The notes under the pieces: model-generated
What the model was told of the DNA's origin: nothing
Database searches by the model: none
Seen by the model: only the letters and a program-made list of their open reading frames with translations
Source: a virus
Length of the DNA: 64,000 nt
IMG/VR virus record: IMGVR_UViG_3300009082_000016
Span: 1-64,000 of that record
Reading direction: 5' to 3' (one strand)
Program-made: the position numbers and the translations under genes
Shown here: piece by piece, positions 1 to 64,000 of the stretch
How the letters are laid out: the number at the start of each line of letters is the position of its first letter
How positions within the stretch are numbered: position 1 is the stretch's first letter

Positions 1-818
1 TCCTTCTCGAGGAGCATCTCGGCGAGGATGTCGGAGGCCTCCTTGCGCTTCTTGAGCGCGTGGGCCGCCGCGAGGGCGCCGCCGGCGCCGAGCGCCGCCA
101 CGCCGCCGCGCTTGCCCCACTTCGTCGCCTTCTGGTGCTTGGCCGCGAACTCGGCGCCGCGGACCTTGAGCGCCCGGCCGACGCCCTTGGCGGACTCCCA
201 GATCGGGCCGCCCGCCTGCTTCGCGAGCTCCGCGTACTTGTACTCCAGGAGCTCGGAGACCTTCTCCTCGACCTTCTCCGGGACGACCTCGGCCGCGGCG
301 GCCGCGATGTCCTCGGGCGCGGCGTCCGGCGGGGCGGCCTCGGCGGCCTCCTCGACGGCTTCCTGCGCCGCGTCCTCGACGATGGCCTGCGCCTCCTCCT
401 CGGTCACGTCGGGGGCCTCGGCGCCTTCGCCCGGCTCGCCGCTGCCCTCGCCGCCGACCACCTCGGGCGCCGCCACCGCTTCGCCGGCCGCCTGCTCCTG
501 GGCGAACTTCTCCCAGGCCTCGCGGTAGCCCTCGAACATCGCCTCGCCCGAGAGCTTCGCGAGCGCGAGCTTCTCGAGCATCTCGTCCGACGCGCCCTCG
601 GCCGCCGCCTTCTCGATCATCGAGTCGGCGGTGTCGACCCCGACCTGCGCCTCGGCCCACTTCTCGCGGTAGGCGACGTAGGAGGCATTGATGGCCTCGT
701 CGGCGACCTGGCTGAGGTCGATGCCCTCCGCCGACGCCTGCTTCACGAAGGCGTCGACGCAAGCGGCTTCGGCGTCCGCAGCCTGGTCCTGTCCCAGGAT
801 CTTGTCCAGGTGACTCAT
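1..818 (-). CDS. Acidic Ala/Glu-rich head-associated protein (scaffold-like), runs off the window edge
   Basis: Not in the ORF track. ATG at 818 with GGAG/GAGG SD, open to position 1: MSHLDKILGQDQAADAEAACVDAFVKQASAEG... Has several K-x-A motifs and a Gly-rich hydrophobic stretch; lies downstream of the prohead protease. Confidence 0.7.
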   Translation of the reverse strand, partial: MSHLDKILGQDQAADAEAACVDAFVKQASAEGIDLSQVADEAINASYVAYREKWAEAQVGVDTADSMIEKAAAEGASDEMLEKLALAKLSGEAMFEGYREAWEKFAQEQAAGEAVAAPEVVGGEGSGEPGEGAEAPDVTEEEAQAIVEDAAQEAVEEAAEAAPPDAAPEDIAAAAAEVVPEKVEEKVSELLEYKYAELAKQAGGPIWESAKGVGRALKVRGAEFAAKHQKATKWGKRGGVAALGAGGALAAAHALKKRKEASDILAEMLLEK

Positions 819-916
819 CCTCAACTCCGTTTAGGCGGTATGACCCGCCCGCATCTTTTGCTGGTCATCCCTTGCTCGGGGCCGAGAACCGACCCCTGGG
901 ACACCGGCAGGAAAAC

Positions 917-1138
917 CTAGCGGCCGTAGAGCGCGGCGATCTCGGCCTCGGCGCGGGCACGCCCCGCGCGTCGGGAGGCCGAGATGACGTCGGACGCCCT
1001 CTTGTAGAAGGCAGCCCGATCGACGCCCTGTTCCGAAGCGGTCTTCTGGATCGCCTCGTCCGTCGGGGTCTCATCGGCCTCGAGCGTCGCCAGCTTCTCC
1101 ATCAGTTCCATTTCGGCGAATCGGGCACGCGCGTCCAT
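917..1138 (-). CDS. Small head-cluster protein with K-x-A motifs
   Basis: MDARARFAEMELMEKLAT...QKTASE...YKRASD; GGAG SD upstream of ATG 1138. Confidence 0.7.
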   Translation of the reverse strand: MDARARFAEMELMEKLATLEADETPTDEAIQKTASEQGVDRAAFYKRASDVISASRRAGRARAEAEIAALYGR

Positions 1139-1157
1139 CTGCTCATCTCCTGCGTAC

Positions 1158-1187
1158 AAGGTACTGCCCTTCCTTCGATCCTGTCAA
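1158..1187 (-). promoter_or_regulatory. Sigma70-type promoter TTGACA-N18-TACCTT
   Basis: Perfect -35 and TAnnnT -10 upstream of 917..1138. Confidence 0.75.
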
Positions 1188-2686
1188 GCCCCGGTCCCAG
1201 GAGGAAGGAACGCCGATCCGAAGTAGCGCCGCGTGAACGGGCTGACCAACGGAGTGCGTCCCTGCCTTCCAACCGTGTGCCACAAGTCGCTGTTGTTCTC
1301 GAAGATGCGGTCCGGGCCGCCGTCGAGAACACCCATGATGCGGTCGCGATAGGCCTTGTACCGGTCGTCACCCGACGAGATCTCCTCCTGCGCGGACGTC
1401 TGCTGCAGGTTGGACAGGCGGTACTCGGCCACCGGGCCGAGCACACTGCGCCGGCGCATGACGGCGAGCAGGCGGGCGGCGATCTCCGGCGTGAACAAGC
1501 GGTCGTCGACCACCGGCGCGTCGCGGCCGGCGGAGACGATCTCGTACTCCTTCGGCTTGAGCACGATGCCCAACCCGGAGAGCGTGGAGATCACGCGGTC
1601 GAAGTTCGGGTGCTCCTTCAGGTAGCGGAGGATGGGTTCCGGCATCTCGGGATCGTTCGCCGCGAGGATACTCACTGACTTCTCGTCAAACGGCGGCGTC
1701 GTCTCCTTGTCGATGTCGCCTTCCTTCCGCACGGTCGCGTTCTTCAGGGAGGCGGCCTTCGTCATCTGGAACGCCCGGTCGATGCCGTAGCCGACCGGAT
1801 CGATGCGCTGCCGGATGGACATGCGGGAGGGATCAACTGCTGCCAGCTTCTTGATCAGCTTCGCCACCTTGTCCGCTCCGATCACGACAATCGAGATGTC
1901 AAAGTACTTCGGGAAGTCGTTGCGGACACCAACCTGGGTGCCATCCGCCCGGATCTTCCCCATCTCCGTCTTGCACTCGGGGACGTAGTCGTCCCGGGTG
2001 ATCGACAGGCCGCGGATGCCGACCCCGTCCACCGCCTTGAGGCGGCGGTGCTCGGCGAGGATGGCGTCGGCCGGGCTGCGGTGAACACCGGGCTGGTAGT
2101 CCTTCCACGCCCGGCGATAGGTCGCCATATCGCCGGTGGTCGCCATGTCGAACGGAACCTTCGCGCCCATGCTGACGTCGAAGGGAGCGCCGCGCTGGAT
2201 GCGATCCAGGACCCACTTCACCTTGCTCTGCGCCGTGCGGGCGATGTCCAGGCGGATGATCAGCTCGACCCAGAACTGGTGCGGGTTCCAGGCGACCAGC
2301 TCGACGCGGCCGATGGCCTCGGCGGGGTTCTTGTTGACATGGTGCGGGAAGGCATGGGCGCCGTAGAACGTGGCGGTGCCGTAGTGGCACTCCTTCGCCA
2401 GCTCGCGGTCGACCGCCGGCTCCCCGGTCCATCCGGGCGGCAGGTGCGACAGGGCATCGAGCGACCAGTGGTCGCCGTTCCGGTTCTGGCCGTAGAACTC
2501 GCTGGCCGTGAGCGCGATGACATGCAGCCAGTGGGCCCCGTCCTCCCGCGCCAGGTTGGCGGCGAAGTTCTCGACCTCGGGCAGGACGCAGGCCAACTTC
2601 GTCAGGTTGCGCCCACGCGGCTCGAGCACCGTGATCCGCTGACCGCGGTCGTCGACGAACGGAACGTGGGCCCGCTTCTCGATCAT
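1184..2686 (-). CDS. Putative prohead maturation protease (HK97/assemblin-like serine protease)
   Basis: NRNGD, FPHHVNK (His), VELIIRLD and FDVSMG (Ser) motifs, late DISIV..GAD; ATG 2686 overlaps the upstream stop (ATGA). Confidence 0.7.
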   Translation of the reverse strand: MIEKRAHVPFVDDRGQRITVLEPRGRNLTKLACVLPEVENFAANLAREDGAHWLHVIALTASEFYGQNRNGDHWSLDALSHLPPGWTGEPAVDRELAKECHYGTATFYGAHAFPHHVNKNPAEAIGRVELVAWNPHQFWVELIIRLDIARTAQSKVKWVLDRIQRGAPFDVSMGAKVPFDMATTGDMATYRRAWKDYQPGVHRSPADAILAEHRRLKAVDGVGIRGLSITRDDYVPECKTEMGKIRADGTQVGVRNDFPKYFDISIVVIGADKVAKLIKKLAAVDPSRMSIRQRIDPVGYGIDRAFQMTKAASLKNATVRKEGDIDKETTPPFDEKSVSILAANDPEMPEPILRYLKEHPNFDRVISTLSGLGIVLKPKEYEIVSAGRDAPVVDDRLFTPEIAARLLAVMRRRSVLGPVAEYRLSNLQQTSAQEEISSGDDRYKAYRDRIMGVLDGGPDRIFENNSDLWHTVGRQGRTPLVSPFTRRYFGSAFLPPGTGA

Positions 2687-3498
2687 GGAACGGCCGAGAT
2701 GAGCCTCGGAAGGGCCCCGATGAGTCCGAGTTCGCGGCGCACGTCCTTCTCCACGCCGACGACGTCCTTGAGCGCCGTGGCATTGACCGTCGGGTACTCC
2801 GTCCACTGCCGAACGATCGAGCCGGCCACCAACGGGTCGGACGCCAGATTCGGCGCCACGCTCTGCAGCGTGCGGAACCGGGTCTTCACGATCTTCGGGT
2901 CCTCGTGATGCAGCGCGGGCGTCTCCCGCATCATCTGCGCGAAGTTGTTCCGTGCCTGGGACTTCTCCCGGATCTTCCGGATCAGGTGGAAGCCGCCATA
3001 CAGGCCAGCCGCGGCCGCGCCACCGAGTGCCAGCCGGGTGCCGAAGCCCGCCTTCTCGGCGATCCCCTTCGCGGCTCCACCTCCGCCACGCTCCAGCCGG
3101 CGCATCTTGTCGCGCATGAAGTCGATCATCTTGGACTGCTGCTCCACTTTCCCCGTGGCCCGCTGGGCGCGGTTCTGGAGAAGCTGGAACATGCGTTCGG
3201 GCGAAGGCGCAGGCGGGCGAACATGGGTGCGCGTGACCTTGGGCCGCGGCATCACCCCCTTCGGAAGCCCGGTCTCGATCCCCGGGAGGCCCATCTGCAC
3301 GCCCTTCGGGGCCTCGAACTTGAAGCCCTGCCGGGCCGCGACCTCGGGGGCCTTGGTCATCTTGAACTTGGCCCCCGGAGGGACCATCGATCGGTCGACA
3401 ACCATCTTGACCGCGTTGCCCTTGCGGTCGGGCATCGTGATCATGACCTTGTCGGCCTGCTTCACCATTCCGCCGCGAAGGATGTCGAGCCAGTCCAT
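2683..3498 (-). CDS. Hypothetical virion/internal protein (K-x-A leader, Gly-rich hydrophobic helix, Cys-free)
   Basis: MDWLDILRGGMVKQADK; LALGGAAAAGLYGGFHLI; coupled within the operon. Confidence 0.75.
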   Translation of the reverse strand: MDWLDILRGGMVKQADKVMITMPDRKGNAVKMVVDRSMVPPGAKFKMTKAPEVAARQGFKFEAPKGVQMGLPGIETGLPKGVMPRPKVTRTHVRPPAPSPERMFQLLQNRAQRATGKVEQQSKMIDFMRDKMRRLERGGGGAAKGIAEKAGFGTRLALGGAAAAGLYGGFHLIRKIREKSQARNNFAQMMRETPALHHEDPKIVKTRFRTLQSVAPNLASDPLVAGSIVRQWTEYPTVNATALKDVVGVEKDVRRELGLIGALPRLISAVP

Positions 3499-3499
3499 G

Positions 3500-4399
3500 T
3501 CAGCCCCTCACCGCCCGCGAGACCTCGGCGAACTGGGAGGACAGCTCGCCGTGGATGCGGGTCTTGTCGACGAGCGCCGACGCGGCCTTCGCCAGCCGTT
3601 CGGTCTGGACGCGAAGCGGGTGGCCCGGCGTGACCTCGCGGCCCCACGGGATCGACTCGGGGTCGACCGCGGCACCGATCTTGCCGAGCGTCTCCTGCAC
3701 GACCTCGACGGTGGCCTCGTCCGGCTGGTTGCCCAGCATCGCGCGGGCAACCTCAGCAGCCGATGCGCCTTCCTTGATCGCCTGCTCGGCCGTTTTCACC
3801 AGCTCCCGCGCCCCCGTCTCCAGCTGGTAGCGCAGCGACGCCATGTCCGCGCCGGTCTTGTCCATCGCCCCCTTCACCATGTGGTACAGGCGGGCGTGGC
3901 CACCGGGGCTGCGCGAGCCCTGGGCCATCATCTGGGCGACCTTCTGAAGGCCCATCTTGTCGGGGAGGACGTCCTCCTCCGTAAGGGCCGCCTGCTTCAC
4001 GGCGCCGGGACGATCCTTGATGGGAGCGGTGAAGTAGTCGAGCGACGCCATGTCCTTCCTCCTGTCCGCGCCAGTCTTCATGGAGTCCGGGGACCCGAAC
4101 ACGGCCCCCAGGATGTCAAACACCCGCGCCGGGCCGCCCTCGAAGTGGACGTGCCTTTCAGGCCCCGGGCACTTGTCGTAGAGCTTGAGGTACGCCTGGG
4201 TGTTGGTCTGCTCGATCACGCGGGCGACGTGCGCCGGGTTGAGCAACTTGCCCTTGATGACCTCGAAAACGGACGACGTGAGGTCGGTTCCACCGTCGAC
4301 GTGCAAGGCCGACGCCCTGTCCGCCATTTCTGCGAGCATCTCGGGCGGTACGCGATGACCGCGATCTTCCGCCAGCAGACCGAGGTACCAGTCCATCAT
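3500..4399 (-). CDS. Hypothetical head-cluster protein with multiple K-x-A motifs
   Basis: GGAGG SD; VKQAAL, QKVAQM, VKTAEQ. Confidence 0.75.
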   Translation of the reverse strand: MMDWYLGLLAEDRGHRVPPEMLAEMADRASALHVDGGTDLTSSVFEVIKGKLLNPAHVARVIEQTNTQAYLKLYDKCPGPERHVHFEGGPARVFDILGAVFGSPDSMKTGADRRKDMASLDYFTAPIKDRPGAVKQAALTEEDVLPDKMGLQKVAQMMAQGSRSPGGHARLYHMVKGAMDKTGADMASLRYQLETGARELVKTAEQAIKEGASAAEVARAMLGNQPDEATVEVVQETLGKIGAAVDPESIPWGREVTPGHPLRVQTERLAKAASALVDKTRIHGELSSQFAEVSRAVRG

Positions 4400-4408
4400 C
4401 GCCTCCCG

Positions 4409-4460
4409 AGGTTAGCAGAAACGGCGGAAGGTGGGAAGCGCACAGGGATTATGGTAGGGT
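4409..4460. promoter_or_regulatory. Back-to-back divergent extended -10 promoters
   Basis: Minus: TTCCCA-N17-TAACCT with TGn extension. Plus: TGn-TAGGGT, 8 nt before ATG 4469. Both -10 boxes lie 17 nt from the same hexamer at 4432-4437. Confidence 0.55.
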
Positions 4461-4468
4461 TCTACTCG

Positions 4469-5335
4469 ATGACGAACAACTTCCTGAAGCTCGAAGAAGT
4501 TGCCGATCACCTGGGGATGCCGGTCGACAAGGTGAAGGCGCTCGTCCAGACCCACCTCGTCCGGGTCTCCCGGGGCCTGGTGTCATTGGACGACGTGGCC
4601 ACCGTGCGGGAGGCCGAAAAAAGTCTGGGGGACCTCGGGTCGCTGGTCACCGAGGTCGCCGCCCTGAAGGCGGAGGTCCTGCGCCAGCGGCACATCATCC
4701 AGTTCGTGCTCCACGTCGCCGGGCTGCAGCAGCACCTCATCGAGGTCACGGACCCGCAGCTGATGCAGCTGCTAGAGATTGCCCGCATGGGCAGGGAAGC
4801 GATCACCCCCATCTCTGCTCGCACGATCGTCGGTCGCATCCAGCACATTGTCGAACTTTGCTTCTGCCTCACGGAGCGGGAGTTCCGGCGGATGGAGCGG
4901 CTGACCAAGGAGCCGCAGTGCTGGAAGGCCCTCATCTTCCTGGTCGAGAACATCGACGACGCGCTCGACAAGCGACCTGACTTGAAGCGACGTCCGGAGG
5001 TCCAGAAGGCCCGCTCCGAGCTGAACCTGGCCCGTCTGCATCTCGTCAACCTGGGGAAGTTCACGCTGGCGCTCAACGACCCGTTCTGCAACCCGAAGGA
5101 GCTGCTCGGCGAGATCTGCTTCCGGGCGGCGAAACTGGACTTGCTCACGCCGGCGTCGCGGGGATTCGACCCTGGGCAGGCGATCAGCGCGTTCGCAGAC
5201 GAGATCCGTCCGTCCACTCCGCCGGACGCGGAACCGACACGAAGATGTCCGGACGGGGGAACATCAAGCTCGCCGCCAGCAGGCAGTACAGACACGCATG
5301 GAGCGAGTCGTCCGGCTTCTCCGGATGGTGCATGA
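4469..5335 (+). CDS. N-terminal helix-turn-helix (excisionase/MerR-like) DNA-binding protein
   Basis: MTNNFLKLEEVADHLGMPVDKVKALV followed by a coiled coil; real start is inside ORF-track entry 2945..5335. Confidence 0.65.
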   Translation: MTNNFLKLEEVADHLGMPVDKVKALVQTHLVRVSRGLVSLDDVATVREAEKSLGDLGSLVTEVAALKAEVLRQRHIIQFVLHVAGLQQHLIEVTDPQLMQLLEIARMGREAITPISARTIVGRIQHIVELCFCLTEREFRRMERLTKEPQCWKALIFLVENIDDALDKRPDLKRRPEVQKARSELNLARLHLVNLGKFTLALNDPFCNPKELLGEICFRAAKLDLLTPASRGFDPGQAISAFADEIRPSTPPDAEPTRRCPDGGTSSSPPAGSTDTHGASRPASPDGA

Positions 5336-6869
5336 ACACCGTCTTCTGCCTCGCCGCGTTGAACTCCGTCGTGACATTGAGGAAGTCCTTGGCGTAGGGC
5401 TCGAACACGGGCCACGCCGGGAACTCGATGCGCCCCTGCTTGACGGCGTTGACGAACGCGGCCATCAGCTCGTCGCGCACGCCGATCCAAGACACCTTGA
5501 GCGGGTTCCAGTAGATGCGCCGTTTGGCCTCGGCCACGTAGCGCAGCTTGTGGTGCCGCTTCACGCCGAACGCCTCCTGGAGGATGTGGTTCTGGTGGAA
5601 GCCGATGCCGTAGTCGCCGAACGACACCTTCACGTTGAACATCCGGAACAGCTCGACCAGCAGCTTCGCCTGGGCCTCCGGCGACGACTCCATCCCCGTG
5701 AAGCGGTGAAGGTAGAAGATCTTGAACTTGTCGGGGCGGAGATAGGCGCCGAGAGCGACGACGGTCCACGAATGTTCCGCGGTCCCGTAGTCGGTCCCCA
5801 TGAAGATCTCGCGCTGGCCGGACCAGGCGATCGCCTCCCGCATCTGGTCCCTCGAGATGGTCCACTCCGGGTCGCAGCAGCGCACCAGCTCGGACTTCGT
5901 GAGCGGCCGGATGCCCGCCTCCCACGGGAGCGCCATGACCTCGTTGAAAAACTGCGGCCGGGGGTAGTTGGTGTACTTGTACAGGACCTTCTCGGTCCAC
6001 TGGTGGTCGGCGACCGACGGCGTCAGCATCTGCGGCAGCCGGTAACCGCGGAACTGCGCGTTCGACTGGCCGTCGACCCAGCCCCGCATCGGGTCGAAGC
6101 GGTCGATGATCTGGCCGCACTTGTCGCAGATGAGCCCCTTCTTCCCGAGGTGCTTCTCGCCGATGATGTTCCAGTGCCAGGTTGCGGGCTTGTTGCTCTC
6201 GCCGTGGCGCCGGCACGGGATAGCGAGCTCCGCCTGGCTCGAGATGTCCCAGTAGTACGTCAGCGTGTTGTCGAGCGACTTCGGCGTGCCGCTGTACGCC
6301 CGCCAGCCCGAGTAGGCCGGCAGGTCGGAGTGGGACAGCGTCTCCTCGAGGACCGGGACGTTCTCGATGAAGATGTCCTGCAGCTCGTCGACAGCGAGAT
6401 AGTCCGCCGGGACGCCGCGGACGCGGTCGGCCGAGCGGTTGGCGTACCGGAGCTCGATTGACGACTGGTTCCGCAGGACCTTCTGGTGGACGTTGTCCGG
6501 CAGCATCGGTTCCATCTCGGCCCGCAGGGAGGCTGAGTAGGCGAGCGGCTGCGCGATGCGGTCCTGGCTGAACTTCCGGGTCTGCGTCTGCGAGGGGCTG
6601 ACGTACAGCTCCTTGTAGTGCGGGATCATGCACGCCAGGGCCAGCATCTTGTTGCCCTGCGTTGTAGACTTCTCGCTCTGCCGGCCGATCATGATGACGA
6701 CCCGCGGGTCCGGCCGGTCCAGGATGGGGATGAGGTACTCGCGCTGTCTGAACGAGAACGGCAGGAGCTTCCCGCGAACCGGGATCTGGATGCGCCTCCG
6801 GATCCAGGTCGACACCCTCCACGGCAGCTTCGGCAGCGGAGGGGCCTCAGCCGGCTCGACGACCTTCAC
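5184..6869 (-). CDS. Terminase large subunit (lambda GpA-like)
   Basis: GRQSEKST Walker A variant, LAVDELQD Walker B, YSGTPK motif III, MGTDYG nuclease motif, KPDDSLHA; GTG start overlaps the upstream TGA. Confidence 0.9.
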   Translation of the reverse strand: MKVVEPAEAPPLPKLPWRVSTWIRRRIQIPVRGKLLPFSFRQREYLIPILDRPDPRVVIMIGRQSEKSTTQGNKMLALACMIPHYKELYVSPSQTQTRKFSQDRIAQPLAYSASLRAEMEPMLPDNVHQKVLRNQSSIELRYANRSADRVRGVPADYLAVDELQDIFIENVPVLEETLSHSDLPAYSGWRAYSGTPKSLDNTLTYYWDISSQAELAIPCRRHGESNKPATWHWNIIGEKHLGKKGLICDKCGQIIDRFDPMRGWVDGQSNAQFRGYRLPQMLTPSVADHQWTEKVLYKYTNYPRPQFFNEVMALPWEAGIRPLTKSELVRCCDPEWTISRDQMREAIAWSGQREIFMGTDYGTAEHSWTVVALGAYLRPDKFKIFYLHRFTGMESSPEAQAKLLVELFRMFNVKVSFGDYGIGFHQNHILQEAFGVKRHHKLRYVAEAKRRIYWNPLKVSWIGVRDELMAAFVNAVKQGRIEFPAWPVFEPYAKDFLNVTTEFNAARQKTVFMHHPEKPDDSLHACLYCLLAASLMFPRPDIFVSVPRPAEWTDGSRLRTR

Positions 6870-7309
6870 TTCAGCAGCTGGTCCAGCACCTTCTGCGCCG
6901 CCAGCTTCCGATCGAGCGGGGCGTTGGTCGGCGTGAAGAACCACGAGTCCCGCTCGGGCACCCACTCGAGCGTGCCGTCACGGAAGATCTCGCCGAGCGT
7001 GTCCTTCAGCCACGTCTGGATCTGCCGGCCCCAGGGGCCGTTGTAGAGCGGCCGGTTCACGAGCAGATGGGGCTGCGGGTTGTTCCGCAGGTCCTTGTTG
7101 GCCCCGCACTTCGGGCAGGAGTTGGCCAACGGGTCCTTCTGGACGTGCTTGCACCGCTTGCAGAGCACCTCGCTGTCCCGGTGCAGCTGGAAGATGACCT
7201 TCCCGTCCCGGTCGGTCACGTCCAGCCGGACCAGCCCCTTGCGGATCGCCTCGAACTCGATCCGCTCCACCTTGTCGACCGCGGCCCCGAACGCCTTCAT
7301 CTCGATCAT
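6866..7309 (-). CDS. Zn-ribbon protein
   Basis: CKRC...CPKC; overlaps both neighbours. Confidence 0.7.
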   Translation of the reverse strand: MIEMKAFGAAVDKVERIEFEAIRKGLVRLDVTDRDGKVIFQLHRDSEVLCKRCKHVQKDPLANSCPKCGANKDLRNNPQPHLLVNRPLYNGPWGRQIQTWLKDTLGEIFRDGTLEWVPERDSWFFTPTNAPLDRKLAAQKVLDQLLK

Positions 7310-8193
7310 GTTGAACCTCCCGTACCCTGCCCTCTATCGGGTTCTTCCTCCAGATTCAACAGGGCGACGGGCATCGGGACCGTACCCTCTCCCAACTGCT
7401 TGAGATCAGGGATGGGAATGTCGAGCGTCTTCGGGTCGTACTTGTCGATGTTGTCGACATCCTCACCGCGCTCGATCTTGATCTCACGGATGGCCCTGCC
7501 GGCGTCGATGACACCCTTCAGTCCAAGGCTGAGCGCGGTGGAGCGGGCCAGCCCCGGTTTCATCGTCTTGGTGGCGGCGATGCTATCGAGGTAGGTCAGC
7601 ACACGGTACGACTCGAGCATGGCGACCTCATCGACCACCTGCGGCGCCACACCGATCTGGCTGAGCGAATGCAGCATGTGCTCAGGGGTCGTCCGGGCGT
7701 CGATGACATCGTACAGCAGCGGGTCCTTGAGGTACGTGGAGACGTACGCCTGCAGCTCCTGCACGTTGAGCAGGCTGACGTTCCAGAAGAAGTGCTTGAA
7801 CTCGGCCAGCCCGTAGTCCGACAGCGGAAGTGCTGCCCTGCGGATGAACACCTCGAAGATGGTCTGATCGGAGTTCGGACTGGCCACCAGGGTCTGAAGC
7901 AACGACCGCGCCCGCTTGTCCCGGAAGATGTTGACCGCTTCCTTGGTCCCGCGGTGCGAGTGCCACATCGTCCAGATCTGGTACTTCCGCAGAAAGGCCT
8001 GACTCACGAAGTCGAGCAGGTTCTCGGGGTGGAACGACTGCGGGATCTGCATCTCGTTCCGCAACTTGGCGACGTAGTCCTTGTGCGGGGAGAACACCAG
8101 CTCCTGCTTCAAGTCCGCTTCGATTTCCTCGGTGGGGCGTTTCGGTTCCTTCACGAGGCGGTAGCGGATGTAGTATTCAGCCGGCGAGCGCAT
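7306..8193 (-). CDS. Hypothetical protein, candidate terminase small subunit (by position only)
   Basis: First gene of the terminase transcription unit; probable leaderless start. Confidence 0.55.
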   Translation of the reverse strand: MRSPAEYYIRYRLVKEPKRPTEEIEADLKQELVFSPHKDYVAKLRNEMQIPQSFHPENLLDFVSQAFLRKYQIWTMWHSHRGTKEAVNIFRDKRARSLLQTLVASPNSDQTIFEVFIRRAALPLSDYGLAEFKHFFWNVSLLNVQELQAYVSTYLKDPLLYDVIDARTTPEHMLHSLSQIGVAPQVVDEVAMLESYRVLTYLDSIAATKTMKPGLARSTALSLGLKGVIDAGRAIREIKIERGEDVDNIDKYDPKTLDIPIPDLKQLGEGTVPMPVALLNLEEEPDRGQGTGGST

Positions 8194-8201
8194 CGGTGAC
8201 T

Positions 8202-8230
8202 AGAATGCTCCCGAACTTCGGGAGAATCAA
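8202..8230 (-). promoter_or_regulatory. Promoter TTGATT-N17-CATTCT with a perfectly palindromic spacer
   Basis: Spacer CTCCCGAA-G-TTCGGGAG; ATG 8 nt after the -10. Confidence 0.55.
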
Positions 8231-10254
8231 GCCTGGGCAGGCGTGGACAGCCGGGCGGACACCCGCTTGAGGCCAGCGAGCACATGCTCGAGCGCGAAGA
8301 AGGCGCGGGAAACGTGCTCCTGGGGGAGCTCGGACAGGCCGAGCCGAGCCGCCAGGAGCAGCGTTCCCAACCGGTGCTGCACCGCCTCGAACGCCGGGAT
8401 GAAGGCGACGAAGCGGGAGAGGTTGTCGATGTTGAGGAAACCGAGCGACAGGATGGCGTCAACCGCGCCCGCGTCGCCCAAGCTCGCCGCGTCCTTGATG
8501 AGACCGAAGGCGGCGCCGTGCAAGGTGTCGACGAAGGTGTCCACCTGGGCGGCGAAGGACGCCGTCTTCGTCTCCGCCTGGGTGCGAAGCTCGCTGAGCA
8601 GCGTGACCTCGCTCACCCGGGCGACCTTCACCTGACCGCGGTGGTAGGCCCGCGCCAGCGTGCGCTCGGCGGCCTCCTTCGAGAAACCGAGCAGGCCGAG
8701 GGTGAACATCGCATCGGCCGGGCCAACACCGATGCGCTCGCCGATCTTGAGCAGCGGCCCGCCCTGGATGTTGAATGCCCCGCCCGAATGGCTGATGGTG
8801 CAGACCGACGCCGACTTCTCGGCGAGGCTGCCCACCTGGGCACTCGTGTCGAGCTTCACCATCTTGTCGCCGAGCGACACCCACTTGGCGGACTCGGGGA
8901 GAAGCGTGGTGCCAGTCGTGCCGGGGGAGACGGTCCGGACCGCCGGGGACGTGACCAGCTTCACCTGCCGGCCGTCGATGGTCTCGCACTCGTAGGCCTT
9001 CCGCCCGTCCGTCTCGGTCACCATCTTGCAGCGGATCGGCTCCGTGCAGGCGACCTCGCCCTGCTCGTCCTCCCAGCAGAACGAGCCCAAGCCCTCCGGC
9101 ATCTCGCTCGTCTTGAGGGGCGGAGCGGACTCCGACGGCAGGGCCCCGATGTCGTCCTGGTAGCCGTAGCTGTCGCCGTCGGAGAACAGGCGCATCGGCG
9201 AGCGGCCGCCGGTGAGGGCGTCCATGACCTTCGTCATGAGCCAGCCGCCCATCCCGCGCCCGCCACCGAACGCGTGGCAGGGGCCGGTGCCGCCCAGGAG
9301 GGACGGCCGATCGCTGCCCATCTCGATCGGGGACTCGGCGTCCCGCGGACGCCGGATGATGATCACCATCCCCTTGACGTCCGCCTCTTTCACGATGGCG
9401 GGACCGAGCTTCTCCACCGCAGGGCCAGGCGGGAGGTTGACCCAGGGCGTGTCCTCGTAGGCCCGACGCATCGCCGTCTTCACCTGGAAGATCGGGTCGC
9501 CCTGTTCCGGCTCCAGCTTGCGGACCAGCATGACGTCGGGGTTGAACAGGTTGGTCAGGCCGAACGTCTCGGACGCCGTCTTCGCCAGCGGCTCGCAGGG
9601 GGTGATCTCGGAGACCTGCGCCAGGTAGCCGTGGGTGATCGGGTTGGACACCAGCGCCTGCCGGAGTCCGGCGTTCTTCTCGAGCACCTGCCCAAGCCGG
9701 TCCAGCTGGTCGGAGTAGATGGTGTCGGAGATCATGCCGAGAATCGGGAAGGGGCTGTGCCAGGAATCGAGCGAGGCCGCCTTCTCGCGGTCCGGCGGGT
9801 AGATCGGGTTGCCGAACAGCTCGTTGACGTCGCCGCGGAACGGGGCGTCGAACGTGGACGGGCGGAACAGGGCCTCCCCGAGCCGGGACTCATTGAGCGG
9901 AAGGAACTTCCCCTCCTCCGTCTTGATCATGTCGAACGGGAAGAGCTTGAAGTCCTCGATGATGACCGGGATCTTCGCCGTCCGGATGCCGATCTCCGTG
10001 CCCATCTGGCCGGCGGCCTGCCCCGGACTGAGGCCCGTCTTGCTGGTGAGCAGGATGTGCCCGAACGCGGCGCCCTTCTGGGCGTCGGTCATCTCGTCGA
10101 TGATGATCTCGGTCGGGTACATGTACGCGTACGGGGCGACCTTGAGCCACTCGTCCCGGATACGCATCGGCCACTGGCTCACGTCGCGGGGGAGTTCTCC
10201 TCCCTCCGGCTGAGCCGTCTTCACGATCTGCGGGGCAACGAAGAGCGGCTTCAA
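8227..10254 (-). CDS. Large putative head/structural protein with many K-x-A motifs
   Basis: GGAGGTG SD plus TTG start; VKTAQ, EKAAS, AKTAS, VKEAD, EKSAS, SKEAA, TKTAS. Confidence 0.75.
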   Translation of the reverse strand: MKPLFVAPQIVKTAQPEGGELPRDVSQWPMRIRDEWLKVAPYAYMYPTEIIIDEMTDAQKGAAFGHILLTSKTGLSPGQAAGQMGTEIGIRTAKIPVIIEDFKLFPFDMIKTEEGKFLPLNESRLGEALFRPSTFDAPFRGDVNELFGNPIYPPDREKAASLDSWHSPFPILGMISDTIYSDQLDRLGQVLEKNAGLRQALVSNPITHGYLAQVSEITPCEPLAKTASETFGLTNLFNPDVMLVRKLEPEQGDPIFQVKTAMRRAYEDTPWVNLPPGPAVEKLGPAIVKEADVKGMVIIIRRPRDAESPIEMGSDRPSLLGGTGPCHAFGGGRGMGGWLMTKVMDALTGGRSPMRLFSDGDSYGYQDDIGALPSESAPPLKTSEMPEGLGSFCWEDEQGEVACTEPIRCKMVTETDGRKAYECETIDGRQVKLVTSPAVRTVSPGTTGTTLLPESAKWVSLGDKMVKLDTSAQVGSLAEKSASVCTISHSGGAFNIQGGPLLKIGERIGVGPADAMFTLGLLGFSKEAAERTLARAYHRGQVKVARVSEVTLLSELRTQAETKTASFAAQVDTFVDTLHGAAFGLIKDAASLGDAGAVDAILSLGFLNIDNLSRFVAFIPAFEAVQHRLGTLLLAARLGLSELPQEHVSRAFFALEHVLAGLKRVSARLSTPAQA

Positions 10255-10267
10255 GGATCACCTCCGT

Positions 10268-10921
10268 TCAGGACTTGGTCTTGTCGCTGTCCTTCTTGTA
10301 CCGGTTCCCCAGGATGCTCTCCACGATCAGCTCGTTGGCGAACACCGCCGACGGGGCCGTCGCCAGTACGTTCATGAGAGCCACGCCCCAAGGTACACCG
10401 AGGGTGAGGGCCTGAAGGACGGCGGCCGCGAAAGACAGGACGACCGCCGCGAGGATACGGATGCGCTGGGGGATCTTCTTCGTCAGCGCACCAAGCATCG
10501 GCAAGCGGAATAGCGTCAGGATGAGGAAGATGATGGCGCCCGCGAGGGCCGGGTAGTTCTTGTTGTACCAGGCGTCCTTCACTTTGCCGGCGGCATCGAC
10601 GACCTCATCGCCCGTGGACGGGTCATCGAGCGGATCCACGATGGGGATGACGATGGTATCGGGCGTGGCATCGGCAACAGCAGCGGCGGGTTCCGCGGCA
10701 GACGGCTCGGCATCCGCCGCGGCCGGCTCAGCCGGGGTCTCCGCATCGGCAACAGCCGGCGGAGCCTCGACGACCGGAGTCTCGGCCTCCGGCGCCGTGA
10801 CGGCGACACCCCCGTCCGGGGTGATGACGGCGCTGGCGGGAGCGGCCAACTCGACCGATTCCTGACCGAGCGCCGGCGGGACGATGAGCAGACAGAGCAC
10901 GATGGGAATGAGCCACTTCAT
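10268..10921 (-). CDS. Membrane protein: signal peptide, Ala/Pro/acidic linker, about 3 TM helices (holin-like or exclusion candidate)
   Basis: MKWLIPIVLCLLIVPPALG|QE; C-terminal hydrophobic helices and basic tail; GGAGGT SD. Confidence 0.7.
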   Translation of the reverse strand: MKWLIPIVLCLLIVPPALGQESVELAAPASAVITPDGGVAVTAPEAETPVVEAPPAVADAETPAEPAAADAEPSAAEPAAAVADATPDTIVIPIVDPLDDPSTGDEVVDAAGKVKDAWYNKNYPALAGAIIFLILTLFRLPMLGALTKKIPQRIRILAAVVLSFAAAVLQALTLGVPWGVALMNVLATAPSAVFANELIVESILGNRYKKDSDKTKS

Positions 10922-10942
10922 GGTAGGTACCTCCACACGGGC

Positions 10943-10972
10943 AGGATACTCGTCTCCCTGCCAGGTGGTCAA
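10943..10972 (-). promoter_or_regulatory. Sigma70-type promoter TTGACC-N18-TATCCT
   Basis: Intergenic, upstream of the membrane protein gene. Confidence 0.7.
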
Positions 10973-10975
10973 CCG

Positions 10976-12115
10976 CTAGAGCGGGATGGGGGGATCGGTG
11001 ATGGTGGGCGTGGCCGGGTTGATCGGGTGCTTGTGCGAGATAAGCCAGTTCAGCCAGGCCAGATTGATGGTCGCAAAAAATCCGGTGACGTGGAGTTCCT
11101 GGAAAGAACCGGCGCCCGTGACCCCGAGCGTCCCAGCGATCGTGGTGTTCCCCACGACGTTGAAACCGGCCGGAGCGGAGAAGGCGATCCGATTCGCGGC
11201 GATCGTCTTAGTCTTGGTGACGATCTCGGTGCTGTCCCCCCCAACGCCCTCCTGCCGGTCGCCCTGCACCGTCAAGTTGAGCTCCGAGTACTCCATCGTG
11301 ATGATGGCGCCCTTCTCGTCGATGTTGCCCTCGGCGTCGACGAAGAAGTGGTACTTCTCGCCCGACGCTTCCCAGGTCTCTTCGCCGATCTTCACGGAGG
11401 TCGGCGCAACAACGATGCGGAACCGCTTCTCCCCGGCGTCGCCCTTCACGATCCCAGCATCCACCAGGACAGAAGCGGACTCGTCCGCGGCGTGGGCCTT
11501 CACCATCAGCCGCCACTTCGCCTCGGCTTCGCTGCCGTCCTCGCCCTCCGTACGGCCCCCGTCGAAGTACTGGACGCCGGCGGCGGTGAACTGGCCGTAG
11601 TTCTCGCAGATGTCGCGGATGAAGTTGCCAAGCGGGATGAACAGCCGCTGGCAACTGGCCTTCGAGCCGATCTCCACGATGCCGCCCTTGCGGTAGTGGA
11701 TGAATGCCCCGTCTCGCGTCGTCCAGCCGAACTCGCCGTGCAGCCGCCGCGGCCGCCGCATCGAGTGGTCCGCCTGAATCTCATCACCCTCGGCCGGCGG
11801 CTGCCCTACGCGCTCCGAACTCGAGATGGCCCTGGGCAGACTGCGGAACGCGAGAATGAACGGCGTCCCCGCGTCGCCGGGCGTGGCGATCCAACAAGGG
11901 GCACCGATGTCAGGCAGGCAGTAGCCGCCCTCCCCGCGCTCGTGGTGGGCGTAGAACGAGCCGATCGGGAGGTCCGGGTACGTGCGCCCGCTGCCCTCCG
12001 TCTTCACCGTCGCCGTGTAACGGGCAAGGTCGACGTCGATCACCTTCGCCTCGAGGATGGAGCTGTAGCTGTCCCCCGCGTAGGTCGGTGCCTCGCGATA
12101 GGTCGGTTCAGCCAC
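10976..12115 (-). CDS. Baseplate central spike / gpV-Gp5-like protein
   Basis: N-terminal OB-fold-like segment (AKVIDVD..YTATV...LPDIGAPCWI), beta-helix-like C-terminus, terminal HKH metal motif; GTG at 12115. Confidence 0.7.
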   Translation of the reverse strand: MAEPTYREAPTYAGDSYSSILEAKVIDVDLARYTATVKTEGSGRTYPDLPIGSFYAHHERGEGGYCLPDIGAPCWIATPGDAGTPFILAFRSLPRAISSSERVGQPPAEGDEIQADHSMRRPRRLHGEFGWTTRDGAFIHYRKGGIVEIGSKASCQRLFIPLGNFIRDICENYGQFTAAGVQYFDGGRTEGEDGSEAEAKWRLMVKAHAADESASVLVDAGIVKGDAGEKRFRIVVAPTSVKIGEETWEASGEKYHFFVDAEGNIDEKGAIITMEYSELNLTVQGDRQEGVGGDSTEIVTKTKTIAANRIAFSAPAGFNVVGNTTIAGTLGVTGAGSFQELHVTGFFATINLAWLNWLISHKHPINPATPTITDPPIPL

Positions 12116-12785
12116 CGCGCACCATCCTCCAGCCCGCCTCGATGCCGTGCCGCCCGCAGAATCCCCCGGGCAGTTCGACCACAAAACGAACAGGCTCCGT
12201 CGACAGGTGCGGCGTGTCACTGTTCGGCTCGGCGGAATCGACGACGTTGGACACCGTCCCGTCAACCTTCACGAACACCATGTCCAGCGGGATCGGGACG
12301 TTCCGCATCCAGAACGAGCGGCGCTCGACGCTGGGGAAGTCGAACAGCATCCCCTGACCGTCGGGGAGATGCTGCCGGCCCATCAATCCGCGGCGAAGCT
12401 CGATGTCCCCTTGGGCCACCTCCACCACCACTCGCACGACGTCGCCTTCGACCGAGTTCGGGTTCACGAAGCGGATGGTGTCAACGCCCGAGGCCCACTT
12501 CCGCAGGGCCCCCACGAAGGCAGCGTACTTCACGGCGGCCGGCGATGAAGAGGCCATTCCCTCCCCCAACCAACGCGCCGCTCGACCGAAAGCTCGACCC
12601 GACTTCCTGACGGCAGGAATCGCACCGTGGTGGACCCGCCGGGCCGTCATCCTCGCCGCCTGGACCGCGTGCGGGAGGGCAGGAACGATCACCTCCCACG
12701 GAAGGTGCGGGAGGGCCATGAACTGCTGGAAGAGCTCGGCAACAACACCACCCTTCTTTCGCATCGGAATCTGGTTTGCCTGCAT
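12108..12785 (-). CDS. DUF192-domain protein with N-terminal K-x-A-containing extension
   Basis: RGLMGRQHLPDGQGMLFDF..SFWMRNVPIPLDMVFV..VVELPGG; preceded by VKYAAF and RKWASG. Confidence 0.8.
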   Translation of the reverse strand: MQANQIPMRKKGGVVAELFQQFMALPHLPWEVIVPALPHAVQAARMTARRVHHGAIPAVRKSGRAFGRAARWLGEGMASSSPAAVKYAAFVGALRKWASGVDTIRFVNPNSVEGDVVRVVVEVAQGDIELRRGLMGRQHLPDGQGMLFDFPSVERRSFWMRNVPIPLDMVFVKVDGTVSNVVDSAEPNSDTPHLSTEPVRFVVELPGGFCGRHGIEAGWRMVRGG

Positions 12786-15700
12786 CAGTATGCTCCCGGC
12801 TTCCCCGAGATCCCCTGCCCGAACCGCTCGTTGTAGGCCATCGCCGAGAAGGGGTTGTAGCCCGAGACGTCGGACTCGTTGCCCTGCAGGGCGGCCTCGA
12901 CGAGCGTGTCGCGCAGGCGCTCGTGGTTCATCTTCGCCAGCCAGTCCTCGGTGTTGGCCAGCGGCGCCGTCTTGATGCCCATCAGGACCGGGTTCACCTT
13001 GATCGGCTTCCGGCCCTTCAGGTCGGTGTGGTTGAGCTCGTTCGCCTTGGAGAGCGTGATGTACTGGCCCTTGACCAGGTCGGGGGCATCGCCCGGATCG
13101 GCGATGACGCCGGTGTTGGTCACGCCGCGGGCCAAGAGCTCGAGATTCCGCCGCCGGATGCCGAACGGCTTGAAGATGCCGTCCATCTCGGTGACGATCT
13201 GATTCCGCACCTGGTCGATGCCACCGATGTCGAGCAGCTCGCGCAGGTCGACGTTCCCATCCGTGATCGGCTTGCCCTTCCGGACCTGGCTGCCGACCTT
13301 GAGGTCGCCCACCAGTTTTCGATTCCCCGGAACGTAGTGGTCGATGTCGGAGCCGCGGCCCGTCGTGATGGTGACGTCGAAGCCGCCGGCGGGGTCTTCC
13401 TTGATGCGGGTGATCTTCCCATCCGCCGAGGCCAGCGTGGCCGGGTTGGAGATCTCCTCCGGGATCTGGAGCAGCTGCTTCACGCGAACCATCGCCGGGC
13501 TGCCCGCCTTCATCCCGGTCCCGCCCGTGTAGACGCCGGCGCCGTGCTTCGACTTGAGCATCAGCTGCGCCATGCGCTCGCCGATCGACTGCCCGGCCAT
13601 CACACCAAGGTTCTCACCCATTTGCGGGAGGTGGCCGTCGGGCATCAACCCGAACGCCTTGGACGAGATGCCCTCGCCGTGCGGGGACGTGAGCGGCGAC
13701 GCCACAATCACCTTCCGGATCCGGGCGTTCTTGAGCCGGTCGATCAGCTCGGAGTCGAGCAGCGTACCGCGCTTGAGGGTGAACTTCGCCGTCTTCACCG
13801 GCTCGACGAGGTAGCGGTCGACGACGTCGGGGTGGTCCGTGTCCATCGCGATGCCCTCATCGGGCAGCTGGTTCGACACGACCAGGGAGTTGCCGACGGT
13901 GTTGACCATCTGCTTGTTGATGTAGCCGGGATCCTGGACGGCGGTCTTCGTCTGGACGATGCCGGTGCGGGCGCCGATCGACGCCAGCCAGTAGCCGGTG
14001 GTATCCAGCCCTTCGCCGTACGACCGGGTCACGGGCTCCAGGACGGGATTGCCCTTGGAGTCGGTCATGAGCACCGGCGCCATGGTCATCTCCTGGAACT
14101 GGGACGACGACGGCTTCACGCCCGACCGCGACATGAGGTAGAGACGGTTGCCGGACGCCTTGGCGTTCTTCGCGTGCTCGGCGAGCATCCCCTTACCAGC
14201 TTCCGCCCACGCCTGGATGGCTTTCTCCTCACGGTCGGGGGCGTCGGTGGCCAAGGCCTCGCGGGCCTTCTTCTCGCCCTCCTTCATGTATCGATCGCGC
14301 AGCGGCTTGTCGGTCTTGAGATCCTTCGACGAGAGGCTGAACAACTCATCGTACACGGCGGCATTGCCGAGCCCCATCAGGGACTGGGCCGTCTGGACGT
14401 ACGCCTTCTTGTCCTTTTTGGCGACCTCCGTCAGCAGCTTCTCGGTGTTGTCCTTCGTGAGCTCGAACTCCGGGTCGAACAGCAGGTTCGGTTTCCGGGC
14501 GATGCCCGGCAACGATTGCCACACCAGGAGCCGGCCGGCAGTCGTCTTCTTCCCGCCGACACTCACGACATCCGTCATCCCGAGCTTCCCGGCGCTGACG
14601 GCGTTCACTGCTGCCTTCACAGAGCCGAAGGACCGGTCGGTTTCCTTCCCGAACTGGGACAGGCGGAAGAGGCCGACCGACATCTCGTTCCGCGGCGTGA
14701 ACATGGGCTTTCCAGTCGCCGGGTTGAGCAGGCTCTCGGAGGGGAACATCTTCCGCGCTTCGCCGACGGCCTTCCCGGAGACCGGGACGTAGAGGCTGAC
14801 CGCGTCGCCGTCGAAGTCGGCGCCCATCGACTCGGCGATGAGCGGCGGGATCTTGATCGCCCGGCCACCGACCAGCTGCGCCTTGAACGCCTGCACGCCG
14901 TACTTGTGGAGCACCGGGTCGCGCTTCATCAGCACGGGCCGGTCTTCCATCACCCGCTCGAGGGCGCGGAGGGCGAGCGGATCGTCCTTCTTCACCATCT
15001 CCTGCGCCTGCAGGGCACCGTTGCCCATGCGGGTCAGCTCTCGCACGACGAACGGGCGGTAGATGTTCTTGGCAACGGGCAACGGGATGCCCAGCTCGTC
15101 GATGGTCAGGTCCGGGTCCGGGATGATGGTCGACCGGGCGGCCAGATCCTGCTTCGACTTGAGCAGCTTCGACTGCACCCAGCTCCACTTCGGGCTGCCC
15201 GACCCGGCGATGACGTCGACGAAACCGCGCTGCTCGACGCCCTGGGTCGTCTTCACCGGGTCCATCACGCCGGCCAGCGAACCGAGCGACTTGTAGAGAG
15301 CGAAACGGGTCTTGCCCCTGCGGGATTCGGGCGTGTCCGGGTCCATGTCCTTGAGCCGCTCGTTCATCACGCCGACGCCCTTGTAGAGCTCGTTGAGCGA
15401 ATCGCGGACGAGGGCACCACTGGGCAGCACCGACATCGGCCGCATCGTCGGCGGGATGACGTACACCTGCTGGGACATGTACGCTTCGGTCGGGCTCATG
15501 CCCGTCTGCTTGAGCGCCGTCAGGTAGCGGTACTTCCTGACCGTCTGGTCGAGCTGTTGGCCCTCGAGATTCGGGATGCGGTCCCGGAGCTCCTTGATCT
15601 CCTTCTTCACGTCGATGGCCGAGAGGACCGACTTGACCGCCTCACCACCCGTCAGGGCGTTCGGGTCCTTCCGGTCGACCAGCTTCCCGTCTTTCGTGAG

Positions 15701-18700
15701 CCCGACCGTCCCGGCGATGACCCCGTGCAGATCCTTCTGCTTGAGGCCCGTCAAGGCCAGGACACCACGCTCGAAGAACGGGTTGGGCAGCGACTCCGCC
15801 AACGTGATGTTCGCAGGGTGCTCGCCCATGATCCCGCCCGTCACCTGCGGGTCGAACAGGCCGCCGTCCTCCGGCTTCAGGTCTTCGGCGCGGAGCATGA
15901 GCCCCGGCCGCTTCAGCTCGCCGTGGCTGGAGTCCAGGACCTGCTGGTCCGTCGTGGGGATCAGCTTCACGCGGGTCCCCTTCTTCTCCAACTTCACGCC
16001 GAGGCCCTTCAGGTACTCCTCGAACTTCGCGTGGGCGAACGTCAACTTCGGCGGCGGCAACGGCTGCCCCAACTGCACCGCACGCCAGAGCTCATCCGCC
16101 TGATCGGCATCGGCCTTCCAGGTGTGACTCTCCCGCAGGATCTCGCGGGAGCCATGGGCCAGGAGCGCCATGTTACCGAGGCCGCCGAGCGCCTGGGCCC
16201 CGCCGCCGTGCCCGCCCTTCGGTTGGCGGTTGACGTCGTAGCTGAAGCCTGGCCCACCGGCGCGGGAAGCCATCTTGCGGTCGACCTGGTGACGCTGCTT
16301 GAGCACGTAGGCGTAGCCGACTTCAGCTTTGCCCAACATCCGTCCGGTCGTGGGGTCGGTGACCTCGTCCTCTTCATCCACCCCGAGCTTGTCGAGCGAC
16401 TGCCGGGTGACCTCGCCGTAGTCGACGCCGGGGACGAAGTTCGGCACCTTGATCGGCGTGCCGATCTTCTTCGCCATCTTCGCCGTAGCCAACTCATAGA
16501 CCTGACCGGCGGCAACACGGGCGGCGACGCCGTGCGGGTTGATCGCCAGTTCGATGGGGCCATCCTTCGTCCGCGGCATCTCCTCGTCGGGGCGGATGTC
16601 GACCACGATCCCCTTGATGCCGTGGCGGGTGGTGACCTTGTCGCCGATCTGCAGCGGTTCCTGGGTCCGGACGTGAACCTTCACGGTCCCGGTCGGCGTA
16701 TGGTGGACACGGATGACCTCTCCGGCAACGTCCTGGTCCCAGGTGAGCGCGGCGTTCTGATACGGCTTGGCCAGAGAGCGGTGCATCCGCTTCATGGCCA
16801 AAGCTTCGTTCGTGTGCTCGATCGGGCGCAGACCCAGCACGAGCGGGTCGCCCGGCTTCACGATCGTCCCCGGCTTCACGATGCCGGAGCGGTCGACCAT
16901 CTTGTACTGATCGGTCGTGAACGCCGTCGGGTAGTACGCCTGGAACTTCTTCGGGTCAACGATCTCCTGCTCGTCCGGGAGCGCGTCGATCTTGTGCAGG
17001 TGCTCGCTGGTCAACTTCTTCGCGCCGCCCTCCGACATCACGACCGCGTCCTCGTAGGTGCGGCCGGGAATCGGGATGAGCGCCGTTCGGAGGTTGGTCC
17101 CCAGGGCAAGCACGCCGCCCCGGGTGAAGTTGGAGTCGGCCAGCATCTGGTTCTTTCGCACCATCTGGCCCGGCTTCACCAGCGATTCCTCGTGGATGAG
17201 CTCGCGCTTTCCAGTCAGCGGGTAGTTCTGGTACAGCGGGACCGTGTGCATCTTGCCGGACGTCGAGCGGATGCGGACCTCGCCGTTCTTGATGGACGTC
17301 ACCTTGCCGGTCACGGGCGACAGCGGCAGTGTCTCACGGCCGACCATCTCCTCCATGCTTTCCCGGGAAGAGGAATCAACAGCGACCTGGACCAGCGGGG
17401 CCTCGCGCGTCGTGAGCGGGATGGCCTGCGACATGTGACGCGACGCCATCTCGACACGGCCGGGGTTGGTGTTCTGCACGAAGGGGACAAGCGCCGTGCC
17501 CATGCCCAGCAGCAGGCCCGGGTTGGTCACGATGTACTCGACCTTCTCCGGGTCGACGCGAACGAACTTGTTGCCGATGCCCGACACCCGGACCTTCTTG
17601 TTGACCGGGACCCACTTCTTGCCTTCCTTCCGGTACTGGTCAGGCATTGCCACGACCGAGGTTTCAAAGACGGTGGGGTCGACATTCTCGTACTTCTTCG
17701 TCCGGGTGTTGTAGAGCGTCGTCCGCGGCGTGGTCCCGTCCTTCATCAGGCCCATGGCGAGCTGCAGATTGACGCCGACGTTCTGTCCTTCCGGCGTATC
17801 GAGCGGGTCGATGAAAGCGACGTGGGACGGGTTGACCGCCTTTGCCTCGGAATGCTCCAGGGCATAGGCGCTGCCGGCCTCGCCGAGGATGGTGCTCCGC
17901 ATCGACGAGCGGATCATGTCGACGGGGTTGGTCTGCTCACCGAGCTGGCTCAGCGGAGAGCCGGTGAAGAAGCCTCGAATGGGCCAGTGGAACATGTTGC
18001 CCCGCACGGCCAGGTCCACCCGGTCATGCCGGTCGACTGCGTTCTTGAGCGACCGGGTCTTGTACTGCCCGAACTTCTTCACCGAGAACGCGAGATGATC
18101 ATCGATGCCGATGAGGTTCTTGAACTTCAGGCTGTCGCGGTCGTCAGGCTCCGAGTTGCCGCGGGAGACGGACAGGGCCCGCTTGGAGGCCTGGAGCAGG
18201 AGCTCCGGGGTGACCTGCCGATACGACTTCCCAAGCGTGATCTTCGTCGTGTCAGGGTCCATCGTCAACGAGCTCAGCGCGTCGCGGACCTGGAGCGCGT
18301 CGCCCGGCTTGCCGAAGGCCCGACCGAGCTTCCCGAAGGCGGACTCCGCCCGTTTCGCCGTGACGTCGTTCGCCTTGGCAATCTCGTCACCCCAAGCGCG
18401 GGCGATGACCGAGTTGCTGATGCCCATGGCGTTGAGCACGGGCTTGAGCGGGACGGTCGATCCGCCCGTCTTCAGTTTGAACGCCTTCTGCGCGGCGTCG
18501 AACTCGATGTTGAGGCTGCGCTCCGGGGTGACGATGCTGGAAACGACCGACCGGGCCTTCGGGTAGGTGAAAACGCCCGGCCGTCCCTTCCACAGGTGGT
18601 CGACGTAGTACTCCTTGCCGTCGACGATGTAGCCCCGGGCAGCCGTCACCGCCGGCAGCGTGCCCAGCGGGACCTCCCCGCGGGACTTCACCTTCCCGGT

Positions 18701-18946
18701 GGCTGCATCGCGGAGGGTGAACCGACCGACCAGCGGTACGCCCCACGTCTCGTCGTTGAGCCGGGCGTTCAACTGGGAGTCCACGTCCCGCATGTCCGGC
18801 TCTTTCGAGTACCGAATGTCCTCGAGCTCGAGCACGTTCCGCTTCCCGATGATGGGGAAAACGCCTTTGACCGTCTCCACCAGGCGATTCCGGAGGTTTT
18901 CGAACATCCCACGCGGGTCAGCAGCGTACGGGGGCGGCTTCGCCAT
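12785..18946 (-). CDS. rpoBC: Single-chain multisubunit-type (two-barrel) DNA-directed RNA polymerase, beta-beta' fusion, 2053 aa
   Basis: Beta motifs: DTPEGQNVG, YEDAVVMSE, GDKVTTRHGIKG, YVLKQRHQVDRKMASR. Beta' motifs: VIPPTMRP, RDPVLHKYGVQAF, catalytic GADFDGD (DFDGD at 14804-14818), bridge helix, trigger loop GQSIGE..QLMLKSKH. Confidence 0.95.
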   Translation of the reverse strand: MAKPPPYAADPRGMFENLRNRLVETVKGVFPIIGKRNVLELEDIRYSKEPDMRDVDSQLNARLNDETWGVPLVGRFTLRDAATGKVKSRGEVPLGTLPAVTAARGYIVDGKEYYVDHLWKGRPGVFTYPKARSVVSSIVTPERSLNIEFDAAQKAFKLKTGGSTVPLKPVLNAMGISNSVIARAWGDEIAKANDVTAKRAESAFGKLGRAFGKPGDALQVRDALSSLTMDPDTTKITLGKSYRQVTPELLLQASKRALSVSRGNSEPDDRDSLKFKNLIGIDDHLAFSVKKFGQYKTRSLKNAVDRHDRVDLAVRGNMFHWPIRGFFTGSPLSQLGEQTNPVDMIRSSMRSTILGEAGSAYALEHSEAKAVNPSHVAFIDPLDTPEGQNVGVNLQLAMGLMKDGTTPRTTLYNTRTKKYENVDPTVFETSVVAMPDQYRKEGKKWVPVNKKVRVSGIGNKFVRVDPEKVEYIVTNPGLLLGMGTALVPFVQNTNPGRVEMASRHMSQAIPLTTREAPLVQVAVDSSSRESMEEMVGRETLPLSPVTGKVTSIKNGEVRIRSTSGKMHTVPLYQNYPLTGKRELIHEESLVKPGQMVRKNQMLADSNFTRGGVLALGTNLRTALIPIPGRTYEDAVVMSEGGAKKLTSEHLHKIDALPDEQEIVDPKKFQAYYPTAFTTDQYKMVDRSGIVKPGTIVKPGDPLVLGLRPIEHTNEALAMKRMHRSLAKPYQNAALTWDQDVAGEVIRVHHTPTGTVKVHVRTQEPLQIGDKVTTRHGIKGIVVDIRPDEEMPRTKDGPIELAINPHGVAARVAAGQVYELATAKMAKKIGTPIKVPNFVPGVDYGEVTRQSLDKLGVDEEDEVTDPTTGRMLGKAEVGYAYVLKQRHQVDRKMASRAGGPGFSYDVNRQPKGGHGGGAQALGGLGNMALLAHGSREILRESHTWKADADQADELWRAVQLGQPLPPPKLTFAHAKFEEYLKGLGVKLEKKGTRVKLIPTTDQQVLDSSHGELKRPGLMLRAEDLKPEDGGLFDPQVTGGIMGEHPANITLAESLPNPFFERGVLALTGLKQKDLHGVIAGTVGLTKDGKLVDRKDPNALTGGEAVKSVLSAIDVKKEIKELRDRIPNLEGQQLDQTVRKYRYLTALKQTGMSPTEAYMSQQVYVIPPTMRPMSVLPSGALVRDSLNELYKGVGVMNERLKDMDPDTPESRRGKTRFALYKSLGSLAGVMDPVKTTQGVEQRGFVDVIAGSGSPKWSWVQSKLLKSKQDLAARSTIIPDPDLTIDELGIPLPVAKNIYRPFVVRELTRMGNGALQAQEMVKKDDPLALRALERVMEDRPVLMKRDPVLHKYGVQAFKAQLVGGRAIKIPPLIAESMGADFDGDAVSLYVPVSGKAVGEARKMFPSESLLNPATGKPMFTPRNEMSVGLFRLSQFGKETDRSFGSVKAAVNAVSAGKLGMTDVVSVGGKKTTAGRLLVWQSLPGIARKPNLLFDPEFELTKDNTEKLLTEVAKKDKKAYVQTAQSLMGLGNAAVYDELFSLSSKDLKTDKPLRDRYMKEGEKKAREALATDAPDREEKAIQAWAEAGKGMLAEHAKNAKASGNRLYLMSRSGVKPSSSQFQEMTMAPVLMTDSKGNPVLEPVTRSYGEGLDTTGYWLASIGARTGIVQTKTAVQDPGYINKQMVNTVGNSLVVSNQLPDEGIAMDTDHPDVVDRYLVEPVKTAKFTLKRGTLLDSELIDRLKNARIRKVIVASPLTSPHGEGISSKAFGLMPDGHLPQMGENLGVMAGQSIGERMAQLMLKSKHGAGVYTGGTGMKAGSPAMVRVKQLLQIPEEISNPATLASADGKITRIKEDPAGGFDVTITTGRGSDIDHYVPGNRKLVGDLKVGSQVRKGKPITDGNVDLRELLDIGGIDQVRNQIVTEMDGIFKPFGIRRRNLELLARGVTNTGVIADPGDAPDLVKGQYITLSKANELNHTDLKGRKPIKVNPVLMGIKTAPLANTEDWLAKMNHERLRDTLVEAALQGNESDVSGYNPFSAMAYNERFGQGISGKPGAY

Positions 18947-18953
18947 GAGCCAG

Positions 18954-18983
18954 AGCGTACACCGAACCTGCATCTGCAGTCCA
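18954..18983 (-). promoter_or_regulatory. Promoter TGGACT-N18-TACGCT, leaderless RNAP transcript
   Basis: -10 ends 7 nt before ATG 18946; no SD. Confidence 0.7.
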
Positions 18984-19019
18984 CAGCGCAAGAACCGGTA
19001 CCGGCACCGTCATAAGAGA

Positions 19020-19112
19020 GATGCTGACCGTAGGACCCCGCTTTCCTGCGCGACGCACCACGGGGGGTTTCCCCCGACTCCGCCGTGGGATTCCACGGGC
19101 ACTCCGTGCATC
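19020..19112 (+). other. Multi-stem structured RNA leader or small ncRNA candidate
   Basis: Stems CGTAGGA/TCCTGCG, CGGGGG/CCCCCG, CCGTGG/CCACGG, closed by GATGC/GCATC; directly after GTCATAAG. Confidence 0.45.
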
Positions 19113-19119
19113 AGGAGGC

Positions 19120-19188
19120 ATGAAGAACAATCCCACGCGGCGAGCCGGTGAAGGAATCATCTGGCTCATCCGCATCCTCTTCGGCTGA
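19120..19188 (+). CDS. 22-aa peptide MKNNPTRRAGEGIIWLIRILFG
   Basis: AGGAGG lies only 1 nt before the ATG; TGATG overlap with the next ORF. Confidence 0.4.
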   Translation: MKNNPTRRAGEGIIWLIRILFG

Positions 19189-19367
19189 TGCCCTGGCTGT
19201 GGCTGGCGAAGACCATCGCCCTAGTAGGAGCCGAACTGATCGGTGAAGGTGTCACCGATCTCCTGCTGGACGAGGTCAAACCCAGGCCTGCAAGACTTCC
19301 ACGGCCCGCGCCGGAAACGACGCAGGCACGCCTCGCTCGGGGCTCCCGATACCAGCGCAAGCGGTAA
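19188..19367 (+). CDS. 59-aa protein with hydrophobic N-terminus and basic tail
   Basis: MPWLWLAKTIALVGAELIGEG...RYQRKR; translationally coupled; fills the gap before the convergent portal gene. Confidence 0.45.
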   Translation: MPWLWLAKTIALVGAELIGEGVTDLLLDEVKPRPARLPRPAPETTQARLARGSRYQRKR

Positions 19368-19390
19368 GGGAGCCCCGGGCGGAACCCCCT

Positions 19391-21262
19391 CTAGATCATC
19401 GCGGTGTTGGGGCCGGCTCGAGGCGGACGCTGCTCGGGCATGGCCCGGGCGCCCGGGGCGGATCCCGAAGGAGCGGGGACCAGCGTCTTCATGACCTGGG
19501 CGTACAGCTCCGGCTGGGAGGCCTGGAGCTGGGTGAGTGCCATGCTTTTTTGTTCCTGTGGCATGGCGGAGATCTGCTCGGCCAGCTTCCGCGGAACGAC
19601 GCGGGCGTCGAGCCCCTGCAAGGCACCCGTGTAGGGGTTCTTGGGGCTGGGGGCTTCGATGCCCTGCGGGCCACCGACGGCACCGGGGATGCGGACCTGC
19701 GAACCAACGCCCAGAGCCTGCTGGACCTGGCCCTGGATCATCTGCGCCTTCGCTTGGTACTCGGCCTGGACCAGCATCGTCTCACCCTGCACGCGGGCCG
19801 ACGCCTTCCCCTGCTCGGCCATCGTCGTCAGATTCTCCTTGCGCTCCTGGGCGACAAGTTCCTGCTCGCGGGCCGGGTTGTAGTCCATGCCCGCCAGCAT
19901 GGTCTCGCGGGAGATGGCGCCCATCTGGTTCAGGTTCATCGACATCGACTGGCGCTGGATGTCGTCAGCCATCTTGAACGGCTTCACGTGCCAGTCGGGG
20001 ATCTCCCAGTGGAGATACTTCGCCGACGTCTTGCACACCCACTTGAGCAGCAGCTTCCGCTGCTCGATGAAGCGGAGAAAACTGTTCTCCAACATCCGAA
20101 GCGCGATGGACGAACCGGACCAAGCCACGTCGCCGAACACCAACGACGGCGGATAGCCCATGCCGACGATGATCTGTTCGGACATCACCCGGATCTCCTG
20201 CGACAGCAGGAGCGCCCGGCCTTCGCCGCCGACCATCTGGTGGCCGACCGGGAACGGGAGGATCGGCGTGTAGAGCGGGTCGTAGCGGAACTTGCGGAGC
20301 TCCAGCTCCAGCATGTTGCGCCACTCGGACAGGTTGACGTTCATCACCGGGTCCTGCATCGGCCCGCCGGCCTGCGGGAAGAAGATGCGGAGCGGGATGA
20401 TCGTCCCGAGCGACAGGGCCTCCTGCGCCTTCTTGAGAATCTGGAGGTAGAAGACGTCCTTGAGCACGGGCAGGATGACCGGCGACCCGAGGCCCTGCTC
20501 GCGGGTCGAGCAGGTGGTGCGCTTCAGGTAGAACAGGTTCTCGGGGTTGAGCCGGATGGAGCGGCCGAGCCGGACGGCCTCGAGCAGCTCCTGGGCGCAG
20601 TTGGCGACGACGTGCTTCTTCCCCGAGACGATGTCGGCGCGGAGGTCGGGCGGCGGGTTGTAGACGTAGTCCACCTTGCCCGATTCCTCGTGGTAGTGGA
20701 CGTCGATGTCGATCGGGTTCCGGCGCATGAGCCGGATGCCCTCGACGGCCCCGACGTAGCGATCCCGTGCCCGGGCCTTCCCGCTTTGACCGCACTTCGG
20801 GCACTTCAGCAGGAAGCGGTCGACCGCGTACCGCCACCACTTCTTGTTCGTCTCCGCGTCGACCTCGTGGTTGCAGTGCATGCAGGTCAGCAGCTTCCGG
20901 AACGGGAAGCTGAAGGTGATGATGCACGCGCCGAAGACGTGGTAGTCGAGTGCCGCCCCGATCTCGAACGACTTGTACTGCAGCCGGTCGAAGAGGTAGT
21001 CCTCCCACTTCAGGCGGATGTCGTCGTTCGGCGACTCGATCACGACGTCCGTGATCGGGTACTCGGACAGCTTCGTGCAGATGGCGTTGATCAGGGGGTT
21101 GGTACGGAAGTAGAAGTCGCACCAGCGGTACAGCGACTTGACGGACCGGGGGATGTACGTCGACGCAACATCGAAGAACGGCGACGGGTATGCGATCCCG
21201 CGCTCCGCGTTGAAGATCGGGTTCTTCGACGCAAGGGGTTGGAACTCGGACGGCGTCGACAT
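19391..21262 (-). CDS. Portal protein with an inserted C4 Zn-ribbon
   Basis: YRWCDFYFRTNPLINAIC, DYHVFG, GSPVILPVLKD, IIVGMGYPPSLVFG..WSGSSIALRMLE, Gln-rich tail; CMHC...CPKC insert. Confidence 0.75.
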   Translation of the reverse strand: MSTPSEFQPLASKNPIFNAERGIAYPSPFFDVASTYIPRSVKSLYRWCDFYFRTNPLINAICTKLSEYPITDVVIESPNDDIRLKWEDYLFDRLQYKSFEIGAALDYHVFGACIITFSFPFRKLLTCMHCNHEVDAETNKKWWRYAVDRFLLKCPKCGQSGKARARDRYVGAVEGIRLMRRNPIDIDVHYHEESGKVDYVYNPPPDLRADIVSGKKHVVANCAQELLEAVRLGRSIRLNPENLFYLKRTTCSTREQGLGSPVILPVLKDVFYLQILKKAQEALSLGTIIPLRIFFPQAGGPMQDPVMNVNLSEWRNMLELELRKFRYDPLYTPILPFPVGHQMVGGEGRALLLSQEIRVMSEQIIVGMGYPPSLVFGDVAWSGSSIALRMLENSFLRFIEQRKLLLKWVCKTSAKYLHWEIPDWHVKPFKMADDIQRQSMSMNLNQMGAISRETMLAGMDYNPAREQELVAQERKENLTTMAEQGKASARVQGETMLVQAEYQAKAQMIQGQVQQALGVGSQVRIPGAVGGPQGIEAPSPKNPYTGALQGLDARVVPRKLAEQISAMPQEQKSMALTQLQASQPELYAQVMKTLVPAPSGSAPGARAMPEQRPPRAGPNTAMI

Positions 21263-21272
21263 CGACTACCCC

Positions 21273-21977
21273 CTAACCCTGGCCCTGGTACTCCGGGTAC
21301 TCCGAGTACTCCGGGGGCAACGGGGCCGGAGGCCGAGCCATCAGCCGTCCCGGCAGACCACCCACGGCACCGCCGCCGACGAACCCGGCGATGCTGGGGA
21401 CCAGGCCAAGCGGGGCGCCGGCGAGCCACGTCAGATTCGAGCCGAGCTCGGATCCGAAGTGGTGAAGCCTGGACTTGTACGGTGAGCCGGGCCGACCGTA
21501 TTCCGATTCCGGCGTTCGCGTCACGTCCCGTGCCCCGGTGTAGCCGAAGTACCCGAAGAGGCCCTTGTGGACCGGGCTCATCGACTTCCAGCTCTGGGAA
21601 ACCACCTTCCCCGGTTCCCTGACGAACGCCTGCGCCATGCCGGGAATCGTTCCGCCCGTGGTCGTCGCCCACTCCAGTTCGGCCTTCGCCCTGTTCAGAG
21701 CTTTCAAGGCCCGCGCCTCGGCCGGCGTTCCCCTGACCTTGGCCAGCGCGGCCTCGGCTTCCTGGAGGCCCTTGACTGCTCCGTGCTGCCCCGCACCGAT
21801 GCGCTTCAGGATCTCCGTCTGCTCAGCGGCCGACCGTCGGGCCATTCCCGGGAGCCAGCCTGTCGTTCCGTGGATGGAGCGAGCGAACCAAGGCAGGAAC
21901 TTTCCCTTCGCCGCCATCGCGGCCTGCAGGAAGTCGGCCTGCTTCATCATCGGCCTCGGGATCGGGGGATAGATCAT
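21273..21977 (-). CDS. Gly-rich Cys-free putative ejection/internal protein
   Basis: MMKQADF leader; Gly-rich hydrophobic C-terminal helix; PEY repeats at the end. Confidence 0.7.
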   Translation of the reverse strand: MIYPPIPRPMMKQADFLQAAMAAKGKFLPWFARSIHGTTGWLPGMARRSAAEQTEILKRIGAGQHGAVKGLQEAEAALAKVRGTPAEARALKALNRAKAELEWATTTGGTIPGMAQAFVREPGKVVSQSWKSMSPVHKGLFGYFGYTGARDVTRTPESEYGRPGSPYKSRLHHFGSELGSNLTWLAGAPLGLVPSIAGFVGGGAVGGLPGRLMARPPAPLPPEYSEYPEYQGQG

Positions 21978-23032
21978 ACCGTCCTCACTCCCGGGATCAT
22001 GCTGGGCATCTGAGGCATCGCAGGCATCTGCATGGGCATCGACGGGGGCGGCATGTTGATCGTGACCGGAGCCTGGGATGCCTGCGGAGGCGGAGGCGGC
22101 AACTGCTGCTGGCCGCCGCCCATGAACCGGCTGCTGATCGCCGGCGCCGCGAAGCTCGCGGCCAGGCCAGGAATGACACCCGCCCTGAATGCAGGCAGCG
22201 GGGCCAGGATGTTGAAAGCCGCCGTCAGCGGGTCCTGCTCACCGCGCAGCACGGCGGGCGCCTGCATGGCCGCCGAGATGTACGTGGGGTACCGGATCCA
22301 CTTGTCAGCCCACAGCGCCTTCATTCCGCCGGGCTGGAAGACGCTCTTGTACGAGTCGATGAGCCCCATCTTCCCGCCCTTCGCCGCCGTTCCGGCAGCC
22401 GCGCCGCCCGCGGCCGTAGGAGAAGGTGGAAGACCCTTGTGGGCTCCGGGAAAGTTGACCGGATGGGGTTCCAACGCCGCAGGGGCCCGCACCGGGATCT
22501 TGGCAGGCGGGAGCTGCCGTGCGGCCGATGCCGGAAGGGTGGGAATCCGCCGCGACGCCGCGTTCGCCATCCACCGCTCCCAGTTTGCAGCCCGCAGCGG
22601 AGCGGAACGGACCATGGCGGAACCACCCCTCTGGAGCGCCCCCCCGAGGCGCGGAAGGAACGTACCCGCCCGGCGCCCGAGAAACCCTCCAAGGCGGGCG
22701 ACAAGCGCCCCCAACCCGGCCCATTGCGCTTCCTTGAGCATGGCGTCGATGCCTGCCTGATGGGTGGGGATGGGCCCCGGCTTCCTTTGGGCGGCCGCGA
22801 ACTTGATCACGTACGCCACGTCGATAGGCTTGTAGGCCGCGACCTTCGGCTTCTTCCGCTGTTCCACCTTGCGGAAGTCCTCATGGGTCTTGTGCTGCCC
22901 CCACGCGGTCGTCACCGGATTGGCGACGGGACGAAGTTCGGCCCGGAGGAGACGGGTGATGTCTTCGGCGATCACGGACGAGGCGCCCGCTCTTTTTTGC
23001 CACCGCGGTCCCGCCGGAATCATCAACGCCAC
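21974..23032 (-). CDS. Gly/Pro-rich Cys-free putative ejection/internal protein
   Basis: QKRAG, IKFAA, LKEAQWAGLGALVARLGGFLG amphipathic helix; Pro/Met tail. Confidence 0.7.
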   Translation of the reverse strand: MALMIPAGPRWQKRAGASSVIAEDITRLLRAELRPVANPVTTAWGQHKTHEDFRKVEQRKKPKVAAYKPIDVAYVIKFAAAQRKPGPIPTHQAGIDAMLKEAQWAGLGALVARLGGFLGRRAGTFLPRLGGALQRGGSAMVRSAPLRAANWERWMANAASRRIPTLPASAARQLPPAKIPVRAPAALEPHPVNFPGAHKGLPPSPTAAGGAAAGTAAKGGKMGLIDSYKSVFQPGGMKALWADKWIRYPTYISAAMQAPAVLRGEQDPLTAAFNILAPLPAFRAGVIPGLAASFAAPAISSRFMGGGQQQLPPPPPQASQAPVTINMPPPSMPMQMPAMPQMPSMIPGVRTV

Positions 23033-23766
23033 AGTCCCAACTCCCGGACCTGATTCTCCGCCAACTCCCGCCGGCTGTCCAGATAGTCACGGGCGACCAG
23101 CAGCTTCGCGAGATGAACTCCAACCAGATCTTCGTCGAGGTCAACCGTCCCTGACGGCTTGTCCTTCACCAGGTCCCACATCGGGCGGATGAAGTCGGGG
23201 TCGACGTACTTGGGCTTCTTCTCCAGGAACTCGGGTGGGGCACCACACCAGTCGCATTCCGGGGTGCTCTCGTCGGGATCGACGTTGCCGCACTTCGTAC
23301 AGCGGTACTCGACCCGCGCCGCTTCCTTCTGCGCGAAATCGAGCGGGGGCGGAAGGTAGACGACGCCCTCGCTGAGGGCGCAGGCGGCAATCCAACGCCG
23401 GACTTCGTCGCTGTACTCCGTCTTCGGGCAGATCTGTTCGGCGGCCCAGACCGCATGGAACAACTGCGGCACCGTCGCCGGGCGACAGATTTCGAAGTTG
23501 GGGAGGTTGTTGTTGACCGCCTGGCAGCAGAGCTGAAACACCTCCCAACGGTCGAAGAACCAGGTGCTACCCAACATCGTCCGGACGGCCTGGATCTTCG
23601 CCCGGGTATGCGCCGACGGCTGGATGCCCGCACGGGCCAGCGTGATCCAAAGCGTCTCCGGCTCCCAGTTGACCCATTCCTTCCCGTAGCGGTTGGAGAG
23701 GCTGAGCGTCAACGCGATCGGGTGCGCGTCCGGGCGGGTGTAGAAGATGCTCTCCAAGTTCGGCAC
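23023..23766 (-). CDS. Hypothetical protein with C4 Zn-ribbon
   Basis: CTKC...CDWC; leaderless GTG start. Confidence 0.75.
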   Translation of the reverse strand: MPNLESIFYTRPDAHPIALTLSLSNRYGKEWVNWEPETLWITLARAGIQPSAHTRAKIQAVRTMLGSTWFFDRWEVFQLCCQAVNNNLPNFEICRPATVPQLFHAVWAAEQICPKTEYSDEVRRWIAACALSEGVVYLPPPLDFAQKEAARVEYRCTKCGNVDPDESTPECDWCGAPPEFLEKKPKYVDPDFIRPMWDLVKDKPSGTVDLDEDLVGVHLAKLLVARDYLDSRRELAENQVRELGLWR

Positions 23767-23772
23767 ATGGGC

Positions 23773-23802
23773 ATACTACGCCGAGGCGGGGCGGAACGTC
23801 CA
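23773..23802 (-). promoter_or_regulatory. Promoter TGGACG-N18-TAGTAT (leaderless)
   Basis: -10 ends 6 nt before GTG 23766. Confidence 0.7.
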
Positions 23803-23824
23803 GAGGTGAAGACGAAGGGGGGGA

Positions 23825-24889
23825 CTACGCGGCGGTGAGCACCGGGATCGAGCCGTGGTCGATGAGGCCGTAGAGCAGGCGCACGTTGGCGAGCACCGGC
23901 TGGCGGACGCTGGAGGCCGCCACGATGTTCACCTTCACGTACGTCGCCGCGATCTCGACCACCTCGGCCTGGAACGTGTCGACGAACACGACCGTGCCCT
24001 GGTCCTCGCCGAGCTCGACGACCTTGAGGTTCGTCTCCGCGAAGTTGCCGGCGCCGCCCGCGGTCGCCATCGCACGGACGTGCTCCTTCGCGACGCCGTC
24101 GGCGTTGACCGCCGTGACGACCTCGGCGCACGTCGTGGTGGCGGCCTTGTACTTGATGATGCACTTCTTGCGGGTGGCCGTGATGGTCGGCGTCGCGACC
24201 GCGTTGCCGGTCTGGAACTCGAGCTGGTACTTCGCCGCCGCGGCGCCCGGCTTCGTCGCCTTGAACAGGATGCCGGTGTTGGCCTCCCAGGTCGACGAGA
24301 CGTAGCCGCCCCAGGAGAGGCCCGTGCCGCCGACGAGGTAGCCCGACGGGCCGGCCAGCGCGAAGGCGTCCGGGATCGCCGTGGCGTCGGTGGACGTGAT
24401 GGCGATCAGCTGGCTGATCTTCCGGTCCGCCGCCACCAGGGTCTGCAGGTCCGCCGGCACGGTCGCGCCGTCGTTGTCGATCTTGATCGTGATCACGTTG
24501 CCGTCGCTGGTGACCGCATCGGCCGGGTCGGACGCGAAGACGATCTTGATCCGGTTGCCGAGCTCCCCCGGCTTCACCGCGGTGATGATCAGCTGCTTGC
24601 CGACCGAGTACGTCCAGCGGTAGGCCGCCTTCTCGTAGCCGTCGAGCAGGGCGGGCACGTACAGCTTCGCTCCCGCCGCGCCCACCTTCACGCTCAGCGG
24701 GCCGACGAGGTCCGTGCAGAGCAGCTTCGGCAGGTTGCCCTGCTCGATCCCGAACGCCACGTCGTCGAGCGACGCGCGGAGGTCACGCAGCTCGGCGCCG
24801 ACGCCCGCGTCCGAGCGGGTCAGCCAGTACGCCCGCGTCGGGTGACGCGCCATCCGCTTCGCCAGGGCCAGGTCACGATTGATTCCCAT
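23825..24889 (-). CDS. Structural protein with two sheath-insertion-like repeats
   Basis: LIITAVKPGELGNRIKIVF and ILFKATKPGAAAAKYQLEF repeats; strongly GC3-biased codons; GGAGG SD. Confidence 0.65.
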   Translation of the reverse strand: MGINRDLALAKRMARHPTRAYWLTRSDAGVGAELRDLRASLDDVAFGIEQGNLPKLLCTDLVGPLSVKVGAAGAKLYVPALLDGYEKAAYRWTYSVGKQLIITAVKPGELGNRIKIVFASDPADAVTSDGNVITIKIDNDGATVPADLQTLVAADRKISQLIAITSTDATAIPDAFALAGPSGYLVGGTGLSWGGYVSSTWEANTGILFKATKPGAAAAKYQLEFQTGNAVATPTITATRKKCIIKYKAATTTCAEVVTAVNADGVAKEHVRAMATAGGAGNFAETNLKVVELGEDQGTVVFVDTFQAEVVEIAATYVKVNIVAASSVRQPVLANVRLLYGLIDHGSIPVLTAA

Positions 24890-24917
24890 GTCGAACCTCC
24901 TCGCCGCTCCCGCGGCC

Positions 24918-24941
24918 AAAACCCACGCATCCCGCGTGGGG
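24918..24941 (-). terminator. Intrinsic terminator
   Basis: CCCACGC-GGGAT-GCGTGGG followed by TTTT just after the stop of 24948..26153. Confidence 0.55.
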
Positions 24942-24947
24942 TGAGTA

Positions 24948-26153
24948 CTACTGGTTCATCTGGGGGTGGTTCACGCCGGGCGAGTCCAGGTCATGCGCCA
25001 TCCGCCCCATGACTTCCTTCTCCGGGGTGGGCAGGTGGTTGAAGAAGCCGATCGGGTCGTCCCGGAACAGCTCCGCGAACTCGGGGCCGAACCGGGCATC
25101 GACGTGCTTGCTACGGCGGGCCAGCCTCACGAGGTCGGTCCCTGAAACTCTCCAGGTTCCGAAGTCATAAGAGTATTCCGCCGGGCTCTTGCTTTCTTCC
25201 TGGGCCGTCTTCTCGAAGACGACGTCCTGCGGATTCGGGAGATGCGTCTCCCAGAAGTCGGCCCCGCCGTAGCGGGCATCGAGCTGGGCCACGACTTCCA
25301 TCATCACCTGGGGGTGGAGCGAGGCGGCCTTGTCCATCAGGCCGCGGTACATCTGGCCGGCTTCGGTGTCCCGACCGTAGAACGTCGAACGGGCGAACAG
25401 GTGGCTCCGGATCGCCTCGACCGACGCTACCTTCCGCATCGCCTCCTCAGCGACCTTCTGCATGGACGGGATGCCGATTTCGCTGCAGCGGTTGAAGATG
25501 TTGGTGGCCATCATCCGCCGGGTGATCGGGTCGAACTCGGCAGCGTACTTGTCGAAGTAGCGGTTGGCCTCGACGACGTCATCGTACGCGTCGAGCGGGT
25601 ACTTCTGCCGCACGGGATCCGCGAAGCGCAGAGACCCCTGCTTCACGGTCCGCCCTTTGCGCTGCTGGCAGGCAGCGATCTCCGACCGCTGCTTGTCGGT
25701 CAACGGGTGTGCCTTGCGCCAGAGGGCGACCCCCAGGCCTTGCCCACCCTGCCTCCGAGCGCCGAGACGGAGTCCGGCACCGGGGCCGTACTTCGCGCCG
25801 GGACCCTGCCCACGGCCGGGCCCCAGACCCCGACCGGCCGCCTGCTTCTGCCGCATGTACGCAGCGAAAAGTCCGACCTTCTCCGGCCCCTCCGTCGCCT
25901 TGCTGGTGAGGTTGTCCCCCGCGGCCGGGTCGCCTTCCTCTTCCGTCGCCGTGGTCGGCTGGGTCTCCTGGATGAGCTCCCTCACGGGGGATTCCTCGTC
26001 GGAGGGCGGGAGCGTGGAGGGCGCTTCCTGCGCCTTCTTGATCGCCATGAGACCCCTCGACTTGTCGAGTCCCTTCTGGATCGACGCCTTCGACTGGTGC
26101 GAGAACGGCATCAGGTTGGTGCCGGTGAGATCCGCCTGCTTCGGCCTGCTCAT
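24948..26153 (-). CDS. Head-cluster protein with DUF6582-like domain and many K-x-A motifs
   Basis: FADPVRQKYPLDAYDDVVEANRYF; PKQAD, QKQAA, RKVAS, DKAAS, EKTAQ. Confidence 0.7.
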   Translation of the reverse strand: MSRPKQADLTGTNLMPFSHQSKASIQKGLDKSRGLMAIKKAQEAPSTLPPSDEESPVRELIQETQPTTATEEEGDPAAGDNLTSKATEGPEKVGLFAAYMRQKQAAGRGLGPGRGQGPGAKYGPGAGLRLGARRQGGQGLGVALWRKAHPLTDKQRSEIAACQQRKGRTVKQGSLRFADPVRQKYPLDAYDDVVEANRYFDKYAAEFDPITRRMMATNIFNRCSEIGIPSMQKVAEEAMRKVASVEAIRSHLFARSTFYGRDTEAGQMYRGLMDKAASLHPQVMMEVVAQLDARYGGADFWETHLPNPQDVVFEKTAQEESKSPAEYSYDFGTWRVSGTDLVRLARRSKHVDARFGPEFAELFRDDPIGFFNHLPTPEKEVMGRMAHDLDSPGVNHPQMNQ

Positions 26154-26160
26154 GGTGTTC

Positions 26161-26190
26161 AGGGTATTCCAGACCCCCGAGGGGTGTCAA
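26161..26190 (-). promoter_or_regulatory. Promoter TTGACA-N18-TACCCT (leaderless)
   Basis: -10 ends 7 nt before ATG 26153. Confidence 0.8.
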
Positions 26191-26233
26191 GCCGATGGCC
26201 TGTTGAAATCGGGGCCCAACCCCGATAGAGAGG

Positions 26234-28093
26234 ATGGTGAACATGACCTGGGACGAAACCAAAGCGTACGAGGACGGCATGATCTGGCTGCCGAAGTCCC
26301 GCTTCAACGTGAAGGGGCTGAAGGCGGCGCTCACCTTCATCTACGGGAACTCGGAGTACAACTCGCTCAAGGGCTTCCACTCGTACGTCGAGCAGGCCCA
26401 CCACCTGGGGGTGCCGCGGCACTTCCTCGAGCGGGAAACCATCCGCAGCATGGGGGTCGAACTGGTCGACCTGCGCCCGGAGAAGTACGAGGAGATCGAC
26501 ATCTACTCCAAGGTGCAGCTCGACAAGCTGCGCCCCGAACTGAGCATCCAGACCGACGCGGTCGAGGCCGCGCTGAAAGCGGACGACGGGATCGTCTCGC
26601 TTGCATGCGTCACCGGCGACACGCTGATCAACATCAACCGAGCAGGCATCGGGAAGAGGATGACCGTCGAATGGGTGTACCGAGCCTTGCGGGGTACGGC
26701 CCCAAGAAAGTGGGATCTCGGTATCCCTACCAACATCCGGTCCCTTATCGGAAACCGGATCGGTTTGAACCGCGTGATCGACGTCACCGAAGTTGGCGTG
26801 CGCCCCGTTTTCCTCCTGGAGCTGGGGGACGGGAAGAAACTGAAGCTCACCTCCGATCACGAGGTGCTCACCCTCCACGGGTACCGTTCCATCGACGGAG
26901 GCCTCACGGTCAGATCCCTCGTGGTCACCGATAGCGGGCAGGTGAGCGTGCCGACCCTCGTGCCGGTAGTGAAGATCAAACCGGCAGGGGAGGAAGTCGT
27001 CTACGACGTGGCTTGCCAAAGCCCGTACAACAGCTTCGTGGCAAACGGGATCGTGATCCACAATTGCGGGAACGGGAAGTCACCTGTCGGCCTGCACATC
27101 TGGGCCCAGCATCGTGTCCCGCTCCTGATCGTCACCGACGAGACGTCCATCCTCGAGCAGTGGGCGAAGATGATCGGCCTGTTCATCTCGCCGTCCGACA
27201 TCCCCATCGGGCGCGTCTACGGCGGCAAAAAGGAATGGCACCACCCGGTGGTGCTCGCCTCCGTGCAGTCCCTGCTCAAGGCGCTGGAGAAGGGGTTCCC
27301 GGACGAGCTGCGGCGCAGGTTCGGGATGGTGATCTACGACGAGTGCCACGTCACCGCTGCGCCCAAGTTCAACCTGGTCGCCCCCGTGTTCACCGGCCGC
27401 CGGCTGGGCCTGTCCGCCACGCCGAGCCGCACGGACCGCCTGGATCCCGTGTACCAGTACCACCTGGGCCCCGTGGTGTTCCAGGATCTCTCCCAGCCGC
27501 TGAAGGCGAAGTTCTACTTCTGGACGCCGGAGAGCAGCCGCAACCTGACCGACGACCCGTCGTTCCGCCGGCGCACCGTGCTCTACGGCGAGCTCAACGT
27601 GCAGAAGATGTGGACCGCGCTCTCCGAGGAGGAGAAGCGGACCCGCGAGATCGCCACCGCGATTCGGAAGTACGGGCAGGGGCGCCGCACGCTGGTGATC
27701 AGCCAGCGCAAGGAGTTCCTGTACAACCTGAACAAGCTCATCCCCAACTCGGGCGTCATCGTGTCGGAGACGCCGCTGGCGAAACGCCAGACCATCCTCG
27801 CCGAGGCGGATGTCGTTCTCGGCATCATGCGAATCGCTCAGAAGGGCCTGGACTCGCCCACCCTGAGCCTGCTCGTGCTCTGCGAGCCCTTCAAGGACGA
27901 AAACCTGTTCCAGCAAGTGATTGGCCGTCTGCTGAGGGAGCATCCCAGCAAGCCGGATCCCATCGTCATCGTCGTCCAGGACGATGTCGGAAAGGGCGGC
28001 GGGCCTGTGTACGGACTTTGCAGAAAACTGAAGAGGACTATCAACGAATGGCCAGCGAGTCGTGGCGGCCCCTATACCTTTGACATTCTGTGA
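26234..28093 (+). CDS. SF2 DExH helicase (UvsW/XPB-like) with intein
   Basis: Split Walker A LA|CGNGKS, IYDECH, GLSATP, KGLD, QVIGRLLR. Confidence 0.9.
   Translation: MVNMTWDETKAYEDGMIWLPKSRFNVKGLKAALTFIYGNSEYNSLKGFHSYVEQAHHLGVPRHFLERETIRSMGVELVDLRPEKYEEIDIYSKVQLDKLRPELSIQTDAVEAALKADDGIVSLACVTGDTLININRAGIGKRMTVEWVYRALRGTAPRKWDLGIPTNIRSLIGNRIGLNRVIDVTEVGVRPVFLLELGDGKKLKLTSDHEVLTLHGYRSIDGGLTVRSLVVTDSGQVSVPTLVPVVKIKPAGEEVVYDVACQSPYNSFVANGIVIHNCGNGKSPVGLHIWAQHRVPLLIVTDETSILEQWAKMIGLFISPSDIPIGRVYGGKKEWHHPVVLASVQSLLKALEKGFPDELRRRFGMVIYDECHVTAAPKFNLVAPVFTGRRLGLSATPSRTDRLDPVYQYHLGPVVFQDLSQPLKAKFYFWTPESSRNLTDDPSFRRRTVLYGELNVQKMWTALSEEEKRTREIATAIRKYGQGRRTLVISQRKEFLYNLNKLIPNSGVIVSETPLAKRQTILAEADVVLGIMRIAQKGLDSPTLSLLVLCEPFKDENLFQQVIGRLLREHPSKPDPIVIVVQDDVGKGGGPVYGLCRKLKRTINEWPASRGGPYTFDIL
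26606..27064 (+). mobile_element. Mini-intein (153 aa, no endonuclease) in the helicase Walker A
   Basis: CVTGDT N-terminus, block B LTSDHEV, VYDVAC..NSFVANGIVIHN|C. Confidence 0.9.
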
Positions 28094-28108
28094 CGGTTTC
28101 GGTACGAT
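28080..28108 (+). promoter_or_regulatory. Promoter TTGACA-N17-TACGAT (leaderless HNH gene)
   Basis: -10 ends 6 nt before ATG 28115. Confidence 0.8.
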
Positions 28109-28114
28109 CAGCGC

Positions 28115-28657
28115 ATGGATGAAAAGGCGAGAGCCCGAGTTCAGAGATACCGGGACAGGCACCTAGATGAGATCCGGGAGCGTGAACGCCGCTGGTATTG
28201 GGAGCACCGTGATCAGGTTCGAGCCGCACAGCGAGCGCACCCGGAATGGTCACGGAAATGGAAGGAGAGGAACGAGGAAAAGCGGCGTGCCTACAACCGG
28301 GAGTGGTACCGCAAGAACCGAGACCGCGTGCTTGAAGCAGCCAGGAAACGAGAGCAGACGCCGGAGATGCGGGAGAAGAGGCGCCTGATTGGAATCCGGC
28401 GCCGGCGTGAACTCCGAGCCTTCATCGACTCCCTGAAAAAGGGTCGGTCTTGCCCCTGCGGCTTCAGCGACTATCGGGCGTTGGTGTTTCATCACCGATC
28501 CAAGACAGGGAAGGACCTTCATCTCGGAGAAGCTGTCTGCCACGGGTGGTCCAAGGACCGGATTCTTCGGGAGGTGCGGAAATGCGTGATCCTCTGTGCA
28601 AACTGCCATACTATTCGGCATCACCGTGATGCCGTTCGTTCCCGGGCCAAGAGGTAG
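28115..28657 (+). CDS. HNH endonuclease (probable homing endonuclease)
   Basis: Arg-rich helical N-terminus; CPCG..LVFHH...KCVILCANCH. Confidence 0.85.
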   Translation: MDEKARARVQRYRDRHLDEIRERERRWYWEHRDQVRAAQRAHPEWSRKWKERNEEKRRAYNREWYRKNRDRVLEAARKREQTPEMREKRRLIGIRRRRELRAFIDSLKKGRSCPCGFSDYRALVFHHRSKTGKDLHLGEAVCHGWSKDRILREVRKCVILCANCHTIRHHRDAVRSRAKR

Positions 28658-28717
28658 CCCGCAACTTCCCCCGGGGCCCCGTCATAAGGACCTTGCACGT
28701 GGAGAGGAGGTGTTTTC

Positions 28718-29395
28718 TTGCCCTACGATCGGAATGCCGAGTTCCAGGATCTGGTGAACGAGTGGCGGGAGTGCTCCCGCTGTTCGCTGTCCAAGGAACG
28801 CAACTGCCTCGTGTTCGGGGCAGGTCCTGTCAACGCCGAGATCATGGTGATCGGCGAAGGCCCCGGCCAGGACGAAGACCTGGAAGGTCGCCCCTTCATC
28901 GGGCAGTCCGGGAAGCTGCTCAACCACTTGATCAAGATGTCCGGGCTTGAGCGGGCGGCCATGTACATCACCAACCTGGTGTGCTGCAGGCCCACGTCGG
29001 AGATCGAAGAGCACGGGAAGCTGCGGAAGAAGGACCGGCCCCCGTCGAAGACCGAGATCAACGCGTGCTGGCCCCGGCTCGAGAAGCTGATCTACGTCGT
29101 CGACCCCGTCGTCATCCTGGCCGCGGGGAAGACCGCTGCCTTGCGCCTCACGGGCAAGAAGACCCAGAAGGAGGCGCTCAAGGACGTGTTCCCCGTCCGC
29201 ATTCCCGGGAAGGGGCGGACGATCGAGTACCCGGTCCTGTCGATCTACCATCCGGCCTTCCTGCTCCGGCAGGGCAACAAGGCCGACCTGTTCCACGCCA
29301 CGGTGGACCAGCTGAAGCACCTAAAGATGACGGTCGAAGCGTTCAAGAAGCTGGGCCAGGATAGGCCCTGGAAGGAGAAGAAGACTCATGAGTGA
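28718..29395 (+). CDS. Uracil-DNA glycosylase family 4
   Basis: CSRC, GEGPG, PFIGQSGKLL, NLVCCRP, YHPAFLLR. Confidence 0.92.
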   Translation: MPYDRNAEFQDLVNEWRECSRCSLSKERNCLVFGAGPVNAEIMVIGEGPGQDEDLEGRPFIGQSGKLLNHLIKMSGLERAAMYITNLVCCRPTSEIEEHGKLRKKDRPPSKTEINACWPRLEKLIYVVDPVVILAAGKTAALRLTGKKTQKEALKDVFPVRIPGKGRTIEYPVLSIYHPAFLLRQGNKADLFHATVDQLKHLKMTVEAFKKLGQDRPWKEKKTHE

Positions 29396-29813
29396 CAAGG
29401 AAATGGTCGATTCCACGTTCCGCAAGCTGCTGGAGAGCCGGAAGAAGCTGCGGACCTTCGTGCGGGATCACGGCGAGACGTTCACCCAGTTCGCCGAGCT
29501 GGTGGACGAGTACAACCAGAGCCGCGCGATCCACATCGGCGCCCTGAAGGTGGCGAAGGTGGCGAGCCCGATGTACCGGATGAGCATTCCGCGGAAGTTC
29601 GTCTGCCACGACGTGGAGTCCGCGAAGGAGTTCCTCAAGGACCGGTTCCCGGAGTTCGTCGAGCTGGAGCCGAAGGTCAAGACCGCGGCCGTCCGCAACG
29701 TGCTCGACGCCAACACGCTGCCGGGCATCGAGATGCTGTTCGAGGAAGTCGAGGAAACGCCGCGGCACACCGGACCGAAGGAGATCGACCTGTCGGCCCT
29801 GAAGGGGGACTAG
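29388..29813 (+). CDS. Hypothetical protein
   Basis: Coupled ORF with SD and typical codon bias. Confidence 0.7.
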   Translation: MSDKEMVDSTFRKLLESRKKLRTFVRDHGETFTQFAELVDEYNQSRAIHIGALKVAKVASPMYRMSIPRKFVCHDVESAKEFLKDRFPEFVELEPKVKTAAVRNVLDANTLPGIEMLFEEVEETPRHTGPKEIDLSALKGD

Positions 29814-29816
29814 GCC

Positions 29817-30089
29817 GTGCCGCGCAAGAAGAAGGTCCTCGAGCCCGGGAAGATCCTGATCCGCGAGGTGTCGGCCGCCCTCCATTTCACCGTGCGCGGA
29901 CCGGTGAACTCGTTCTCGTCCGTCAACTTCGGGTACTCCGTGACGGGCGAAGTCCTGGGCACGGAGAACGACGCGGTGATGGCGAAGGGCCAGCTCGACT
30001 CGCTGGTGACCGCGTTCTGCCGCGACCGCTTCCAGCAGGCGATCGAAGAGCTGAAGGCAATCGTCCGCGACAACGAGGGGCAGCTGTGA
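29817..30089 (+). CDS. Hypothetical protein
   Basis: Operon position. Confidence 0.6.
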   Translation: MPRKKKVLEPGKILIREVSAALHFTVRGPVNSFSSVNFGYSVTGEVLGTENDAVMAKGQLDSLVTAFCRDRFQQAIEELKAIVRDNEGQL

Positions 30090-30159
30090 GCCGGCCGTTC
30101 ACCATCAGCACGGCACGGCCCTGGGCGATTTCGACTTCCACGACCTGATGGAGGGATAG

Positions 30160-30564
30160 ATGAGCGGACCACGTACCTGGATGAGCGTGACCTGCCGGGA
30201 GCAGGACCGGAAGGTCTTCGAGGACATGGGTTTCGGCGCTGCGTTCTACGACATCAACGAGACCACGGAGCCCGCGCCCGGCATTCTCTACATGACCGAG
30301 ACCGAATCCGATGGGCACTACGAAGAGCTGCAGAAACTCCGCGTCCCGTTCCTGGCCTCGCAGGACTTGAGCTACGAGTACGACTCCTTGGAATGGGCCA
30401 GCGACGGGAAAACGACCATCTCGGTCGTGGCTTCCAAGGGGGGAATCCCGGTCGTTGAGGTGTCATCGGACGGAGAACCCGATAGGGATCAGCTGAAGCT
30501 GGTCCGGGAGTTTCGCACCCTCGAGAAGAAGGTGCAGGACCTGTTCGGGTTGAAGGAGGGCTAG
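30160..30564 (+). CDS. Hypothetical acidic protein
   Basis: GGAGG SD. Confidence 0.65.
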   Translation: MSGPRTWMSVTCREQDRKVFEDMGFGAAFYDINETTEPAPGILYMTETESDGHYEELQKLRVPFLASQDLSYEYDSLEWASDGKTTISVVASKGGIPVVEVSSDGEPDRDQLKLVREFRTLEKKVQDLFGLKEG

Positions 30565-30867
30565 ATGAAGAAGGGGACCGGATGCGTGGCCGATGCCATC
30601 GAGCTCCGAAAGGTGAGCATCGCCGTGACTGCGCTCGGTCCCACGGTCACGGCCGTGTTCGCGCTGATCGACTCGAAGACGAAGACCGTGGTGGCTTGGA
30701 AGAAGAAGTCGGCCGGCTGGCCCGGTGACAAGGTGAAAGTGCCTCTCGACGAGCTGATCAAGGCGCTCGAGGGCGCCGCCGCGAAGGAGGCGTTCACGGA
30801 TCACGAGGAGGAGCAAACCGTCCAGACCATCGGGGAGTACTTGAAGAAGGTGGAGACGCAGTTTTGA
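30565..30867 (+). CDS. Hypothetical protein
   Basis: AGGAGG SD; abuts the previous gene. Confidence 0.65.
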   Translation: MKKGTGCVADAIELRKVSIAVTALGPTVTAVFALIDSKTKTVVAWKKKSAGWPGDKVKVPLDELIKALEGAAAKEAFTDHEEEQTVQTIGEYLKKVETQF

Positions 30868-31769
30868 GGGTCTCCATCCCAGGCGTCCGCGTCGCGAAGG
30901 TCAAGGAAGACCGGGCGCTGATCTACTGCCCGCTCCACAAGGGCGGGGACGAGAAGCGTCCGGCCGCCTACATCTACTTCGGCTCGGGGACGTGGCGTTG
31001 CCACGCCTGCGGCCGCGGCGGCCCGCTCAAGCAGCTGTTCGAGCAGCTGGGCATCAATACGGACGAGTCCGGGCGCGTGATCGGCGACCTGCGCTCGCTC
31101 GCTCCCAGCCGCCAGTTCCGGAACGCCGAGCACCCGACCTGCCCGGAGTACTACCTGGGCGCATTCAACCGGCGCCCGCTCAACCTCGTCCGTGCCGGCT
31201 TCACCCGAGAGATCCTGGACCGGATGGAAGTCGGCTTCGACAGCGTCCGGACCCGGGTGATCTACACGGTCCGGTCAACGGACGGGAAACTCCATGGTGT
31301 CGTCGGCGGGGCGGTCGTCCCGGAGACGCACACCGACTACCGACTCCTGTACGGCGAAGAGCCGAAGTACCTGGCCTACGGCCCCAACCAGGGATTCCCG
31401 TTCCAGGTCGACCCGAAGTGGACGCTCTGGAACCACCGCTCCGTGCTGGCGATGAACGACTCGCGACCGCTGGTCGTCGTCGAGGGCTTCAAGGCCTTGA
31501 TGTGGGTCATGATGGCAGGGTTCGAGAAGGTGGTTGCCCTCTTCGGGGCCGCCTACGAGAGCCACCAGATGCGCTTGATCGCCAGCCTGTGCTGGCCCGT
31601 GCTGCTGTTCCTGGACAACGACGGTGCCGGGCGGGATGCCACCCGGCGGTTGCAGGCCGACCTGCGTAAGAGGACTGCCGGCGTCGGGGTGGTACGGTAC
31701 CCCCGCGACGTCAAGCAGCCAGATGACCTCACCTTCGGGGAGGTCGCAACGTGCCTCGATAGAGGCTGA
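30864..31769 (+). CDS. dnaG: DnaG-type DNA primase (Zn finger plus TOPRIM)
   Basis: CPLH...CHAC; VVVEGFK; FLDNDGAG; KQPDD. Confidence 0.85.
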   Translation: MRVSIPGVRVAKVKEDRALIYCPLHKGGDEKRPAAYIYFGSGTWRCHACGRGGPLKQLFEQLGINTDESGRVIGDLRSLAPSRQFRNAEHPTCPEYYLGAFNRRPLNLVRAGFTREILDRMEVGFDSVRTRVIYTVRSTDGKLHGVVGGAVVPETHTDYRLLYGEEPKYLAYGPNQGFPFQVDPKWTLWNHRSVLAMNDSRPLVVVEGFKALMWVMMAGFEKVVALFGAAYESHQMRLIASLCWPVLLFLDNDGAGRDATRRLQADLRKRTAGVGVVRYPRDVKQPDDLTFGEVATCLDRG

Positions 31770-31784
31770 AAGAAGGAGAATCAG

Positions 31785-32819
31785 ATGAGCGACGATGGAC
31801 GTGGAGTGCTGGTCGATCGGGACGACTTCCGACAGGAGTACGTCGGTGGGGGGCGTCGGACCTTCGTGCAGGGGCAGTACGACGAGCTGCGACTCTCGCC
31901 GAAGACCACCTCGGAGGTCATCATGGTCCGGGGCAAGTACAAGAACCGCTACTTCCACGACGGCTACAACAAGATCGTCGAGTCGATCGATCCGTACCTC
32001 CGCTACATGCGGCACAACGTGCCGCCCCAGTTCCAGACCCCGATGTTCGCCCGGGACAACCAGGGGACGGACGGCCGCCCGAAGTGGACGTCGCTGCCCT
32101 GTTCCGCCGGCCCGGCGAACGACAGCCCGTGTCACATCTGCTCCATCCCCTCGGCGCAGGTGCGGGCGAAGCCGCGGTTCGTGTTCACCGTGATCCACCT
32201 GGCCACCTACCACATGACGCCCAGCAAGAAGGACCCGGAGCGGCGCTACCCGAAGATCTGCCTCGAGGTGTACGACACCGAGTGCCCCGGCTGCAAGAAC
32301 GACTACCCGACCGTCCCGGCGGCCCGGAAGTGGCTCAGCATGTCCAACCTGGACTGGGAGATCGTCAGCGAGGCCAACACCGAGCTGAAGAAGAGCTGCG
32401 TCTGCGGTGGCACCCTCAAGACGGCGAAGCTGGTCTGCGGCGCCTGCGGCGACGACCTCATCGTCAGGACGGCGGAGAACAAGGAGGAGTTCCGCCGGGC
32501 CCGCAAGGACGGCAAGTTCTACTGCCGCAAGTGCGGGATCGCCGTCCCGATCAAGGAGTGGAAGACCTGCTCCCAGTGCGGCAACCCCCGCGTGCGGGAC
32601 GTGTTCAACTCCATCCTGTCCCTGAAGACGGTGAAGAAGGACAACTACTCGCAGATGGCCGTGACGGGCGTCCGCCCGGCGGGCGAGCTGCTGGAGCAGC
32701 TGAAGGTCTACGCCGAGCCGTTCGACCTGCAGGCCATGTTCTCCCCGCGCACCCTCAAGGAGCAGAAGGAGATCGTCACGGTCCGGCGCTCGGACCAGGA
32801 CTACTCCGAGGAGCGGTAG
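31785..32819 (+). CDS. Putative ssDNA-binding protein (gp32-like) with multiple Zn fingers
   Basis: Between primase and polymerase; CHIC..KPRFVFTVIH; several CxxC pairs; acidic tail. Confidence 0.55.
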   Translation: MSDDGRGVLVDRDDFRQEYVGGGRRTFVQGQYDELRLSPKTTSEVIMVRGKYKNRYFHDGYNKIVESIDPYLRYMRHNVPPQFQTPMFARDNQGTDGRPKWTSLPCSAGPANDSPCHICSIPSAQVRAKPRFVFTVIHLATYHMTPSKKDPERRYPKICLEVYDTECPGCKNDYPTVPAARKWLSMSNLDWEIVSEANTELKKSCVCGGTLKTAKLVCGACGDDLIVRTAENKEEFRRARKDGKFYCRKCGIAVPIKEWKTCSQCGNPRVRDVFNSILSLKTVKKDNYSQMAVTGVRPAGELLEQLKVYAEPFDLQAMFSPRTLKEQKEIVTVRRSDQDYSEER

Positions 32820-32820
32820 C

Positions 32821-35800
32821 ATGCAGAGGCTGAATCTCGGTGCCGGTCGCCCGCAGATGCTCGAGACCCCCGACGCGGTTCTGGCAGCCTGCGCCTCCTT
32901 CCGCGAGAAGGGGGTGGTGGCGATCGACACCGAGACGACCGGCCTCGACATCATCCGGGACGCGCCGCTCTTCGTCAGCATGAGTGACGGGGAGCGGCGC
33001 GTCGCCCTGCGGGTCGGAAGCGAGGAGTTCGCCGCCCTCGAAAGCCTGGTGGGCGACCCGCAGACCGTGAAGATCTTCCACAACTGCCTGACCGGGGACA
33101 GTAGGGTCTGGAAGGCGGACGGCACTCGGAAGACGCTGAGCAGGATGGTGGCCGAAAGGGACCCCGGACCCGTCTACTGCTTGAACGAGAAGACGGGGCA
33201 GGTCGAGGTCAGACCGGTCGTCGGGTGGGTGAACAACCCGCCGCGGGAGTGGAAGGACTGGCTCCGCATCCGCGTACGAGGCAAGGGCTGTCTGAGGCTC
33301 ACGAAGGACCATGAGGTCCTTACGGAACGTGGCCGCGTCCGGGCGGATCGGATCCAGATCGGGGACAGGATTCGCACGACCCGGCCGAACCTGTCCGCGG
33401 CCGAGCGGTCCCTCATCTACGGCTCCCTCCTGGGAGACATGTCCATCCGCCGGCAGAAGGGCGCAAAGTGCCGGAGCCCGATGCTTGTAGTCTCTCACGC
33501 CAGCGGGCAGTTCCCATACCTCTCGTTGAAGCAGATGGTGTTCAACGGCTCCCTGGGTGCCGTTCTGGAAAAGCCCTCCTTCCGTCACGGTGGGTTCTCC
33601 AACTCCAAGGGTACGCTGATGGCCCGGCTTCGTACCCAATCGGACCCCAGGCTTCTCGACGTGGAGAACGCCTGCCTCCGGCAGGGAAAGAAGACTCTGA
33701 CGCAGCCATGGTTGGAGCGCCTGGATGTTCCCGCCGTCGCGATCTGGATCTGCGACGACGGTTCCACGCAGGGGTGTTCGATGAACGCCTGCGTGACGGC
33801 CCTGGGGAAGACCGGTGCCGGGCAGCTGGCCGCAAACTTCCGGAAGCGCGGGTGGCCGGCCAGGATCGTGCCACGCAAGGACGGGCATCTGTACCTGCGA
33901 ATCTCGGGCTCGCAGGGTCCACTCATCGATCCCCGAATCGACCGATTCTGGGAACAGGTGGCGCCCTACATCCCGACCTGCATGAGCTACAAGGCCCCGA
34001 AGAAGTACCAGCACCTCTGCTCCGATTCCTACTGGTACTCCTCGGTGCCCGACAGCTCCTGGTCCGACGAAGTGACCGAGGTCGGTCCGCTCCTCCGGAA
34101 GTCGGGGACGAAAGGTCGGTACCGAGGGTACAGCCCGCGAAAGTACCGGAAGGGCCTCCGGCAGTACTGCCTCACCGTCGCAGGGCACTCCAACTTCTTC
34201 GCCGAAGGTCTGGCCGTCTCGAACTGCAAGTTCGACGTCCACATGCTGGCCAACGTCGGGATGAAGGTGAAGGGCCCCTGGCATGACACCCTCGTCATGG
34301 CCACCATGTCGGACACCAGCCGGTCGTCGAAGAGGCTGAAGGACCTGCTCGTCAGCCTGTACGGCCCGGACGACGAGCGGAGCATCCGCTACTCCGACTT
34401 CTCGGAGACGTTCGGGAAGGTGACGAAGAAGAAGACGGCGAAGCAGCTGCTCGAATCGGCCCCGATCGAGAAGGTGCTCCAGTACGCCACCTGCGACGCC
34501 TGGGGCACGTTCCAGATCTACCAGACGCTCCAGAAGCAGCTCAAGCGCATCCACAACTGGCGCGGCCAGGATCTCTGGCAGCTGTACACGTCCATCGAGG
34601 TTCCCTTCACCGAGGTGCTCTGGGGCATGGAGCGCCGGGGCGCGAAGATCGACGTTGGGAAGCTCGAGCAACTACGAGAGGACTGGACGAAGGAGATCCA
34701 GGACACGGAGCTGAAGTTCGCCCAGGCGGTCGGCCGACCCATCAACATCAACTCCGTTCCGCAACTGCGGGACTACTTCCTGCTCGAGCGAGGTCTCAAG
34801 ACCATCCGCCGCACCGTCGGCGGCGAGTCGGGCGAAGCCAAGGCCTCGCTCGACAAGGTCACCATGGGCATGTGGGTCGAACAGGGCGTGACGGAAGCGG
34901 CGCTCGTGCTTCGCTACCGGCAGCTCAGCAAGCTCGTCGGCACCTACGCCGACCCGCTGCTCAAGTTCCGTGACACGAACGACCGGGTCCACACGTCGTA
35001 CACGCAGATGGTGGACACGGGCCGGCTCGCATCCGACGAGCCGAACCTGCAGAACATCCCCGCCCGCTCGAAGGACGGGAAGAAGATCCGCGAGTGCTTC
35101 ATCGCGGACGACGGTTTCGAGCTGCTGGTCCGCGACTACGACCAGCTGGAGATGAAGCTGGCCGCCGCCCTCTCGGGCGACCCCAACATGATCAAGATCA
35201 TCCTGGAGGGGAAGGACATCCACTCCGGGAACGCGGCCATCGCGTTCGACATCCCGTACGAGGGCATCATCGCCGCCTCCCGGGCGAAGGACACGCTGGG
35301 CAAGGCGGCGCAGGCCGGCCTGCCCGGCGAGCCGCTGACCGACGAGCAGGTGTACTACCTCGTCTGCCGAGACCGCGCGAAGACCATCGGGTTCGAGACG
35401 CTCTACGGCGGCGGCATTCGCAAGCTGGCCGTCCTGCTGAAGTGCAGCGTCGACAAGGCCATCGAGATCCAGACCAAGTTCTTCGCCCCGTTCCAGGTCC
35501 TGCTCAAGTTCATCGAGCGCACGCACCAGGAGGCCCGGTCGACCCTGAGCGTCCAGACCATCACCGGCCGCTTCCGCACGCTGCCGGCCGCGGCGCTCGA
35601 CAAGACGCCGGCCCAGGCTGAAGCCTACCGACAGAGCTTCAACACCAAGATCCAGGGCAGCGGCGCCGACGCCGTGAAGCTGGCCATGATCCTGGTGTGG
35701 TTCGACGCGACGCTGCAGAAGCTGGGCAACCAGCTCGAGCTGCAGGTCCACGACGAGCTCGTCAACGAAGTTCCGAAGGAAACGGGCGAGGAGATCGACC

Positions 35801-35910
35801 GCCTCGTCGGCGAGCACATGCAGCACAGCCTCGAATCCGTGGGACTGAAACTGGCCGTGCCCCTGACCTCGTCGGGCAAGCGGGCGCAGAACTGGGCGGC
35901 CGCGAAATGA
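32821..35910 (+). CDS. polA: DNA polymerase family A (3'-5' exonuclease plus polymerase) with intein
   Basis: IDTETTG, TGRLAS..PNLQNIP, DYDQLEMK, RAKTIGF..LYG, IQGSGAD, QVHDEL. Confidence 0.95.
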   Translation: MQRLNLGAGRPQMLETPDAVLAACASFREKGVVAIDTETTGLDIIRDAPLFVSMSDGERRVALRVGSEEFAALESLVGDPQTVKIFHNCLTGDSRVWKADGTRKTLSRMVAERDPGPVYCLNEKTGQVEVRPVVGWVNNPPREWKDWLRIRVRGKGCLRLTKDHEVLTERGRVRADRIQIGDRIRTTRPNLSAAERSLIYGSLLGDMSIRRQKGAKCRSPMLVVSHASGQFPYLSLKQMVFNGSLGAVLEKPSFRHGGFSNSKGTLMARLRTQSDPRLLDVENACLRQGKKTLTQPWLERLDVPAVAIWICDDGSTQGCSMNACVTALGKTGAGQLAANFRKRGWPARIVPRKDGHLYLRISGSQGPLIDPRIDRFWEQVAPYIPTCMSYKAPKKYQHLCSDSYWYSSVPDSSWSDEVTEVGPLLRKSGTKGRYRGYSPRKYRKGLRQYCLTVAGHSNFFAEGLAVSNCKFDVHMLANVGMKVKGPWHDTLVMATMSDTSRSSKRLKDLLVSLYGPDDERSIRYSDFSETFGKVTKKKTAKQLLESAPIEKVLQYATCDAWGTFQIYQTLQKQLKRIHNWRGQDLWQLYTSIEVPFTEVLWGMERRGAKIDVGKLEQLREDWTKEIQDTELKFAQAVGRPININSVPQLRDYFLLERGLKTIRRTVGGESGEAKASLDKVTMGMWVEQGVTEAALVLRYRQLSKLVGTYADPLLKFRDTNDRVHTSYTQMVDTGRLASDEPNLQNIPARSKDGKKIRECFIADDGFELLVRDYDQLEMKLAAALSGDPNMIKIILEGKDIHSGNAAIAFDIPYEGIIAASRAKDTLGKAAQAGLPGEPLTDEQVYYLVCRDRAKTIGFETLYGGGIRKLAVLLKCSVDKAIEIQTKFFAPFQVLLKFIERTHQEARSTLSVQTITGRFRTLPAAALDKTPAQAEAYRQSFNTKIQGSGADAVKLAMILVWFDATLQKLGNQLELQVHDELVNEVPKETGEEIDRLVGEHMQHSLESVGLKLAVPLTSSGKRAQNWAAAK
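33085..34224 (+). mobile_element. Intein (380 aa) with LAGLIDADG endonuclease, inserted in the ExoII motif
   Basis: FHN|CLTGDS...LTKDHEV...YGSLLGDMS...WICDDGS...NFFAEGLAVSN|CKFD. Confidence 0.9.
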
Positions 35911-36341
35911 GCGTGACCATCCAGCCCGGCATCCACCCGAAGTTCGGGGGTGCTCTCATCACGAAGAGCGTGTACGACGCCAAGTTCGTGGACCGGGTGA
36001 AGAGCGAGATCCACTGGCAGAACCGGGTCTGGTGGAAGGAGAACCGGACCTGGATGTTCAACCCCACCTGCTGGAAGCAGGTGGTGACCATCAGCGTACA
36101 GGTGTTCGGGGATCGGGGCGTCCGCGTCAACGCCCACCTCTTCCCCGAGTTCGAGTGCCCCGAGCTGGTCAAGTTCTGGACGCACCAGCTCAACACGGAA
36201 GAAGAGCAGGAGGCCCTGAGCATGCTGCCGCCCTGGCTCGGCGGACAGGTGGCCGCCTCCGTGAAGGCGTACCACGAGACGAACGGGGCCAAGACGCCGG
36301 AAGAGCCGGAACCACAGAAGGGCCGGCTGATCGACCTGTAG
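35907..36341 (+). CDS. Hypothetical protein (HARP-like)
   Basis: ATGA overlap; YDAKFVDRVK...RVWWKENRTWMF. Confidence 0.6.
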   Translation: MSVTIQPGIHPKFGGALITKSVYDAKFVDRVKSEIHWQNRVWWKENRTWMFNPTCWKQVVTISVQVFGDRGVRVNAHLFPEFECPELVKFWTHQLNTEEEQEALSMLPPWLGGQVAASVKAYHETNGAKTPEEPEPQKGRLIDL

Positions 36342-36356
36342 GTCGAGGAGGACACC

Positions 36357-36524
36357 ATGAAGGAGAAGTACGGCTACGAGAAGGACAACGACCTGACGAA
36401 GAAGGCGGCCGACTCGGGGAAGTGCCCGCAGTGCGGGTCGCCCCTCTCGGGCAACCCCCCGGTCTGCCCGAAGTGCGGGTCCGAACCGTTTGAGAAGAAG
36501 GAGAAGGAAACGAATGTCCACTGA
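36357..36524 (+). CDS. 55-aa double Zn-ribbon protein
   Basis: Not in the ORF track; GAGGAGG SD; MKEKYGYE..TKKAADSGKCPQCG..CPKCGSEPFE. Confidence 0.75.
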   Translation: MKEKYGYEKDNDLTKKAADSGKCPQCGSPLSGNPPVCPKCGSEPFEKKEKETNVH

Positions 36525-36891
36525 CGAGATCATCAAGGCGTTCGAGAACAACAAGTACGTGAAGGTCGTCGGGGAGACCGACACGCCGACCGGCATTCCC
36601 CTCATCGGTGTGGAAGTGACCGACATCTGCATCATGTCCGTGCTGGCCGGGACGAACTGCCCGAAAGGCGGTGACGCCGGACACGGGGGAGTGACAGTTC
36701 TCCTGATCAAGGATCTCGGCAGCGTCTGCATGGAGCTGCACGCCGACGGGAAGGAGGTGGCTTCTCAGCCCACGACGGTTCGCCTCGTTCTCCGCGGTGA
36801 CGCCGAGTGCAGCACGTTCATCGAGGGGATGAGCATGGCGATCCGCTTCCTCAAGGACCAGCGGCTGACGAACAGCGACAAGGAGACGTAG
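36514..36891 (+). CDS. Hypothetical protein
   Basis: MSTDEIIKAF; overlaps the previous stop. Confidence 0.65.
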   Translation: MSTDEIIKAFENNKYVKVVGETDTPTGIPLIGVEVTDICIMSVLAGTNCPKGGDAGHGGVTVLLIKDLGSVCMELHADGKEVASQPTTVRLVLRGDAECSTFIEGMSMAIRFLKDQRLTNSDKET

Positions 36892-37001
36892 AAGAAGTGA
36901 AACGGAACCGGGGCGCCTGAAACTCGACGACTTCGTCGTTCCCGAGAAGCTGTTGTAGGGCGGGGCCCCCAGAAGGGGGCGAGGCCCAGAAAGGAAAAAA
37001 G

Positions 37002-38192
37002 ATGGTGAAGAAAGCTGTGGCCGTGAAGGACGAGATCAACAAGAAGGTGAAGGAGAAGTACGGGAAGGATCTCATCACGATGGCGAGCGACATCTCGCCG
37101 GTGTTTGACATCCGCATGCCGACCGGCCTGCCGGGGTTGGACGTGGCGATGGAGGGTGGCTTCCCGCGGGGGGTCATCGCGCAGATCGCCGGTCCGGACA
37201 GCACCGGCAAGAACGCGCTGTGCTACCAGACCGCCGGCATCTACCAGAAGATGCGGGGAAAGAAGTGCGGCATCGCGCTCTGCCCGATCGAGGGCGAGAT
37301 CGACAAGTACTTCGCCCGCAAGCTCGGGTTCCAGATCCCCCTGTCCGTGCCCGAACTCGTTCGGATGGAGCTGCGCCTGGGGCGCAAACTCACGAAGGAG
37401 GAGCGCGACGACTACACGCGCACCGTCGGGCGCGTCGGCTACATCGACCTGGACGTGGCGGAGGTCATGCTCCAGAAGGTGCTCAACGTCACCAAGACCG
37501 ATGACTTCGGCCTGATCATCGTCGACTCCGTCGCCGCCCTGCTGGCGCAGGATGACGTGGAGCGGAAGGAGCAGGGGAAGATGGTGGAGGTTCAGGTGGG
37601 CGGCGAGCGTCCGTACGCCCGCAACATCAACTCCGTCATCGGCTCCTTCACGAACCGGTTCCAGCAGGCCCGGAAGTCCAAGCCGCACGAGAAGGACAAC
37701 CTGACCACCTGCCTCATGATCAACCAGACGCGGGCCGACGTGAGCGCGAAGGGCCTTCCCTGGAAGGTCGCCGGCGCCAACGCCCTGAAGCACGCCAAGC
37801 GCGTCGACATCTGGCTCAACCACGGGCCGCGGCTTCGGCGGAACGACGTCGTCATCGGGCACACCACGTACTGGCAGATCGCGAAGGGCCAGTGCGGCGT
37901 CCACGAGGGCGCCCGGGGTGCCGTCGACTTCTACTACGATACCGGCTTCGACATCGTGAAGGACCTCTTCGATACGCTGCACGAGCACAACATGCTCGTT
38001 CACACCGGCGGTGGGAAGTGGGACTTGTGCGACGGCGAGGGCGACGTGGTGGAATCCTACGGCCGCGACATCGGCGGGAAGGACGGCCTGCTCGAGGCCG
38101 CCCGCTCGGACGAGAGCCTGCGGGAGAAGTGGAAGACCACGCTGACGACCGTGTACAGCATGCCCCCGATCTACGAAGGGTACGACGAGTAG
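37002..38192 (+). CDS. recA: RecA/UvsX-like recombinase
   Basis: PTGLPGLDVAM.GGFPRG, GPDSTGKN, IIVDSVAAL, INQTR, GANALKH. Confidence 0.9.
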   Translation: MVKKAVAVKDEINKKVKEKYGKDLITMASDISPVFDIRMPTGLPGLDVAMEGGFPRGVIAQIAGPDSTGKNALCYQTAGIYQKMRGKKCGIALCPIEGEIDKYFARKLGFQIPLSVPELVRMELRLGRKLTKEERDDYTRTVGRVGYIDLDVAEVMLQKVLNVTKTDDFGLIIVDSVAALLAQDDVERKEQGKMVEVQVGGERPYARNINSVIGSFTNRFQQARKSKPHEKDNLTTCLMINQTRADVSAKGLPWKVAGANALKHAKRVDIWLNHGPRLRRNDVVIGHTTYWQIAKGQCGVHEGARGAVDFYYDTGFDIVKDLFDTLHEHNMLVHTGGGKWDLCDGEGDVVESYGRDIGGKDGLLEAARSDESLREKWKTTLTTVYSMPPIYEGYDE

Positions 38193-38193
38193 C

Positions 38194-38991
38194 ATGGCGG
38201 TCCCGCAGGGAACGCACGGAAGCGTGATCGTAACCCGGGGGTCGGAGATGACTCTCTCTGACGCCCGGGAAGCGATCACGGCCTCCTACAGCGGGTTCGA
38301 CCCGCAGACGCTCCGGCGGATCGACCGGAACACGTTCCGGTTCGCCGTCAACGGGAGTCAGATGTTCCGCTTCTGGAACAGCGACATCGCCGAACTGTCC
38401 TACGACGGCAAACACATCCGGCTCTGGACCCGAGGTCACCGCACGCCCACGACCAAGGACCGGTTGAACATGATCCTGCGGTTGCTCGATTTCCCACAGC
38501 AGGTGTTCGTGCAGAACCGGGTCTGGATGATCGGGGACTCGAAGAAGGCGGTCCCGTTCGCCGAAGGCGTCATCGCCCGCATCAACGGGAAGGTTGAACT
38601 GCTCGTCGGTGGACTGGGCGAGGTCGCGAAGAAGAAGGCGCTTGAGATGCGAATCGAGAAGTTCATCGGACACGTCCGGAAGCAGCTCCACAAGGACTGG
38701 CCGGTCCCGGAAGATGGCGACTGCCTGTTGTGCAGACTGCCACTGGCAAAGGGCAACGGGTCCCCGAGCGAAGTGACGCTCGGCGGAGACTCGGATCACC
38801 TGCTGCAACACATGGACCAGAACTACGTCCACGGGTCCCTGCTACTTCGAGCCTACCGGTTCGCCGGCTACGGCTCGCCGGAGTACGTGTTCGAGTCGGA
38901 TCGTAGAGGCAAACGGGTCAGCAGCGCAGTCCGCAACCTGCGCCGTTATCTGAGGAGCCGGCTGATCGACAGCCCGCTGGGAAAGGTGTGA
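38194..38991 (+). CDS. Hypothetical protein
   Basis: Operon position; TPTTKDRLN motif. Confidence 0.65.
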   Translation: MAVPQGTHGSVIVTRGSEMTLSDAREAITASYSGFDPQTLRRIDRNTFRFAVNGSQMFRFWNSDIAELSYDGKHIRLWTRGHRTPTTKDRLNMILRLLDFPQQVFVQNRVWMIGDSKKAVPFAEGVIARINGKVELLVGGLGEVAKKKALEMRIEKFIGHVRKQLHKDWPVPEDGDCLLCRLPLAKGNGSPSEVTLGGDSDHLLQHMDQNYVHGSLLLRAYRFAGYGSPEYVFESDRRGKRVSSAVRNLRRYLRSRLIDSPLGKV

Positions 38992-38992
38992 C

Positions 38993-39697
38993 ATGGCGTT
39001 CTTCGAATCGGCGTTCAGGGACATCCTGAAAAAGATGGGGAAGGAGGGCCACGACCCGTCGCCCTCGATCAAGCCCTCCTCCCTCTACTGCCCACGGAAG
39101 ATGACCTTCGAGATGATGCAGGTCCCGCCCAAGTACCACAACTCGGCGGAGAGCGTGCTGCGGATGGAGGACGGCAGCTCCGTCCACGAGATGATCGAGA
39201 AGATGTTCGACAAGCACCTCCCGGCCGTCCGCCCGGGCTGGACGTTCCAGTACGAGATCAAGCTGACGGCCGAGAACTGCACCCGGGCCGCCCCCCTGTT
39301 CATCCGCTGCAAGCTCGACGGCTACGGCAACGGGCCCGACGGCAACCACAAGGTGGTCGAGTTCAAGACCACCGGCGAGAACCAGATGGCTGCCCTCAAG
39401 ACCGCGAAGAAGGAGCACGTCGAGCAACTCAACACGTACATGTACCTGCTCGACGTCCGCGAAGGCGAGGTGCTCTACTTCAACCGCGGCAATCTGGCCG
39501 ACATCCGCGGGTTCGATCACATCTTCGACCCGGAACTCTGGGCGATGACGGAGGCGAAAATCCACCGTGTGCTCGAAGCGACCATGGAGGGCAAGCTCCC
39601 GCCCACGGACGTGAACCCGTTCTGGTGCCGGGATTGCCAGTACTCGTACTGCTGCAAGAACAGGGAGAAGTGGGTTGATGCGAACTGTGAAGAGTGA
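38993..39697 (+). CDS. Cas4-like PD-(D/E)xK exonuclease
   Basis: PSSLYCPRK, G..VHE, KLDG, VEFKT, QLNTY, C..C....C. Confidence 0.85.
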   Translation: MAFFESAFRDILKKMGKEGHDPSPSIKPSSLYCPRKMTFEMMQVPPKYHNSAESVLRMEDGSSVHEMIEKMFDKHLPAVRPGWTFQYEIKLTAENCTRAAPLFIRCKLDGYGNGPDGNHKVVEFKTTGENQMAALKTAKKEHVEQLNTYMYLLDVREGEVLYFNRGNLADIRGFDHIFDPELWAMTEAKIHRVLEATMEGKLPPTDVNPFWCRDCQYSYCCKNREKWVDANCEE

Positions 39698-40166
39698 CGA
39701 GTCGTTCGAATACGCTACCCTCGAGATCGTGAAGCGGCGGCTCGAGCAGAAGGGCCTGAGGCAACCGTCGCAGCCGGAGGAAGAGCTGCCGGACACGCCG
39801 ACCCAGCTGGCGGACCTCCCGCCGGGAGAGGTGATCAACCTGTTCCGGCTCTACGAGGCCCACTACGAGCACGTCAACTACTCGCACGCGATCGCCGAGC
39901 TGCTCGTCGGCGAGTGGAAGAACAACCTCAAGCACATCCTGGCCTCCGTGAAGCAGGACCAGCCGGACGGGGACATCGAGCTCAACGAGCTCATCATCAG
40001 CGCCCGGAAGCGGCTGCAGATCCACGAGCAGGAGGCCGTGCTCCTGGGCACGCACAAGTCCGCGCTGCATCGCCGCATGGCGCTGGTCTCCCGGGCCATC
40101 GAGGGCCTGAAGCTCAGCTTCAGCGGCAGCATCCGCGGCGAGAACGCGGGGCGGGCGTGGGACTGA
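39675..40166 (+). CDS. Coiled-coil protein (UvsY-like by position)
   Basis: Helical protein next to RecA and the exonuclease. Confidence 0.55.
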   Translation: MMRTVKSDESFEYATLEIVKRRLEQKGLRQPSQPEEELPDTPTQLADLPPGEVINLFRLYEAHYEHVNYSHAIAELLVGEWKNNLKHILASVKQDQPDGDIELNELIISARKRLQIHEQEAVLLGTHKSALHRRMALVSRAIEGLKLSFSGSIRGENAGRAWD

Positions 40167-40747
40167 AGCACTGGAAGTTTCCGCGGGAAAAGACCGCGAT
40201 CCACCACCCGAACAACCTGTCGGTGGCGGCCAGCCGCGGCATCAAGGCGGGCATCATCAAGCCCTGTTCGATCATCCTGGACTACGGCTGCGGCTACGGA
40301 GATGACGTGCGCCAGCTCAAGATGTTGGGCTATCACCACGTCACCGGCTGGGACCCGCGAACCGAAACGCGGAGCGCCTTCAAAGCCATCACGGAGATGT
40401 ACCTGGGCATCTACCTGGCCAACGCCTGCCCGCGTCCCGTGGCGAACGTCGTCATCCTGTCCAACGTCATCAACGTGATCGAAGACCCGGAAGAGCGGCA
40501 CTGCGTGCTACTCGACGCCCTGAGCCGAGCGACCGAATGCCTGATCGTGACCGCCTACAACGGCTCGAGCGGGAAGAAGTGGGGTGACGGCGTGGTGACC
40601 CGGAAGGGCACGTTCCAGAAACCCTACTCGAAGGCCGGCTTCCGGCGCGTCATCCAGGGCACGCTGGGAAAGGTCTGCAAGAAGATCGAGTGGCACCCGC
40701 ACGCCAACCTGGCGTTCGTGTGGAAGAAGGAGGTACCCGGACCGTGA
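40157..40747 (+). CDS. SAM-dependent methyltransferase resembling the phosphorothioation-associated family (TIGR04096-like)
   Basis: REKTAI, LDYGCGYGDDV, GWDP, NVINVIEDPEER, WGDGVVTRKGTFQK. Confidence 0.8.
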   Translation: MGLKHWKFPREKTAIHHPNNLSVAASRGIKAGIIKPCSIILDYGCGYGDDVRQLKMLGYHHVTGWDPRTETRSAFKAITEMYLGIYLANACPRPVANVVILSNVINVIEDPEERHCVLLDALSRATECLIVTAYNGSSGKKWGDGVVTRKGTFQKPYSKAGFRRVIQGTLGKVCKKIEWHPHANLAFVWKKEVPGP

Positions 40748-40971
40748 TCAGCATCAAGAACGAGAAGGGGTGGGAGTGCGTCGAGTACAGCCGCTGGACG
40801 GAAGGAGGCCAGTTGTACGAGACGTTCGTGTTCCGAGACCCGGAGAACCAGATGCTCCACGAGGCGGAGTGTTTCCGGCTCCAGCCGCATCTGCCGGGGG
40901 TACGCGTCCACGTCAACCTGGACGACAGTCAGCAGAAGCTGCCCGGCGTCGACGAGAAGAAGGACGGATGA
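40744..40971 (+). CDS. Hypothetical protein
   Basis: GTGA and ATGA overlaps on both sides. Confidence 0.6.
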   Translation: MISIKNEKGWECVEYSRWTEGGQLYETFVFRDPENQMLHEAECFRLQPHLPGVRVHVNLDDSQQKLPGVDEKKDG

Positions 40972-41939
40972 ACGACAAGACCGTCGCCGAGTGGGGCAAA
41001 CGGTGGCTCGAGCAGCAACCGAAGCCTCCACGCCTGTTCGACCTGCAGAACTACGGCCGCCTGTGCGGCATGGCCCGCAGGAAGGACAGCCCACGGCAGC
41101 TGAGCCGCGGGGCCCTGTACAACATCCGGGTCCACCTCGAGAAGGCGATCATGAACCACGTCCGCGGGCGGAAGGACCGGTTCAACGTCCTGTTCAAGGG
41201 CGACGTCTTCGGGCGCAGCTCGAAGCAGGGCGTCTCGTTCCGGCTCGGCCTCGAGAGCTGCATGCCTTCGCCACTCTGCATCGACAAGTGCTACGCCCAT
41301 GACGGGCGCGACGCGGCCCCGATGTCCGTCCAACGCGGGGCGTACAACTCGCTCATCGCGGAACTGTGGGAGAACGGGGACCGGCAGGAGCACAACCAGC
41401 TGACGTACCTGCTGGTGCCCAAGATCCGCCAGGCCGTGAAGCTGTCCCTGAAGGATGCGAGGGAGTCGCCCTTCCGCCGGTCGCCGCGCATCCGGTTCTC
41501 CCACGTCGGCGACATCGCCCGCTACCCGCGGTTCGCCAACTGGGTCGCCGGCCAGTGCCAACTGGAAGTCGCGCTGCTGAAGGACAACCGTGCGCCTCTC
41601 ACCTGCGTGACCTACACCCGGCACAAGAAGGCGAAACTGCTCGACCCCGAGAAGTGGCAGATCGTGTTCTCGATGGATGCGTCGAGCTACCCCGGCCGCT
41701 TGAACTGGATTCCGAAGAACGCGATTCACGCCTGGGCCGCTTTCGACGGAATCGCTCAGGGAGCGGGTGTGGCCAACGTGGTGTTCGCAGAGCATCACGG
41801 GGCGAGGCGCCTGCCGGCCCGCGTGCAAGCAAACTGTCCGCTGCGTCTGCTCCCGTTCATCTGTCCGTCCACCCTGAAGGGAAATCCGCACGGCTGCGAC
41901 AACAACCGCTGCGACTTCTGCTACCGGCCGTTCCCGTGA
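40968..41939 (+). CDS. Gp88-like (radical-SAM-like Cys motif) protein
   Basis: SCMPSPLCIDKCYA, IRFSHVGDI, TYTRH, C-terminal CP...C....C..C. Confidence 0.65.
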   Translation: MNDKTVAEWGKRWLEQQPKPPRLFDLQNYGRLCGMARRKDSPRQLSRGALYNIRVHLEKAIMNHVRGRKDRFNVLFKGDVFGRSSKQGVSFRLGLESCMPSPLCIDKCYAHDGRDAAPMSVQRGAYNSLIAELWENGDRQEHNQLTYLLVPKIRQAVKLSLKDARESPFRRSPRIRFSHVGDIARYPRFANWVAGQCQLEVALLKDNRAPLTCVTYTRHKKAKLLDPEKWQIVFSMDASSYPGRLNWIPKNAIHAWAAFDGIAQGAGVANVVFAEHHGARRLPARVQANCPLRLLPFICPSTLKGNPHGCDNNRCDFCYRPFP

Positions 41940-41953
41940 GGAAGGAGAAAGAC

Positions 41954-42739
41954 ATGGATCGGAAGTTCCTGGACCTCCTGCTGGAGGTCACCGATGAGAA
42001 GGAGCTGCTCGAGATGCACAAGATGTTGGTCGGCCGGCTCAAGGACGTCCGGCACATCGCGGACGTGGGCAGTCTCTCGAAGCTGCGGGCCATCCCGATC
42101 GGGGCCCGCGTCGAGATCCGCTGGCGCGGCAACACCACCTACCACGGCACGTACACCGGCTTGGGGCGCTCGAAGGTTAGCGCCAACATCGACGAGTTGA
42201 ACGGCCGCGGCTACCGCTTCCCGCCCAACTGGATCGTGAAGGTGCTCGACGAGAAGGAGAAGCCCGCCGTCAAGGTCCTCGCGAAGGGCAAGATGACGAT
42301 CGTCGCGCCGCCGGGTACGTCGCCCACCATGATGGAGCGCGTGGCCGAAGCCCACGCCATCTTCGATGCGGCTCAGAAGATCCAGGATGAGGCGGACCGG
42401 ATCATGCTGGGCAACACCGGGGAGCACATCGACTGGGACGCCCGGGGGAAGGAGGAGGAAGCGATCTGGGAGCGGATGAAGAAGCTCGACGAGAGCTCCA
42501 AGCCCGGCCTGCAGATCGGGCGCGTCTGCTCCTGGCCGGTCGCCGACGGCCAGGCCCACTACATCGTGACCGGCGTCGGCTCGCGGGTGCGCCTGATGCA
42601 CATCCCGCTCTGGGACGCCTACCGGAGCGACGCTGTGGACGACCGCGGCACGGCCACCCGCTCCACGGTCGAGAAGTGCCTGGGGTTCCACGACTCGATG
42701 AGCGAGCTGTTCGGGAAGAAGAAGGCGCAGGAGGGCTGA
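41954..42739 (+). CDS. Hypothetical protein
   Basis: AAGGAG SD. Confidence 0.65.
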   Translation: MDRKFLDLLLEVTDEKELLEMHKMLVGRLKDVRHIADVGSLSKLRAIPIGARVEIRWRGNTTYHGTYTGLGRSKVSANIDELNGRGYRFPPNWIVKVLDEKEKPAVKVLAKGKMTIVAPPGTSPTMMERVAEAHAIFDAAQKIQDEADRIMLGNTGEHIDWDARGKEEEAIWERMKKLDESSKPGLQIGRVCSWPVADGQAHYIVTGVGSRVRLMHIPLWDAYRSDAVDDRGTATRSTVEKCLGFHDSMSELFGKKKAQEG

Positions 42740-43191
42740 TGATCCAGGTCCACACCGACGGCTCGATCCAGGAGAAGAACCCGGGCGGTGTGGCCTGCTG
42801 GGGATGGATTGCGTTCGAGGACGTCGCCACTCCCCTGAGCAAGCCCTACCTCGAAAGGATCCGCATTGGGTACGGCTACGGCATCGCCTGCGAAGGCGAA
42901 GGGGCCACGAGCAACGTGGCGGAGTACCAGGCGGTCATCGAGGCGCTCACCTGGCTGGCCGAGCACTGCCCCGGCTCGCGGATCATGATCGTGTCCGATA
43001 GCCAGCTCGTGGTATACCAGCTCACCGGCAAATACGGGGTGAGCAAGGAGCACCTGAAGGCGCTCCGCGATCGAGTCCGGGGGATGATGTCGAAGTTCGC
43101 CGAAGTTCGATTCACCTGGGTGCCGCGGGAGCAGAACACCCAGGCCGACGAGCTGTCCCGGAGGGCGTACTTGGAAAGGAAGGCAGGATGA
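42739..43191 (+). CDS. rnhA: Ribonuclease HI
   Basis: HTDGS..NPG, TSNVAEY, SDSQLVV, WVPREQN..ADELS. Confidence 0.92.
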   Translation: MIQVHTDGSIQEKNPGGVACWGWIAFEDVATPLSKPYLERIRIGYGYGIACEGEGATSNVAEYQAVIEALTWLAEHCPGSRIMIVSDSQLVVYQLTGKYGVSKEHLKALRDRVRGMMSKFAEVRFTWVPREQNTQADELSRRAYLERKAG

Positions 43192-43610
43192 AGAAGCTCG
43201 CCCTGGAAGTGCTGATCGCCGAGATCGGGCCCAGCGTGAACCACATGTACTTCACGCTCCCGCATGGCCGCGGGAAACGCGTCCTGACGGAGGAGGGCGG
43301 CGCCTTCAAGAACGCGCTGCACACGGCCGTGACCGAAGCCTGGAAGGCGGCAGGGATGCCGTCGTTCGAGGCCAGCGCGAAGTTCGAGCTGGAAATCTGG
43401 TGCCGCTTCCCGTCGCTGTACGACAAGAAGGGGAAGCTGATCAAGATGGACGCCAGCAACCGGATCAAGGTCACGGAGGATGGCCTGATGGAGGGCCTGG
43501 GGATCGACGACCGCCAGAACTTCCGGGTCGTCATCACGAAGCTCGAAGGGCCGGCGGCCACCCTGATGCGCCTGTACGAACTGGATGAGGTGCCCCCGTG
43601 GCCGATCTGA
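43188..43610 (+). CDS. rusA: RusA-like Holliday junction resolvase
   Basis: PSVNHMY; DASNRIKVTEDGL...IDDRQ. Confidence 0.85.
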   Translation: MKKLALEVLIAEIGPSVNHMYFTLPHGRGKRVLTEEGGAFKNALHTAVTEAWKAAGMPSFEASAKFELEIWCRFPSLYDKKGKLIKMDASNRIKVTEDGLMEGLGIDDRQNFRVVITKLEGPAATLMRLYELDEVPPWPI

Positions 43611-44815
43611 ACGAGTTCAACGACACGGAGCTGCGGGCCGTGCTGCGGGAGCAGGGGCTCCGGCTCCCGTACTACGTCGAGCGGCAAACCATGGAGGACA
43701 TCCTGGCGCCTGGCCCTGCCAGTTCCGATGTCGACGTGACCCTGGAGCCGTGCCTGATCGAGAGCTGGCGCTACTACATCATGGACTGGGCCGCGAAGAA
43801 CTGGGAGGACGTCTACTACCAGGTGGAATGTCCCCTGCAACAGGACGGGTGCGTTACGTGCCCGGACTTCACGGTGGTGAGTTGCCTCGTGCATAACCGC
43901 CATGTCTTCAATCTGGAGAAGGAGGTCGAACCGATGCCGATGTCGTGGACCGCGATGATGGTGTCCCTCAACAAGAGCGAACGTACCCAGGCCGCCGCGA
44001 TTCTTCGGGAGAATGCCAAGGAGAAGCACGACGACACGAGGGCGAACCGGCTGGCCCTGATGAAGGTCGCCACCGCCGCGTTCGACCTGGCCAACGGCTT
44101 GCCGACGAAGCCGGTCACGGCCTACATGAGCCTGACCCAGGCGACGTTCCCGCCGGAGGTCAAGGGCCTGGCGGACGACGGCGCGACGTCCATCCCGGCC
44201 GTGCTGAACGCCCTCGCCGACCTGCTCGAGTCCGGCTCGACGGCGCCGGCCGCCCCGTCGAACACGGAGGAGAAGAAGCCGGAGAAGAAGGCCAAGCCGG
44301 CCGAGAAGAAGCCGGAGCCCTACTACCCGGGCGTGCAGGACGCCTCCGCCGTCACCAGCAAGAGCAGCGACGATGACGACGACGATGACGACGATGACGC
44401 CCCGGCCCCGCCGAAGCCGGTGAGCGACGACGCCCCGCTCCCGCCCAAGCAGGACGCGGCCAAGTTCGCGAAGGGACAGGAGAAGCCGAAGGCCACGCCC
44501 GCGCCGGCCGCTCCGCCCACCCCGCAGGAGCTCCAGGAGATCGCCAAGGAACCCCTGCCGAAGACGGCCCCTTCCGCCGAGATGTCGGTCCGGAAGGACT
44601 TCGTCTTCTTGTCGGCGGCCCAGATGACCGACATCCGGGACATCGTCCGGGGCGAGATTCGAGACGCCTTCGCCCTGGTCGGGGCGTCCCTGTCCGGCAT
44701 GTTCGGTATGGTGGTGGACGCGCCCGCCACGGTGTCCGAGCCTGCCCCCAAGGTGGGGAAGGGCAAGCAGGAGGAGACGATCCCCGAGATGGACGGGGAC
44801 GACGAGGACGACTGA
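43598..44815 (+). CDS. Hypothetical protein with low-complexity Lys/Pro and poly-Asp region
   Basis: Long ORF with typical codon bias. Confidence 0.7.
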   Translation: MADLNEFNDTELRAVLREQGLRLPYYVERQTMEDILAPGPASSDVDVTLEPCLIESWRYYIMDWAAKNWEDVYYQVECPLQQDGCVTCPDFTVVSCLVHNRHVFNLEKEVEPMPMSWTAMMVSLNKSERTQAAAILRENAKEKHDDTRANRLALMKVATAAFDLANGLPTKPVTAYMSLTQATFPPEVKGLADDGATSIPAVLNALADLLESGSTAPAAPSNTEEKKPEKKAKPAEKKPEPYYPGVQDASAVTSKSSDDDDDDDDDDAPAPPKPVSDDAPLPPKQDAAKFAKGQEKPKATPAPAAPPTPQELQEIAKEPLPKTAPSAEMSVRKDFVFLSAAQMTDIRDIVRGEIRDAFALVGASLSGMFGMVVDAPATVSEPAPKVGKGKQEETIPEMDGDDEDD

Positions 44816-44931
44816 CCCCAGGTTGACGGTCCTGCCCATTCTCCTGTATTCCTAGAACCTCAACAGCAGTAGGGGGGGCCCTTGGGGGCAACCCCGGGGC
44901 TCCCGCTTACTGCAGGAGAAGGAGAAAGACT

Positions 44932-45732
44932 ATGGTTATCGAATGGTTGGTCGCTCTCATCATCGCCATCGCGCCGCACTGGGGACCGGGCGACTGCGAG
45001 GAGGAGGACACGGTCTGCGTCTCGCGCAACGAGGCGAAGGCCGAACGCGTCCACTCCATCGCGGAGGCGATCCTGGGAGGAAGCGAGAGGGAGAAGATCG
45101 ACGACCCCGTCCTGATCGCCTCCGTCATCGCCCGGGAATCGAGCTTCCTCACCGAGCCGTGCGAACGGGTCATTCCGCTGTCGAAAATCGTCAGCCGGAC
45201 TCCCAACCCCAATCGCGAGGGACAGGAGCACATCGAGTGGTCCTGCGGGTCCAGGACCTGTGCCCGCGATGCCATCAACGTCAGCACCGTGGGTGACAAG
45301 CTGAACTTCTGGGTCTGCTCCGCGGGCGAGCTGGGCATGATGCAGCTCCACCCGGCCGACCGCTGGGTGCGTTCGGGGATGCGGATCCCGGGGACGGACA
45401 TCACGCTCCCCCGCAGCCCTTCGGACAGGCGGGAACTCGTCCTGGACCCGGCGAACAACATCGCCCTGGGATGTGCCGAGATGGCCTCCCACCGCGAGGC
45501 GTACGTTCGGGCGCACCCGAACGACGACGAGCTCATCTGGATGGACTGGATCGGACGCTACAACAGCGGCCGGGACGGGAACACCACCTACCTGAATCGC
45601 ATCCTGGCTCAGTACCGGGTGCTCTGCAACACGGAGATTCCGAACACGATCGACGGCGTGACCACGATGGTCCCGTTGCGGGATGTCTGGGAGGGGTGCG
45701 CTGCAGTGGACGAATACCTGGCGAACGAGTGA
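44932..45732 (+). CDS. Lytic transglycosylase (SLT-like endolysin) with N-terminal signal/SAR segment
   Basis: LIASVIARESSF (catalytic Glu), GELGMMQL, NIALG, YNSG; hydrophobic N-terminus. Confidence 0.8.
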   Translation: MVIEWLVALIIAIAPHWGPGDCEEEDTVCVSRNEAKAERVHSIAEAILGGSEREKIDDPVLIASVIARESSFLTEPCERVIPLSKIVSRTPNPNREGQEHIEWSCGSRTCARDAINVSTVGDKLNFWVCSAGELGMMQLHPADRWVRSGMRIPGTDITLPRSPSDRRELVLDPANNIALGCAEMASHREAYVRAHPNDDELIWMDWIGRYNSGRDGNTTYLNRILAQYRVLCNTEIPNTIDGVTTMVPLRDVWEGCAAVDEYLANE

Positions 45733-46187
45733 AGGTGACGACCCAGGAATGTGCCGGCTGCTCGGAGCAGGTCATCGCGACCCGTAGGCTCTGCTTCAAC
45801 CCCTCGGGCAAAGCCTACGTCTGCCGCAGCTGCCGGCACTGGCATCTCGGGTTCGCCTCCAAGCCCGACCTCTGCCACGCGTGCGGAGAGAAGGAGCTGT
45901 ACGAGAAGGACATGGACCGGGCGCTCTGCCCGGAATGCACGAGGAAGCTCGAGGAGGCCGACAAGATCGTGAAGGCAGGCGGGGTCTACTGGTCCTGCTC
46001 CGGCTGTCACTCGGAAGGCGTCCTCAAGCCGGACCACCCGCTGGCGAAGAAGATGCGGGCCACGTACCGCGTCCAGCCGCCCGATCCGATCGTGCTCAAC
46101 CTCGAGCACTGCCCGTTCTGCAAGGAGAAGGAGACGGAGAAGGAGAAGAAGGCGCCGGCCCACCGCGTTGACACCGCGGCGAACTGA
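45729..46187 (+). CDS. Multi-Zn-finger protein
   Basis: Six CxxC pairs; GTGA overlap. Confidence 0.7.
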   Translation: MKVTTQECAGCSEQVIATRRLCFNPSGKAYVCRSCRHWHLGFASKPDLCHACGEKELYEKDMDRALCPECTRKLEEADKIVKAGGVYWSCSGCHSEGVLKPDHPLAKKMRATYRVQPPDPIVLNLEHCPFCKEKETEKEKKAPAHRVDTAAN

Positions 46188-46197
46188 CTGCTACCAT
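46168..46197 (+). promoter_or_regulatory. Promoter TTGACA-N18-TACCAT with TGn extension (leaderless)
   Basis: -10 ends 7 nt before ATG 46205. Confidence 0.8.
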
Positions 46198-46204
46198 CCG
46201 GCTC

Positions 46205-48055
46205 ATGGATCCCCTGTTCGCTAAGTTGGCGATCTCCTCCCACATGCTGCGAGGAGGGAAACTGCTGAAGTCCAGGGGCAAGTCCACCCCGATGCGTCTG
46301 GCGACGCTCCTGAAGAAGATGGGTGCCACTGGGCCTGCGGCACCGTCGCCGATCACGAACACGCCGGGAGCCGGGAAAGTCACCGCACCTTCCAGCAAGG
46401 GGCTCGGCGGGGCCAGCTACAAACTGACCCCGCCGCCCCCTGTTGGAGGGATGCAGCTGCAACGCAATCTTTTTGCCAAGTCGCAGAAGCCGGGCGAGTT
46501 CCACGGCAATACGACCGTCGGGACCATGAATCCGGCGGGAACGTCGGCGCAGGACCTCGGTTTGCCACCCGTGGTCGCGAGCCTGCGAATCGGGCGCATC
46601 GACAAGTTGGGCGCGGACCCGGCGCCCCTTCCGCCTCCCCCGGTTCCGCCGGTCAGCGGCAACCTTCCGCCACCGCCTGCGCCGGCGGTGCCGAACTACA
46701 TCCCGCCCGCCCCGGACGTACCGACCGCCCCTCCGCCGTCGACGAGCACCCCCTCCGGGTTCTCCGACATCCCTGGCGGGGGTGGTGGCCAGGTCTGGAC
46801 TCCGCCGACCGATTGGACGACCCCCCGTCCGTGGGGCGACCAGAGCGGATGGCAGAAGACGAAGGACATCGGCCTTCAGGCTCTCGGTGGTGCCCTCAAC
46901 CCGTTCGGCATGGGCACGACCGGCATGCTGGCAACGGCCCCCCTGATGATGATCCCCGGTGTCGGCGCACCCCTCGCGGTCGGGATGGCTTTGGGCGGCG
47001 CCGTCTGGAACCCGATCAAGAACTACATCGACCGTACGCAAGGCGGAACGGCCATCGGTCAGATCCGCAAGGATATGCCCACGACCACAGGCGAAGCGCA
47101 GAACGCCACGGGCATCGAGTCGAAAGAGCAGTTCCTCGAGCGGTACGGCAACGACCTCCCGACTGCCATGGCGGACCCCGTGCTTCGGAGCCTCGCTGTC
47201 AACTTCGGCATCGCCCCCGGGGGCTTCTCCATCTCGAACGACATCAACAAGGGCGAATGGATGGAACGCGAGGGCGGCGGCGGGGAGTGGTCCGGTGAAG
47301 CGGCCGCCTGGCAACAGGCGATGGCGGAGAAGGCGATGCAGAATCCCGAGCAGTACCCGGAACTGGCAGCCGCACTGGCGCAGAGCCAGGAGGGGAAGAC
47401 CGCGGCGCTCGTCGTCCGCAACCGCATCGCGTTCCAGCGGGCGATGCCCAAGACGGCCAGCCCGATCGCTGCGGCCCTGCGTGCGGCCCAGCGGATGCAG
47501 GAGAAGAGGGCCGACATCGCGTGCCGTCTCGATCGCGACGCGGTGCAGGAGATCCTGAAGAAGGCGGGCTTGGAGAAGCAGTCTTTCGGTCTGGTCGGCA
47601 AGGGCCTTCTCGGCCTCGGCCTCGGTGCCTACGGCCTCGGATCGGCCATCACCCCCAGCGCCCAGGAAGCACCGGGAGTCGGCGGCCTCGGTCGATTCGG
47701 ACTCGGCCTGGCCGGCCTGTACGGCGGCTACAAGATGGCCGACAAGGTCGGACTCCCCGGCTGGCTCGGCGCCATGGTCGGCGCCGGCGTCCTGCCCGGC
47801 CTCGTCGGCAGCGTGACCAGCGGCGGCCAGGGGGGCTTGATGGGTCCTGGTGGCCTCACGGGTCTCACGCAGAACCCGCTGCTCACCGGCGCCCTGGGCT
47901 ACTGGCTTGCCAACAAGTACCCGTCGATTGGCAACGCCCTGCCCGGCGGCAAGTGGGGCGGCGCGGCTCTCGGCGCTCTCCTCGGTCCCAGCCTCATGGG
48001 CGGGATGGGCAACATGATGGGCATGGGCGGCGGGATGCGCGGCCCGTACGGCTGA
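46205..48055 (+). CDS. Pro/Gly-rich putative ejection protein with glycine-zipper helices
   Basis: AKLAI, PKTAS, EKRAD, EKQSF; long GxxxG-rich C-terminus. Confidence 0.75.
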   Translation: MDPLFAKLAISSHMLRGGKLLKSRGKSTPMRLATLLKKMGATGPAAPSPITNTPGAGKVTAPSSKGLGGASYKLTPPPPVGGMQLQRNLFAKSQKPGEFHGNTTVGTMNPAGTSAQDLGLPPVVASLRIGRIDKLGADPAPLPPPPVPPVSGNLPPPPAPAVPNYIPPAPDVPTAPPPSTSTPSGFSDIPGGGGGQVWTPPTDWTTPRPWGDQSGWQKTKDIGLQALGGALNPFGMGTTGMLATAPLMMIPGVGAPLAVGMALGGAVWNPIKNYIDRTQGGTAIGQIRKDMPTTTGEAQNATGIESKEQFLERYGNDLPTAMADPVLRSLAVNFGIAPGGFSISNDINKGEWMEREGGGGEWSGEAAAWQQAMAEKAMQNPEQYPELAAALAQSQEGKTAALVVRNRIAFQRAMPKTASPIAAALRAAQRMQEKRADIACRLDRDAVQEILKKAGLEKQSFGLVGKGLLGLGLGAYGLGSAITPSAQEAPGVGGLGRFGLGLAGLYGGYKMADKVGLPGWLGAMVGAGVLPGLVGSVTSGGQGGLMGPGGLTGLTQNPLLTGALGYWLANKYPSIGNALPGGKWGGAALGALLGPSLMGGMGNMMGMGGGMRGPYG

Positions 48056-48089
48056 TTCCCTCTTCTTTTTTCACCCGCCAACCCTCCAG

Positions 48090-48119
48090 TTGTCCTCGGG
48101 CCTGACCCTGATGTATCCT
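48090..48119 (+). promoter_or_regulatory. Promoter TTGTCC-N18-TATCCT (leaderless sigma gene)
   Basis: -10 ends 7 nt before ATG 48127. Confidence 0.7.
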
Positions 48120-48126
48120 GAGGGCC

Positions 48127-48849
48127 ATGAGCGGCACTTCGACCCAGGATCTCCAGCTCTGGAACCAGTGGAACCAGGGCGGCCGCAAGCGCGGAGACCT
48201 CGAACCGCTGCTCGACAACCTCGATCCGCTCGTTCACAACGCCGTCAACCAGTACGCCGGGAAGGTGAACATCCCGTCGGAGGCCATCCAGTCGAAGGCG
48301 GAAGACCTCGCGATCAAGGGGATCAAGTCCTTCAACCCCGGGAAGGCCCAGCTGTCCACGCACGTCGCCTGGCAGCTGCGCGGCCTCAACCGCTTCGTGA
48401 CGACCTACCAGAACCCGGCCCGCATCCCGCAGCACCAGACCCACAAGATCCAGGCGCTGATCACGACGCGGGACCGGATGACCTCCGCGATGGGGCGGCC
48501 GCCGACCGACTACGCGCTGGCGAGAAAGCTGCACTGGACGCCGCGGCAGGTGGGCTCGCTCCAGAAGGGGCTCTCCCGCCGAGTGCTCGACCCGGAGATG
48601 TTCAAGCTGCGCGACCCGCGCTCGTTCTCGCCGTCCCGCTTCAAGGAGGTCATGCAGCTGTTGCCCTCCGAGCTCGGGCCGCGGGAGAAGTTCGTGTTCA
48701 AAGCTACGTACGGGATCGGCCGCCAGAAACCGCTGTCGGCGTCCCAGATGGCAAAAAAGTTGCGGACGTCGCAGGCGACGATCTCCCGCACGCGAAAGCG
48801 GGTCGCCGGCATCATCGCCCGCTACATGAACGTCGGAGGTGAACGATGA
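48127..48849 (+). CDS. Sigma70-family (group 3, SigB/F/FliA-like) sigma factor
   Basis: Region 2 (PLVHNAVNQY..IKGIKSFNPGKAQLSTHVAWQLR..ARIP), region 3 (MGRPPTDYALARKL), region 4 HTH (LGPREKFVF..YG..SQMAKKL..SQATISR). Confidence 0.85.
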   Translation: MSGTSTQDLQLWNQWNQGGRKRGDLEPLLDNLDPLVHNAVNQYAGKVNIPSEAIQSKAEDLAIKGIKSFNPGKAQLSTHVAWQLRGLNRFVTTYQNPARIPQHQTHKIQALITTRDRMTSAMGRPPTDYALARKLHWTPRQVGSLQKGLSRRVLDPEMFKLRDPRSFSPSRFKEVMQLLPSELGPREKFVFKATYGIGRQKPLSASQMAKKLRTSQATISRTRKRVAGIIARYMNVGGER

Positions 48850-49481
48850 ACCTGGTGCGCCAAGTGGAGATCGCGTCCTTCTGTGGAGCGATGGAGAAGT
48901 GGGCGCAGGACCAGGGGTTCAGCGGCACGCTCGCGGACCTCATGAAGCCGGTCGTGTACGGGATCGGTGGCTACGCCGCGTCCCGCGCCCTCGGCGGCGA
49001 GCGTGCGACGGGCATCCCGGACTATCTGCTCGGCCCCGCGCTCGGTGTCGGCGCCGCCATGCCAGCTATGGGCGCCATCGGCCGCAGCATCAGCAACTAC
49101 CGGGCCCGCAAGCAGATGGCCCATCTCGATGCCCAGCAGCAAGCCCAGCTCGAACAGGCACTCGCCCGGGAGCAGGAACTCCAGGCCCAGATGCAGGCCC
49201 CGTCCCAGGACATGCTGAACCAGCTGGCCGCCTACCAGATGGGCGTGCCGCCGGACGCGATGATGGGCCAGAAGATGGGCCAGCTGCGCGTCCCGGCCCA
49301 GCAAGCTGACCAGATCGCGACCAACGCGCAGCAGCAGTACATGCAGGGCCAGCAGCAGCAGATGCAACAGCAGATGCAGCAGGCCGCGATCGCCCAGCAG
49401 ATCAAGGGCCAGTTCCGCGGCCTCCAGCAGAACCAGGCGCGTCAGGCGCGTCAGCAGCCGCAGCAGGGAGCCGGCCGGTGA
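48846..49481 (+). CDS. Putative ejection protein: K-x-A leader, Gly-rich helices, Gln-rich tail
   Basis: ASFCGAMEKWAQ; GGAGGTG SD. Confidence 0.7.
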   Translation: MNLVRQVEIASFCGAMEKWAQDQGFSGTLADLMKPVVYGIGGYAASRALGGERATGIPDYLLGPALGVGAAMPAMGAIGRSISNYRARKQMAHLDAQQQAQLEQALAREQELQAQMQAPSQDMLNQLAAYQMGVPPDAMMGQKMGQLRVPAQQADQIATNAQQQYMQGQQQQMQQQMQQAAIAQQIKGQFRGLQQNQARQARQQPQQGAGR

Positions 49482-49672
49482 ACGAGAAGCTCACCAAGCT
49501 CAAGGAAGCCGTCACCGCCTGGCACAGCACGGCGAAGAAGGAGCTGGAGTCGGAAGCGGCATTCCTCGAGAAGGTGCAGGCCAGCGGGGATGACGTCCAC
49601 ATCTCCCGGTACACGACCGGGGCGTCGTACTCCGACCTCATCGCCGACACGATCGCGGAGCTGACGGCATGA
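49478..49672 (+). CDS. Small hypothetical protein
   Basis: Overlaps both neighbours. Confidence 0.65.
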   Translation: MNEKLTKLKEAVTAWHSTAKKELESEAAFLEKVQASGDDVHISRYTTGASYSDLIADTIAELTA

Positions 49673-50616
49673 ACTTCGAGATCACCAGGGTTCGAACCGA
49701 TCTCCTGTTGTACGCCCAGGACGTTGCCACCCTGCTGACGCTCTACACGCACATCCGGATCGACCGCGCGATGTCCGGCGGCGGCCCGTGGTCACCGCTC
49801 ACGGACACGACCGCAAAGCCGGCGTCCACCCGCTGCCGGAAGGACGGGCCGTACGCCATCAGCGGGAAGTACCTGAACCTCACGCTGCCGGACGGGACGC
49901 TGTTCAGCCACATCTTCACGACGCCGGACCCGGTGTCGGCGACGGACGCGATGACGGAGCTCAACGGGGCGTCCGCCCAGCTCGACTGCGTGGTCGACGG
50001 GGACACGCTCGTGCTCCGCACGCTCGACACGGGCACCGACGCCTGCCTGAAGGTGGATGGCGGGGACGCCTGCGTGAACCTGGGTGTCGCGCTCAACGAC
50101 ACCGCGTTCGGCCTCGCCGGCGACGTCCTGCTGGTCGCGGGCCAGGTGATCTACCCGTTCACCGACGAGAACGGCGATTCGGACTGGTCGTACCGCTACC
50201 GCTTCATCAACGCTGCGCCGCCGCGGGAGTCGGAGCCGCTGTTCTCGTACCCAGGTACGGAACTCAGCCTGGACCTCGACCTGCTCGCCGTCGGTCACGC
50301 CCACGCGGTCGACACCGACGGCCGGGCTGCAGCGGGCGCCATCGCTCATGTCGGCAACCGCTACGTCCCGCCCTCCGTCTCCGGAAGGCTGGTGATCGGC
50401 GGCCAGTCGAAGGTGATCGACCGACACGGCGACGTCTGGTTCCCGCTGGTGCGGGGGGCGCAGATCGAGTTCTGGATCGCCGGGACCCCGCTCCACCGCA
50501 TCATCGAGGTGCCCGACGCGGCCGAGTTCGACATGCTCGACCCCAGCCTGGTACGCGACGATCCGTGGGGCATCGTCGTGCCCCCCTACACCGGACTCCC
50601 GAGGACGACGCCATGA
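49669..50616 (+). CDS. Putative virion structural protein
   Basis: Acidic, beta-rich; FTDENGDSDWSYRYRF. Confidence 0.65.
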   Translation: MNFEITRVRTDLLLYAQDVATLLTLYTHIRIDRAMSGGGPWSPLTDTTAKPASTRCRKDGPYAISGKYLNLTLPDGTLFSHIFTTPDPVSATDAMTELNGASAQLDCVVDGDTLVLRTLDTGTDACLKVDGGDACVNLGVALNDTAFGLAGDVLLVAGQVIYPFTDENGDSDWSYRYRFINAAPPRESEPLFSYPGTELSLDLDLLAVGHAHAVDTDGRAAAGAIAHVGNRYVPPSVSGRLVIGGQSKVIDRHGDVWFPLVRGAQIEFWIAGTPLHRIIEVPDAAEFDMLDPSLVRDDPWGIVVPPYTGLPRTTP

Positions 50617-51470
50617 CACTCGAACAGGTGAGGTGGGAGGCCTTCCAGAAGGAGGCCCAGTGGGCCTTGTTGGGAAGGCTCCTGGGAGGGGCGGGGAAAC
50701 TGATGGCCCGGGCAGGAAGCCAAGGGGGGCTGCTGGCCCGGATGGGCGGCACCGCGGCCAAAGCCGGCACCCGAATGGTGGAGTCCTCTCCGCTGCGGAA
50801 TCTCCTTCAGAACGCCCCACGAGTCCTGCAAGGGAAACCCTTCCTCTCCCCGCGAAACATGGCGGCCGGCGAAACCATGATCGACCCCCTTGGGCGCATG
50901 AGAACAGGCCAGGCTCTCCCGCTCTGGTTCAAACGCCGCCCCCTTCCGCAGATCGCCCCCCTTCGGCCCAGCTATGAAGGCGTGACAAGGGCGACGATCA
51001 TCAAGCCCCAGACGCCCGTGAACCCGATCGGGCCGACGGCCTACCAACCTCCCACACCGGCCCAGGTCAACCCGCTAGGCAGGACAGTCGGCAGGACGGC
51101 AGTGGGTCCCATGCCTAGCGCCCCCGGGGTAACTCAGTCCAGCATCCCCCAGGTGACGCAAGCCGGGATCCTTCCGCCCGCTCCCACGGTGAGCACGATT
51201 CCTGTGACCCCGCCGATTCCCGGGACGGCCGCGTACAGTCGGAACATGTTCAGCTCGGGCGGCGCCGCCATTCGGGCAGGAACCCTTCAACGATCGATGA
51301 ACAACGTCCTGGGCCCGACCGGAACGGCTTTTGCTCGGGCACCCAACCCCATCGATCAGACCTTCCGCAGCCTTTCCAGTTCGCCCTTGCTCTCCAAGTT
51401 CAACTCGCTCATCGAGCAGGTGGAACAGGCCACCTTCCTCGAGGCGATCATGCGTCAGAACTCCAGATAG
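50613..51470 (+). CDS. Basic Pro/Gly-rich Cys-free protein with K-x-A leader
   Basis: MTLEQVRWEAFQKEAQWALLGRLLGG; real start is inside ORF-track entry 49788..51470. Confidence 0.65.
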   Translation: MTLEQVRWEAFQKEAQWALLGRLLGGAGKLMARAGSQGGLLARMGGTAAKAGTRMVESSPLRNLLQNAPRVLQGKPFLSPRNMAAGETMIDPLGRMRTGQALPLWFKRRPLPQIAPLRPSYEGVTRATIIKPQTPVNPIGPTAYQPPTPAQVNPLGRTVGRTAVGPMPSAPGVTQSSIPQVTQAGILPPAPTVSTIPVTPPIPGTAAYSRNMFSSGGAAIRAGTLQRSMNNVLGPTGTAFARAPNPIDQTFRSLSSSPLLSKFNSLIEQVEQATFLEAIMRQNSR

Positions 51471-51474
51471 AGCA

Positions 51475-51528
51475 GCGGCGGGAGGCGCCGTGATCCGGGG
51501 GGAGCAGAAGACGGCACCTCTCCGCCGC
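51475..51528. terminator. Long inverted repeat between convergent genes
   Basis: GCGGCGGGAGGCGCCGT ... ACGGCACCTCTCCGCCGC. Confidence 0.5.
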
Positions 51529-51550
51529 CGGGGTCAGAATACCACGAAAT

Positions 51551-52018
51551 CTAGCGGAGCCAAACCGGGGGCTTGACCGTCTCGCCGACGGTGGTGATGC
51601 TCCGAAGGGCCTGCGCCTGTTCGGGCGGCAGCACCTTCAGACGGGCAGCAAGTCGCTTCGCCGCAGTAGGCAGCGCCGGCGGAAGAACACCCGCGGCCCG
51701 AGAGAAGAAGCTGCCCATCGGCAGCGGGCCCGCGTACTTCAGGAACTCCTCGACGAAGGTGTTGAACTCGACGGCGGCTTCCTTGTGCGTGTGCTGCCCC
51801 TTCTTCCGACGTTCCGAAGCAGTGCGGGCCAAGGCCTTGGCCAACCGAGCCGCCCCTCGCCCCCGCCCGACGGACTTGAAGGCCTTCGGTGTAACATCCG
51901 TGGCAACGACATCCCAGGGGATATCGTCAAAGAGTCCAGTCAGCGGGCTGCCCCGCCGGAGACGCCCCACGCCGTGCAGGCGGCCGATTCCCTTTCCAAC
52001 GGCTCGAAGTTCACCCAT
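51551..52018 (-). CDS. Basic Cys-free protein with K-x-A motifs
   Basis: HKEAAVEFNTFVEEFLKYAG. Confidence 0.6.
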   Translation of the reverse strand: MGELRAVGKGIGRLHGVGRLRRGSPLTGLFDDIPWDVVATDVTPKAFKSVGRGRGAARLAKALARTASERRKKGQHTHKEAAVEFNTFVEEFLKYAGPLPMGSFFSRAAGVLPPALPTAAKRLAARLKVLPPEQAQALRSITTVGETVKPPVWLR

Positions 52019-52020
52019 CG

Positions 52021-52725
52021 CTATTGTTCTACCTCAGGTTGGCTAGCCGCCTGCTTCACCCCACTCGCCAAATCCCACTTGTCTCCCACCCGCTTGGTGA
52101 ACTTGAACAGCGTCGGCTTTCGCTTGATCCCGTGACCGACAGCCTTCTCCTTGTTGATGAGGAGCTTGCCGTCCTGCTTGGTGACCTCGTACGGTTCCTG
52201 CTTCTCTCCCCTGAAGGTGCGCGGACCCGTACACGACTTCAGCTCACCGTGCTGCCTGCTGTGGAAATGCCACGGAACGGACCCGACGGGGAACCCCCTA
52301 GCAGCTAGCTTCAGACTGCCGCTGCGTACCTGCTGCTTGAGGTCGCCAAGGCTGATCTGGCGGATCTTACCGATCGTGATGTGGTGGTGCTTGGCACTGC
52401 GTAGGACGTCCCGCTTCGTACCGAAGTTGAGGTAGACCTTGTGCTCGTCGAACTTGGACGGGTCGTGCCAGTCCATCTTGTCGACCACGTAGGCCCGGCG
52501 CGAGTTCTTGTTGGGGCCGACGAACACGTCGAGTGGATCCTTGTCCGCTCCCATCGTTCCCGGGAACGAGCCGTAGTTGTGCGTGTATCGTTCCCGCTTG
52601 TTGATGAACAACGTCCCGATGGGCCGCTCGATGTTGATATTCAGCCCGTGAATACGGGTCTTCCACCGGGTGACGTCACCTTCCCAGGCTGTCTTGAGGA
52701 ATGCCGACTTCTCGGCTAGCCCCCG
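52021..52725 (-). CDS. Inorganic pyrophosphatase-like (inPase) domain, probably reached by -1 frameshift from the upstream gene
   Basis: HGLNINIERPIG...YGSFPGTMGADKDPLDVFVGP...FDEHKVYL; the domain N-terminus lies upstream of the first in-frame start codon (TTG 52611). Confidence 0.75.
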   Translation of the reverse strand, partial: RGLAEKSAFLKTAWEGDVTRWKTRIHGLNINIERPIGTLFINKRERYTHNYGSFPGTMGADKDPLDVFVGPNKNSRRAYVVDKMDWHDPSKFDEHKVYLNFGTKRDVLRSAKHHHITIGKIRQISLGDLKQQVRSGSLKLAARGFPVGSVPWHFHSRQHGELKSCTGPRTFRGEKQEPYEVTKQDGKLLINKEKAVGHGIKRKPTLFKFTKRVGDKWDLASGVKQAASQPEVEQ

Positions 52726-55703
52726 AAAGGGCTTCCGCCGCCCTGTTGCATCGCCATCTCCTGCATCGCCTGCTGCTCGAGCTGGCGACGGCGGCGATTG
52801 CGGGCACGCTGCGCGAGCGCGTAGCCGGTGACACCACCGGCGACGCCGCCGAGCGCGGACATCTCCGGCATCGGGGTCGCGCCGTAGAGCTTCTGCAGGA
52901 GCGGCAGGGCCGCGGCGCCGGCGAGGGCGCCCCCGCCCGCGGTCAGCATCGGGTGACGCTCGGCGAACCCCATCTGCTCCTGGGCCCGCTTGAGGAAGGC
53001 ACCGTGCTTCGCCTTCCCCCGCGCCCGCTGGTAGGACTGCGACACCGCCGACGTTCCGAGCATCCCGCCGAGACCGCCGGCGAGGCCGGACGCGGCACCC
53101 GTGAACACAGGGTGACGACCGGCGAAGGAGAGGTGCTTGCGGATCTTCTCCTTCTCCTTCTCCGTCATCCCTTCCTCGAGCGAGTGACGCAGGACCGAGC
53201 CCGCCGCTCCACCGCCGATGGGGCCTCCCGCCCAGCCGCCGAGGAATCCGGTGGCCATCGGATGCCGCTCGACCCAGCCCGCCTCCCGGGCCTGCTTCTC
53301 GCGCGTGAAGTCGGCGAACGAGCCCTGCTTGTAGTAGGACTCCGGCGACTTCTTGCCGAACAGCGCCTTCGCGCCCCAGAGACCCGCCAACGCGCCACCG
53401 CCGATCAGGCCGGCGCGAGGAAGGGCCTTCATGAGGGGCTCACCGACGCTCTTGCCCACGAGACGGGGCCGCCTGGCGATGTACCCCGGGGTCTTCTTGA
53501 TCTCCGCGTCGATCGCGGCGCGAGCCGCATCGCGGGCCTGCTGGTCCACGATTTTCGCAGGCATCCCACGAGCGTCGCGCATCGCACCCGTCGGCAGGGC
53601 CTCACGCTCCGCCCACAGGTTCTGCAGTCGCTCCAGCTCACGGGCCTCCAGTCCCCTCTGGGCCTTCCGCCCGACGTGCGCCCCCACGCCCAGGGCCGCC
53701 GCACCGGGGAGGATGCCGATCTCGCGGTCCCGGATCTCCCTCAGGGAGTTCGGCGCCGGAGTGCCGTACTGCGCGTACTTGTACTTCGCCTCCTGGAACG
53801 ACCGCTCCTGCAGGTTGCCCAGGATGGACTCGAAGTCCTCGAGTCCGGCCGTACGCGTGGTCGGGGAGGGGCCGATGCTTCCGCGGGTCGCGTCTCCGGT
53901 GCTGGGGCTGGCGAACGTGGTCGGCTGGCCCGTGACACCGGCGCTCGAACCACCACCCATCGTCATGGGGACGGAGGTGGCTCCACCGCCGGCCGCGCTG
54001 GCAACACCACCGCTGGGCGAACCGACGGCGACCTTCGTGAGCATCGCCCGCTTCTCCGCCATCTGCGGATCGAACGCCGCCATGCGCCGCATGCCGGGCG
54101 CGTACGGGTCCATGCCGCGAGAGATCGGCGACGGGTGCCCACCACCCATCCGGCTGTGACTGAGCTCGTGGCCCAGCACGCCCGAATCCCCACCGCGGGA
54201 GATCGACGCCGGGCCACCGCCGCGCATCCGGCGGTAGATCTCGCCCGCGCCGAGGCCGAGGCCGCCACCGGCCGCCGCGCCGCCCGCGATCGCCAACCCG
54301 CGGCGCTTCTTGTCCTTCATGCCCCGCGTCGCCAGCGCCGTACCGGCGCCGCCGGCCACCGCGCCGCCGAGACCGCCGATGACCCGCGGGTCGGAGAAGA
54401 ACGAACCGATGTCGCTGCTGCTGAGCGCCTGCTTCTTCATGGTCATCCTCGCCTGCTTCTGGAACGACGCCTGGACCTTCATGCCGCCACCACCGGGGAC
54501 GGCAGCCTTGGCCACTTCCGTGGGGGCCGGAGCGGCCGGAGGCGGAGCGGCAGCCACCTGCGGGGCAGCCGCAGGCCCGGCGGCCGCAGGAGCCGGGACG
54601 GGCGCAGCAGCCGGGCCCATCACCATCGACTCGTAGTTCGGGGCCCCCTCCGCGTTCAGCGCGAGCATCTGCTGCAACGCCGGCGTGCCGAGCTGCTGAC
54701 CACCCTGCTGGAGGGCCTGCGCGGCCGCCTGCGGACCGAACAGGGCCGTCATCTCCTGGAGGGCGGCCTGGGACGGCCCACCTTGAGCCGCGGCGTTCGC
54801 GGTCTCGGGCCCCATCATTGCCTGCAGGCCCGCCGCACGGCGCACGGCCTCCAGGGACTGGGTCTCGTCCGTCAGCCCGGCCGCCGGAGCTTCTCCCCTG
54901 GCCACAGGGCCGCCGAAGCCGCCCTGATCGAACCGGCTGGGCATGTCCATGGGCGAACCGCTGGCGTAGCCGCCGCCCATGCCCTGGATGGCGGCCGCCA
55001 GGCCCGGGTCCATGCCCGTCGGGGCCTGCGGCGCGTTCATCGCGCCCATCAGGCCCTCGAGCTGGCCCCGCTTCTCCCGCGGGATGCCCAGGATTTCCTC
55101 CACCACCGAACGGGCCTGCGCTTCCTTGACCGCCCGCGGGGAGAACTCCCCGAGCTTCTGCTTCCTGAGGTTCCGGGGAGCCGTCGGGTTCTGTCCGGTT
55201 CGTTCCACGTGGTGCTCCTTGAGGCCGGGAAAGCGTGCATAGACCTTCGAGCGTACCGTGGCCCGCTCCGCAGGCGTACCGTGCTGCGACACCCTGGCCA
55301 AGGCGTTGCGGGCATGCGGTGCGTCGTGGATCGGGTACTTCTCCTGCTTGGGAAGCGCGAAGTTCTTCGGCTTGATCTTCTCCCGACCGGCAGCCGTCAG
55401 GTTTGCAGCTTCCTTCTGCATGGCTCCGAGCGTACCACGGGTCAGCGCGTCCTGGGAAGCCCGCCACAGGTCGTAGTTCAGGGAGCCGGTCTTGAGCGAC
55501 TTGTACTCGCTCTTCGGCTTGTCGAACTTCGCCTTCGCCTCGCGCTTCCCCTGGGGGGTGCCGAAGCCCTTGGGCGCCTGCCCCTTGGCGTGCGCCTGCT
55601 GCGTGGCGACGGCAAAAGCGACCGACTTCGCCTTCTTCGGTGGGTACGTCTCCTTCATCGAGGGAAGGAGGTGCATAGCCCGGTCGTGAATGGCCTTCGG
55701 CAC
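52716..55703 (-). CDS. 995-aa Cys-free modular putative internal/ejection protein (DUF6582-like domain, glycine zippers, RHP repeats)
   Basis: AGGAG SD plus GTG 55703; FALPKQEKYPIHDAPHARNALARV; many K-x-A motifs. Confidence 0.8.
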   Translation of the reverse strand: MPKAIHDRAMHLLPSMKETYPPKKAKSVAFAVATQQAHAKGQAPKGFGTPQGKREAKAKFDKPKSEYKSLKTGSLNYDLWRASQDALTRGTLGAMQKEAANLTAAGREKIKPKNFALPKQEKYPIHDAPHARNALARVSQHGTPAERATVRSKVYARFPGLKEHHVERTGQNPTAPRNLRKQKLGEFSPRAVKEAQARSVVEEILGIPREKRGQLEGLMGAMNAPQAPTGMDPGLAAAIQGMGGGYASGSPMDMPSRFDQGGFGGPVARGEAPAAGLTDETQSLEAVRRAAGLQAMMGPETANAAAQGGPSQAALQEMTALFGPQAAAQALQQGGQQLGTPALQQMLALNAEGAPNYESMVMGPAAAPVPAPAAAGPAAAPQVAAAPPPAAPAPTEVAKAAVPGGGGMKVQASFQKQARMTMKKQALSSSDIGSFFSDPRVIGGLGGAVAGGAGTALATRGMKDKKRRGLAIAGGAAAGGGLGLGAGEIYRRMRGGGPASISRGGDSGVLGHELSHSRMGGGHPSPISRGMDPYAPGMRRMAAFDPQMAEKRAMLTKVAVGSPSGGVASAAGGGATSVPMTMGGGSSAGVTGQPTTFASPSTGDATRGSIGPSPTTRTAGLEDFESILGNLQERSFQEAKYKYAQYGTPAPNSLREIRDREIGILPGAAALGVGAHVGRKAQRGLEARELERLQNLWAEREALPTGAMRDARGMPAKIVDQQARDAARAAIDAEIKKTPGYIARRPRLVGKSVGEPLMKALPRAGLIGGGALAGLWGAKALFGKKSPESYYKQGSFADFTREKQAREAGWVERHPMATGFLGGWAGGPIGGGAAGSVLRHSLEEGMTEKEKEKIRKHLSFAGRHPVFTGAASGLAGGLGGMLGTSAVSQSYQRARGKAKHGAFLKRAQEQMGFAERHPMLTAGGGALAGAAALPLLQKLYGATPMPEMSALGGVAGGVTGYALAQRARNRRRRQLEQQAMQEMAMQQGGGSPFGG

Positions 55704-55711
55704 GGCTTCTC

Positions 55712-58700
55712 CTACGCCGGCGGACGAATGTTGGTCATCGTGTACTTGATGCGGATGCCGTACAAGTACTCTTCGGTCGGTTGCCCGCCAGCCTGATTCT
55801 TCGCGGAGCGCACGCGCACGTAGTACTGGCTCCGCGTCTCGGAAGCCACAACGTGAGCGCACGCACCGACGAACGTCTGGAAGTTGGTAAGCGCGGGAAC
55901 GCCGACGCTGACCAAGGCCTCGACGATGGGCGGGTCCGCGAGCGGAACGGAGGGGTGGTAGGGGGACGGACCCGGGTGCGTCTGCCATCCATCCGGCGCC
56001 GCGCCAACCGGGCGGGCGATGAGCTGGGCCCTAGCCTGGGCGCTGAACGCACCGTCCGCCGGAACACCAGTGATGGAGGCGTACTGCAACTCCAGTTCCG
56101 TGACGATCGCGCCCTCCGGCAGATGGACCGGGAAGATGATCTGCTGATCCTCGTGCTCGTCGGCGGAATACCCGGCGTTGAACGTGATCGACCAGTACGT
56201 GGCGGGGGAAGGGTACTGCGGGTTGCGGTAGAAGAACTTGTACACCCAGTCGTTCGTCGCCGCGTCGTTGGGCTCCGGCAGGATGCCATCCGCCAGGTTG
56301 ACGTGGTGGTACAAGGTCCTGGCCGTAGGGGAGAACCGGTGGTCCAGCCCGTCCACGTTTCCGACGGGGGCTCTGACGTCACCCGCCGTCGCCTCGATGT
56401 CCCCGGTGTCGGCGATGATGTCGCCACCCGTCGAGGTGATGTCGGTGGCCACCTCGACCTCGCCCATCTTCATCAGGCCGTCAGCAAACGCCTCGATGAC
56501 CTCGTTGTAGTAGCCACCCGACGCCCACGCCCGGACCGACAGCACCTTGTCCGGCCCGACGGGCACGCCACCGATGTCCGGAAGCAGACCCGTCCAGTCC
56601 CGGCCGTACACGGAGAGGCCCGGCAGCTGGCTGTAGCCCAACGAGAGCGGGAACGGCGGCCCGGCGACGGGCTCGGGAACGTGCAAGCGCAAGCCGTCCC
56701 CGATCCGCACCGGGGTACCGGCGTCAACAGACACCATGTTGCCGGCCTGGTGCAGCCGGGGCCGGAGAATGCGGCAGGTTCCCCCGGGCACGAGATCCGC
56801 ACCCGACTGGTCGCCGTCGATGCGGATCAGCTGGGCCGTGACATTGTCGATGAAGTGGTGGATCGTCCAAAGCGACGTGGTCTTGGTCACCGCGTTGGTG
56901 AACTCGACCAGGTCGTGGCGAAGGAAGAGATCGGTGTCAGGAAGATTCCCCCACCGCTTCCCGCCACCAAGTACCAGCAGGGGCGGGACAGCGGCCGTAC
57001 AGGGGTTTCCGCTACTGGCCACGTCCATGATCGTCGCCCGGCTGAAACCCACAGGCTGGACGTGCAGGTAGGCGGCGAAGCCCGTCTTCGTGGCGCTCGA
57101 AGGCCCACCGTCATCGACCTCATCGTACGCGGCAACGGCACTGCTGCCACGGCGGTTGAACTCCAGATGCGCCTCCGCGTCCCACGCGCTGAAGGTGAAC
57201 AGCGGGAAGTCCAGAAGGGATGCGGCCAAGATGTGAAGGGCCGTCGGCTGCGTCAAGCCGTCGTAGCGCATGGAGAAGACGCCACGGAGAGTACCCACGG
57301 CGGTCTTCTGGTAGCCCCGCAGCAGCCAGAAAGACTCCCCGTTGATGAGCTTCAGCGGGATGCTTTCGGTCCCGCCACTCTTCGTGCCGATCAGTGTCAT
57401 CATCCCGGGGATGCTCTGGCTGGGACCCGCGATACCGGTGGTGTCCAGCACGATGGGCCGCACGAACCGGACGTACCCGTTGGCCGCGGGGAGCTCGGAG
57501 CTGGTGACCCGCCCATCGATCGTCAGCAGCGTGGCGATCTGACCGGCCGGATCGAGCGCCTGGATGAAGTAGACGCCCAGCAGGTCTCCGACCGCGCCGC
57601 CGGTCTTGTCGTAGACCTCGACCATGTCGGTCCCGATGATGATGTCGGTGTCCCCCGTGCCGGGGTTCAGCCATCGGTTTCCACCGAGCAGATCGATCTT
57701 CCCCGCCCCGCCGCCCGGCTGGAACTCGTTGTTGATCGGCAGCCGGCCGAGAACCGTGTCCCCCGTGAACTCCATGGCCATCAGATGGACGAAGCCGTAG
57801 CCCGCGTGGCGGTTCCCGGCACCGCTGTCCTCTTCGCAGGCGACGACGAAGCCGGTCTTGATGCGCGGTCCAAGGGGGAAGAGGCTCGCGCCACGGAGGT
57901 CGGCGAAGAACATCGCCCCCAGGCCGTCGTAGTCGTACGGGCTGTTGGGCCCCCCGCCGGGCGTCTGCGGCATCCGGCCGACGATGGTCGGCGTGAGATC
58001 CCGAGCTCGGCTGACCTCCTTCACGAGCTCCCGAACGGTGCCCGCGTCATCCCGGTTGCTCGCACGATCGAACGACCCGAACAGGAGACAGATGTCCGAT
58101 CCGCTGTAGTCGAACACGCGGTCGAACTCGACCTGCGGCGTCAGGGCAACCGTCGTCAGGTAGATGACGTCACCAACCTGCCAGTCCTGCGCTGCGACCA
58201 AGTCCCAGTCGGTCGTGAGAAAGTTGCCGGCGCCGGCCACGTGGTTGTTGACGACGGCGAACGCCTTCCAGAACTGGTCCCGCTGGTTCTGCGCCAGACG
58301 CGCCAGGCGAGAGTAGTTGAACAGACAGAGCTGGGCCAAGGAGACGAGGTCGGTATCCGGGCCGCCGACATCTTCCTCAGCGAGACGGCACTTCCTGCCG
58401 TCCATCCAGTCGAACTCGATCACCTTCCCGCACTTCCCGTCCGGGAAATAGCCAGGGCCGGGCAGGGCAAGCGGGTACAACGAGAGGCCGCCACTGTCCT
58501 GGACGTCGATGACGGTCACCAGCTGCAGGTCGTTGTCACGAAGCGGAACCCAGTTGTCGTCCCCGAACTTGATCAGGGCCGCAACATACTCCTTCGCCCC
58601 GGCCGACGCGGTCCCGGGGGGGCCAAGGTACACGAGCTGATCGTTCGACGGGCACGTCACACCCCAGGTGGCGTCGGCCAAGTTGACCTTGGAAACGGAC

Positions 58701-59023
58701 CCACCAGGGCCAAGCAGGCCGTAGACCCGCTGCATGACGTAGCGCGGACGGTCGGCCAGCGAGTCGATGGAGCTGTGCAGCGCGTAGAGCGCCCGGTTGA
58801 CCGTCTTCGACTCGACGTCCTCACCGAAACCGATGAGGGTCGTACCGGCAGGGTACGTCGTTCCGGGCGGATTCTCGGGAAACCCCTTCGCAGGAGGCTC
58901 GCCGATGTACGGGCGCCGGTTGGCATTCGGAGCGCCCTCGTAGCGGGTCACCAGGTTGTCGGTGTCTCCGGCAGGGACGTGACGATGGATGAAGCCGGGG
59001 TAGTTCTTGGTCGGAAACGTCAT
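55712..59023 (-). CDS. Large tail/tail-fibre-associated structural protein
   Basis: Beta-rich, Gly/Pro-rich, 1103 aa, downstream of baseplate genes. Confidence 0.6.
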   Translation of the reverse strand: MTFPTKNYPGFIHRHVPAGDTDNLVTRYEGAPNANRRPYIGEPPAKGFPENPPGTTYPAGTTLIGFGEDVESKTVNRALYALHSSIDSLADRPRYVMQRVYGLLGPGGSVSKVNLADATWGVTCPSNDQLVYLGPPGTASAGAKEYVAALIKFGDDNWVPLRDNDLQLVTVIDVQDSGGLSLYPLALPGPGYFPDGKCGKVIEFDWMDGRKCRLAEEDVGGPDTDLVSLAQLCLFNYSRLARLAQNQRDQFWKAFAVVNNHVAGAGNFLTTDWDLVAAQDWQVGDVIYLTTVALTPQVEFDRVFDYSGSDICLLFGSFDRASNRDDAGTVRELVKEVSRARDLTPTIVGRMPQTPGGGPNSPYDYDGLGAMFFADLRGASLFPLGPRIKTGFVVACEEDSGAGNRHAGYGFVHLMAMEFTGDTVLGRLPINNEFQPGGGAGKIDLLGGNRWLNPGTGDTDIIIGTDMVEVYDKTGGAVGDLLGVYFIQALDPAGQIATLLTIDGRVTSSELPAANGYVRFVRPIVLDTTGIAGPSQSIPGMMTLIGTKSGGTESIPLKLINGESFWLLRGYQKTAVGTLRGVFSMRYDGLTQPTALHILAASLLDFPLFTFSAWDAEAHLEFNRRGSSAVAAYDEVDDGGPSSATKTGFAAYLHVQPVGFSRATIMDVASSGNPCTAAVPPLLVLGGGKRWGNLPDTDLFLRHDLVEFTNAVTKTTSLWTIHHFIDNVTAQLIRIDGDQSGADLVPGGTCRILRPRLHQAGNMVSVDAGTPVRIGDGLRLHVPEPVAGPPFPLSLGYSQLPGLSVYGRDWTGLLPDIGGVPVGPDKVLSVRAWASGGYYNEVIEAFADGLMKMGEVEVATDITSTGGDIIADTGDIEATAGDVRAPVGNVDGLDHRFSPTARTLYHHVNLADGILPEPNDAATNDWVYKFFYRNPQYPSPATYWSITFNAGYSADEHEDQQIIFPVHLPEGAIVTELELQYASITGVPADGAFSAQARAQLIARPVGAAPDGWQTHPGPSPYHPSVPLADPPIVEALVSVGVPALTNFQTFVGACAHVVASETRSQYYVRVRSAKNQAGGQPTEEYLYGIRIKYTMTNIRPPA

Positions 59024-59033
59024 CGGCTACACC

Positions 59034-59720
59034 TCAGACCCGGTACGTCCACTGGACCTCGAGCTCGTAGTCGACCGCTTTCACCACCGGCCGGAAGTTC
59101 TCGTAGGACGAAGCCGCGATCTTCATGTCCGCCAGGGAGAGCTCCTTGAAGTTGCCGCCGCCGTCGTCGATGTACGGGTACATGGCAGCCTCGGTGATGG
59201 GCACGTCGTCCCCGCCGTAGGCGTTGTTGATCTCGCCGACCGTCCAGAGCGCCGTGTACTTGACCCAGACCTGGAATCCGGGAGCCGGCCCGACCGGCGC
59301 CGAGTAGGTCACCGACAGGATCGGCTTGGCGTAGACGCCCCCCGAAATCAGGGCCGGAACTTCGAGCCCCGTCTTCGTGACGTCGGTGTCGTCCTGCAGG
59401 AACGTGGCCAGCGGGTCGACATTGGCGATGACCCAGGCCTGATCGGCGGGAGCGGACTGCTCGCGGCCGCCACAGCCCAGGCCCATGAAGGCGATGCGGC
59501 GGTCGAACGTCGGGGGCGGGATGGGGTCTCCCGCCGCGATCGGGTAGGCACCCAGCGAGATCTGCTGGATCAGCCAGTCGCGCCCCACGTTGAGGAAGAT
59601 GTTGTGGCCCTTGTGCTGGTCGACCACGCGGCCCTTGTGCAACGTCCGAACTCGGACGTTGGCCACGATCGGGATCGTCTGCTTCAGATTCCGGCTGGGC
59701 TGGCGGCGCATCGTGGTCAT
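59034..59720 (-). CDS. Baseplate/tail-fibre attachment protein
   Basis: HNIFLNVGRDWL, FMGLGCG, ITEAAMY, LEVQWTYRV resemble tail-collar N-terminal domains. Confidence 0.6.
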   Translation of the reverse strand: MTTMRRQPSRNLKQTIPIVANVRVRTLHKGRVVDQHKGHNIFLNVGRDWLIQQISLGAYPIAAGDPIPPPTFDRRIAFMGLGCGGREQSAPADQAWVIANVDPLATFLQDDTDVTKTGLEVPALISGGVYAKPILSVTYSAPVGPAPGFQVWVKYTALWTVGEINNAYGGDDVPITEAAMYPYIDDGGGNFKELSLADMKIAASSYENFRPVVKAVDYELEVQWTYRV

Positions 59721-62700
59721 GGTACCTCACTCGTCGGTTCCGGTCCAGGGTACCCGGCCGGAGGCGGCTCGATCAACTCATCGACCAGGACACCCGGCGC
59801 TCCACCGGACATGTCCCGGAGGAAGATGTGAACATAGTCGCGCAGGTAGAACACCATGTCATCGAACCCGGCCCAGTTCGACTTCCCGCTGATGGGCTCG
59901 CAACTGATGGTGAACAGGTAGGTGTTGTCCGTCGGGAGCGGGGCGGGCAGCGTGAGGGTGATGTCGGTGGCCGTGACCACCGTGATCGGGTCCGGTGTCG
60001 CACCCACCAAGCAGAACAGGGCGCCCGGGATGATGCCGTACCGCAACGGGTCGACCAGATCCCCGATCGTCCCGTCCGGCTGGACGTGGTGAATCTCGAT
60101 CTTCGCGATGGCCGGAGGTCCAGCATCGACACGCACCGCGGCGTAGTGCTCACGCCCGTCCAGGACCGTATCGAAGTAGTTGTGGACCCCCGTCTCCGGG
60201 GGGAGGGCAGGAGTGAAGAACATCCCCCAAGGCACCATCCGGCCCGACAGCTGGTGGCGATCGAACATCGGGGCGCCCCAACGTGCGCCGGGGTAGGCCA
60301 CGAAGTGCATGATCACCTTGAGCGTCATGTGGTCGTGGATCAGCACGTCGTCCATCAGGTTCTTGAGCAAGGCGAAGAACGGGTAGTTGTAGGTGGTCCG
60401 AAAACCGATCAGCCACTCGTAGGCGGCCCGGACGGCGGCCGAGCTCCCGGACTCGATGATGTCGGCGTCCACGGCGAGCCAGAAGTGGTGGATCTTCTCC
60501 GGCTCGGTGATGATACCCGCGGCGATCAGACCGCGGATGAAGTCCGGGTCCCGGATGTAGTCCTGGTAGATGGCGGCGTTCGACACCGTGTCGAACCAGC
60601 GGACGGTGTCCCCGACCGCGTACTCCTTGCCCGTCGCGGGATTGATGTCGAGCCCGACGCTGAACGGGTAGACGTAGCCGCGGACGATCTCCGGGTGCTT
60701 CAGGTCACGGACAACGAGGTAACCCTTCTCGGCCGAGAGCACACGGGCGTCGATGATGACACCGTCCTCCTCGAAGAACGGGGCGCCGCAGATGATCGAC
60801 ATGCCGCGCTCGATGAAACCGGGCTTGCTGCCGTGGATGTAGCAGTACCACAGACCGAGCAGGGCCCGCTGGTAGCTGAAACCGGTCCGTGTCGGCGAGT
60901 CTTCGAGCTCCAGCCCCAACCCCGTACCGAACCGGGCGGAGAGGTCGGGACGCTGGTCGACGTACACGATCTCCGCCCACATCCGGGCTGCCGGGTAGGG
61001 CTTGTCCGTCACGGCCGGCGCAAACGCGCGAGTCACAGACGGGTAGCCGGCATCCTGCAACTCCGAGTTGAAGTCGAACACCAGCGCCCGCTGGCCCCAC
61101 CGGTCGGAGACGACGTAGTGCTCGTACTCCTTCCACCCCTTCCGGGCCTCGGCGTCCTCTTTCAAGACGGGGACGGACAGGTGGGTGGAGTCAATCGGAA
61201 CGTAGAACAGGCGCAGCACCGACTTGAGCAGCACCGTCCGGTCCTTGCAGAAGAAGTACGGGCTGGTCACGCCGAGCCTATAGAAGCCAGCGCCCATCAC
61301 CGTCTCCGAACCCTCCGTCCGGACGCCCGCCGAATCGGTGACCTCGACGAACACCAGATCGCCCGGAACGACCAGCTCGTCCCGGTAGTCCACCTCGGAC
61401 GACTCGAAGTACGAGGGGACGACAAAGGGGTACGAGTAGCCGATCCCCAGGTCCGGAATCTCTTCTTCCGTCGACACGTACGTGAACGGGTACGACACCC
61501 CGCCGGCGTCCGTCATGTTGGCTGCCGCGATGGTGAAGTTGGTCCCGCCGAGGTTGATGATGTCACCCTTCTTCAAGGTGAGGTCGGCGTCGTAGTTCGT
61601 CTTGTAGAAGTCCATCGGCGTGACCGGGGCCGTGACCAGGTACAACGTGTGCTCGTCGATCCGCAAAGCCTGGCCTTCCAGATGGTTCCTGCGCCCCGGC
61701 CCGAAGATGCCCGCCACCTCGATCACGTAGTTGTCGGAACGGATGGACAGGTGCCGAGTCCCGTTGAACATCTCGACCCGCGCCTTGACACCGGCGATGC
61801 CCGCCGCATCCATGGCAGCGTTGAACGAATCGGGCAGGGTCGTCACGTTCAGCGTGAGCGGCAGGGACATCCCCTCCGGGACGTCGAAGACGGTGATCAG
61901 GATGGAGACGTTGCCGGCTACCGGCAGCTCTTCCGAATAGACCGGGACGAAGCGGCGGTTCAGCAGGGCCGTGTCGGGGTTGGTCTCCTCGAGCAGCGGC
62001 TCGTAGCCGATCCAGCGGCTCATCATCACGTCCTGGCAGTTTCCCAGGGAGTAGGACAGCTGGACGTTCCACGCCTCTTGGATCATGGCGCCAAAGGCAC
62101 GGATGAAGGTGCGCCACGACGTCTCCATCCAGGTCTTGTCCGACACCGTCGTCCAGAAATCGGCGATCGAGCGCCACAGCCACGACGCGTCGACGGGCAG
62201 GCCAGTCGCCGTGTTGGCCGCCAGTACCGAAATGATGCTCACGTCGGCGTCGCTTCGGGTGGGCGGAACGACGGCGGAGTCGTAGACGTACAGTCGGACG
62301 GCGTAGACCCCTTGCACCGCGGGGACGAACGACGGGTAGGGCGACGTCGCATTGATCAGGATGGCCGATCGAATCACCATCGCGTAGTCGAACGACTCGC
62401 CGGCGAACGGCACGGCGTCCTCGACGTCGATGGTGGTCGGGCCGGGGAGACCGACGATCTTCGTCGCTCGTCCCCCGATGAGCAGTACGTCCCCCAGCGA
62501 CGTGGCCGCCGGGTCGTAGTTCATGGTGACCCGGTGCGAGTCGGCCGCGCAGACGGCGTAGGCCACCGTCGTCTCGAGGGCTGCCAGCGGTCGGTCGACT
62601 TCGAGCCGATCAAAGCCTGCGCCGAACGGCGTGCTGGTCACGTAGTACAGGCCGGCGTTCGGGCCGGCGCTGATGATCAGGTGGTCACCTACCACAGGCC

Positions 62701-63022
62701 TCTGGGCCGCCGGCAGGGAGGTGAGGTCGAACGGGAAGCCGCCGACGCTGAAATGGACTTCGGCGCTGCCCGGATCGCAGTTGAGATCGACCGTCGTCCC
62801 ATCCACGCGGATGGTCTCCGGCTCGATGACGAACGGCCCGGGGAAGCCGGCCTGCGGGTAGTGGATCAGGTGCGGATCGCCCTCGGGCACCTGGATCATG
62901 CGCCAGTCGTACTGGATGCTGCCGGACGGGGTTGTGCTACGCGTCCCGTCCAGCCCCAGCACGAACCCGTTGGGGGCGACCCGGTCGGGACCGGCGATGG
63001 CTCGCAGGGCGCCGATGCCCAT
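59717..63022 (-). CDS. Large baseplate wedge-like protein with PKD-like segments
   Basis: LDGTRS...YDWRM and PSFVPAVQGVYAVRLYVYD (split PKD-like); YQRALLGLWY..HGS wedge-like motif; GGAGG SD. Confidence 0.6.
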   Translation of the reverse strand: MGIGALRAIAGPDRVAPNGFVLGLDGTRSTTPSGSIQYDWRMIQVPEGDPHLIHYPQAGFPGPFVIEPETIRVDGTTVDLNCDPGSAEVHFSVGGFPFDLTSLPAAQRPVVGDHLIISAGPNAGLYYVTSTPFGAGFDRLEVDRPLAALETTVAYAVCAADSHRVTMNYDPAATSLGDVLLIGGRATKIVGLPGPTTIDVEDAVPFAGESFDYAMVIRSAILINATSPYPSFVPAVQGVYAVRLYVYDSAVVPPTRSDADVSIISVLAANTATGLPVDASWLWRSIADFWTTVSDKTWMETSWRTFIRAFGAMIQEAWNVQLSYSLGNCQDVMMSRWIGYEPLLEETNPDTALLNRRFVPVYSEELPVAGNVSILITVFDVPEGMSLPLTLNVTTLPDSFNAAMDAAGIAGVKARVEMFNGTRHLSIRSDNYVIEVAGIFGPGRRNHLEGQALRIDEHTLYLVTAPVTPMDFYKTNYDADLTLKKGDIINLGGTNFTIAAANMTDAGGVSYPFTYVSTEEEIPDLGIGYSYPFVVPSYFESSEVDYRDELVVPGDLVFVEVTDSAGVRTEGSETVMGAGFYRLGVTSPYFFCKDRTVLLKSVLRLFYVPIDSTHLSVPVLKEDAEARKGWKEYEHYVVSDRWGQRALVFDFNSELQDAGYPSVTRAFAPAVTDKPYPAARMWAEIVYVDQRPDLSARFGTGLGLELEDSPTRTGFSYQRALLGLWYCYIHGSKPGFIERGMSIICGAPFFEEDGVIIDARVLSAEKGYLVVRDLKHPEIVRGYVYPFSVGLDINPATGKEYAVGDTVRWFDTVSNAAIYQDYIRDPDFIRGLIAAGIITEPEKIHHFWLAVDADIIESGSSAAVRAAYEWLIGFRTTYNYPFFALLKNLMDDVLIHDHMTLKVIMHFVAYPGARWGAPMFDRHQLSGRMVPWGMFFTPALPPETGVHNYFDTVLDGREHYAAVRVDAGPPAIAKIEIHHVQPDGTIGDLVDPLRYGIIPGALFCLVGATPDPITVVTATDITLTLPAPLPTDNTYLFTISCEPISGKSNWAGFDDMVFYLRDYVHIFLRDMSGGAPGVLVDELIEPPPAGYPGPEPTSEVP

Positions 63023-63070
63023 CAGGCAGCCTCCTTGCAACGCCCCGCGGAATGCTGGAGACTGATCGGC

Positions 63071-63355
63071 ATGGGCGTCGAGTTCATGAAGGAAGAGGAC
63101 ATCAAGGCGATCCTGGCGCCGGAAGTGGACATGCTCGTCCCCCGGATGAACATGGGACCGAAGCTCTGCCCCGGCTGCGGCTGCGCCCTCTCCATCCAGG
63201 CGGGCACGAGCAGCATCACCCGACTCGTTTGCCTGGCATGCGACCTCGCGCTCGACCCGGAGACCGGTTTCATCTCCCGCCTCGGGAACGCGGCACGCAC
63301 GGTGGAGCCGGAGTTCCGCATGATCGTCAAGCCTACCCGAGTCTCCGGAGAGTGA
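63071..63355 (+). CDS. Small Zn-ribbon protein, antisense to the baseplate operon
   Basis: CPGC...CLAC; possible TTGCAA-N17-GAGACT promoter 7 nt upstream. Confidence 0.65.
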   Translation: MGVEFMKEEDIKAILAPEVDMLVPRMNMGPKLCPGCGCALSIQAGTSSITRLVCLACDLALDPETGFISRLGNAARTVEPEFRMIVKPTRVSGE

Positions 63356-64000
63356 GCCGCCCGACCGAGAACGCCGCCAACCGCGACACGCTCACGCGGT
63401 CCTTCGCCACCACCAGGTTGTACGTCCTGTCCTGGCGCAGGAACGCCGCGCCGATCTCGATCGGAAGCTCGACCGACGTCGCCCCGAGTTGCTGCATCCG
63501 ATAGATGATCTCGCTCACGTCGAGCGTGTCCATCTGGGCCTCGATGAGCTTGTCGATCTCCTTCCGCATCTCGGTTTCGGCCAGACCACCGGAGTACTCG
63601 ACGGTGAGGAAGACCTCGCACGGACGCATGCAGCGGGCCAGGATGGACTCGTTGTTCTCCCGCTCATCCTCGCTGTCCGCCAACGTCTGCACCGCCGCCA
63701 CCGTCGGATCGCGATCGTAGTTGAGCCGCAGCCCGGAACCGTAGACGGGCGTCTGATCGACGTAGCCGTCCGACACCGACGGGTCCTGGATGTAGGGCGT
63801 GGCGCTGAAGATGGGGGTCTCGCGCACGCTGAACGACAGGACTTCGTTGACCGGCCGGATGCTGTAGCCCAGCGCCTTCCAACCCGTCAACTCTTCGAAC
63901 GTCACGTCAGGACCGAGGTTCCACTCGTCGCCCGTGCCGAGCGACATGAGCTCCACGTCGGCGTAGTACAGGCCGCTGTCATGGATGCTCTCGGAGATCT
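63333..64000 (-). CDS. Baseplate J-like protein, C-terminal part (partial)
   Basis: Open to the window end; YDRDPTVAAVQ..SEDERE..ILAR..P, LDVSEII...LGA. Confidence 0.55.
   Translation of the reverse strand, partial: ISESIHDSGLYYADVELMSLGTGDEWNLGPDVTFEELTGWKALGYSIRPVNEVLSFSVRETPIFSATPYIQDPSVSDGYVDQTPVYGSGLRLNYDRDPTVAAVQTLADSEDERENNESILARCMRPCEVFLTVEYSGGLAETEMRKEIDKLIEAQMDTLDVSEIIYRMQQLGATSVELPIEIGAAFLRQDRTYNLVVAKDRVSVSRLAAFSVGRLTLRRLG

Follow-up and report, generated by a model that had tools for sequence, protein, structure and literature searches.

A conserved K-x-A motif in head-assembly proteins of an uncultured phage and its relatives as a probable cleavage code of the prohead protease

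The short motif K-x-A is conserved beyond chance in the head-assembly proteins of a 173-kb uncultured phage and hundreds of its relatives. Judged from sequence, it behaves like a constrained linear motif in proteins around the prohead protease, both here and throughout a large clade, and we consider it probable that K-x-A is the recognition and cleavage core of the phage's own enzyme (1184-2686), acting during prohead maturation. Features are listed in Table 1 by their position in the window, the 64,000-nucleotide stretch of DNA that was analysed.

Table 1. Features bearing on the K-x-A motif, in window coordinates; arrows mark the predicted scissile bond and counts are K-x-A observed versus expected
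Feature	Coordinates	Strand	Details
5' part of 339-aa K-x-A-rich scaffold-like gene	1..824	-	9 sites; spans contig ends, continues at genome 172428-172623
64-aa protein just 3' of protease	917..1111	-	MELMEKLA↓T, IQKTA↓S, FYKRA↓S; 3 versus 0.6
Prohead serine protease (by modelled fold), 500 aa	1184..2686	-	Protease domain about residues 33-286, disordered linker 287-330, helical C-terminal domain 331-500
Putative site K310-A-A312 (then S313)	1751..1759	-	Hypervariable linker between protease and C-terminal domains; column K-x-A in 73/80
Putative autoprocessing site K30-L-A32	2591..2599	-	End of disordered N-terminal 31 residues; column K-x-A in 78/80
271-aa protein	2683..3498	-	Leader-type K-x-A, MDWLDILRGGMVKQA↓D
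299-aa loosely structured scaffold-like protein	3500..4399	-	Two genes upstream of protease; 5 K-x-A; family in 51 loci
Large terminase (TerL), non-virion control	5184..6869	-	phrog_675 2.5e-53; 1 versus 2.2
675-aa conserved multi-domain head-module protein	8227..10254	-	Leader MKPLFVAPQIVKTA↓Q; 13 versus 3.1; most K-x-A-enriched gene in window
225-aa protein with low-complexity N-terminal part and DUF192 domain (120-221)	12108..12785	-	AVKYA↓A, LRKWA↓S (K86, K96)
Genes 21273-21977 and 21974-23032	21273..23032	-	Leaders ending K-x-A at residues 12-15 (…PMMKQA↓D, …PRWQKRA↓G)
401-aa protein with DUF6582-like segment	24948..26153	-	Start MSRPKQA↓D; 8 versus 2.5; weak DUF6582 match
Gly/Pro-rich protein	46205-48055	+	MDPLFAKLA↓I and four sites 18 residues apart (398-452); 6 versus 3.5
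Gly/Pro-rich protein	48846-49481	+	Leader-type site …GAMEKWA↓Q; 1 versus 0.8
Gly/Pro-rich protein	50613-51470	+	Leader MTLEQVRWEAFQKEA↓Q; 1 versus 0.8
InPase-domain protein	52021-52611	-	GVKQA↓A at K186; Pfam InPase 1.4e-15
995-aa mosaic protein	52716-55703	-	QKEA↓A directly before DUF6582 module; DUF6582 1.3e-5; 11 versus 9.5

Genome-wide, K-x-A is in mild excess, with 285 copies against an expected 236.5 (z = 3.2), which places it eighth among 400 a-x-b pairs; the mirror motif A-x-K occurs 220 times. The surplus is concentrated near the terminase, in the module for head assembly. The minus-strand head module, which runs from 165.8 kb of the genome via the contig ends to 26.2 kb of the window, contains 94 copies versus 62.3 expected, or 80 versus 47.9 without TerL and RNAP (Poisson, 1.4e-5; 40 A-x-K). 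From 26 to 52 kb the signal is weak, because 54 K-x-A (39.9 expected) are matched by 47 A-x-K, while counts were 17 versus 19.0 at 52-68 kb and 125 versus 119.6 in the remaining genome. The enrichment over composition background implied by the initial annotation, whose five long quoted strings were all found in place, is uneven: it holds in the head module and fails at 52-68 kb. Its 10-20-residue leaders ending in K-x-A were borne out, the motif falling inside the first 20 residues in 10 of 29 head-module genes versus 18 of 184 others (Fisher, 0.0012). Gene by gene, counts were significant for 8227-10254 (P = 2e-5) and 24948-26153 (P = 0.004) and not for 21273-21977 (1 versus 1.6 expected), 46205-48055 or 52716-55703. 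The rarity suggested for tail and replication proteins was found in TerL (see below) and in three proteins of 1100-1470 aa at 55.7-67.7 kb (2 versus 6.6 expected), but not in RNAP, which is at expectation (13 versus 12.2).

On its modelled fold, the product of 1184-2686 is a divergent prohead protease of the assemblin/T4 gp21 type, although Pfam (S77 included) and PHROG searches gave no match. The AF2 model of this protein, whose family numbers 1,583 representatives, has a pLDDT of 80, falling below 50 at residues 1-31 and 287-330, and VIA-align matched residues 45-285 to the proteases of VZV (Z = 9.8), T4 (gp21, Z = 8.9) and HCMV (Z = 7.0); BFVD matches carry prohead protease annotation. His116, Ser172 and His213 are invariant in 31 aligned sequences, Ser172 being the VSMG serine of the initial annotation, so that fold and conserved residues together uphold the protease first placed here. 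Both putative sites in the enzyme's own sequence are retained in nearly all family members from other phages, counted by alignment column (Table 1). The family consensus at the N-terminal site is FEKTA↓S, and the K310 column, which would be the analogue of the assemblin R-site, is kept despite length-variable flanks.

Across 66 related loci, the protease-to-MCP interval holds 1,775 K-x-A versus 649 A-x-K and 801 expected (2.2×), with K-x-A ahead of A-x-K in 65 of the 66 and a median spacing of 21 residues, although cross-phage P values are inflated by shared ancestry. Among unique sequences, ratios were highest for the families of 3500-4399 (3.80×), 166578-167111 (3.42×) and the 675-aa protein (3.26×), followed by the protease (2.18×), MCP (1.29×), 7306-8193 (1.15×) and TerL (0.60×). 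ORFs 3' of the capsid gene in the relatives reached only 1.25×. For TerL, 60 unique orthologues contained 71 K-x-A versus 148 A-x-K (118.7 expected), and their alignment had no conserved K-x-A column. Site positions are kept in proteins of 27-68% identity and across a GC range of 44-66%. The code persists to about 27% protease identity, and its carriers include two phages in culture, Arash of Salmonella and D69 of Vibrio. Conservation of the MCP site is uninformative, because it falls within a uniformly conserved N-terminal segment.

The 64-aa protein lies within the protease-to-capsid interval and has sites with PWM scores of 5.0 and 7.5, and the top score of 9.8 belongs to LEKLA↓L in the 339-aa gene, which was rebuilt across a 100-bp terminal overlap. 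Forty unique sequences of the 3500-4399 family (Atlas model pLDDT, 0.56) contain 412 K-x-A versus 86 A-x-K (108 expected), and nine K-x-A columns, but zero A-x-K columns, are positionally conserved; Arash gp220, in the equivalent position, has 10 versus 3.0 expected. The family of 2683-3498 is not enriched overall (0.96×), and its position-equivalents have K-x-A at residue 21 (Arash gp221) and residue 18 (D69).

Further along the module, the 675-aa protein has only 2 A-x-K, its six orthologues (46-68% identity) have 9-15 K-x-A sites each, and the K-x-A lysine shows no variation at 8 of its 13 sites, as against 2 of its 19 remaining lysines. In 32 unique relatives we counted 406 K-x-A versus 99 A-x-K (124.5 expected), with eleven conserved columns. 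Only 3 of the 13 sites (K12, K158 and K225) are in segments modelled with pLDDT below 50 (residues 1-14, 133-165 and 223-236); invariant K38, K259, K289 and K587 sit in modelled helices or strands, so their conservation is possibly structural, and several conserved sites within the confidently folded parts may never be cut. A fold search with this protein gave no match. In the 401-aa protein, sites K5, K103, K241, K275 and K315 are conserved, with K241/A243 and K315/A317 invariant in the family and a variable linker following K315, and four orthologues have an extra N-terminal domain that ends at the same K-x-A-D. No orthologues were recovered for 12108-12785. The two genes at 21273-23032 are doubtful substrates, since their counts are at background and an orthologue search found none.

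At 46-56 kb the evidence, drawn from leaders and domain boundaries, is weaker. The Gly/Pro-rich proteins of 46205-51470, for which a family search gave no matches, are candidate substrates, and the sigma-like gene among them (48127-48849) has zero leader-type sites. Proteins of 52021-55703 have PHROG matches to minor head, virion structural and polyvalent proteins. The boundary before DUF6582 recurs in P0160 (K-x-A-A before the same module) and in P0163, which starts MDKTA↓A ahead of DUF6582. Of the motif set first described at 46205-55703 as marking head and cargo proteins, what stands is the leader-type sites and this one conserved boundary, with counts near expectation.

We infer that the motif is cut and that the 1184-2686 protease is the enzyme responsible. 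Placement of the scissile bond after Ala (P3 Lys, P1 Ala, small P1') is predicted from the P3-x-P1 grammar that assemblin ((V/L/I)-x-A↓S) has in common with T4 (L/I-x-E) and phiKZ/SPN3US (A-x-E). The fuller site would read ψ(L/F/I/M)-(E/V/D)-K-(T/L/I/V)-A, then S, A, E, Q, G or D. A hydrophobic residue (L/F/I/M) at the second position ahead of Lys, then usually E, V or D, captures the pattern better than the upstream Phe emphasized at first, and the flanks carry little information (11 PWM matches versus 2.8 at score ≥4). Under this scheme, the protease would release itself through cuts at K30-x-A32 and, in the linker leading to the helical C-terminal domain, at K310-x-A312; leaders of 5-20 residues would be trimmed off head and internal proteins; modules would be split apart at linkers; and small scaffold-like proteins of the protease-capsid interval would be cut to roughly 20-residue pieces and exit the shell. 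Sites occur at boundaries where orthologue domain content varies (K-x-A-D in the 401-aa family; K-x-A-A before DUF6582), and most look like points of leader removal, domain separation or scaffold degradation, so the earlier term 'polyproteins' overstates most cases. The literature searched yielded no K-x-A cutting rule for any phage protease. Two observations count against cleavage: the same literature gave no mature N-terminus of any clade member, and in PDB 6wkk the capsid protein of phage G retains its N-terminal segment.

A rather unlikely alternative is that K-x-A serves for docking or capsid targeting: scaffold, capsid interior or the protease C-terminal domain would bind it and so bring proteins into the prohead, and the motif would be left uncleaved or cleaved only incidentally. 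The minimal leaders MDKTA↓A, MSRPKQA↓D and MIEKRA↓H hold the motif with almost nothing to remove, the many repeats in scaffold-like proteins resemble multivalent binding motifs, and T4 capsid-targeting leaders combine targeting with cleavage. Against docking, conservation is highest at the sites on either side of the protease domain, in disordered linkers of variable length, positions that assemblin autoprocessing sites also occupy (PMC4498786). The P3-x-P1 layout with small P1' is moreover that of known protease codes, and depletion in TerL is explained no less well by avoidance of cutting than by avoidance of binding.

Cleavage by another enzyme, from the host or a second phage protease, is improbable. 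The link between enzyme and motif consists only of co-occurrence and sites in the enzyme's own linkers; however, the hosts presumably differ widely (44-66% GC), yet the motif tracks the protease family, including in Salmonella and Vibrio phages. The immediate gene neighbours of the protease are the densest substrates, and no further protease domain was found among the head-module proteins scanned.

It is very improbable that K-x-A is a by-product, structural or compositional and without signalling role, of helical scaffold proteins rich in Lys, Ala and Glu. These scaffold-like proteins are indeed helical and K/E/A-rich, some conserved sites lie inside helices, and helix-type pairs (ExxxK, KxxE) were also raised in an unbiased scan of 1,600 spaced residue pairs. 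In that scan, however, K-x-A was the top outlier (z = 33, versus 14 for the best helix pair), followed by E-K (P4 Glu) and K-x-x-S (P1' Ser). The by-product reading had already failed mirror-motif and shuffling controls, A-x-K of the same composition not being enriched (649 versus 1,775 K-x-A; 40 versus 80 in this genome); the middle position varies between an invariant K and A, and both disordered linkers and extreme N-termini contain sites. That the lysine is instead a modification site for ubiquitin-like conjugation is scarcely credible: a hydrophobic or acidic residue before the invariant Lys recalls SUMO-like ψ-K-x-E, but the consensus gives no role to the invariant Ala and following small residue, and a ThiF/E1 homologue was absent in all four complete relatives with dense K-x-A (L005, L006, L018 and L055), while control genomes gave matches.

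Read as a protease code, K-x-A has a close parallel in herpesvirus assemblin (MEROPS S21), whose consensus is (V/L/I)-x-A↓S. In structure, VZV protease (1vzv) matches best (116 residues, Z = 9.8, rmsd 2.9) and, with HCMV and PrV pUL26N, exemplifies enzymes with R and M sites. Conserved, presumably catalytic residues appear in the same His...Ser...His order, the predicted P1 is Ala with P1' often Ser, and an N-terminal protease is likewise followed by a cleavable linker and a helical, scaffold-like C-terminal domain (assemblin architecture, PMC4498786). A further conserved C-terminal site resembling the M site is present in most relatives and absent in the phage studied. The systems differ in that sequence-level similarity is lacking (no Pfam match), the P3 equivalent is an invariant Lys here but hydrophobic in assemblin, and assemblin has two sites whereas the phage enzyme putatively has many substrates with many sites each.

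T4 gp21 (MEROPS S77; PDB 5jbl) has the same fold (Z = 8.9, 130 residues aligned). It cuts gp22, gp23, gp24 and internal proteins with capsid-targeting leaders, recognizing (L/I)-x-E and cleaving behind the Glu. Site-ending N-terminal leaders, a scaffold core cut small, self-processing and a three-residue P3-x-P1 code would be shared with the phage system, which differs in its K-x-A code and its 500-aa enzyme with an extra C-terminal helical domain. In Bacillus phage G, the gp19 protease is the second-best BFVD structural match (E = 7e-13) and the MCP family profile matches gp27 of PDB 6wkk (E = 1.3e-6), but the relationship is distant and the MCP-site equivalent is R-V-A, not K-x-A.

The prohead proteases of the giant phages phiKZ (gp175) and SPN3US (gp245) use a short motif to process numerous head and ejection proteins as well as themselves, and propeptides carry several copies of it (PMC10052503). 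Their code, A-x-E (S/A/G-x-E) cut after Glu, was verified by mass spectrometry, whereas K-x-A here is putative. As in these phages, genes for RNA polymerase lie within or close to the head module of the clade studied, and virion preparations of Arash contained abundant RNAP subunits (PMC10585845).

The window is the opening 64 kb of an IMG/VR phage record of 172,723 bp and 66% GC, whose 100-bp direct terminal repeat looks like an overlap from circular assembly. Gene calling relied on the marked GC3 bias (real frames near 0.9) and gave 214 genes, with a few models corrected by hand; two genes skipped by the GC3-based caller, at 50613-51470 (+) and 51551-52018 (-), have GC3 values of 0.76-0.78 versus about 0.9, and both encode Gly/Pro/Ala-rich products. 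The head module is a minus-strand block running from 165.8 kb of the genome through the contig ends to 26.2 kb of the window. A K-x-A-rich gene for a 339-aa protein crosses these ends (window 1-824 plus genome 172428-172623), so the window opens in the middle of the module. Transcription proceeds from the large terminase (TerL) to the protease gene, small K-x-A-rich genes and the major capsid protein (MCP), with the protease gene in the head-module position between terminase/portal and scaffold/MCP. Nearly all other head-module genes had no match in Pfam or PHROG. Across the genome, C-x-x-C stood 4.6-fold above expectation (84 versus 18.4, z = 15), which means that zinc-ribbon or zinc-finger-like proteins are numerous in this phage.

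Features of the window and the adjoining head module (window positions unless marked genome)
Feature	Position	Strand	Assignment or remark
Protease, 500 aa	1184-2686	-	
Large terminase (TerL)	5184-6869	-	phrog_675, 2.5e-53
675-aa protein	8227-10254		
RNA polymerase genes	12785-18973		adjoin the head module, as in Salmonella phage Arash
401-aa protein	24948-26153		
Replication block	26-46 kb		helicase and PolA, both intein-bearing; UvsX-like recombinase
616-aa protein	46205-48055		
InPase domain protein	52021-52611		domain type known from virion and polyvalent proteins
995-aa mosaic protein	52716-55703		DUF6582 behind a conserved K-x-A-A
MCP	genome 168812-169921 (locus L002:8815-9921)	-	family profile matches Gp27 of Bacillus phage G, PDB 6wkk, E 1.3e-6

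The initial annotation had proposed a K-x-A (Lys-x-Ala) code marking head and cargo proteins over most of the window. All the strings that it quoted are present in the sequence, and the excess was borne out for 1-26 kb but not for 46-56 kb, where counts are at expectation and only individual sites are suggestive. Genome-wide, K-x-A, a loose motif, occurred 285 times versus 236.5 expected from composition (z = 3.2, rank 8 among 400 a-x-b pairs), with 220 instances of the mirror motif A-x-K, whose composition is identical. The head module contained 94 versus 62.3 expected and, minus terminase and RNA polymerase, 80 versus 47.9 (P = 1.4e-5; 40 A-x-K). The excess is local: elsewhere, the 26-52 kb block contained 54 versus 39.9 together with 47 A-x-K, the block at 52-68 kb 17 versus 19.0 and the remaining 100 kb 125 versus 119.6. 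Two genes were individually significant, encoding the 675-aa (13 versus 3.1) and 401-aa (8 versus 2.5) proteins, and the RNA polymerase was at expectation (13 versus 12.2) with no leader-type site. Of 29 head-module genes, 10 had a K-x-A among their first 20 residues, versus 18 of 184 others (Fisher, 0.0012), and short N-terminal leaders that end in a putative site, resembling the capsid-targeting leaders (CTS) of T4, were found in head-module genes as well as in those at 46205, 48846 and 50613.

Homologues of the 500-aa protease form at least 1583 clusters at 50% identity and are encoded by at least 560 IMG/VR contigs, many of them 170-195 kb long. Gene order was kept in 80 fetched loci (675-aa protein, terminase, homologue of the 3500-4399 product, protease, three to four small genes, MCP), and synteny of the head module was also seen in a set of 66 loci and in two cultured relatives, Arash and Vibrio phage D69. 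Related loci range from 48 to 66% GC. Positionally conserved K-x-A columns numbered 2 in the protease (78/80 and 73/80), 9 in the 3500-4399 family, 11 in the 675-aa family and 0 in the terminase. If the protease cuts at K-x-A, the terminase depletion would be in keeping with selection that spares a prohead-docking protein from accidental cuts, and this apparent avoidance would suggest selection on by-stander proteins.

K-x-A and mirror-motif counts in head-module families, taken on unique sequences
Family	K-x-A	A-x-K	Expected	Ratio
Protease	578	233	265	2.18
3500-4399	412	86	108	3.80
675-aa protein	406	99	124.5	3.26
166578-167111	45	5	13	3.42
MCP	126	60	97.5	1.29
7306-8193	64	56	56	1.15
Terminase, 60 unique orthologues (loci L003-L082)	71	148	118.7	0.60, depleted

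Divergence rules out alignment of the small genes that lie between protease and MCP, so they were tested without orthology, revealing 1775 K-x-A across 66 loci compared with 649 A-x-K and 801 expected; K-x-A outnumbered A-x-K in 65 of these loci and was outnumbered in none. Shared ancestry inflates cross-phage P-values, but through the mirror motif each sequence serves as its own control. An unbiased scan of 1600 residue pairs (spacings 0-3) in 225 unique interval proteins placed K-x-A at the top (z = 33), followed by E-K (z = 18.7) and K-x-x-S (z = 18.4), with the best generic helix pair at z = 14. Sites were separated by a median of 21 residues and followed the consensus (L/F/I/M)-(E/V/D)-K-(T/L/I/V)-A-(S/A/E), and a flank-aware PWM trained on other phages gained little beyond the K-x-A core. 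Arash (L083, 53% GC) contains 10 sites in gp220 and 8 in gp223, each versus 3.0 expected, and carries LTKQA↓A at residue 30 of its protease gp222 and LVKEA↓G at residue 27 of its MCP gp226 (arrows mark putative cuts). In D69 (44% GC, protease about 27% identical), K-x-A was again the top pair, and (M/L)-(E/V/T)-K-x-A-(S/A) sites number ten in one 269-aa neighbour.

The segment that holds the MCP site is conserved throughout, and phage G reads R-V-A at the position of the site. The MCP profile match to phage G gp27 ties this clade of ~170-195 kb phages to the phage G lineage; the deposited gp27 chain (6wkk) keeps its N-terminal segment and thus has no bearing on processing.

The product of 1184-2686, already called a protease in the initial annotation, has both an assemblin-type fold and the invariant VSMG serine (Ser172). 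Structural comparison with VIA-align against 48,161 PDB chains ranked the VZV protease (Z 9.8), T4 gp21 (Z 8.9) and HCMV protease (Z 7.0) as the top three, with the best unrelated chain at Z 5.2, and BFVD returned 114 matches with E<=1e-3, among them phage G gp19 and many proteins that bear a prohead-protease annotation. His116, Ser172 (in DVSMG) and His213 show no substitution in 31 sequences of 29-55% identity, a His-Ser-His residue order shared with the Ser-His-His triad of assemblins (PMC4498786). Among curated families, there was no Pfam-A match at E<=0.01 and no PHROG match at E<=0.001, and the PDB profile search was empty; judged by sequence, the protease is a separate family, outside Pfam Peptidase_S21, S77, S78 and U35 and the PHROG prohead proteases.

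The AlphaFold model of the protease (pLDDT 80) is folded at ~33-286, helical at 331-500 and disordered at 1-31 and 287-330. Within the family, K-x-A is best conserved at K30, at the end of the disordered N-terminal segment, and at K310, in a hypervariable linker, a layout that mirrors the protease / R-site / scaffold arrangement of assemblin. Most relatives have a further conserved, M-site-like site near the C-terminus, which the protease of the window phage lacks. Many homologues are 900-1700 aa long (P0008, P0014, P0035, P0055 and others), their protease domain broken by one to three insertions of ~290-800 residues that are probably inteins in a capsid protease. We ruled out that these long homologues are natural polyprotein fusions, as the domain is interrupted and not fused to cargo. 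Intein or Hint/LAGLIDADG insertions are also carried by the helicase/PolA genes (26234-28093, 32821-35910).

Six orthologues of the 675-aa protein (46-68% identity) contain 9-15 K-x-A each versus about 3 expected, and 1-3 A-x-K; the Lys is invariant in 8 of 13 K-x-A of this protein compared with 2 of 19 other lysines, and the middle residue varies freely. In its structural model, only K12, K158 and K225 lie in low-confidence segments, and other invariant sites lie within helices or strands, so some may be structural or never cut. Searches of Pfam, PHROG, BFVD, PDB and Atlas for its identity gave nothing beyond homologues that are themselves uncharacterised and helical bundles of a generic kind (Z below 8), a portal being one possible identity. 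In the 401-aa family, K-x-A-D stands at a boundary: ahead of the motif, four orthologues carry an additional N-terminal domain, and the window protein begins MSRPKQA↓D, without that domain. K241/A243 and K315/A317 are invariant in this family, and a length-variable linker follows the K315 site. In the 995-aa mosaic family, K-x-A-A lies immediately upstream of the DUF6582 module in the window phage and in the homologue P0160, and another homologue, P0163, starts MDKTA↓A followed by the same module. For the fastest-evolving genes (339-aa, 917-1111, 170869, 171640, 12108-12785 and 21273-23032), tblastn in the 80 loci found no orthologues. An Atlas search with the 3500-4399 protein returned nothing usable, single-protein scans of viral contigs no close relatives and a metagenome scan short or distant contigs only.

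The explanation that we favour is that the protease recognises psi-(E/V/D)-K-x-A and cuts after Ala; by such cuts it would release itself, trim short leaders, separate modules and degrade scaffold-like proteins. By analogy, the scissile bond would follow the Ala, because known codes have a P3-x-P1 grammar and because Ser/Ala are enriched at the next position: Ala is invariant in the sites, and Ser after it is 3.5x enriched (23-24% of sites), followed by Ala. The motif may instead, or in addition, serve docking or targeting without cleavage, to which its retention even in minimal five-residue leaders lends weight. Cleavage of K-x-A by another protease is possible, although a poor fit, since the motif tracks the 1184-2686 enzyme across phages of very different hosts. 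A lysine-tagging consensus of the Ubl/SUMO type is unlikely: ThiF (PF00899) was absent from all 4 of 4 complete relatives with dense K-x-A intervals, whereas 12 of 14 control genomes matched, and such E1-less relatives rule out tagging as a general explanation. An effect of composition or helices alone does not survive the mirror-motif, shuffling and invariance controls, and a composition or GC artefact is ruled out by a code that persists from 44 to 66% GC with a flat mirror motif.

Because K-x-A counts are at expectation at 46-56 kb, we regard the proteins encoded there as candidate rather than demonstrated substrates of the protease. Leader-type sites in this region include MDPLFAKLA↓I, ...GAMEKWA↓Q and MTLEQVRWEAFQKEA↓Q, and the 46205 gene additionally has four K-x-A sites at 18-residue intervals. 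The leaders of the 616-aa (46205-46231) and 675-aa (10213-10254) proteins open alike, with MDPLFAKLA and MKPLFVAPQIVKTA, respectively, and these proteins may share a leader type. A bolder and rather doubtful proposal makes K-x-A an address tag with two purposes: a leader of five residues, psi-(E/D)-K-x-A, would suffice for loading into the prohead and for release there, so that the clade could package swappable cargo by adding the tag. Candidate cargo would then include the InPase and DUF6582 modules, the Gly/Pro-rich proteins of 46-51 kb and perhaps proteins that partner the head-module RNA polymerase. If true, such a tag would do in phages what cargo-loading peptides do for encapsulins, and one could read from sequence alone which proteins an uncultured phage packages. 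In Arash virion preparations, RNA polymerase beta and beta' are among the most abundant proteins (PMC10585845).

Under the cleavage explanation, the mature forms of virion proteins, the fragments of scaffolds and candidates for injected cargo would be predictable from sequence alone for the >560 IMG/VR contigs and ~1,600 protein clusters that carry the protease family, whose head genes match almost no annotated families. No prohead-protease motif of the form K-x-A or KXA is described in the literature that we searched; neither the Arash nor the phage G paper offers cleavage or N-terminal data, and the former makes no mention of a protease or of cleavage. Cultured relatives that make the code testable are Salmonella phage Arash and Vibrio phages D69, D148 and D181.

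What is known here is the enzyme fold and the maturation logic; what appears to be new is the specificity, with cleavage putative, and a very large uncharacterised family. The T4 code is L/I-x-E, and the assemblin consensus is (V/L/I)-x-A↓S. SPN3US and phiKZ use an A-x-E code and cut C-terminal to the motif (PMC10052503). The codes of T4, SPN3US and phiKZ have Glu at P1, whereas the 1600-pair scan put K-x-A first, with no x-E type pair in its top 15 except those flanking K. The assemblin consensus has a hydrophobic P3, whereas the P3-equivalent here is Lys, by definition of the enriched motif, and the hydrophobic residue of the site stands two positions further upstream. If the protease does cut at K-x-A, it would represent a third specificity class of assemblin-fold capsid proteases, next to those cutting after Glu (T4, phiKZ) and at hydrophobic-x-Ala↓Ser (herpesviruses), and its putative P1 Ala and P1' Ser would make it intermediate between the phage and herpesvirus enzymes.

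Follow-up and report, generated by a model that had tools for sequence, protein, structure and literature searches.

Cellular bacterial RNA polymerase (RNAP) needs alpha2 and omega, and natural rpoB-rpoC fusions occur in Helicobacter and Wolbachia. In jumbo phages, virion RNAPs of the phiKZ/AR9 type were reportedly described by Yakunina in 2015. These beta/beta'-type enzymes are packaged and injected, work without alpha and omega and allow host-independent early transcription (PMC8287921; PMC13282480). They have no sigma-70-family factor, and in phiKZ they consist of four to five polypeptides and come in two paralogous sets, virion and non-virion. The virion RNAP of phage N4, gp50, is a T7-like single-subunit enzyme with large terminal ejection domains; it is encoded among late/virion genes, has no cysteine in 3500 residues (N4 RNAPII: 13 in 673) and is ejected to start transcription, and a second RNAP serves the middle genes. 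Cysteine suppression is a published hallmark of the ejection proteins of Schitoviridae (PMC11445570) and is explained there as a way of coping with the passage across the periplasm (PMC11445570; PMC13434306). In the crAss-like phage phi14:2, gp66 is a virion-packaged single two-barrel chain with a DFDxD active site (bioRxiv 10.1101/2020.03.07.982082), but it is kin to RNA-dependent/YonO-type two-barrel enzymes and not to full-length bacterial beta/beta', and it has no sigma-70-family factor.

Salmonella phage Arash (OQ632216.1) and its Vibrio relatives D69, D148 and D181 come nearest to the locus described here. In Arash and D69 the RNAP comes directly after the portal, beta is joined to the first part of beta', the N-terminal Zn domain of beta' is lacking and the enzyme is almost free of cysteine (5-6 in ~2130 residues). 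However, beta' is interrupted near residue 1470 and continues in a second gene, the two parts being separated by other genes or homing endonucleases. The Arash paper annotates the RNAP proteins without analysing the enzyme (PMC10585845), and our literature search found no paper analysing this enzyme.

The gene studied here lies in a window of 64,000 nucleotides, which is the whole stretch that the earlier note covered and belongs to the complete 172.7-kb genome of an uncultured phage (DTR-bounded, rated 100% complete). Translation from the ATG at 18946 yields one uninterrupted frame of 2053 residues without any cysteine, as the earlier note had found; the two cysteines of a longer, TTG-started frame sit 5' of Met1. 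This start is favoured over the gene callers' Met14 by an N-terminal 'DPxxxF..L' element that the chain shares with P0005 and P0006. A plus-strand ORF of 2079 aa was rejected as a gene, being the usual antisense shadow of high-GC DNA (GC3 of the minus frame 0.91). Pfam places Rpb2_3 and Rpb2_6 of beta (Rpb2_6, E 1e-41) and then Rpb1_1 (below cut-off), Rpb1_2 and Rpb1_5 of beta' in this single frame. More than 80 metagenomic homologues have the same layout; a two-chain layout (beta plus beta'N, and beta'C) is not what we see here. The coordinates of all features are given in the table.

Table. Features of the RNAP locus and of related loci in the window
Feature	Position	Strand	Remark
Single-chain beta-beta' RNAP gene	12785..18946	-	stop codon 12785-12787; 2053 aa, 0 Cys
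Beta module, residues 1-985	15992..18946	-	spans E. coli beta 51-1338, minus lineage-specific insertions SI1 and SI2
Beta/beta' junction KGLGVKLEKKG/TRVKLIP, residues 980-997	15956..16009	-	beta end (E. coli ~1338) passes directly to beta' (E. coli ~19)
Beta' module, residues 986-2053	12788..15991	-	AlphaFold2 model
Deleted beta' N-terminal Zn-binding domain, GLFDPQVTGG/IMGEHPANITL	15800..15862	-	alignment gap
Catalytic Mg-binding motif GADFDGD, residues 1375-1381	14804..14824	-	conserved
Bridge helix, ~residues 1651-1682	13901..13996	-	conserved
Trigger-loop His1801 (E. coli H936)	13544..13546	-	invariant across family alignment
Second Zn site rewritten without Cys, ASPLTSPHGEGISSKAFG, residues 1749-1766	13649..13702	-	S1754, S1761, A1764
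DUF192 protein gene	12108..12785	-	own ATG overlaps RNAP stop
Large terminase gene	5184..6965	-	other head-block landmark
Portal gene	19391..21262	-	directly upstream of RNAP; matches Arash gp204 at 27% identity (E 1e-75)
Promoter-like GCAA-N18-TCATAAG	18988..19016	+	motif; between RNAP and portal genes
Second copy, GCAA-N17-GTCATAAG	28661..28688	+	30 nt 5' of UDG/primase/PolA operon
Cys-free sigma-70-family gene, regions 2-4	48127..48849	+	orthologue of Arash virion sigma gp10; predicted RNAP partner

The earlier note had described a fused chain, shorter than cellular beta plus beta', with intact catalytic centre and two lost Zn sites, and all of this is borne out. The chain has the domain order, catalytic motifs and fold of cellular bacterial RNAP, and the C-terminus of beta is joined directly to the N-terminus of beta' as in the natural rpoB-rpoC fusions; the sampled bacterial enzymes are 230-740 residues longer. 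The beta active-site segment GDKVTTRHGIKG aligns to E. coli beta 1063-1074 and conforms to the lysine motif of the double-psi barrel (GDK..RHGNKG), and the rifampicin-pocket positions D516, H526 and S531 are occupied by E, S and T. The beta' model (pLDDT 83.8) matches solved bacterial beta' chains in Foldseek with TM 0.80-0.85 and E down to 6e-67. The ORF encodes a minimal bacterial-type RNAP core, beta and beta' in one polypeptide, which is predicted from sequence and model to be active.

In the alignment with E. coli beta', the gap lies exactly on the N-terminal Zn-binding domain (~66-100; C70/C72/C85/C88). The corresponding motif (CxC..CxxC) was present in 24 of 25 bacteria, the exception being the fused protein of a Paceibacterota contig (L044) with three of the four cysteines retained, and in none of 19 phage-clade sequences checked; the deletion is common to the whole phage clade. 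At the second site, E. coli C888, C895 and C898 align with the serines and the alanine listed in the table. C814 has no partner in the pairwise alignment, which has a short gap at this point; in the family alignment the fourth ligand position is L1694 (13865-13867), so that the site here reads L/S/S/A. A motif search (DCG..C-x6-C-x2-C) found this site in 25/25 bacteria, in Arash, in D69 and in 14/17 fused representatives. The phiKZ non-virion RNAP retains it as well (gp74 C288/C341/C350/C353).

At the rate of the phage's predicted proteome (1.25%) about 26 cysteines would be expected in the RNAP, and the probability of finding none is ~6e-12; even at the lowest rate seen among sampled bacterial rpoBC (13 per 2424 aa; range 13-31 cysteines) it is ~1e-5. 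The replication proteins are richer in cysteine, as claimed before (PolA 17, primase-region proteins 6 and 14), and the portal of the same phage has 10. Retention of Zn-binding cysteines by homologues had been named as evidence against an ejected enzyme. This is half the case: in a set of 87 intein-less fused homologues the four cysteines of the second Zn site are kept in 82, but 68 of those contain exactly four cysteines in total. Since the four ligands are the sole cysteines of most homologues, the argument for cysteine avoidance becomes stronger, not weaker. The completely Cys-free state has at least two independent origins. Fusion, Zn-domain deletion and cysteine avoidance are traits of the whole clade and not particular to this gene.

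As a mark specific to ejection, lack of cysteine is weakened by two comparisons. Many plain structural proteins of Arash contain little or no cysteine (MCP 0, tail tube 0, gp229 2/2548), so that a low content marks a virion protein at best and not an ejected one. The virion RNAP of phiKZ is ejected despite 16 cysteines (0.61%, versus 1.16% in the non-virion RNAP), and thus lack of cysteine is not needed for ejection. PHROG and Pfam searches with 26 neighbouring or Cys-poor proteins, other Cys-free ones included, remained mostly blank. We read the total absence here, including loss of the second Zn site, as an adaptation to an extracellular, ejected life: a Cys-free protein may pass through the oxidising periplasm and fold again free of metal or disulfide problems. 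The parallel with N4 gp50 drawn in the earlier note stands in this respect and in the late/virion gene location, albeit the two enzymes share no homology.

The position of the gene had been given as between portal and spike. It does adjoin the portal gene, but its other flank is a DUF192 gene (also following the RNAP in the relative L007), unknowns and then the large terminase, and PHROG and Pfam did not confirm a spike there; the RNAP is thus placed between portal and terminase in the minus-strand late head block. The order portal-RNAP is kept in Arash, D69, L007 and L008.

Within the complete genome this is the only beta/beta' locus and no separate non-virion RNAP locus exists, in contrast to phiKZ and N4. 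Genes for alpha and omega (PF01000, PF01193, PF01192) gave no Pfam match in the complete genome, whereas control genomes matched in 14/14 cases, which extends the absence of alpha noted before for the window. We infer that the phage's only RNAP works without phage-encoded alpha or omega. The enzyme could also make use of host alpha, omega or sigma.

In contrast to the phiKZ/AR9-type phages, a sigma-70-family factor is encoded. The gene at 48127-48849 is 31% identical to Arash gp10 (E 1e-22); neither protein contains cysteine, and the same is true for 16/16 homologues. Searching the genome with the Pfam model Sigma70_r2 gave no match, and the gene surfaced only via a family profile, which matches solved SigA over regions 2-4 with E 2e-12. 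Two further sigma-like genes lie elsewhere in the genome, an ECF-like sigma and a region-4-only protein (1 and 3 cysteines). Prediction of the RNAP-sigma complex gave a score of 0.75 versus 0.09 for the best control, a value that was reached by 58/80 solved complexes and 2/110 mismatched pairs. At least 57% of the contacts recur between runs, the partner pLDDT is at least 70, and sigma region 2 is predicted to sit on the beta' clamp helices. The predictor may be reproducing solved holoenzymes, so that the result speaks for resemblance and not for binding. The most likely source of specificity is these phage sigmas, i. e. the Cys-free factor, the ECF-like sigma and the region-4-only protein.

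The earlier note had proposed that the RNAP is a virion protein, and the Arash orthologues speak for this, if indirectly. In purified Arash virions gp206 was detected with 128 unique peptides, more than any other protein, gp216 with 40 and the orthologous sigma gp10 with 24, whereas obvious contaminant enzymes were at 2-3 peptides; the second Arash sigma, gp196 (3 cysteines), is not among the listed virion proteins (PMC10585845). RNR, ligase and primase are, however, among the 116 proteins (of 252) listed for the same preparation (PMC10585845), and hence abundant cytoplasmic proteins may have been carried over. Moreover, these data concern a relative at ~30% identity with a two-chain enzyme. 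By analogy, packaging of the RNAP in the virion is likely, and the enzyme would then presumably be injected.

The interpretation that we prefer, with a probability of about 0.65, is that the single-chain core and the Cys-free sigma are packaged and delivered and start early transcription at phage promoters, the core being the phage's only RNAP. Both would be late products of the head and virion gene blocks, packed in the capsid and delivered along with the DNA. Early transcription would then proceed from phage-specific promoters (candidates GCAA-N17-19-GTCATAAG) and should be rifampicin-insensitive. Speculatively, the later stages of transcription may fall to newly made core, acting with the remaining sigma-like proteins. 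We are more hesitant about the full form of this proposal, and advance it only as a tentative and somewhat doubtful idea: that a complete sigma-dependent holoenzyme is stored in a tailed-phage capsid, delivered through tail and envelope, and refolds and transcribes without zinc or cysteine.

Alternatively, the RNAP might not be packaged at all. The host RNAP would then read the RNAP gene along with the early genes, leaving the middle and late stages to the phage core and its sigmas within the cell. The missing cysteines would be a by-product of clade history, i. e. of a four-Cys ancestor and one loss of a Zn site. A sole RNAP gene must serve the later stages anyway, the three sigma-like genes suggest an intracellular cascade, and many cytoplasmic enzymes were found in the Arash virion preparation. 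The chain also has no extra terminal domain for packaging or ejection, unlike N4 gp50. Yet the gene belongs to the late head block, right behind the portal gene in every relative examined, and of all virion proteins in Arash it is the orthologue that was detected best, not as a trace component. Furthermore, exclusion of all cysteines other than the Zn ligands across a deeply diverged clade needs a selection which this model lacks, and it is shared by the orthologous sigma but not by the other sigma-like proteins, including Arash gp196. We therefore consider a purely intracellular enzyme unlikely, though by no means negligible.

It is also conceivable that the single chain is not autonomous, replacing only the catalytic subunits and joining host alpha2 (and omega) or a host sigma. 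The bacterial-type overall fold fits this idea, and absence of phage alpha and omega is expected as well if host subunits are borrowed. However, covalent fusion of beta to beta' would remove the main role of alpha in RNAP assembly, the clamp helices are the predicted docking site of a dedicated sigma that is conserved together with the enzyme, and the hosts of the relatives are very different while the enzyme is 25-29% identical to any bacterial rpoBC. Enzymes of the phiKZ and AR9 type function with neither alpha nor omega, and the host subunits are not bound by them (PMC13282480). Dependence on host subunits thus appears improbable. The origin of the enzyme as a captured and streamlined bacterial rpoBC, which the earlier note had proposed, is not supported by the phylogeny as a traceable event. 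A recent capture with subsequent trimming would agree with the clear bacterial-type architecture and with the fact that the enzyme is nearer to bacterial rpoBC than the phiKZ-type enzymes are (it is detectable by BLAST). But the 80 best matches among bacteria are spread over all phyla sampled at a flat 25-29% identity, and a back-translated scan of one genome per prokaryote species (185,579) found no close relative and no hint of a host or prophage. Identity to the Arash and D69 enzymes is 27-30%, and together with Arash gp206/gp216 and D69 the RNAP forms one deep monophyletic clade (support 1.0) that lies outside the sampled phyla; its stem measures 1.16 substitutions per site. As judged from sequence the RNAP is not a recent bacterial capture, and such an origin is hardly credible. 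The clade attached beside CPR and two odd 'Gammaproteobacteria' MAG contigs, which is probably long-branch attraction. Megablast against 50,697 phage records had no match; the family comprises at least 120 fused homologues, and their contigs reach 215 kb.

If packaging and delivery of the single chain and its sigma are correct, this would be the simplest known bacterial-type transcription machine, a chain of ~2050 residues plus a sigma of 240 residues, without alpha, omega, zinc or cysteine. It would constitute a third, sigma-dependent route to host-independent early transcription beside the N4 and phiKZ types, and would carry the rule of no cysteine in ejected proteins beyond Schitoviridae. 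Lack of cysteine might serve to predict ejected enzymes. The second beta' Zn site would then be dispensable, though phiKZ and all sampled bacteria retain it; the enzyme is a test case for how essential this site and the alpha platform really are. The compact set of core, sigma and promoter, predictedly rifampicin-insensitive, is also a possible orthogonal expression system.

The link between the candidate promoters and the RNAP is circumstantial, with four motif copies only. CATAAG occurs just four times in 172.7 kb, and three or four of these copies have GCAA or TGAA 17-19 nt upstream; a genome-wide search for over-represented k-mers gave no strong repeated promoter word. The copy between RNAP and portal points toward two small plus-strand ORFs (19021-19188 and 19188-19367), and the same motif is found at syntenic places in L007 and L008.

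The RNA polymerase (RNAP) gene encodes a single chain in which the Pfam domains of beta (Rpb2_3, Rpb2_6) are followed by those of beta' (Rpb1_1, below the cut-off, Rpb1_2 and Rpb1_5). An N-terminal element common to close homologues supports ATG 18946 as its start. The family profile spans E. coli beta 51-1338 and beta' 30-1347 without the lineage-specific insertions SI1, SI2 and SI3, and the C-terminus of beta joins beta' residue ~19 directly. The earlier note had described a fused, cysteine-free enzyme with an intact catalytic centre and without either beta' Zn site, and this description holds: the translation contains no Cys; conservation extends to the active-site motif of beta, to GADFDGD, to the bridge helix and to the His of the trigger loop; a gap replaces the N-terminal Zn-binding domain (E. 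coli beta' 66-100); and the second Zn site reads L1694/S1754/S1761/A1764. Since Cys makes up 1.25% of the predicted proteome, ~26 would be expected in this chain (P(0) ~6e-12). AlphaFold2 models the beta' module (pLDDT 83.8) with confidence in both former Zn regions, and the result resembles bacterial beta' chains (TM 0.80-0.85); this indicates conservation of the fold and not zinc-free stability, because the underlying alignment includes homologues with Zn sites. D516, H526 and S531 of E. coli beta, the classic rifampicin-resistance positions, are E, S and T in the rifampicin-binding cluster here (residues 323-392, 17771-17980(-)). As known resistance positions are substituted, the sequence predicts insensitivity to rifampicin.

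The virus record, whose first 64 kb make up the window, is a single contig of 172,723 bp with direct terminal repeats, 65.8% GC and a completeness rating of 100%; matches to known families are scarce among its genes. It contains only one beta/beta' locus and, in line with the earlier note, no match to alpha, nor to omega. We infer that the enzyme works independently of alpha.

The earlier note proposed capture of a bacterial rpoBC. In a maximum-likelihood tree (1795 columns) the fused family groups with the polymerases of Salmonella phage Arash and Vibrio phage D69 (support 1.0), and a long stem leads to this clade. Across 185,579 prokaryote species (one genome each) no close relative was found, and a profile scan brought up ordinary rpoBC of every phylum, uniformly 25-29% identical; a recent capture is unsupported. 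Arash, D69 and the fused family all have beta attached ahead of beta', so the fusion is clade-wide. The split within beta' of Arash and D69, where genes or homing endonucleases occupy the gap, looks secondary.

More than 120 fused homologues of ~2050 aa exist in metagenomes, on contigs of up to 215 kb, and inteins lengthen many of them to 2400-3600 aa. Of the 87 members without inteins, 68 contain four Cys and no more, and five are Cys-free. The conserved columns (C-x59-C-x6-C-x2-C) form the second Zn site of beta', kept by 82 of the 87. The cysteine-free state arose at least twice on the family tree, in the clade of our RNAP (P0002, P0004, P0005 and P0006; 61-100% identity) and in P0089. All 25 bacterial beta' sampled, which span many phyla, carry the DCG...C-x6-C-x2-C motif, as do Arash, D69 and 14/17 fused representatives; phiKZ nvRNAP also retains the second site (PMC8287921). 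The N-terminal motif occurs in 24/25 bacteria and nowhere in the phage clade, and beta plus beta' contain 13-31 Cys in bacteria versus 0-6 in the phage clade. Our RNAP is a derived, Zn2-less and Cys-free member of a large phage clade. This clade is essentially unstudied: jumbo-phage RNAP reviews of 2021 and 2026 mention neither a single-chain fused form nor the clade containing Arash, and targeted literature searches found no paper on it.

The best-supported reading, to which we give a probability of roughly two in three, is that the RNAP is packaged in the virion together with a sigma factor. In Arash virions the RNAP protein gp206 ranks first of all proteins with 128 unique peptides; the second RNAP protein, gp216, has 40, sigma gp10 24 and the robustly detected helicase gp217 38, likely contaminants have 2-3 each, and a second sigma, gp196 (3 Cys), is missing from the list (PMC10585845). 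The gp217 helicase (472 aa, L001:23142-24560 in Arash) is Cys-free and its gene adjoins that of beta'C; BLAST found no orthologue in our phage. The order portal then RNAP is conserved in Arash, D69 and two further relatives, L007 and L008. The RNAP may then be injected. Cys suppression is also documented for Schitoviridae ejection proteins, where it is ascribed to periplasm passage (PMC11445570). In N4 the 3500-aa vRNAP lacks Cys altogether, against 13 in the 673 aa of RNAPII; in phiKZ the vRNAP has 0.61% Cys versus 1.16% for the nvRNAP, but is not Cys-free. Caution is called for in that the capsid and tail proteins of Arash are Cys-poor too, and in that its virion preparation yielded a list of 116 proteins.

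The candidate partner is a sigma-70-family factor orthologous to gp10, both without Cys. Its family profile matches solved SigA over regions 2-4 (E 2e-12); 15 of 16 members match Sigma70_r3 and all 16 are Cys-free. Complex prediction docks its region 2 onto the clamp helices of beta' (score 0.75, best control 0.09; at least 57% of contacts common to runs, partner pLDDT at least 70), a mark attained by 58/80 solved complexes and 2/110 mismatched pairs. As holoenzyme structures are already solved, this is likeness rather than proof. Two further region-4 proteins may hint that several phage sigmas act in a cascade with the one polymerase.

The genome has no more than four copies of CATAAG, and in three or four of them GCAA or TGAA lies 17-19 nt upstream. 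One copy lies between the RNAP and portal genes, facing two small ORFs, another 30 nt upstream of the UDG operon; L007 and L008 (RNAPs 61% and 38% identical) have the motif at syntenic places. It fits a candidate phage-specific early promoter, possibly linked to the RNAP. The first small ORF, with its ATG 4 nt past the GTCATAAGAG motif, looks leaderless.

Features of the phage genome (window positions unless a stretch or the genome is named)
Feature	Position	Strand	Remarks
Large terminase	5184-6965	-	
DUF192 (COG1430) protein	12108-12785	-	translationally coupled to RNAP stop codon, also in L007
RNAP	12785-18946	-	2053 aa
Two small ORFs	19021-19367	+	55 and 59 aa, ATGA overlap, opposite to flanking genes
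Portal	19391-21262	-	Arash gp204: 27% identity, E 1e-75
Two genes immediately upstream of portal	21273-23032	-	234 and 352 aa, Cys-free, no family match
Replication block	26-45 kb	+	helicase, UDG, Toprim primase, PolA, RecA-like gene
Helicase	26234-28093	+	intein-splicing remnant
PolA	32821-35910	+	LAGLIDADG insertion
Sigma-70-family factor	48127-48849		240 aa
Large protein	L015:1-3741 (genome 85004-88744)	-	1246 aa, 0 Cys, neither Pfam nor PHROG match
Large Cys-poor protein	genome 154796-156265		0 Cys
Large Cys-poor protein	genome 158739-160919		1 Cys
Second region-4 protein	L107:1399-2040	-	ECF-like, 214 aa, 1 Cys
Third region-4 protein	L108:1369-1728	-	region 4 only, 120 aa, 3 Cys

The portal-RNAP gap of L007 and L008 likewise holds small opposite-strand ORFs. 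Immediately upstream of its portal L007 has three genes, all Cys-free; the two at this spot in our phage possibly encode further packaged proteins.

Among bacterial-labelled contigs, a Paceibacterota (CPR) MAG contig (L044:289-6810) has rpoB and rpoC joined in a single ORF of 2284 aa; the product contains 13 Cys, and its N-terminal Zn motif is degenerate. This is either a fusion that occurs naturally in bacteria or an element binned in error. In two contigs labelled 'uncultured Gammaproteobacteria' (L084, L101) rpoB is unusually short (~1090 aa); they branch beside the phage clade, perhaps through long-branch attraction or because the lineages are mislabelled.

Follow-up and report, generated by a model that had tools for sequence, protein, structure and literature searches.

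The window analysed here covers the first 64 kb of an IMG/VR virus record of 172,723 bp, which carries direct terminal repeats, is estimated to be 100% complete and originates from an uncultured phage. The GC content is around 66%, and positions labelled G000 are whole-genome coordinates of the same record. Nearly all genes of this genome are encoded on the minus strand, except for a plus-strand block from ~26.2 to 51.5 kb. This block comprises a RecA-like gene and the genes of a helicase and a family-A DNA polymerase, both intein-containing, and at its end the gene for a sigma factor and its neighbours are found (Table 1).

Table 1. Features of the sigma locus, of the RNA polymerase (RNAP) gene and of other genes discussed in the text
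Feature	Position	Strand	Description
Sigma-70-family factor, group-3-like (regions 2, 3, 3.2 linker, 4)	48127..48849	+	240 aa, Cys-free, pI 11.0
Candidate internal leaderless promoter of the sigma gene	48090..48119	+	TTGTCC (48090-95), N18, TATCCT (48114-19), N7, ATG 48127
Strong leaderless promoter, probable head of the sigma-containing operon	46168..46197	+	TTGACA-N18-TACCAT, N7, ATG 46205
Gly/Pro-rich, mostly disordered protein	46205..48055	+	616 aa, 17.2% Gly, leader MDPLFAKLA, glycine-zipper-like hydrophobic C-terminal segments
Protein whose start overlaps the sigma stop	48846..49481	+	211 aa, 10.4% Gly, conserved leader ..AMEKWA|QDQ, hydrophobic segment, Q-rich tail
Conserved small protein of the sigma operon	49478..49672	+	64 aa
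Beta-sandwich (pilin- or FliD-like) protein	49669..50616	+	315 aa, best-conserved neighbour of sigma
Last gene of the operon	50613..51470	+	285 aa, leader ..WEAFQKEA|QWA
InPase-type pyrophosphatase domain, 3 kb from the sigma gene	52021..52611	-	same domain fused to sigma in P0119
Single-chain beta-beta' RNAP, inferred core partner of sigma	12785..18946	-	2053 aa from ATG 18946, no Cys
Candidate leaderless promoter of the RNAP gene	18954..18983	-	TGGACT (18983-78), N18, TACGCT (18959-54), N7, ATG 18946
Second, ECF-type sigma factor, outside the window	G000 67743-68441	-	49.2 bits with TIGR02937 against a cut-off of 42.9
Region-4-only helix-turn-helix protein	G000 114706-115152

The product of the sigma gene is a genuine and complete member of the sigma-70 family, of the size of group 3 factors. 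Its start is the ATG at 48127, upstream of which the reading frame is open for only 5 further codons. The curated Pfam sigma models all stay below their cut-offs on this ORF, in which the region 3 and helix-turn-helix matches are sub-threshold only, and NCBIfam TIGR02937 gives 32.6 bits against a cut-off of 42.9. Family membership rests on a match to PHROG_351, annotated as ‘RNA polymerase sigma factor’ (E 9e-9), on a 67-sequence profile of the family that matches the SigA, RpoS and RpoD chains of PDB holoenzymes (E ~1e-17) over profile positions 37-230, which correspond to regions 2.1 to 4.2, and on the fold. The AF2 model reaches a pLDDT of 90.6, with a low-pLDDT linker (150-170) between domains at the place where region 3.2 falls, and sigma chains of holoenzyme structures make up its best 50 Foldseek matches. 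That the factor comprises regions 2, 3 and 4 in full had already been claimed by a sequence-only reading of this DNA, a claim that the PHROG, profile and structure matches bear out.

The region 2 domain is recognized by the alignment of the profile with SigA regions 2.1-2.4 and by AF2 helices at 22-95, while the Pfam Sigma70_r2 model finds no match in the ORF. The stretch ‘LSTHVAWQLR..YQNPARIPQH’ of this domain matches ‘FSTYATWWIRQ..RTIRIPVH’, the corresponding motif of E. coli. The canonical core-binding signature of region 2.2 (DLxQEGxxGL) is not kept in the family; the consensus at this place is ‘A..A.A......A..TYDP’, and the factor of the window shows AEDLAIKGIKSFNP there. Judging from these sequences, the loss of the signature may be an adaptation to the divergent clamp helix of a core other than that of the host. 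The region 3 helix-turn-helix and the 3.2 linker are represented by a weak Pfam Sigma70_r3 match at 108-145, a model that is passed above its cut-off by the sigma factors of several relatives. As for region 4.2, involved in recognition of the -35 element and in flap binding, SigA region 4 is covered by the profile alignment, which extends to position 230, and helix-turn-helix matches are found at 197-226. The recognition helix exhibits Q216/A217/S220/R221 in the positions occupied in sigma-70 by R584/E585/R588/Q589.

The sequence-only reading had also described the protein as free of Cys and rich in Lys and Arg, and it contains indeed 0 Cys in 240 aa, 16.7% of K+R and a pI of 10.99. At the 1.25% Cys of this genome, the absence of Cys in this one protein alone has a p of ~0.05, so that the signal was taken at the level of the family, which comprises 1306 cluster representatives. 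Among 165 representatives, down to 25% identity, 149 are Cys-free, where 4-27% would be expected at ordinary Cys frequencies; the mean Cys content of the family is 0.05%, its median pI is 9.5, and the pI exceeds 9 in 79% of the members. Cys-freeness and basic charge are thus family traits. The family of the 315-aa neighbour retains 2-4 Cys, which indicates that these genomes do not avoid this residue in general. The RNAP has 0 Cys in 2053 aa here and 4-7 in five relatives. Some sigma-family members are fused to other domains, namely an InPase pyrophosphatase (in one member, P0119), a NUDIX domain, DUF7831 or KilA-N.

The sigma gene is surrounded by genes whose products are putative proteins of the head interior. 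The 616-aa protein encoded upstream, for which nothing was found in Pfam, PHROGs or the protein atlas, is a putative head-internal or ejection protein. Downstream, the sigma stop codon overlaps the ATG of the 211-aa protein as ATGA. Two earlier claims, that the sigma gene is flanked by Gly-rich proteins with a K-x-A leader and that it is coupled to one of them, therefore hold with the percentages of Gly listed in Table 1, the leaders of both proteins and this overlap. The K-x-A leader is found in three neighbours, the third one being the product of the last gene of the operon. The fold of the 315-aa neighbour resembles only generic beta-sandwich or pilin-like structures (TM ~0.2), and a homologue of this protein is also encoded in the sigma-containing structural operon of the distant relatives L010 and L020.

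Outside the closest relatives, the genetic context is a different one. The tail/baseplate module contains the sigma gene, co-directionally, in 11-12 distant relatives, with homologues of G000 85004-88744, 83494-84735 and 79414-83097 on one side and of G000 72404-73339, 68438-69088 and 63333-67739 (Baseplate_J, PHROG_6) on the other. A tail/baseplate structural operon harbours the gene in L009-L021, L026 and Salmonella phage Arash, whereas in the window genome and its close relatives it is found outside the baseplate operon, in a separate operon that follows the replication block. In this lineage, the gene has moved from the baseplate operon to an operon of proteins with K-x-A leaders. A factor produced together with baseplate proteins, as expected in distant relatives and Arash, would be made late.

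The K-x-A leader is not restricted to the neighbours of the sigma gene. The core W..W motif is present in 148 family members, 88 of which bear an N-terminal extension, and the K-x-A word appears in 42 of these 88 extensions (mean of shuffles 18, maximum 27), the typical leader being ‘M..NPVEEFL.F..K.A’. The same type of leader is carried in this genome by the N-terminus of the capsid protein and by adjacent acidic scaffold-like proteins, and a 675-aa protein of the head region with such a leader contains 13 K-x-A words where 3.1 are expected. Most simply, the leader would be a signal for a prohead protease or for targeting to the capsid. It is absent from the sigma factors of the window, of the close relatives, of Arash (gp10) and of Vibrio D181. 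K-x-A words number 0 in the window sigma (1.2 expected), 144 in the family cores (195 expected) and 13 in the RNAP (12.2 expected), so that they are not depleted in the latter, though exposure to a prohead protease cutting at K-x-A would predict their avoidance.

The promoters of the locus follow a common leaderless design. A T-run follows the stop codon of the upstream gene at 48055, ahead of the sigma gene. A leaderless N18 architecture common to the sigma and RNAP genes had been read from the letters, and both genes do show the succession -35 box, N18, -10 box, N7 and ATG. The boxes of the sigma gene itself are weak (8/12 consensus matches, under the threshold of a generic sigma-70 scanner), and stronger copies of the design, of the class TTGAC(A/G)-N18-TAnnnT, lie before 46205, 26153 (gene of a DUF6582 protein, 24948-26153), 10936 and an unannotated ORF at ~28115. 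Genome-wide, the gap between TANNNT and the coding start peaks at 6-7 nt, with 18 cases against 1 each at 4, 5, 9 and 10, and TTGACA-N16-19-TANNNT occurs 6 times, versus 0.8 in shuffles. A PWM scan returned ~8 sites, all in the first 60 kb, in a test that is circular, since these sites had themselves served to seed the PWM.

This architecture is kept in relatives whose sigma factors are 62-68% identical. L003-L005 show a terminator followed by TTGACG-N18-TACGAT-N7-GTG before the Gly-rich gene, the stop of which is overlapped by the sigma start, and in L006 and L007 the Gly-rich gene is preceded by TTGACG-N18-TACCAT-N7-ATG and the sigma gene by TGGACC-N18-TACTCT-N6-GTG. The promoter at the head of the operon is hence conserved across L003-L007. 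The leaderless form precedes the RNAP gene in only 2 of 80 distant relatives and is therefore lineage-specific. Leaderless geometry is typical of high-GC bacteria, and the class resembles what a leaderless promoter of the sigma-A type would be in a host of this kind. With a consensus so host-like, these promoters may be read by either holoenzyme, early or late. A promoter of the TATAAG type was rejected as a candidate: TAT[ACG]AG occurs 9 times, against ~81 in shuffles, and never in a promoter-like place; this lineage does not use it. No early-promoter word was found either, as 7-mer enrichment in the unannotated stretches gave Shine-Dalgarno words only, in a test weakened by crude gene calls.

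The enzyme with which this sigma factor would work is encoded by the phage itself. The RNAP ORF (12785-18946/18991, minus strand, 2053-2068 aa) holds Rpb2_6, Rpb2_3, Rpb1_1, Rpb1_2 and Rpb1_5 domains, and a search for an RpoA-like gene in the genome gave none. Sigma regions 2 and 4 dock on the β’ clamp helices and the β flap tip, respectively. The phage chain aligns to the clamp-helix region of β’ and to the β flap with its tip helix, so both docking elements are retained.

The distribution of both genes had been proposed as a check of their association. A search of IMG/VR with the sigma alignment revealed the RNAP in 17/19 sigma-bearing records, Arash included; the two records without it are 21% and 61% complete, and it is present in 5/5 of those at least 90% complete. 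The reciprocal search, with the RNAP alignment, gave at least 484 RNAP loci of the beta-beta' type. Among the RNAP-found records of 100 kb or more, the sigma gene is present in 18/23, including 13/13 of those at least 90% complete, and the five that lack it are 48-71% complete. Taking both search directions together, the sigma factor and the fused beta-beta' RNAP co-occur in 18/18 near-complete related genomes, and the association spans hosts from high-GC uncultured lineages to Salmonella and Vibrio. Moreover, the sigma gene of L022-L024 is located upstream of the RNAP gene, at ~3 kb from it and in the same orientation. According to this reciprocal co-occurrence, the adjacency in three relatives and the docking elements retained in the RNAP, it is very probable that the factor is the dedicated partner of the RNAP of the phage.

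The closest known system is that of Salmonella phage Arash, which differs from the phage studied here in host and in GC content. Arash encodes a homologous sigma factor, gp10 (tblastn E 9e-12 to 5e-22, 29-31% identity over 85% of the length), which likewise has no K-x-A leader, and a homologous RNAP. This RNAP consists of two chains, gp206 and gp216 (1525 and 606 aa), encoded ~5 kb apart, in contrast to the one chain of the window. The gp10 gene belongs to a tail/baseplate operon, after the cell-wall hydrolase gp8, and the order gp4 to gp14 matches that of the distant relatives; the window gene belongs to the operon of K-x-A-leader proteins after the replication genes, and no homology at the BLAST level was detected between the genes flanking it and Arash gp8-gp14.

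Proteomics of Arash particles has detected together the sigma factor gp10 (100% coverage, 24 peptides, 467 spectra), RNAP gp206 and gp216 and the helicase gp217, with the RNAP β chain as the most-detected protein (3516 spectra) and 1210 spectra for the second chain; the annotated pyrophosphatase gp23 is in the particle proteome as well (PMC10585845). When those spectra are divided by gene lengths, gp10, gp206, gp216 and gp217 reach 2.0, 2.3, 2.0 and 2.4 spectra per residue, with 4.3 for the major capsid protein and 0.6-1.0 for the baseplate-region proteins gp8, gp13 and gp14, the RNR and the dNMP kinase (spectra from PMC10585845). The transcription set formed by the sigma factor, the RNAP chains and the helicase looks equimolar and abundant in the particles. 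These were prepared with a single sucrose gradient and yielded 116 proteins, RNR and dNMP kinase among them; the authors allow for carry-over, and they propose no mechanism for the sigma factor and the RNAP (PMC10585845).

Yersinia phage YerA41 also has its own beta/beta'-type RNAP and an annotated sigma gene among structural genes, although its RNAP is much more distant. The product of that gene, g019, belongs to the late class and is associated with particles, as are the RNAP subunits (PMC7354516). The family profile (A1) did not detect the sigma family in vB_Yru_GN1 (a relative of YerA41), RP13, TM30, IME392 or Va2, and the sigma70-ECF superfamily model gave no match over its cut-off in the same five phages. 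The YerA41 factor would thus probably belong to a different family, being an analogue rather than a homologue.

Other phages share parts of this design. The non-virion RNAP of phiKZ with gp68 and the AR9 enzyme with gp226 likewise use phage-encoded specificity subunits for a multisubunit-type RNAP of the phage, but these subunits have no sequence similarity to sigma-70 and their cores are composed of 4-5 chains, whereas here the factor is a recognizable sigma-70 and the core a single chain. Both phiKZ and AR9 carry a virion RNAP in addition (PMC7824862, PMC13282480). T4 gp55 and SPO1 gp28/gp34 are also phage-encoded proteins of the sigma-70 family that change promoter choice. To our knowledge, phages with sigma factors of the T4 and SPO1 types have no RNAP of their own; unlike them, the phage studied here encodes a complete beta-beta' RNAP, with which the sigma factor strictly co-occurs, and this factor is devoid of the canonical region 2.2 signature. 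Finally, the N4 virion RNAP and gp66 of crAss-like phages follow the same proposed logic, in which an enzyme made late is packed and ejected to transcribe early genes. The N4 enzyme, of the T7-like type, and the highly divergent two-barrel gp66 of crAss phages each consist of one polypeptide and do not require an additional factor of the sigma-70 type.

The mechanism that we propose starts from the partnership with the RNAP. The sigma factor would act as the promoter-specificity subunit of the single-chain beta-beta' enzyme, with region 2 predicted to contact the clamp helices (residues ~1160-1230 of the chain) and region 4 the flap tip (~710-730), both of them retained, and with the 3.2 linker threaded through the active-site channel, resulting in a holoenzyme of two polypeptides without alpha or omega; a host core would be a poor fit. 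The sigma gene would be co-transcribed with those of the putative head-internal proteins, from leaderless promoters that belong to the same class as the promoter of the RNAP gene. The factor would be packed together with the RNAP in the virion, enter the cell along with the DNA and then start phage transcription independently of the host enzyme. The binding to the phage core, the packaging, the ejection and the timing are what we infer. As the best explanation of the locus, a specificity subunit of the RNAP that is made together with head-internal proteins and probably packed and delivered has about an even chance of being right. Delivery of the factor by the virion in this phage, considered by itself, is similarly balanced; it is suggested by the Arash particles, the late and particle-associated factor of YerA41, the tail/baseplate context in relatives, the K-x-A leaders of half of the family, the fusions to InPase and NUDIX domains and the family-wide avoidance of Cys. 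Counted on the other side were the position of the gene, out of the baseplate operon and at the end of the strand block of replication genes, the rarity of the host-like promoter class (~8 sites in the first 60 kb), the absence of the K-x-A leader from this factor and from Arash gp10, K-x-A words that are not depleted in the RNAP, the lack of a TATAAG-type promoter, the possible carry-over in Arash particles and the second, ECF-type sigma factor. More tentative, and perhaps slightly short of even, is the fullest form of the proposal, according to which a two-chain, alpha- and omega-free holoenzyme, composed of a Cys-free beta-beta' core and a Cys-free basic sigma factor, is packed and ejected with the DNA, making the clade host-independent in transcription from the first minute, with the separate leaderless promoter class ensuring re-synthesis for the next particle.

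An alternative in which the same partnership is kept and packaging is dispensed with would be the one known from T7: the host RNAP reads the promoters of the sigma and RNAP genes early, and the phage holoenzyme produced in this way then takes over the rest of the genome. The host-like promoter class fits such an early scheme just as well. We regard this alternative as a serious rival, though less probable than delivery by the virion: the leaderless promoters of the sigma gene, the RNAP gene and a few others are near the TTGACA/TAnnnT consensus with an 18-nt spacer, the regulon is as small as the ~8 promoter sites indicate, the window sigma has no K-x-A leader, its gene lies on the same strand as the replication genes and after them, and the list of Arash particle proteins includes evident non-structural enzymes. 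The Arash sigma factor and RNAP chains are, on the contrary, among the most abundant particle proteins and have equal densities; most relatives keep the sigma gene within the tail/baseplate operon; half of the family has a leader of the head-protein type; and a purely cytoplasmic factor offers no obvious reason for avoiding Cys across the family. Furthermore, the same class of promoter precedes genes that do not look early, those of the 616-aa Gly-rich protein and the DUF6582 protein.

Redirection of the host core RNAP to middle or late promoters of the phage, in the style of T4 gp55 and SPO1 gp28/gp34, with the phage RNAP using another factor or none, is very unlikely in our judgement. The strict, reciprocal association with the phage RNAP in phages of different hosts, proximity of both genes in L022-L024, loss of the canonical core-binding signature in region 2.2 and an Arash particle that holds the sigma factor at the same density as the RNAP chains all speak against this textbook role of phage-encoded sigma factors, to which the presence of all the DNA-binding regions of a cellular sigma would be well suited, as would the statement of reviews that phage multisubunit RNAPs come without sigma homologues (PMC13282480, PMC7824862). 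The least probable of the readings considered assigns the packaged initiation role to the ECF-type sigma factor located outside the window, leaving the factor at 48127 for later, intracellular transcription. The ECF-type protein passes the cut-offs of the Pfam r4 and r4_2 models, and the PDB chain that it matches best is that of an ECF sigma factor. Its gene is part of the baseplate module, with the gp25-like gene on one side and Baseplate_J on the other. The factor at 48127 has left this module in this lineage, and distant relatives keep the family sigma elsewhere in that module, between hub-like and wedge genes. However, the ECF-type gene was not found in the loci of the relatives examined, its product contains 2 Cys and it is no hallmark of the clade, while it is the factor at 48127 that constitutes the clade-universal, Cys-free homologue of the Arash particle protein.

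The existence of this ECF-type gene and of the region-4-only helix-turn-helix protein implies that the two-component holoenzyme put forward by the sequence-only reading may be an oversimplification, and this phage could have a sigma cascade. Of that earlier proposal, the pairing of the sigma factor with the RNAP has stood, by virtue of the co-occurrence, the adjacency and the docking elements described above; late synthesis and virion delivery are suggested for this phage by analogy with relatives; its limitation to two components is what the second sigma gene calls into question.

According to reviews published until 2026, sigma homologues are absent from the multisubunit RNAPs of phages, and sigma-bearing phages lack a polymerase of their own (PMC7824862, PMC13282480). 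The clade described here breaks this rule, as it has a real sigma-70-family factor tied one-to-one to a phage beta-beta' enzyme. The system itself is already known from annotation and from particle proteomics, the closest case being Arash gp10 with gp206 and gp216. If the holoenzyme is self-sufficient and delivered by the virion, it would be the simplest known transcription machine of the bacterial type, with two chains, no zinc sites and no alpha dimer. It would offer a tractable model for the rewiring of the recognition between sigma factors and their cores, and it would explain a possible escape of the phage from the control of transcription by the host and from defences directed against the RNAP. 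A packed two-chain holoenzyme would mean that a very large and mostly uncultured clade of phages is transcriptionally independent of its hosts.

The sigma factor at 48127-48849 is not the only sigma-like protein encoded by this genome (Table). A second sigma factor, of the ECF type, scores 49 bits against TIGR02937, above the cut-off. Its gene lies 3.7 kb past the end of the window, flanked by a gp25-like gene (68438-69088) and a Baseplate_J gene (63333-67739), and no ECF-type sigma gene was found at the corresponding place in the loci of the relatives. A Sigma70_r4-type helix-turn-helix (30 bits, above the cut-off) is the sole domain of a further 148-aa protein, which could be a transcription factor or the remnant of a sigma factor.

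Table. Coordinates of sigma-like genes, intein-bearing replication genes and leaderless promoter sites
Feature	Position	Strand	Remarks
Second sigma factor, ECF type	genome 67743-68441 (locus L034:4743-5441)	-	regions 2 and 4, 232 aa
Sigma70_r4-type helix-turn-helix protein	genome 114706-115152 (locus L116:706-1152)	-	148 aa
Family-A DNA polymerase	window 32821-35910	+	intein with LAGLIDADG endonuclease
ResIII/Helicase_C helicase	window 26234-28093	+	intein-splicing remnants
Leaderless TTGAC(A/G)-N18-TAnnnT sites	window 1158, 10943, 18954-18983, 26161, 28108, 46197, 48119, 59719		

Within the family of the 48127-48849 sigma factor, the representatives P0119, P0156, P0109 and P0122 carry domain fusions, the fused domains being InPase pyrophosphatase (C-terminal), NUDIX (N-terminal), DUF7831 (C-terminal) and KilA-N (C-terminal). 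Those members whose N-terminal extension is long have in common a basic word, '(V)R.H.R....GK.V.V..H.R', placed after the K-x-A leader and before the sigma core (examples are the representatives P0026, P0033, P0044, P0086 and P0101, and loci L012-L014 and L017). Two relatives, the IMG/VR records G037 and G039, hold two family copies each (loci L105 and L109), one far more divergent than the other (E values of 5e-23 and 1e-17).

K-x-A words are also enriched in the head-region proteins of the genome, encoded on the minus strand at 168812-172640 and at window 8227-10254. The latter region encodes a 675-aa protein with 13 such words, compared to 3.1 expected. The N-terminal 26 residues of the capsid protein terminate in a K-x-A word (TKTKTA), and these words are present as well in the scaffold-like proteins at 170869 and 171640, both of which are acidic and Cys-free.

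Although the genome is 173 kb long, every copy of the leaderless TTGAC(A/G)-N18-TAnnnT promoter class is located within its first 60 kb. The region at 89-147 kb, where many small genes lie on the minus strand, has no convincing copy. The word TAT[ACG]AG is strongly under-represented in the whole genome (9 copies versus ~81 in shuffles).

In Salmonella phage Arash, the gene adjoining that of the second RNAP chain encodes a DNA helicase, gp217 (OQ632216.1, 141261-142679). Calculated from the published particle proteomics (PMC10585845), its spectral density is 2.4 per residue, equal to that of the RNAP chains and the sigma factor. The helicase could thus be a fourth component of the proposed set of packaged transcription proteins.
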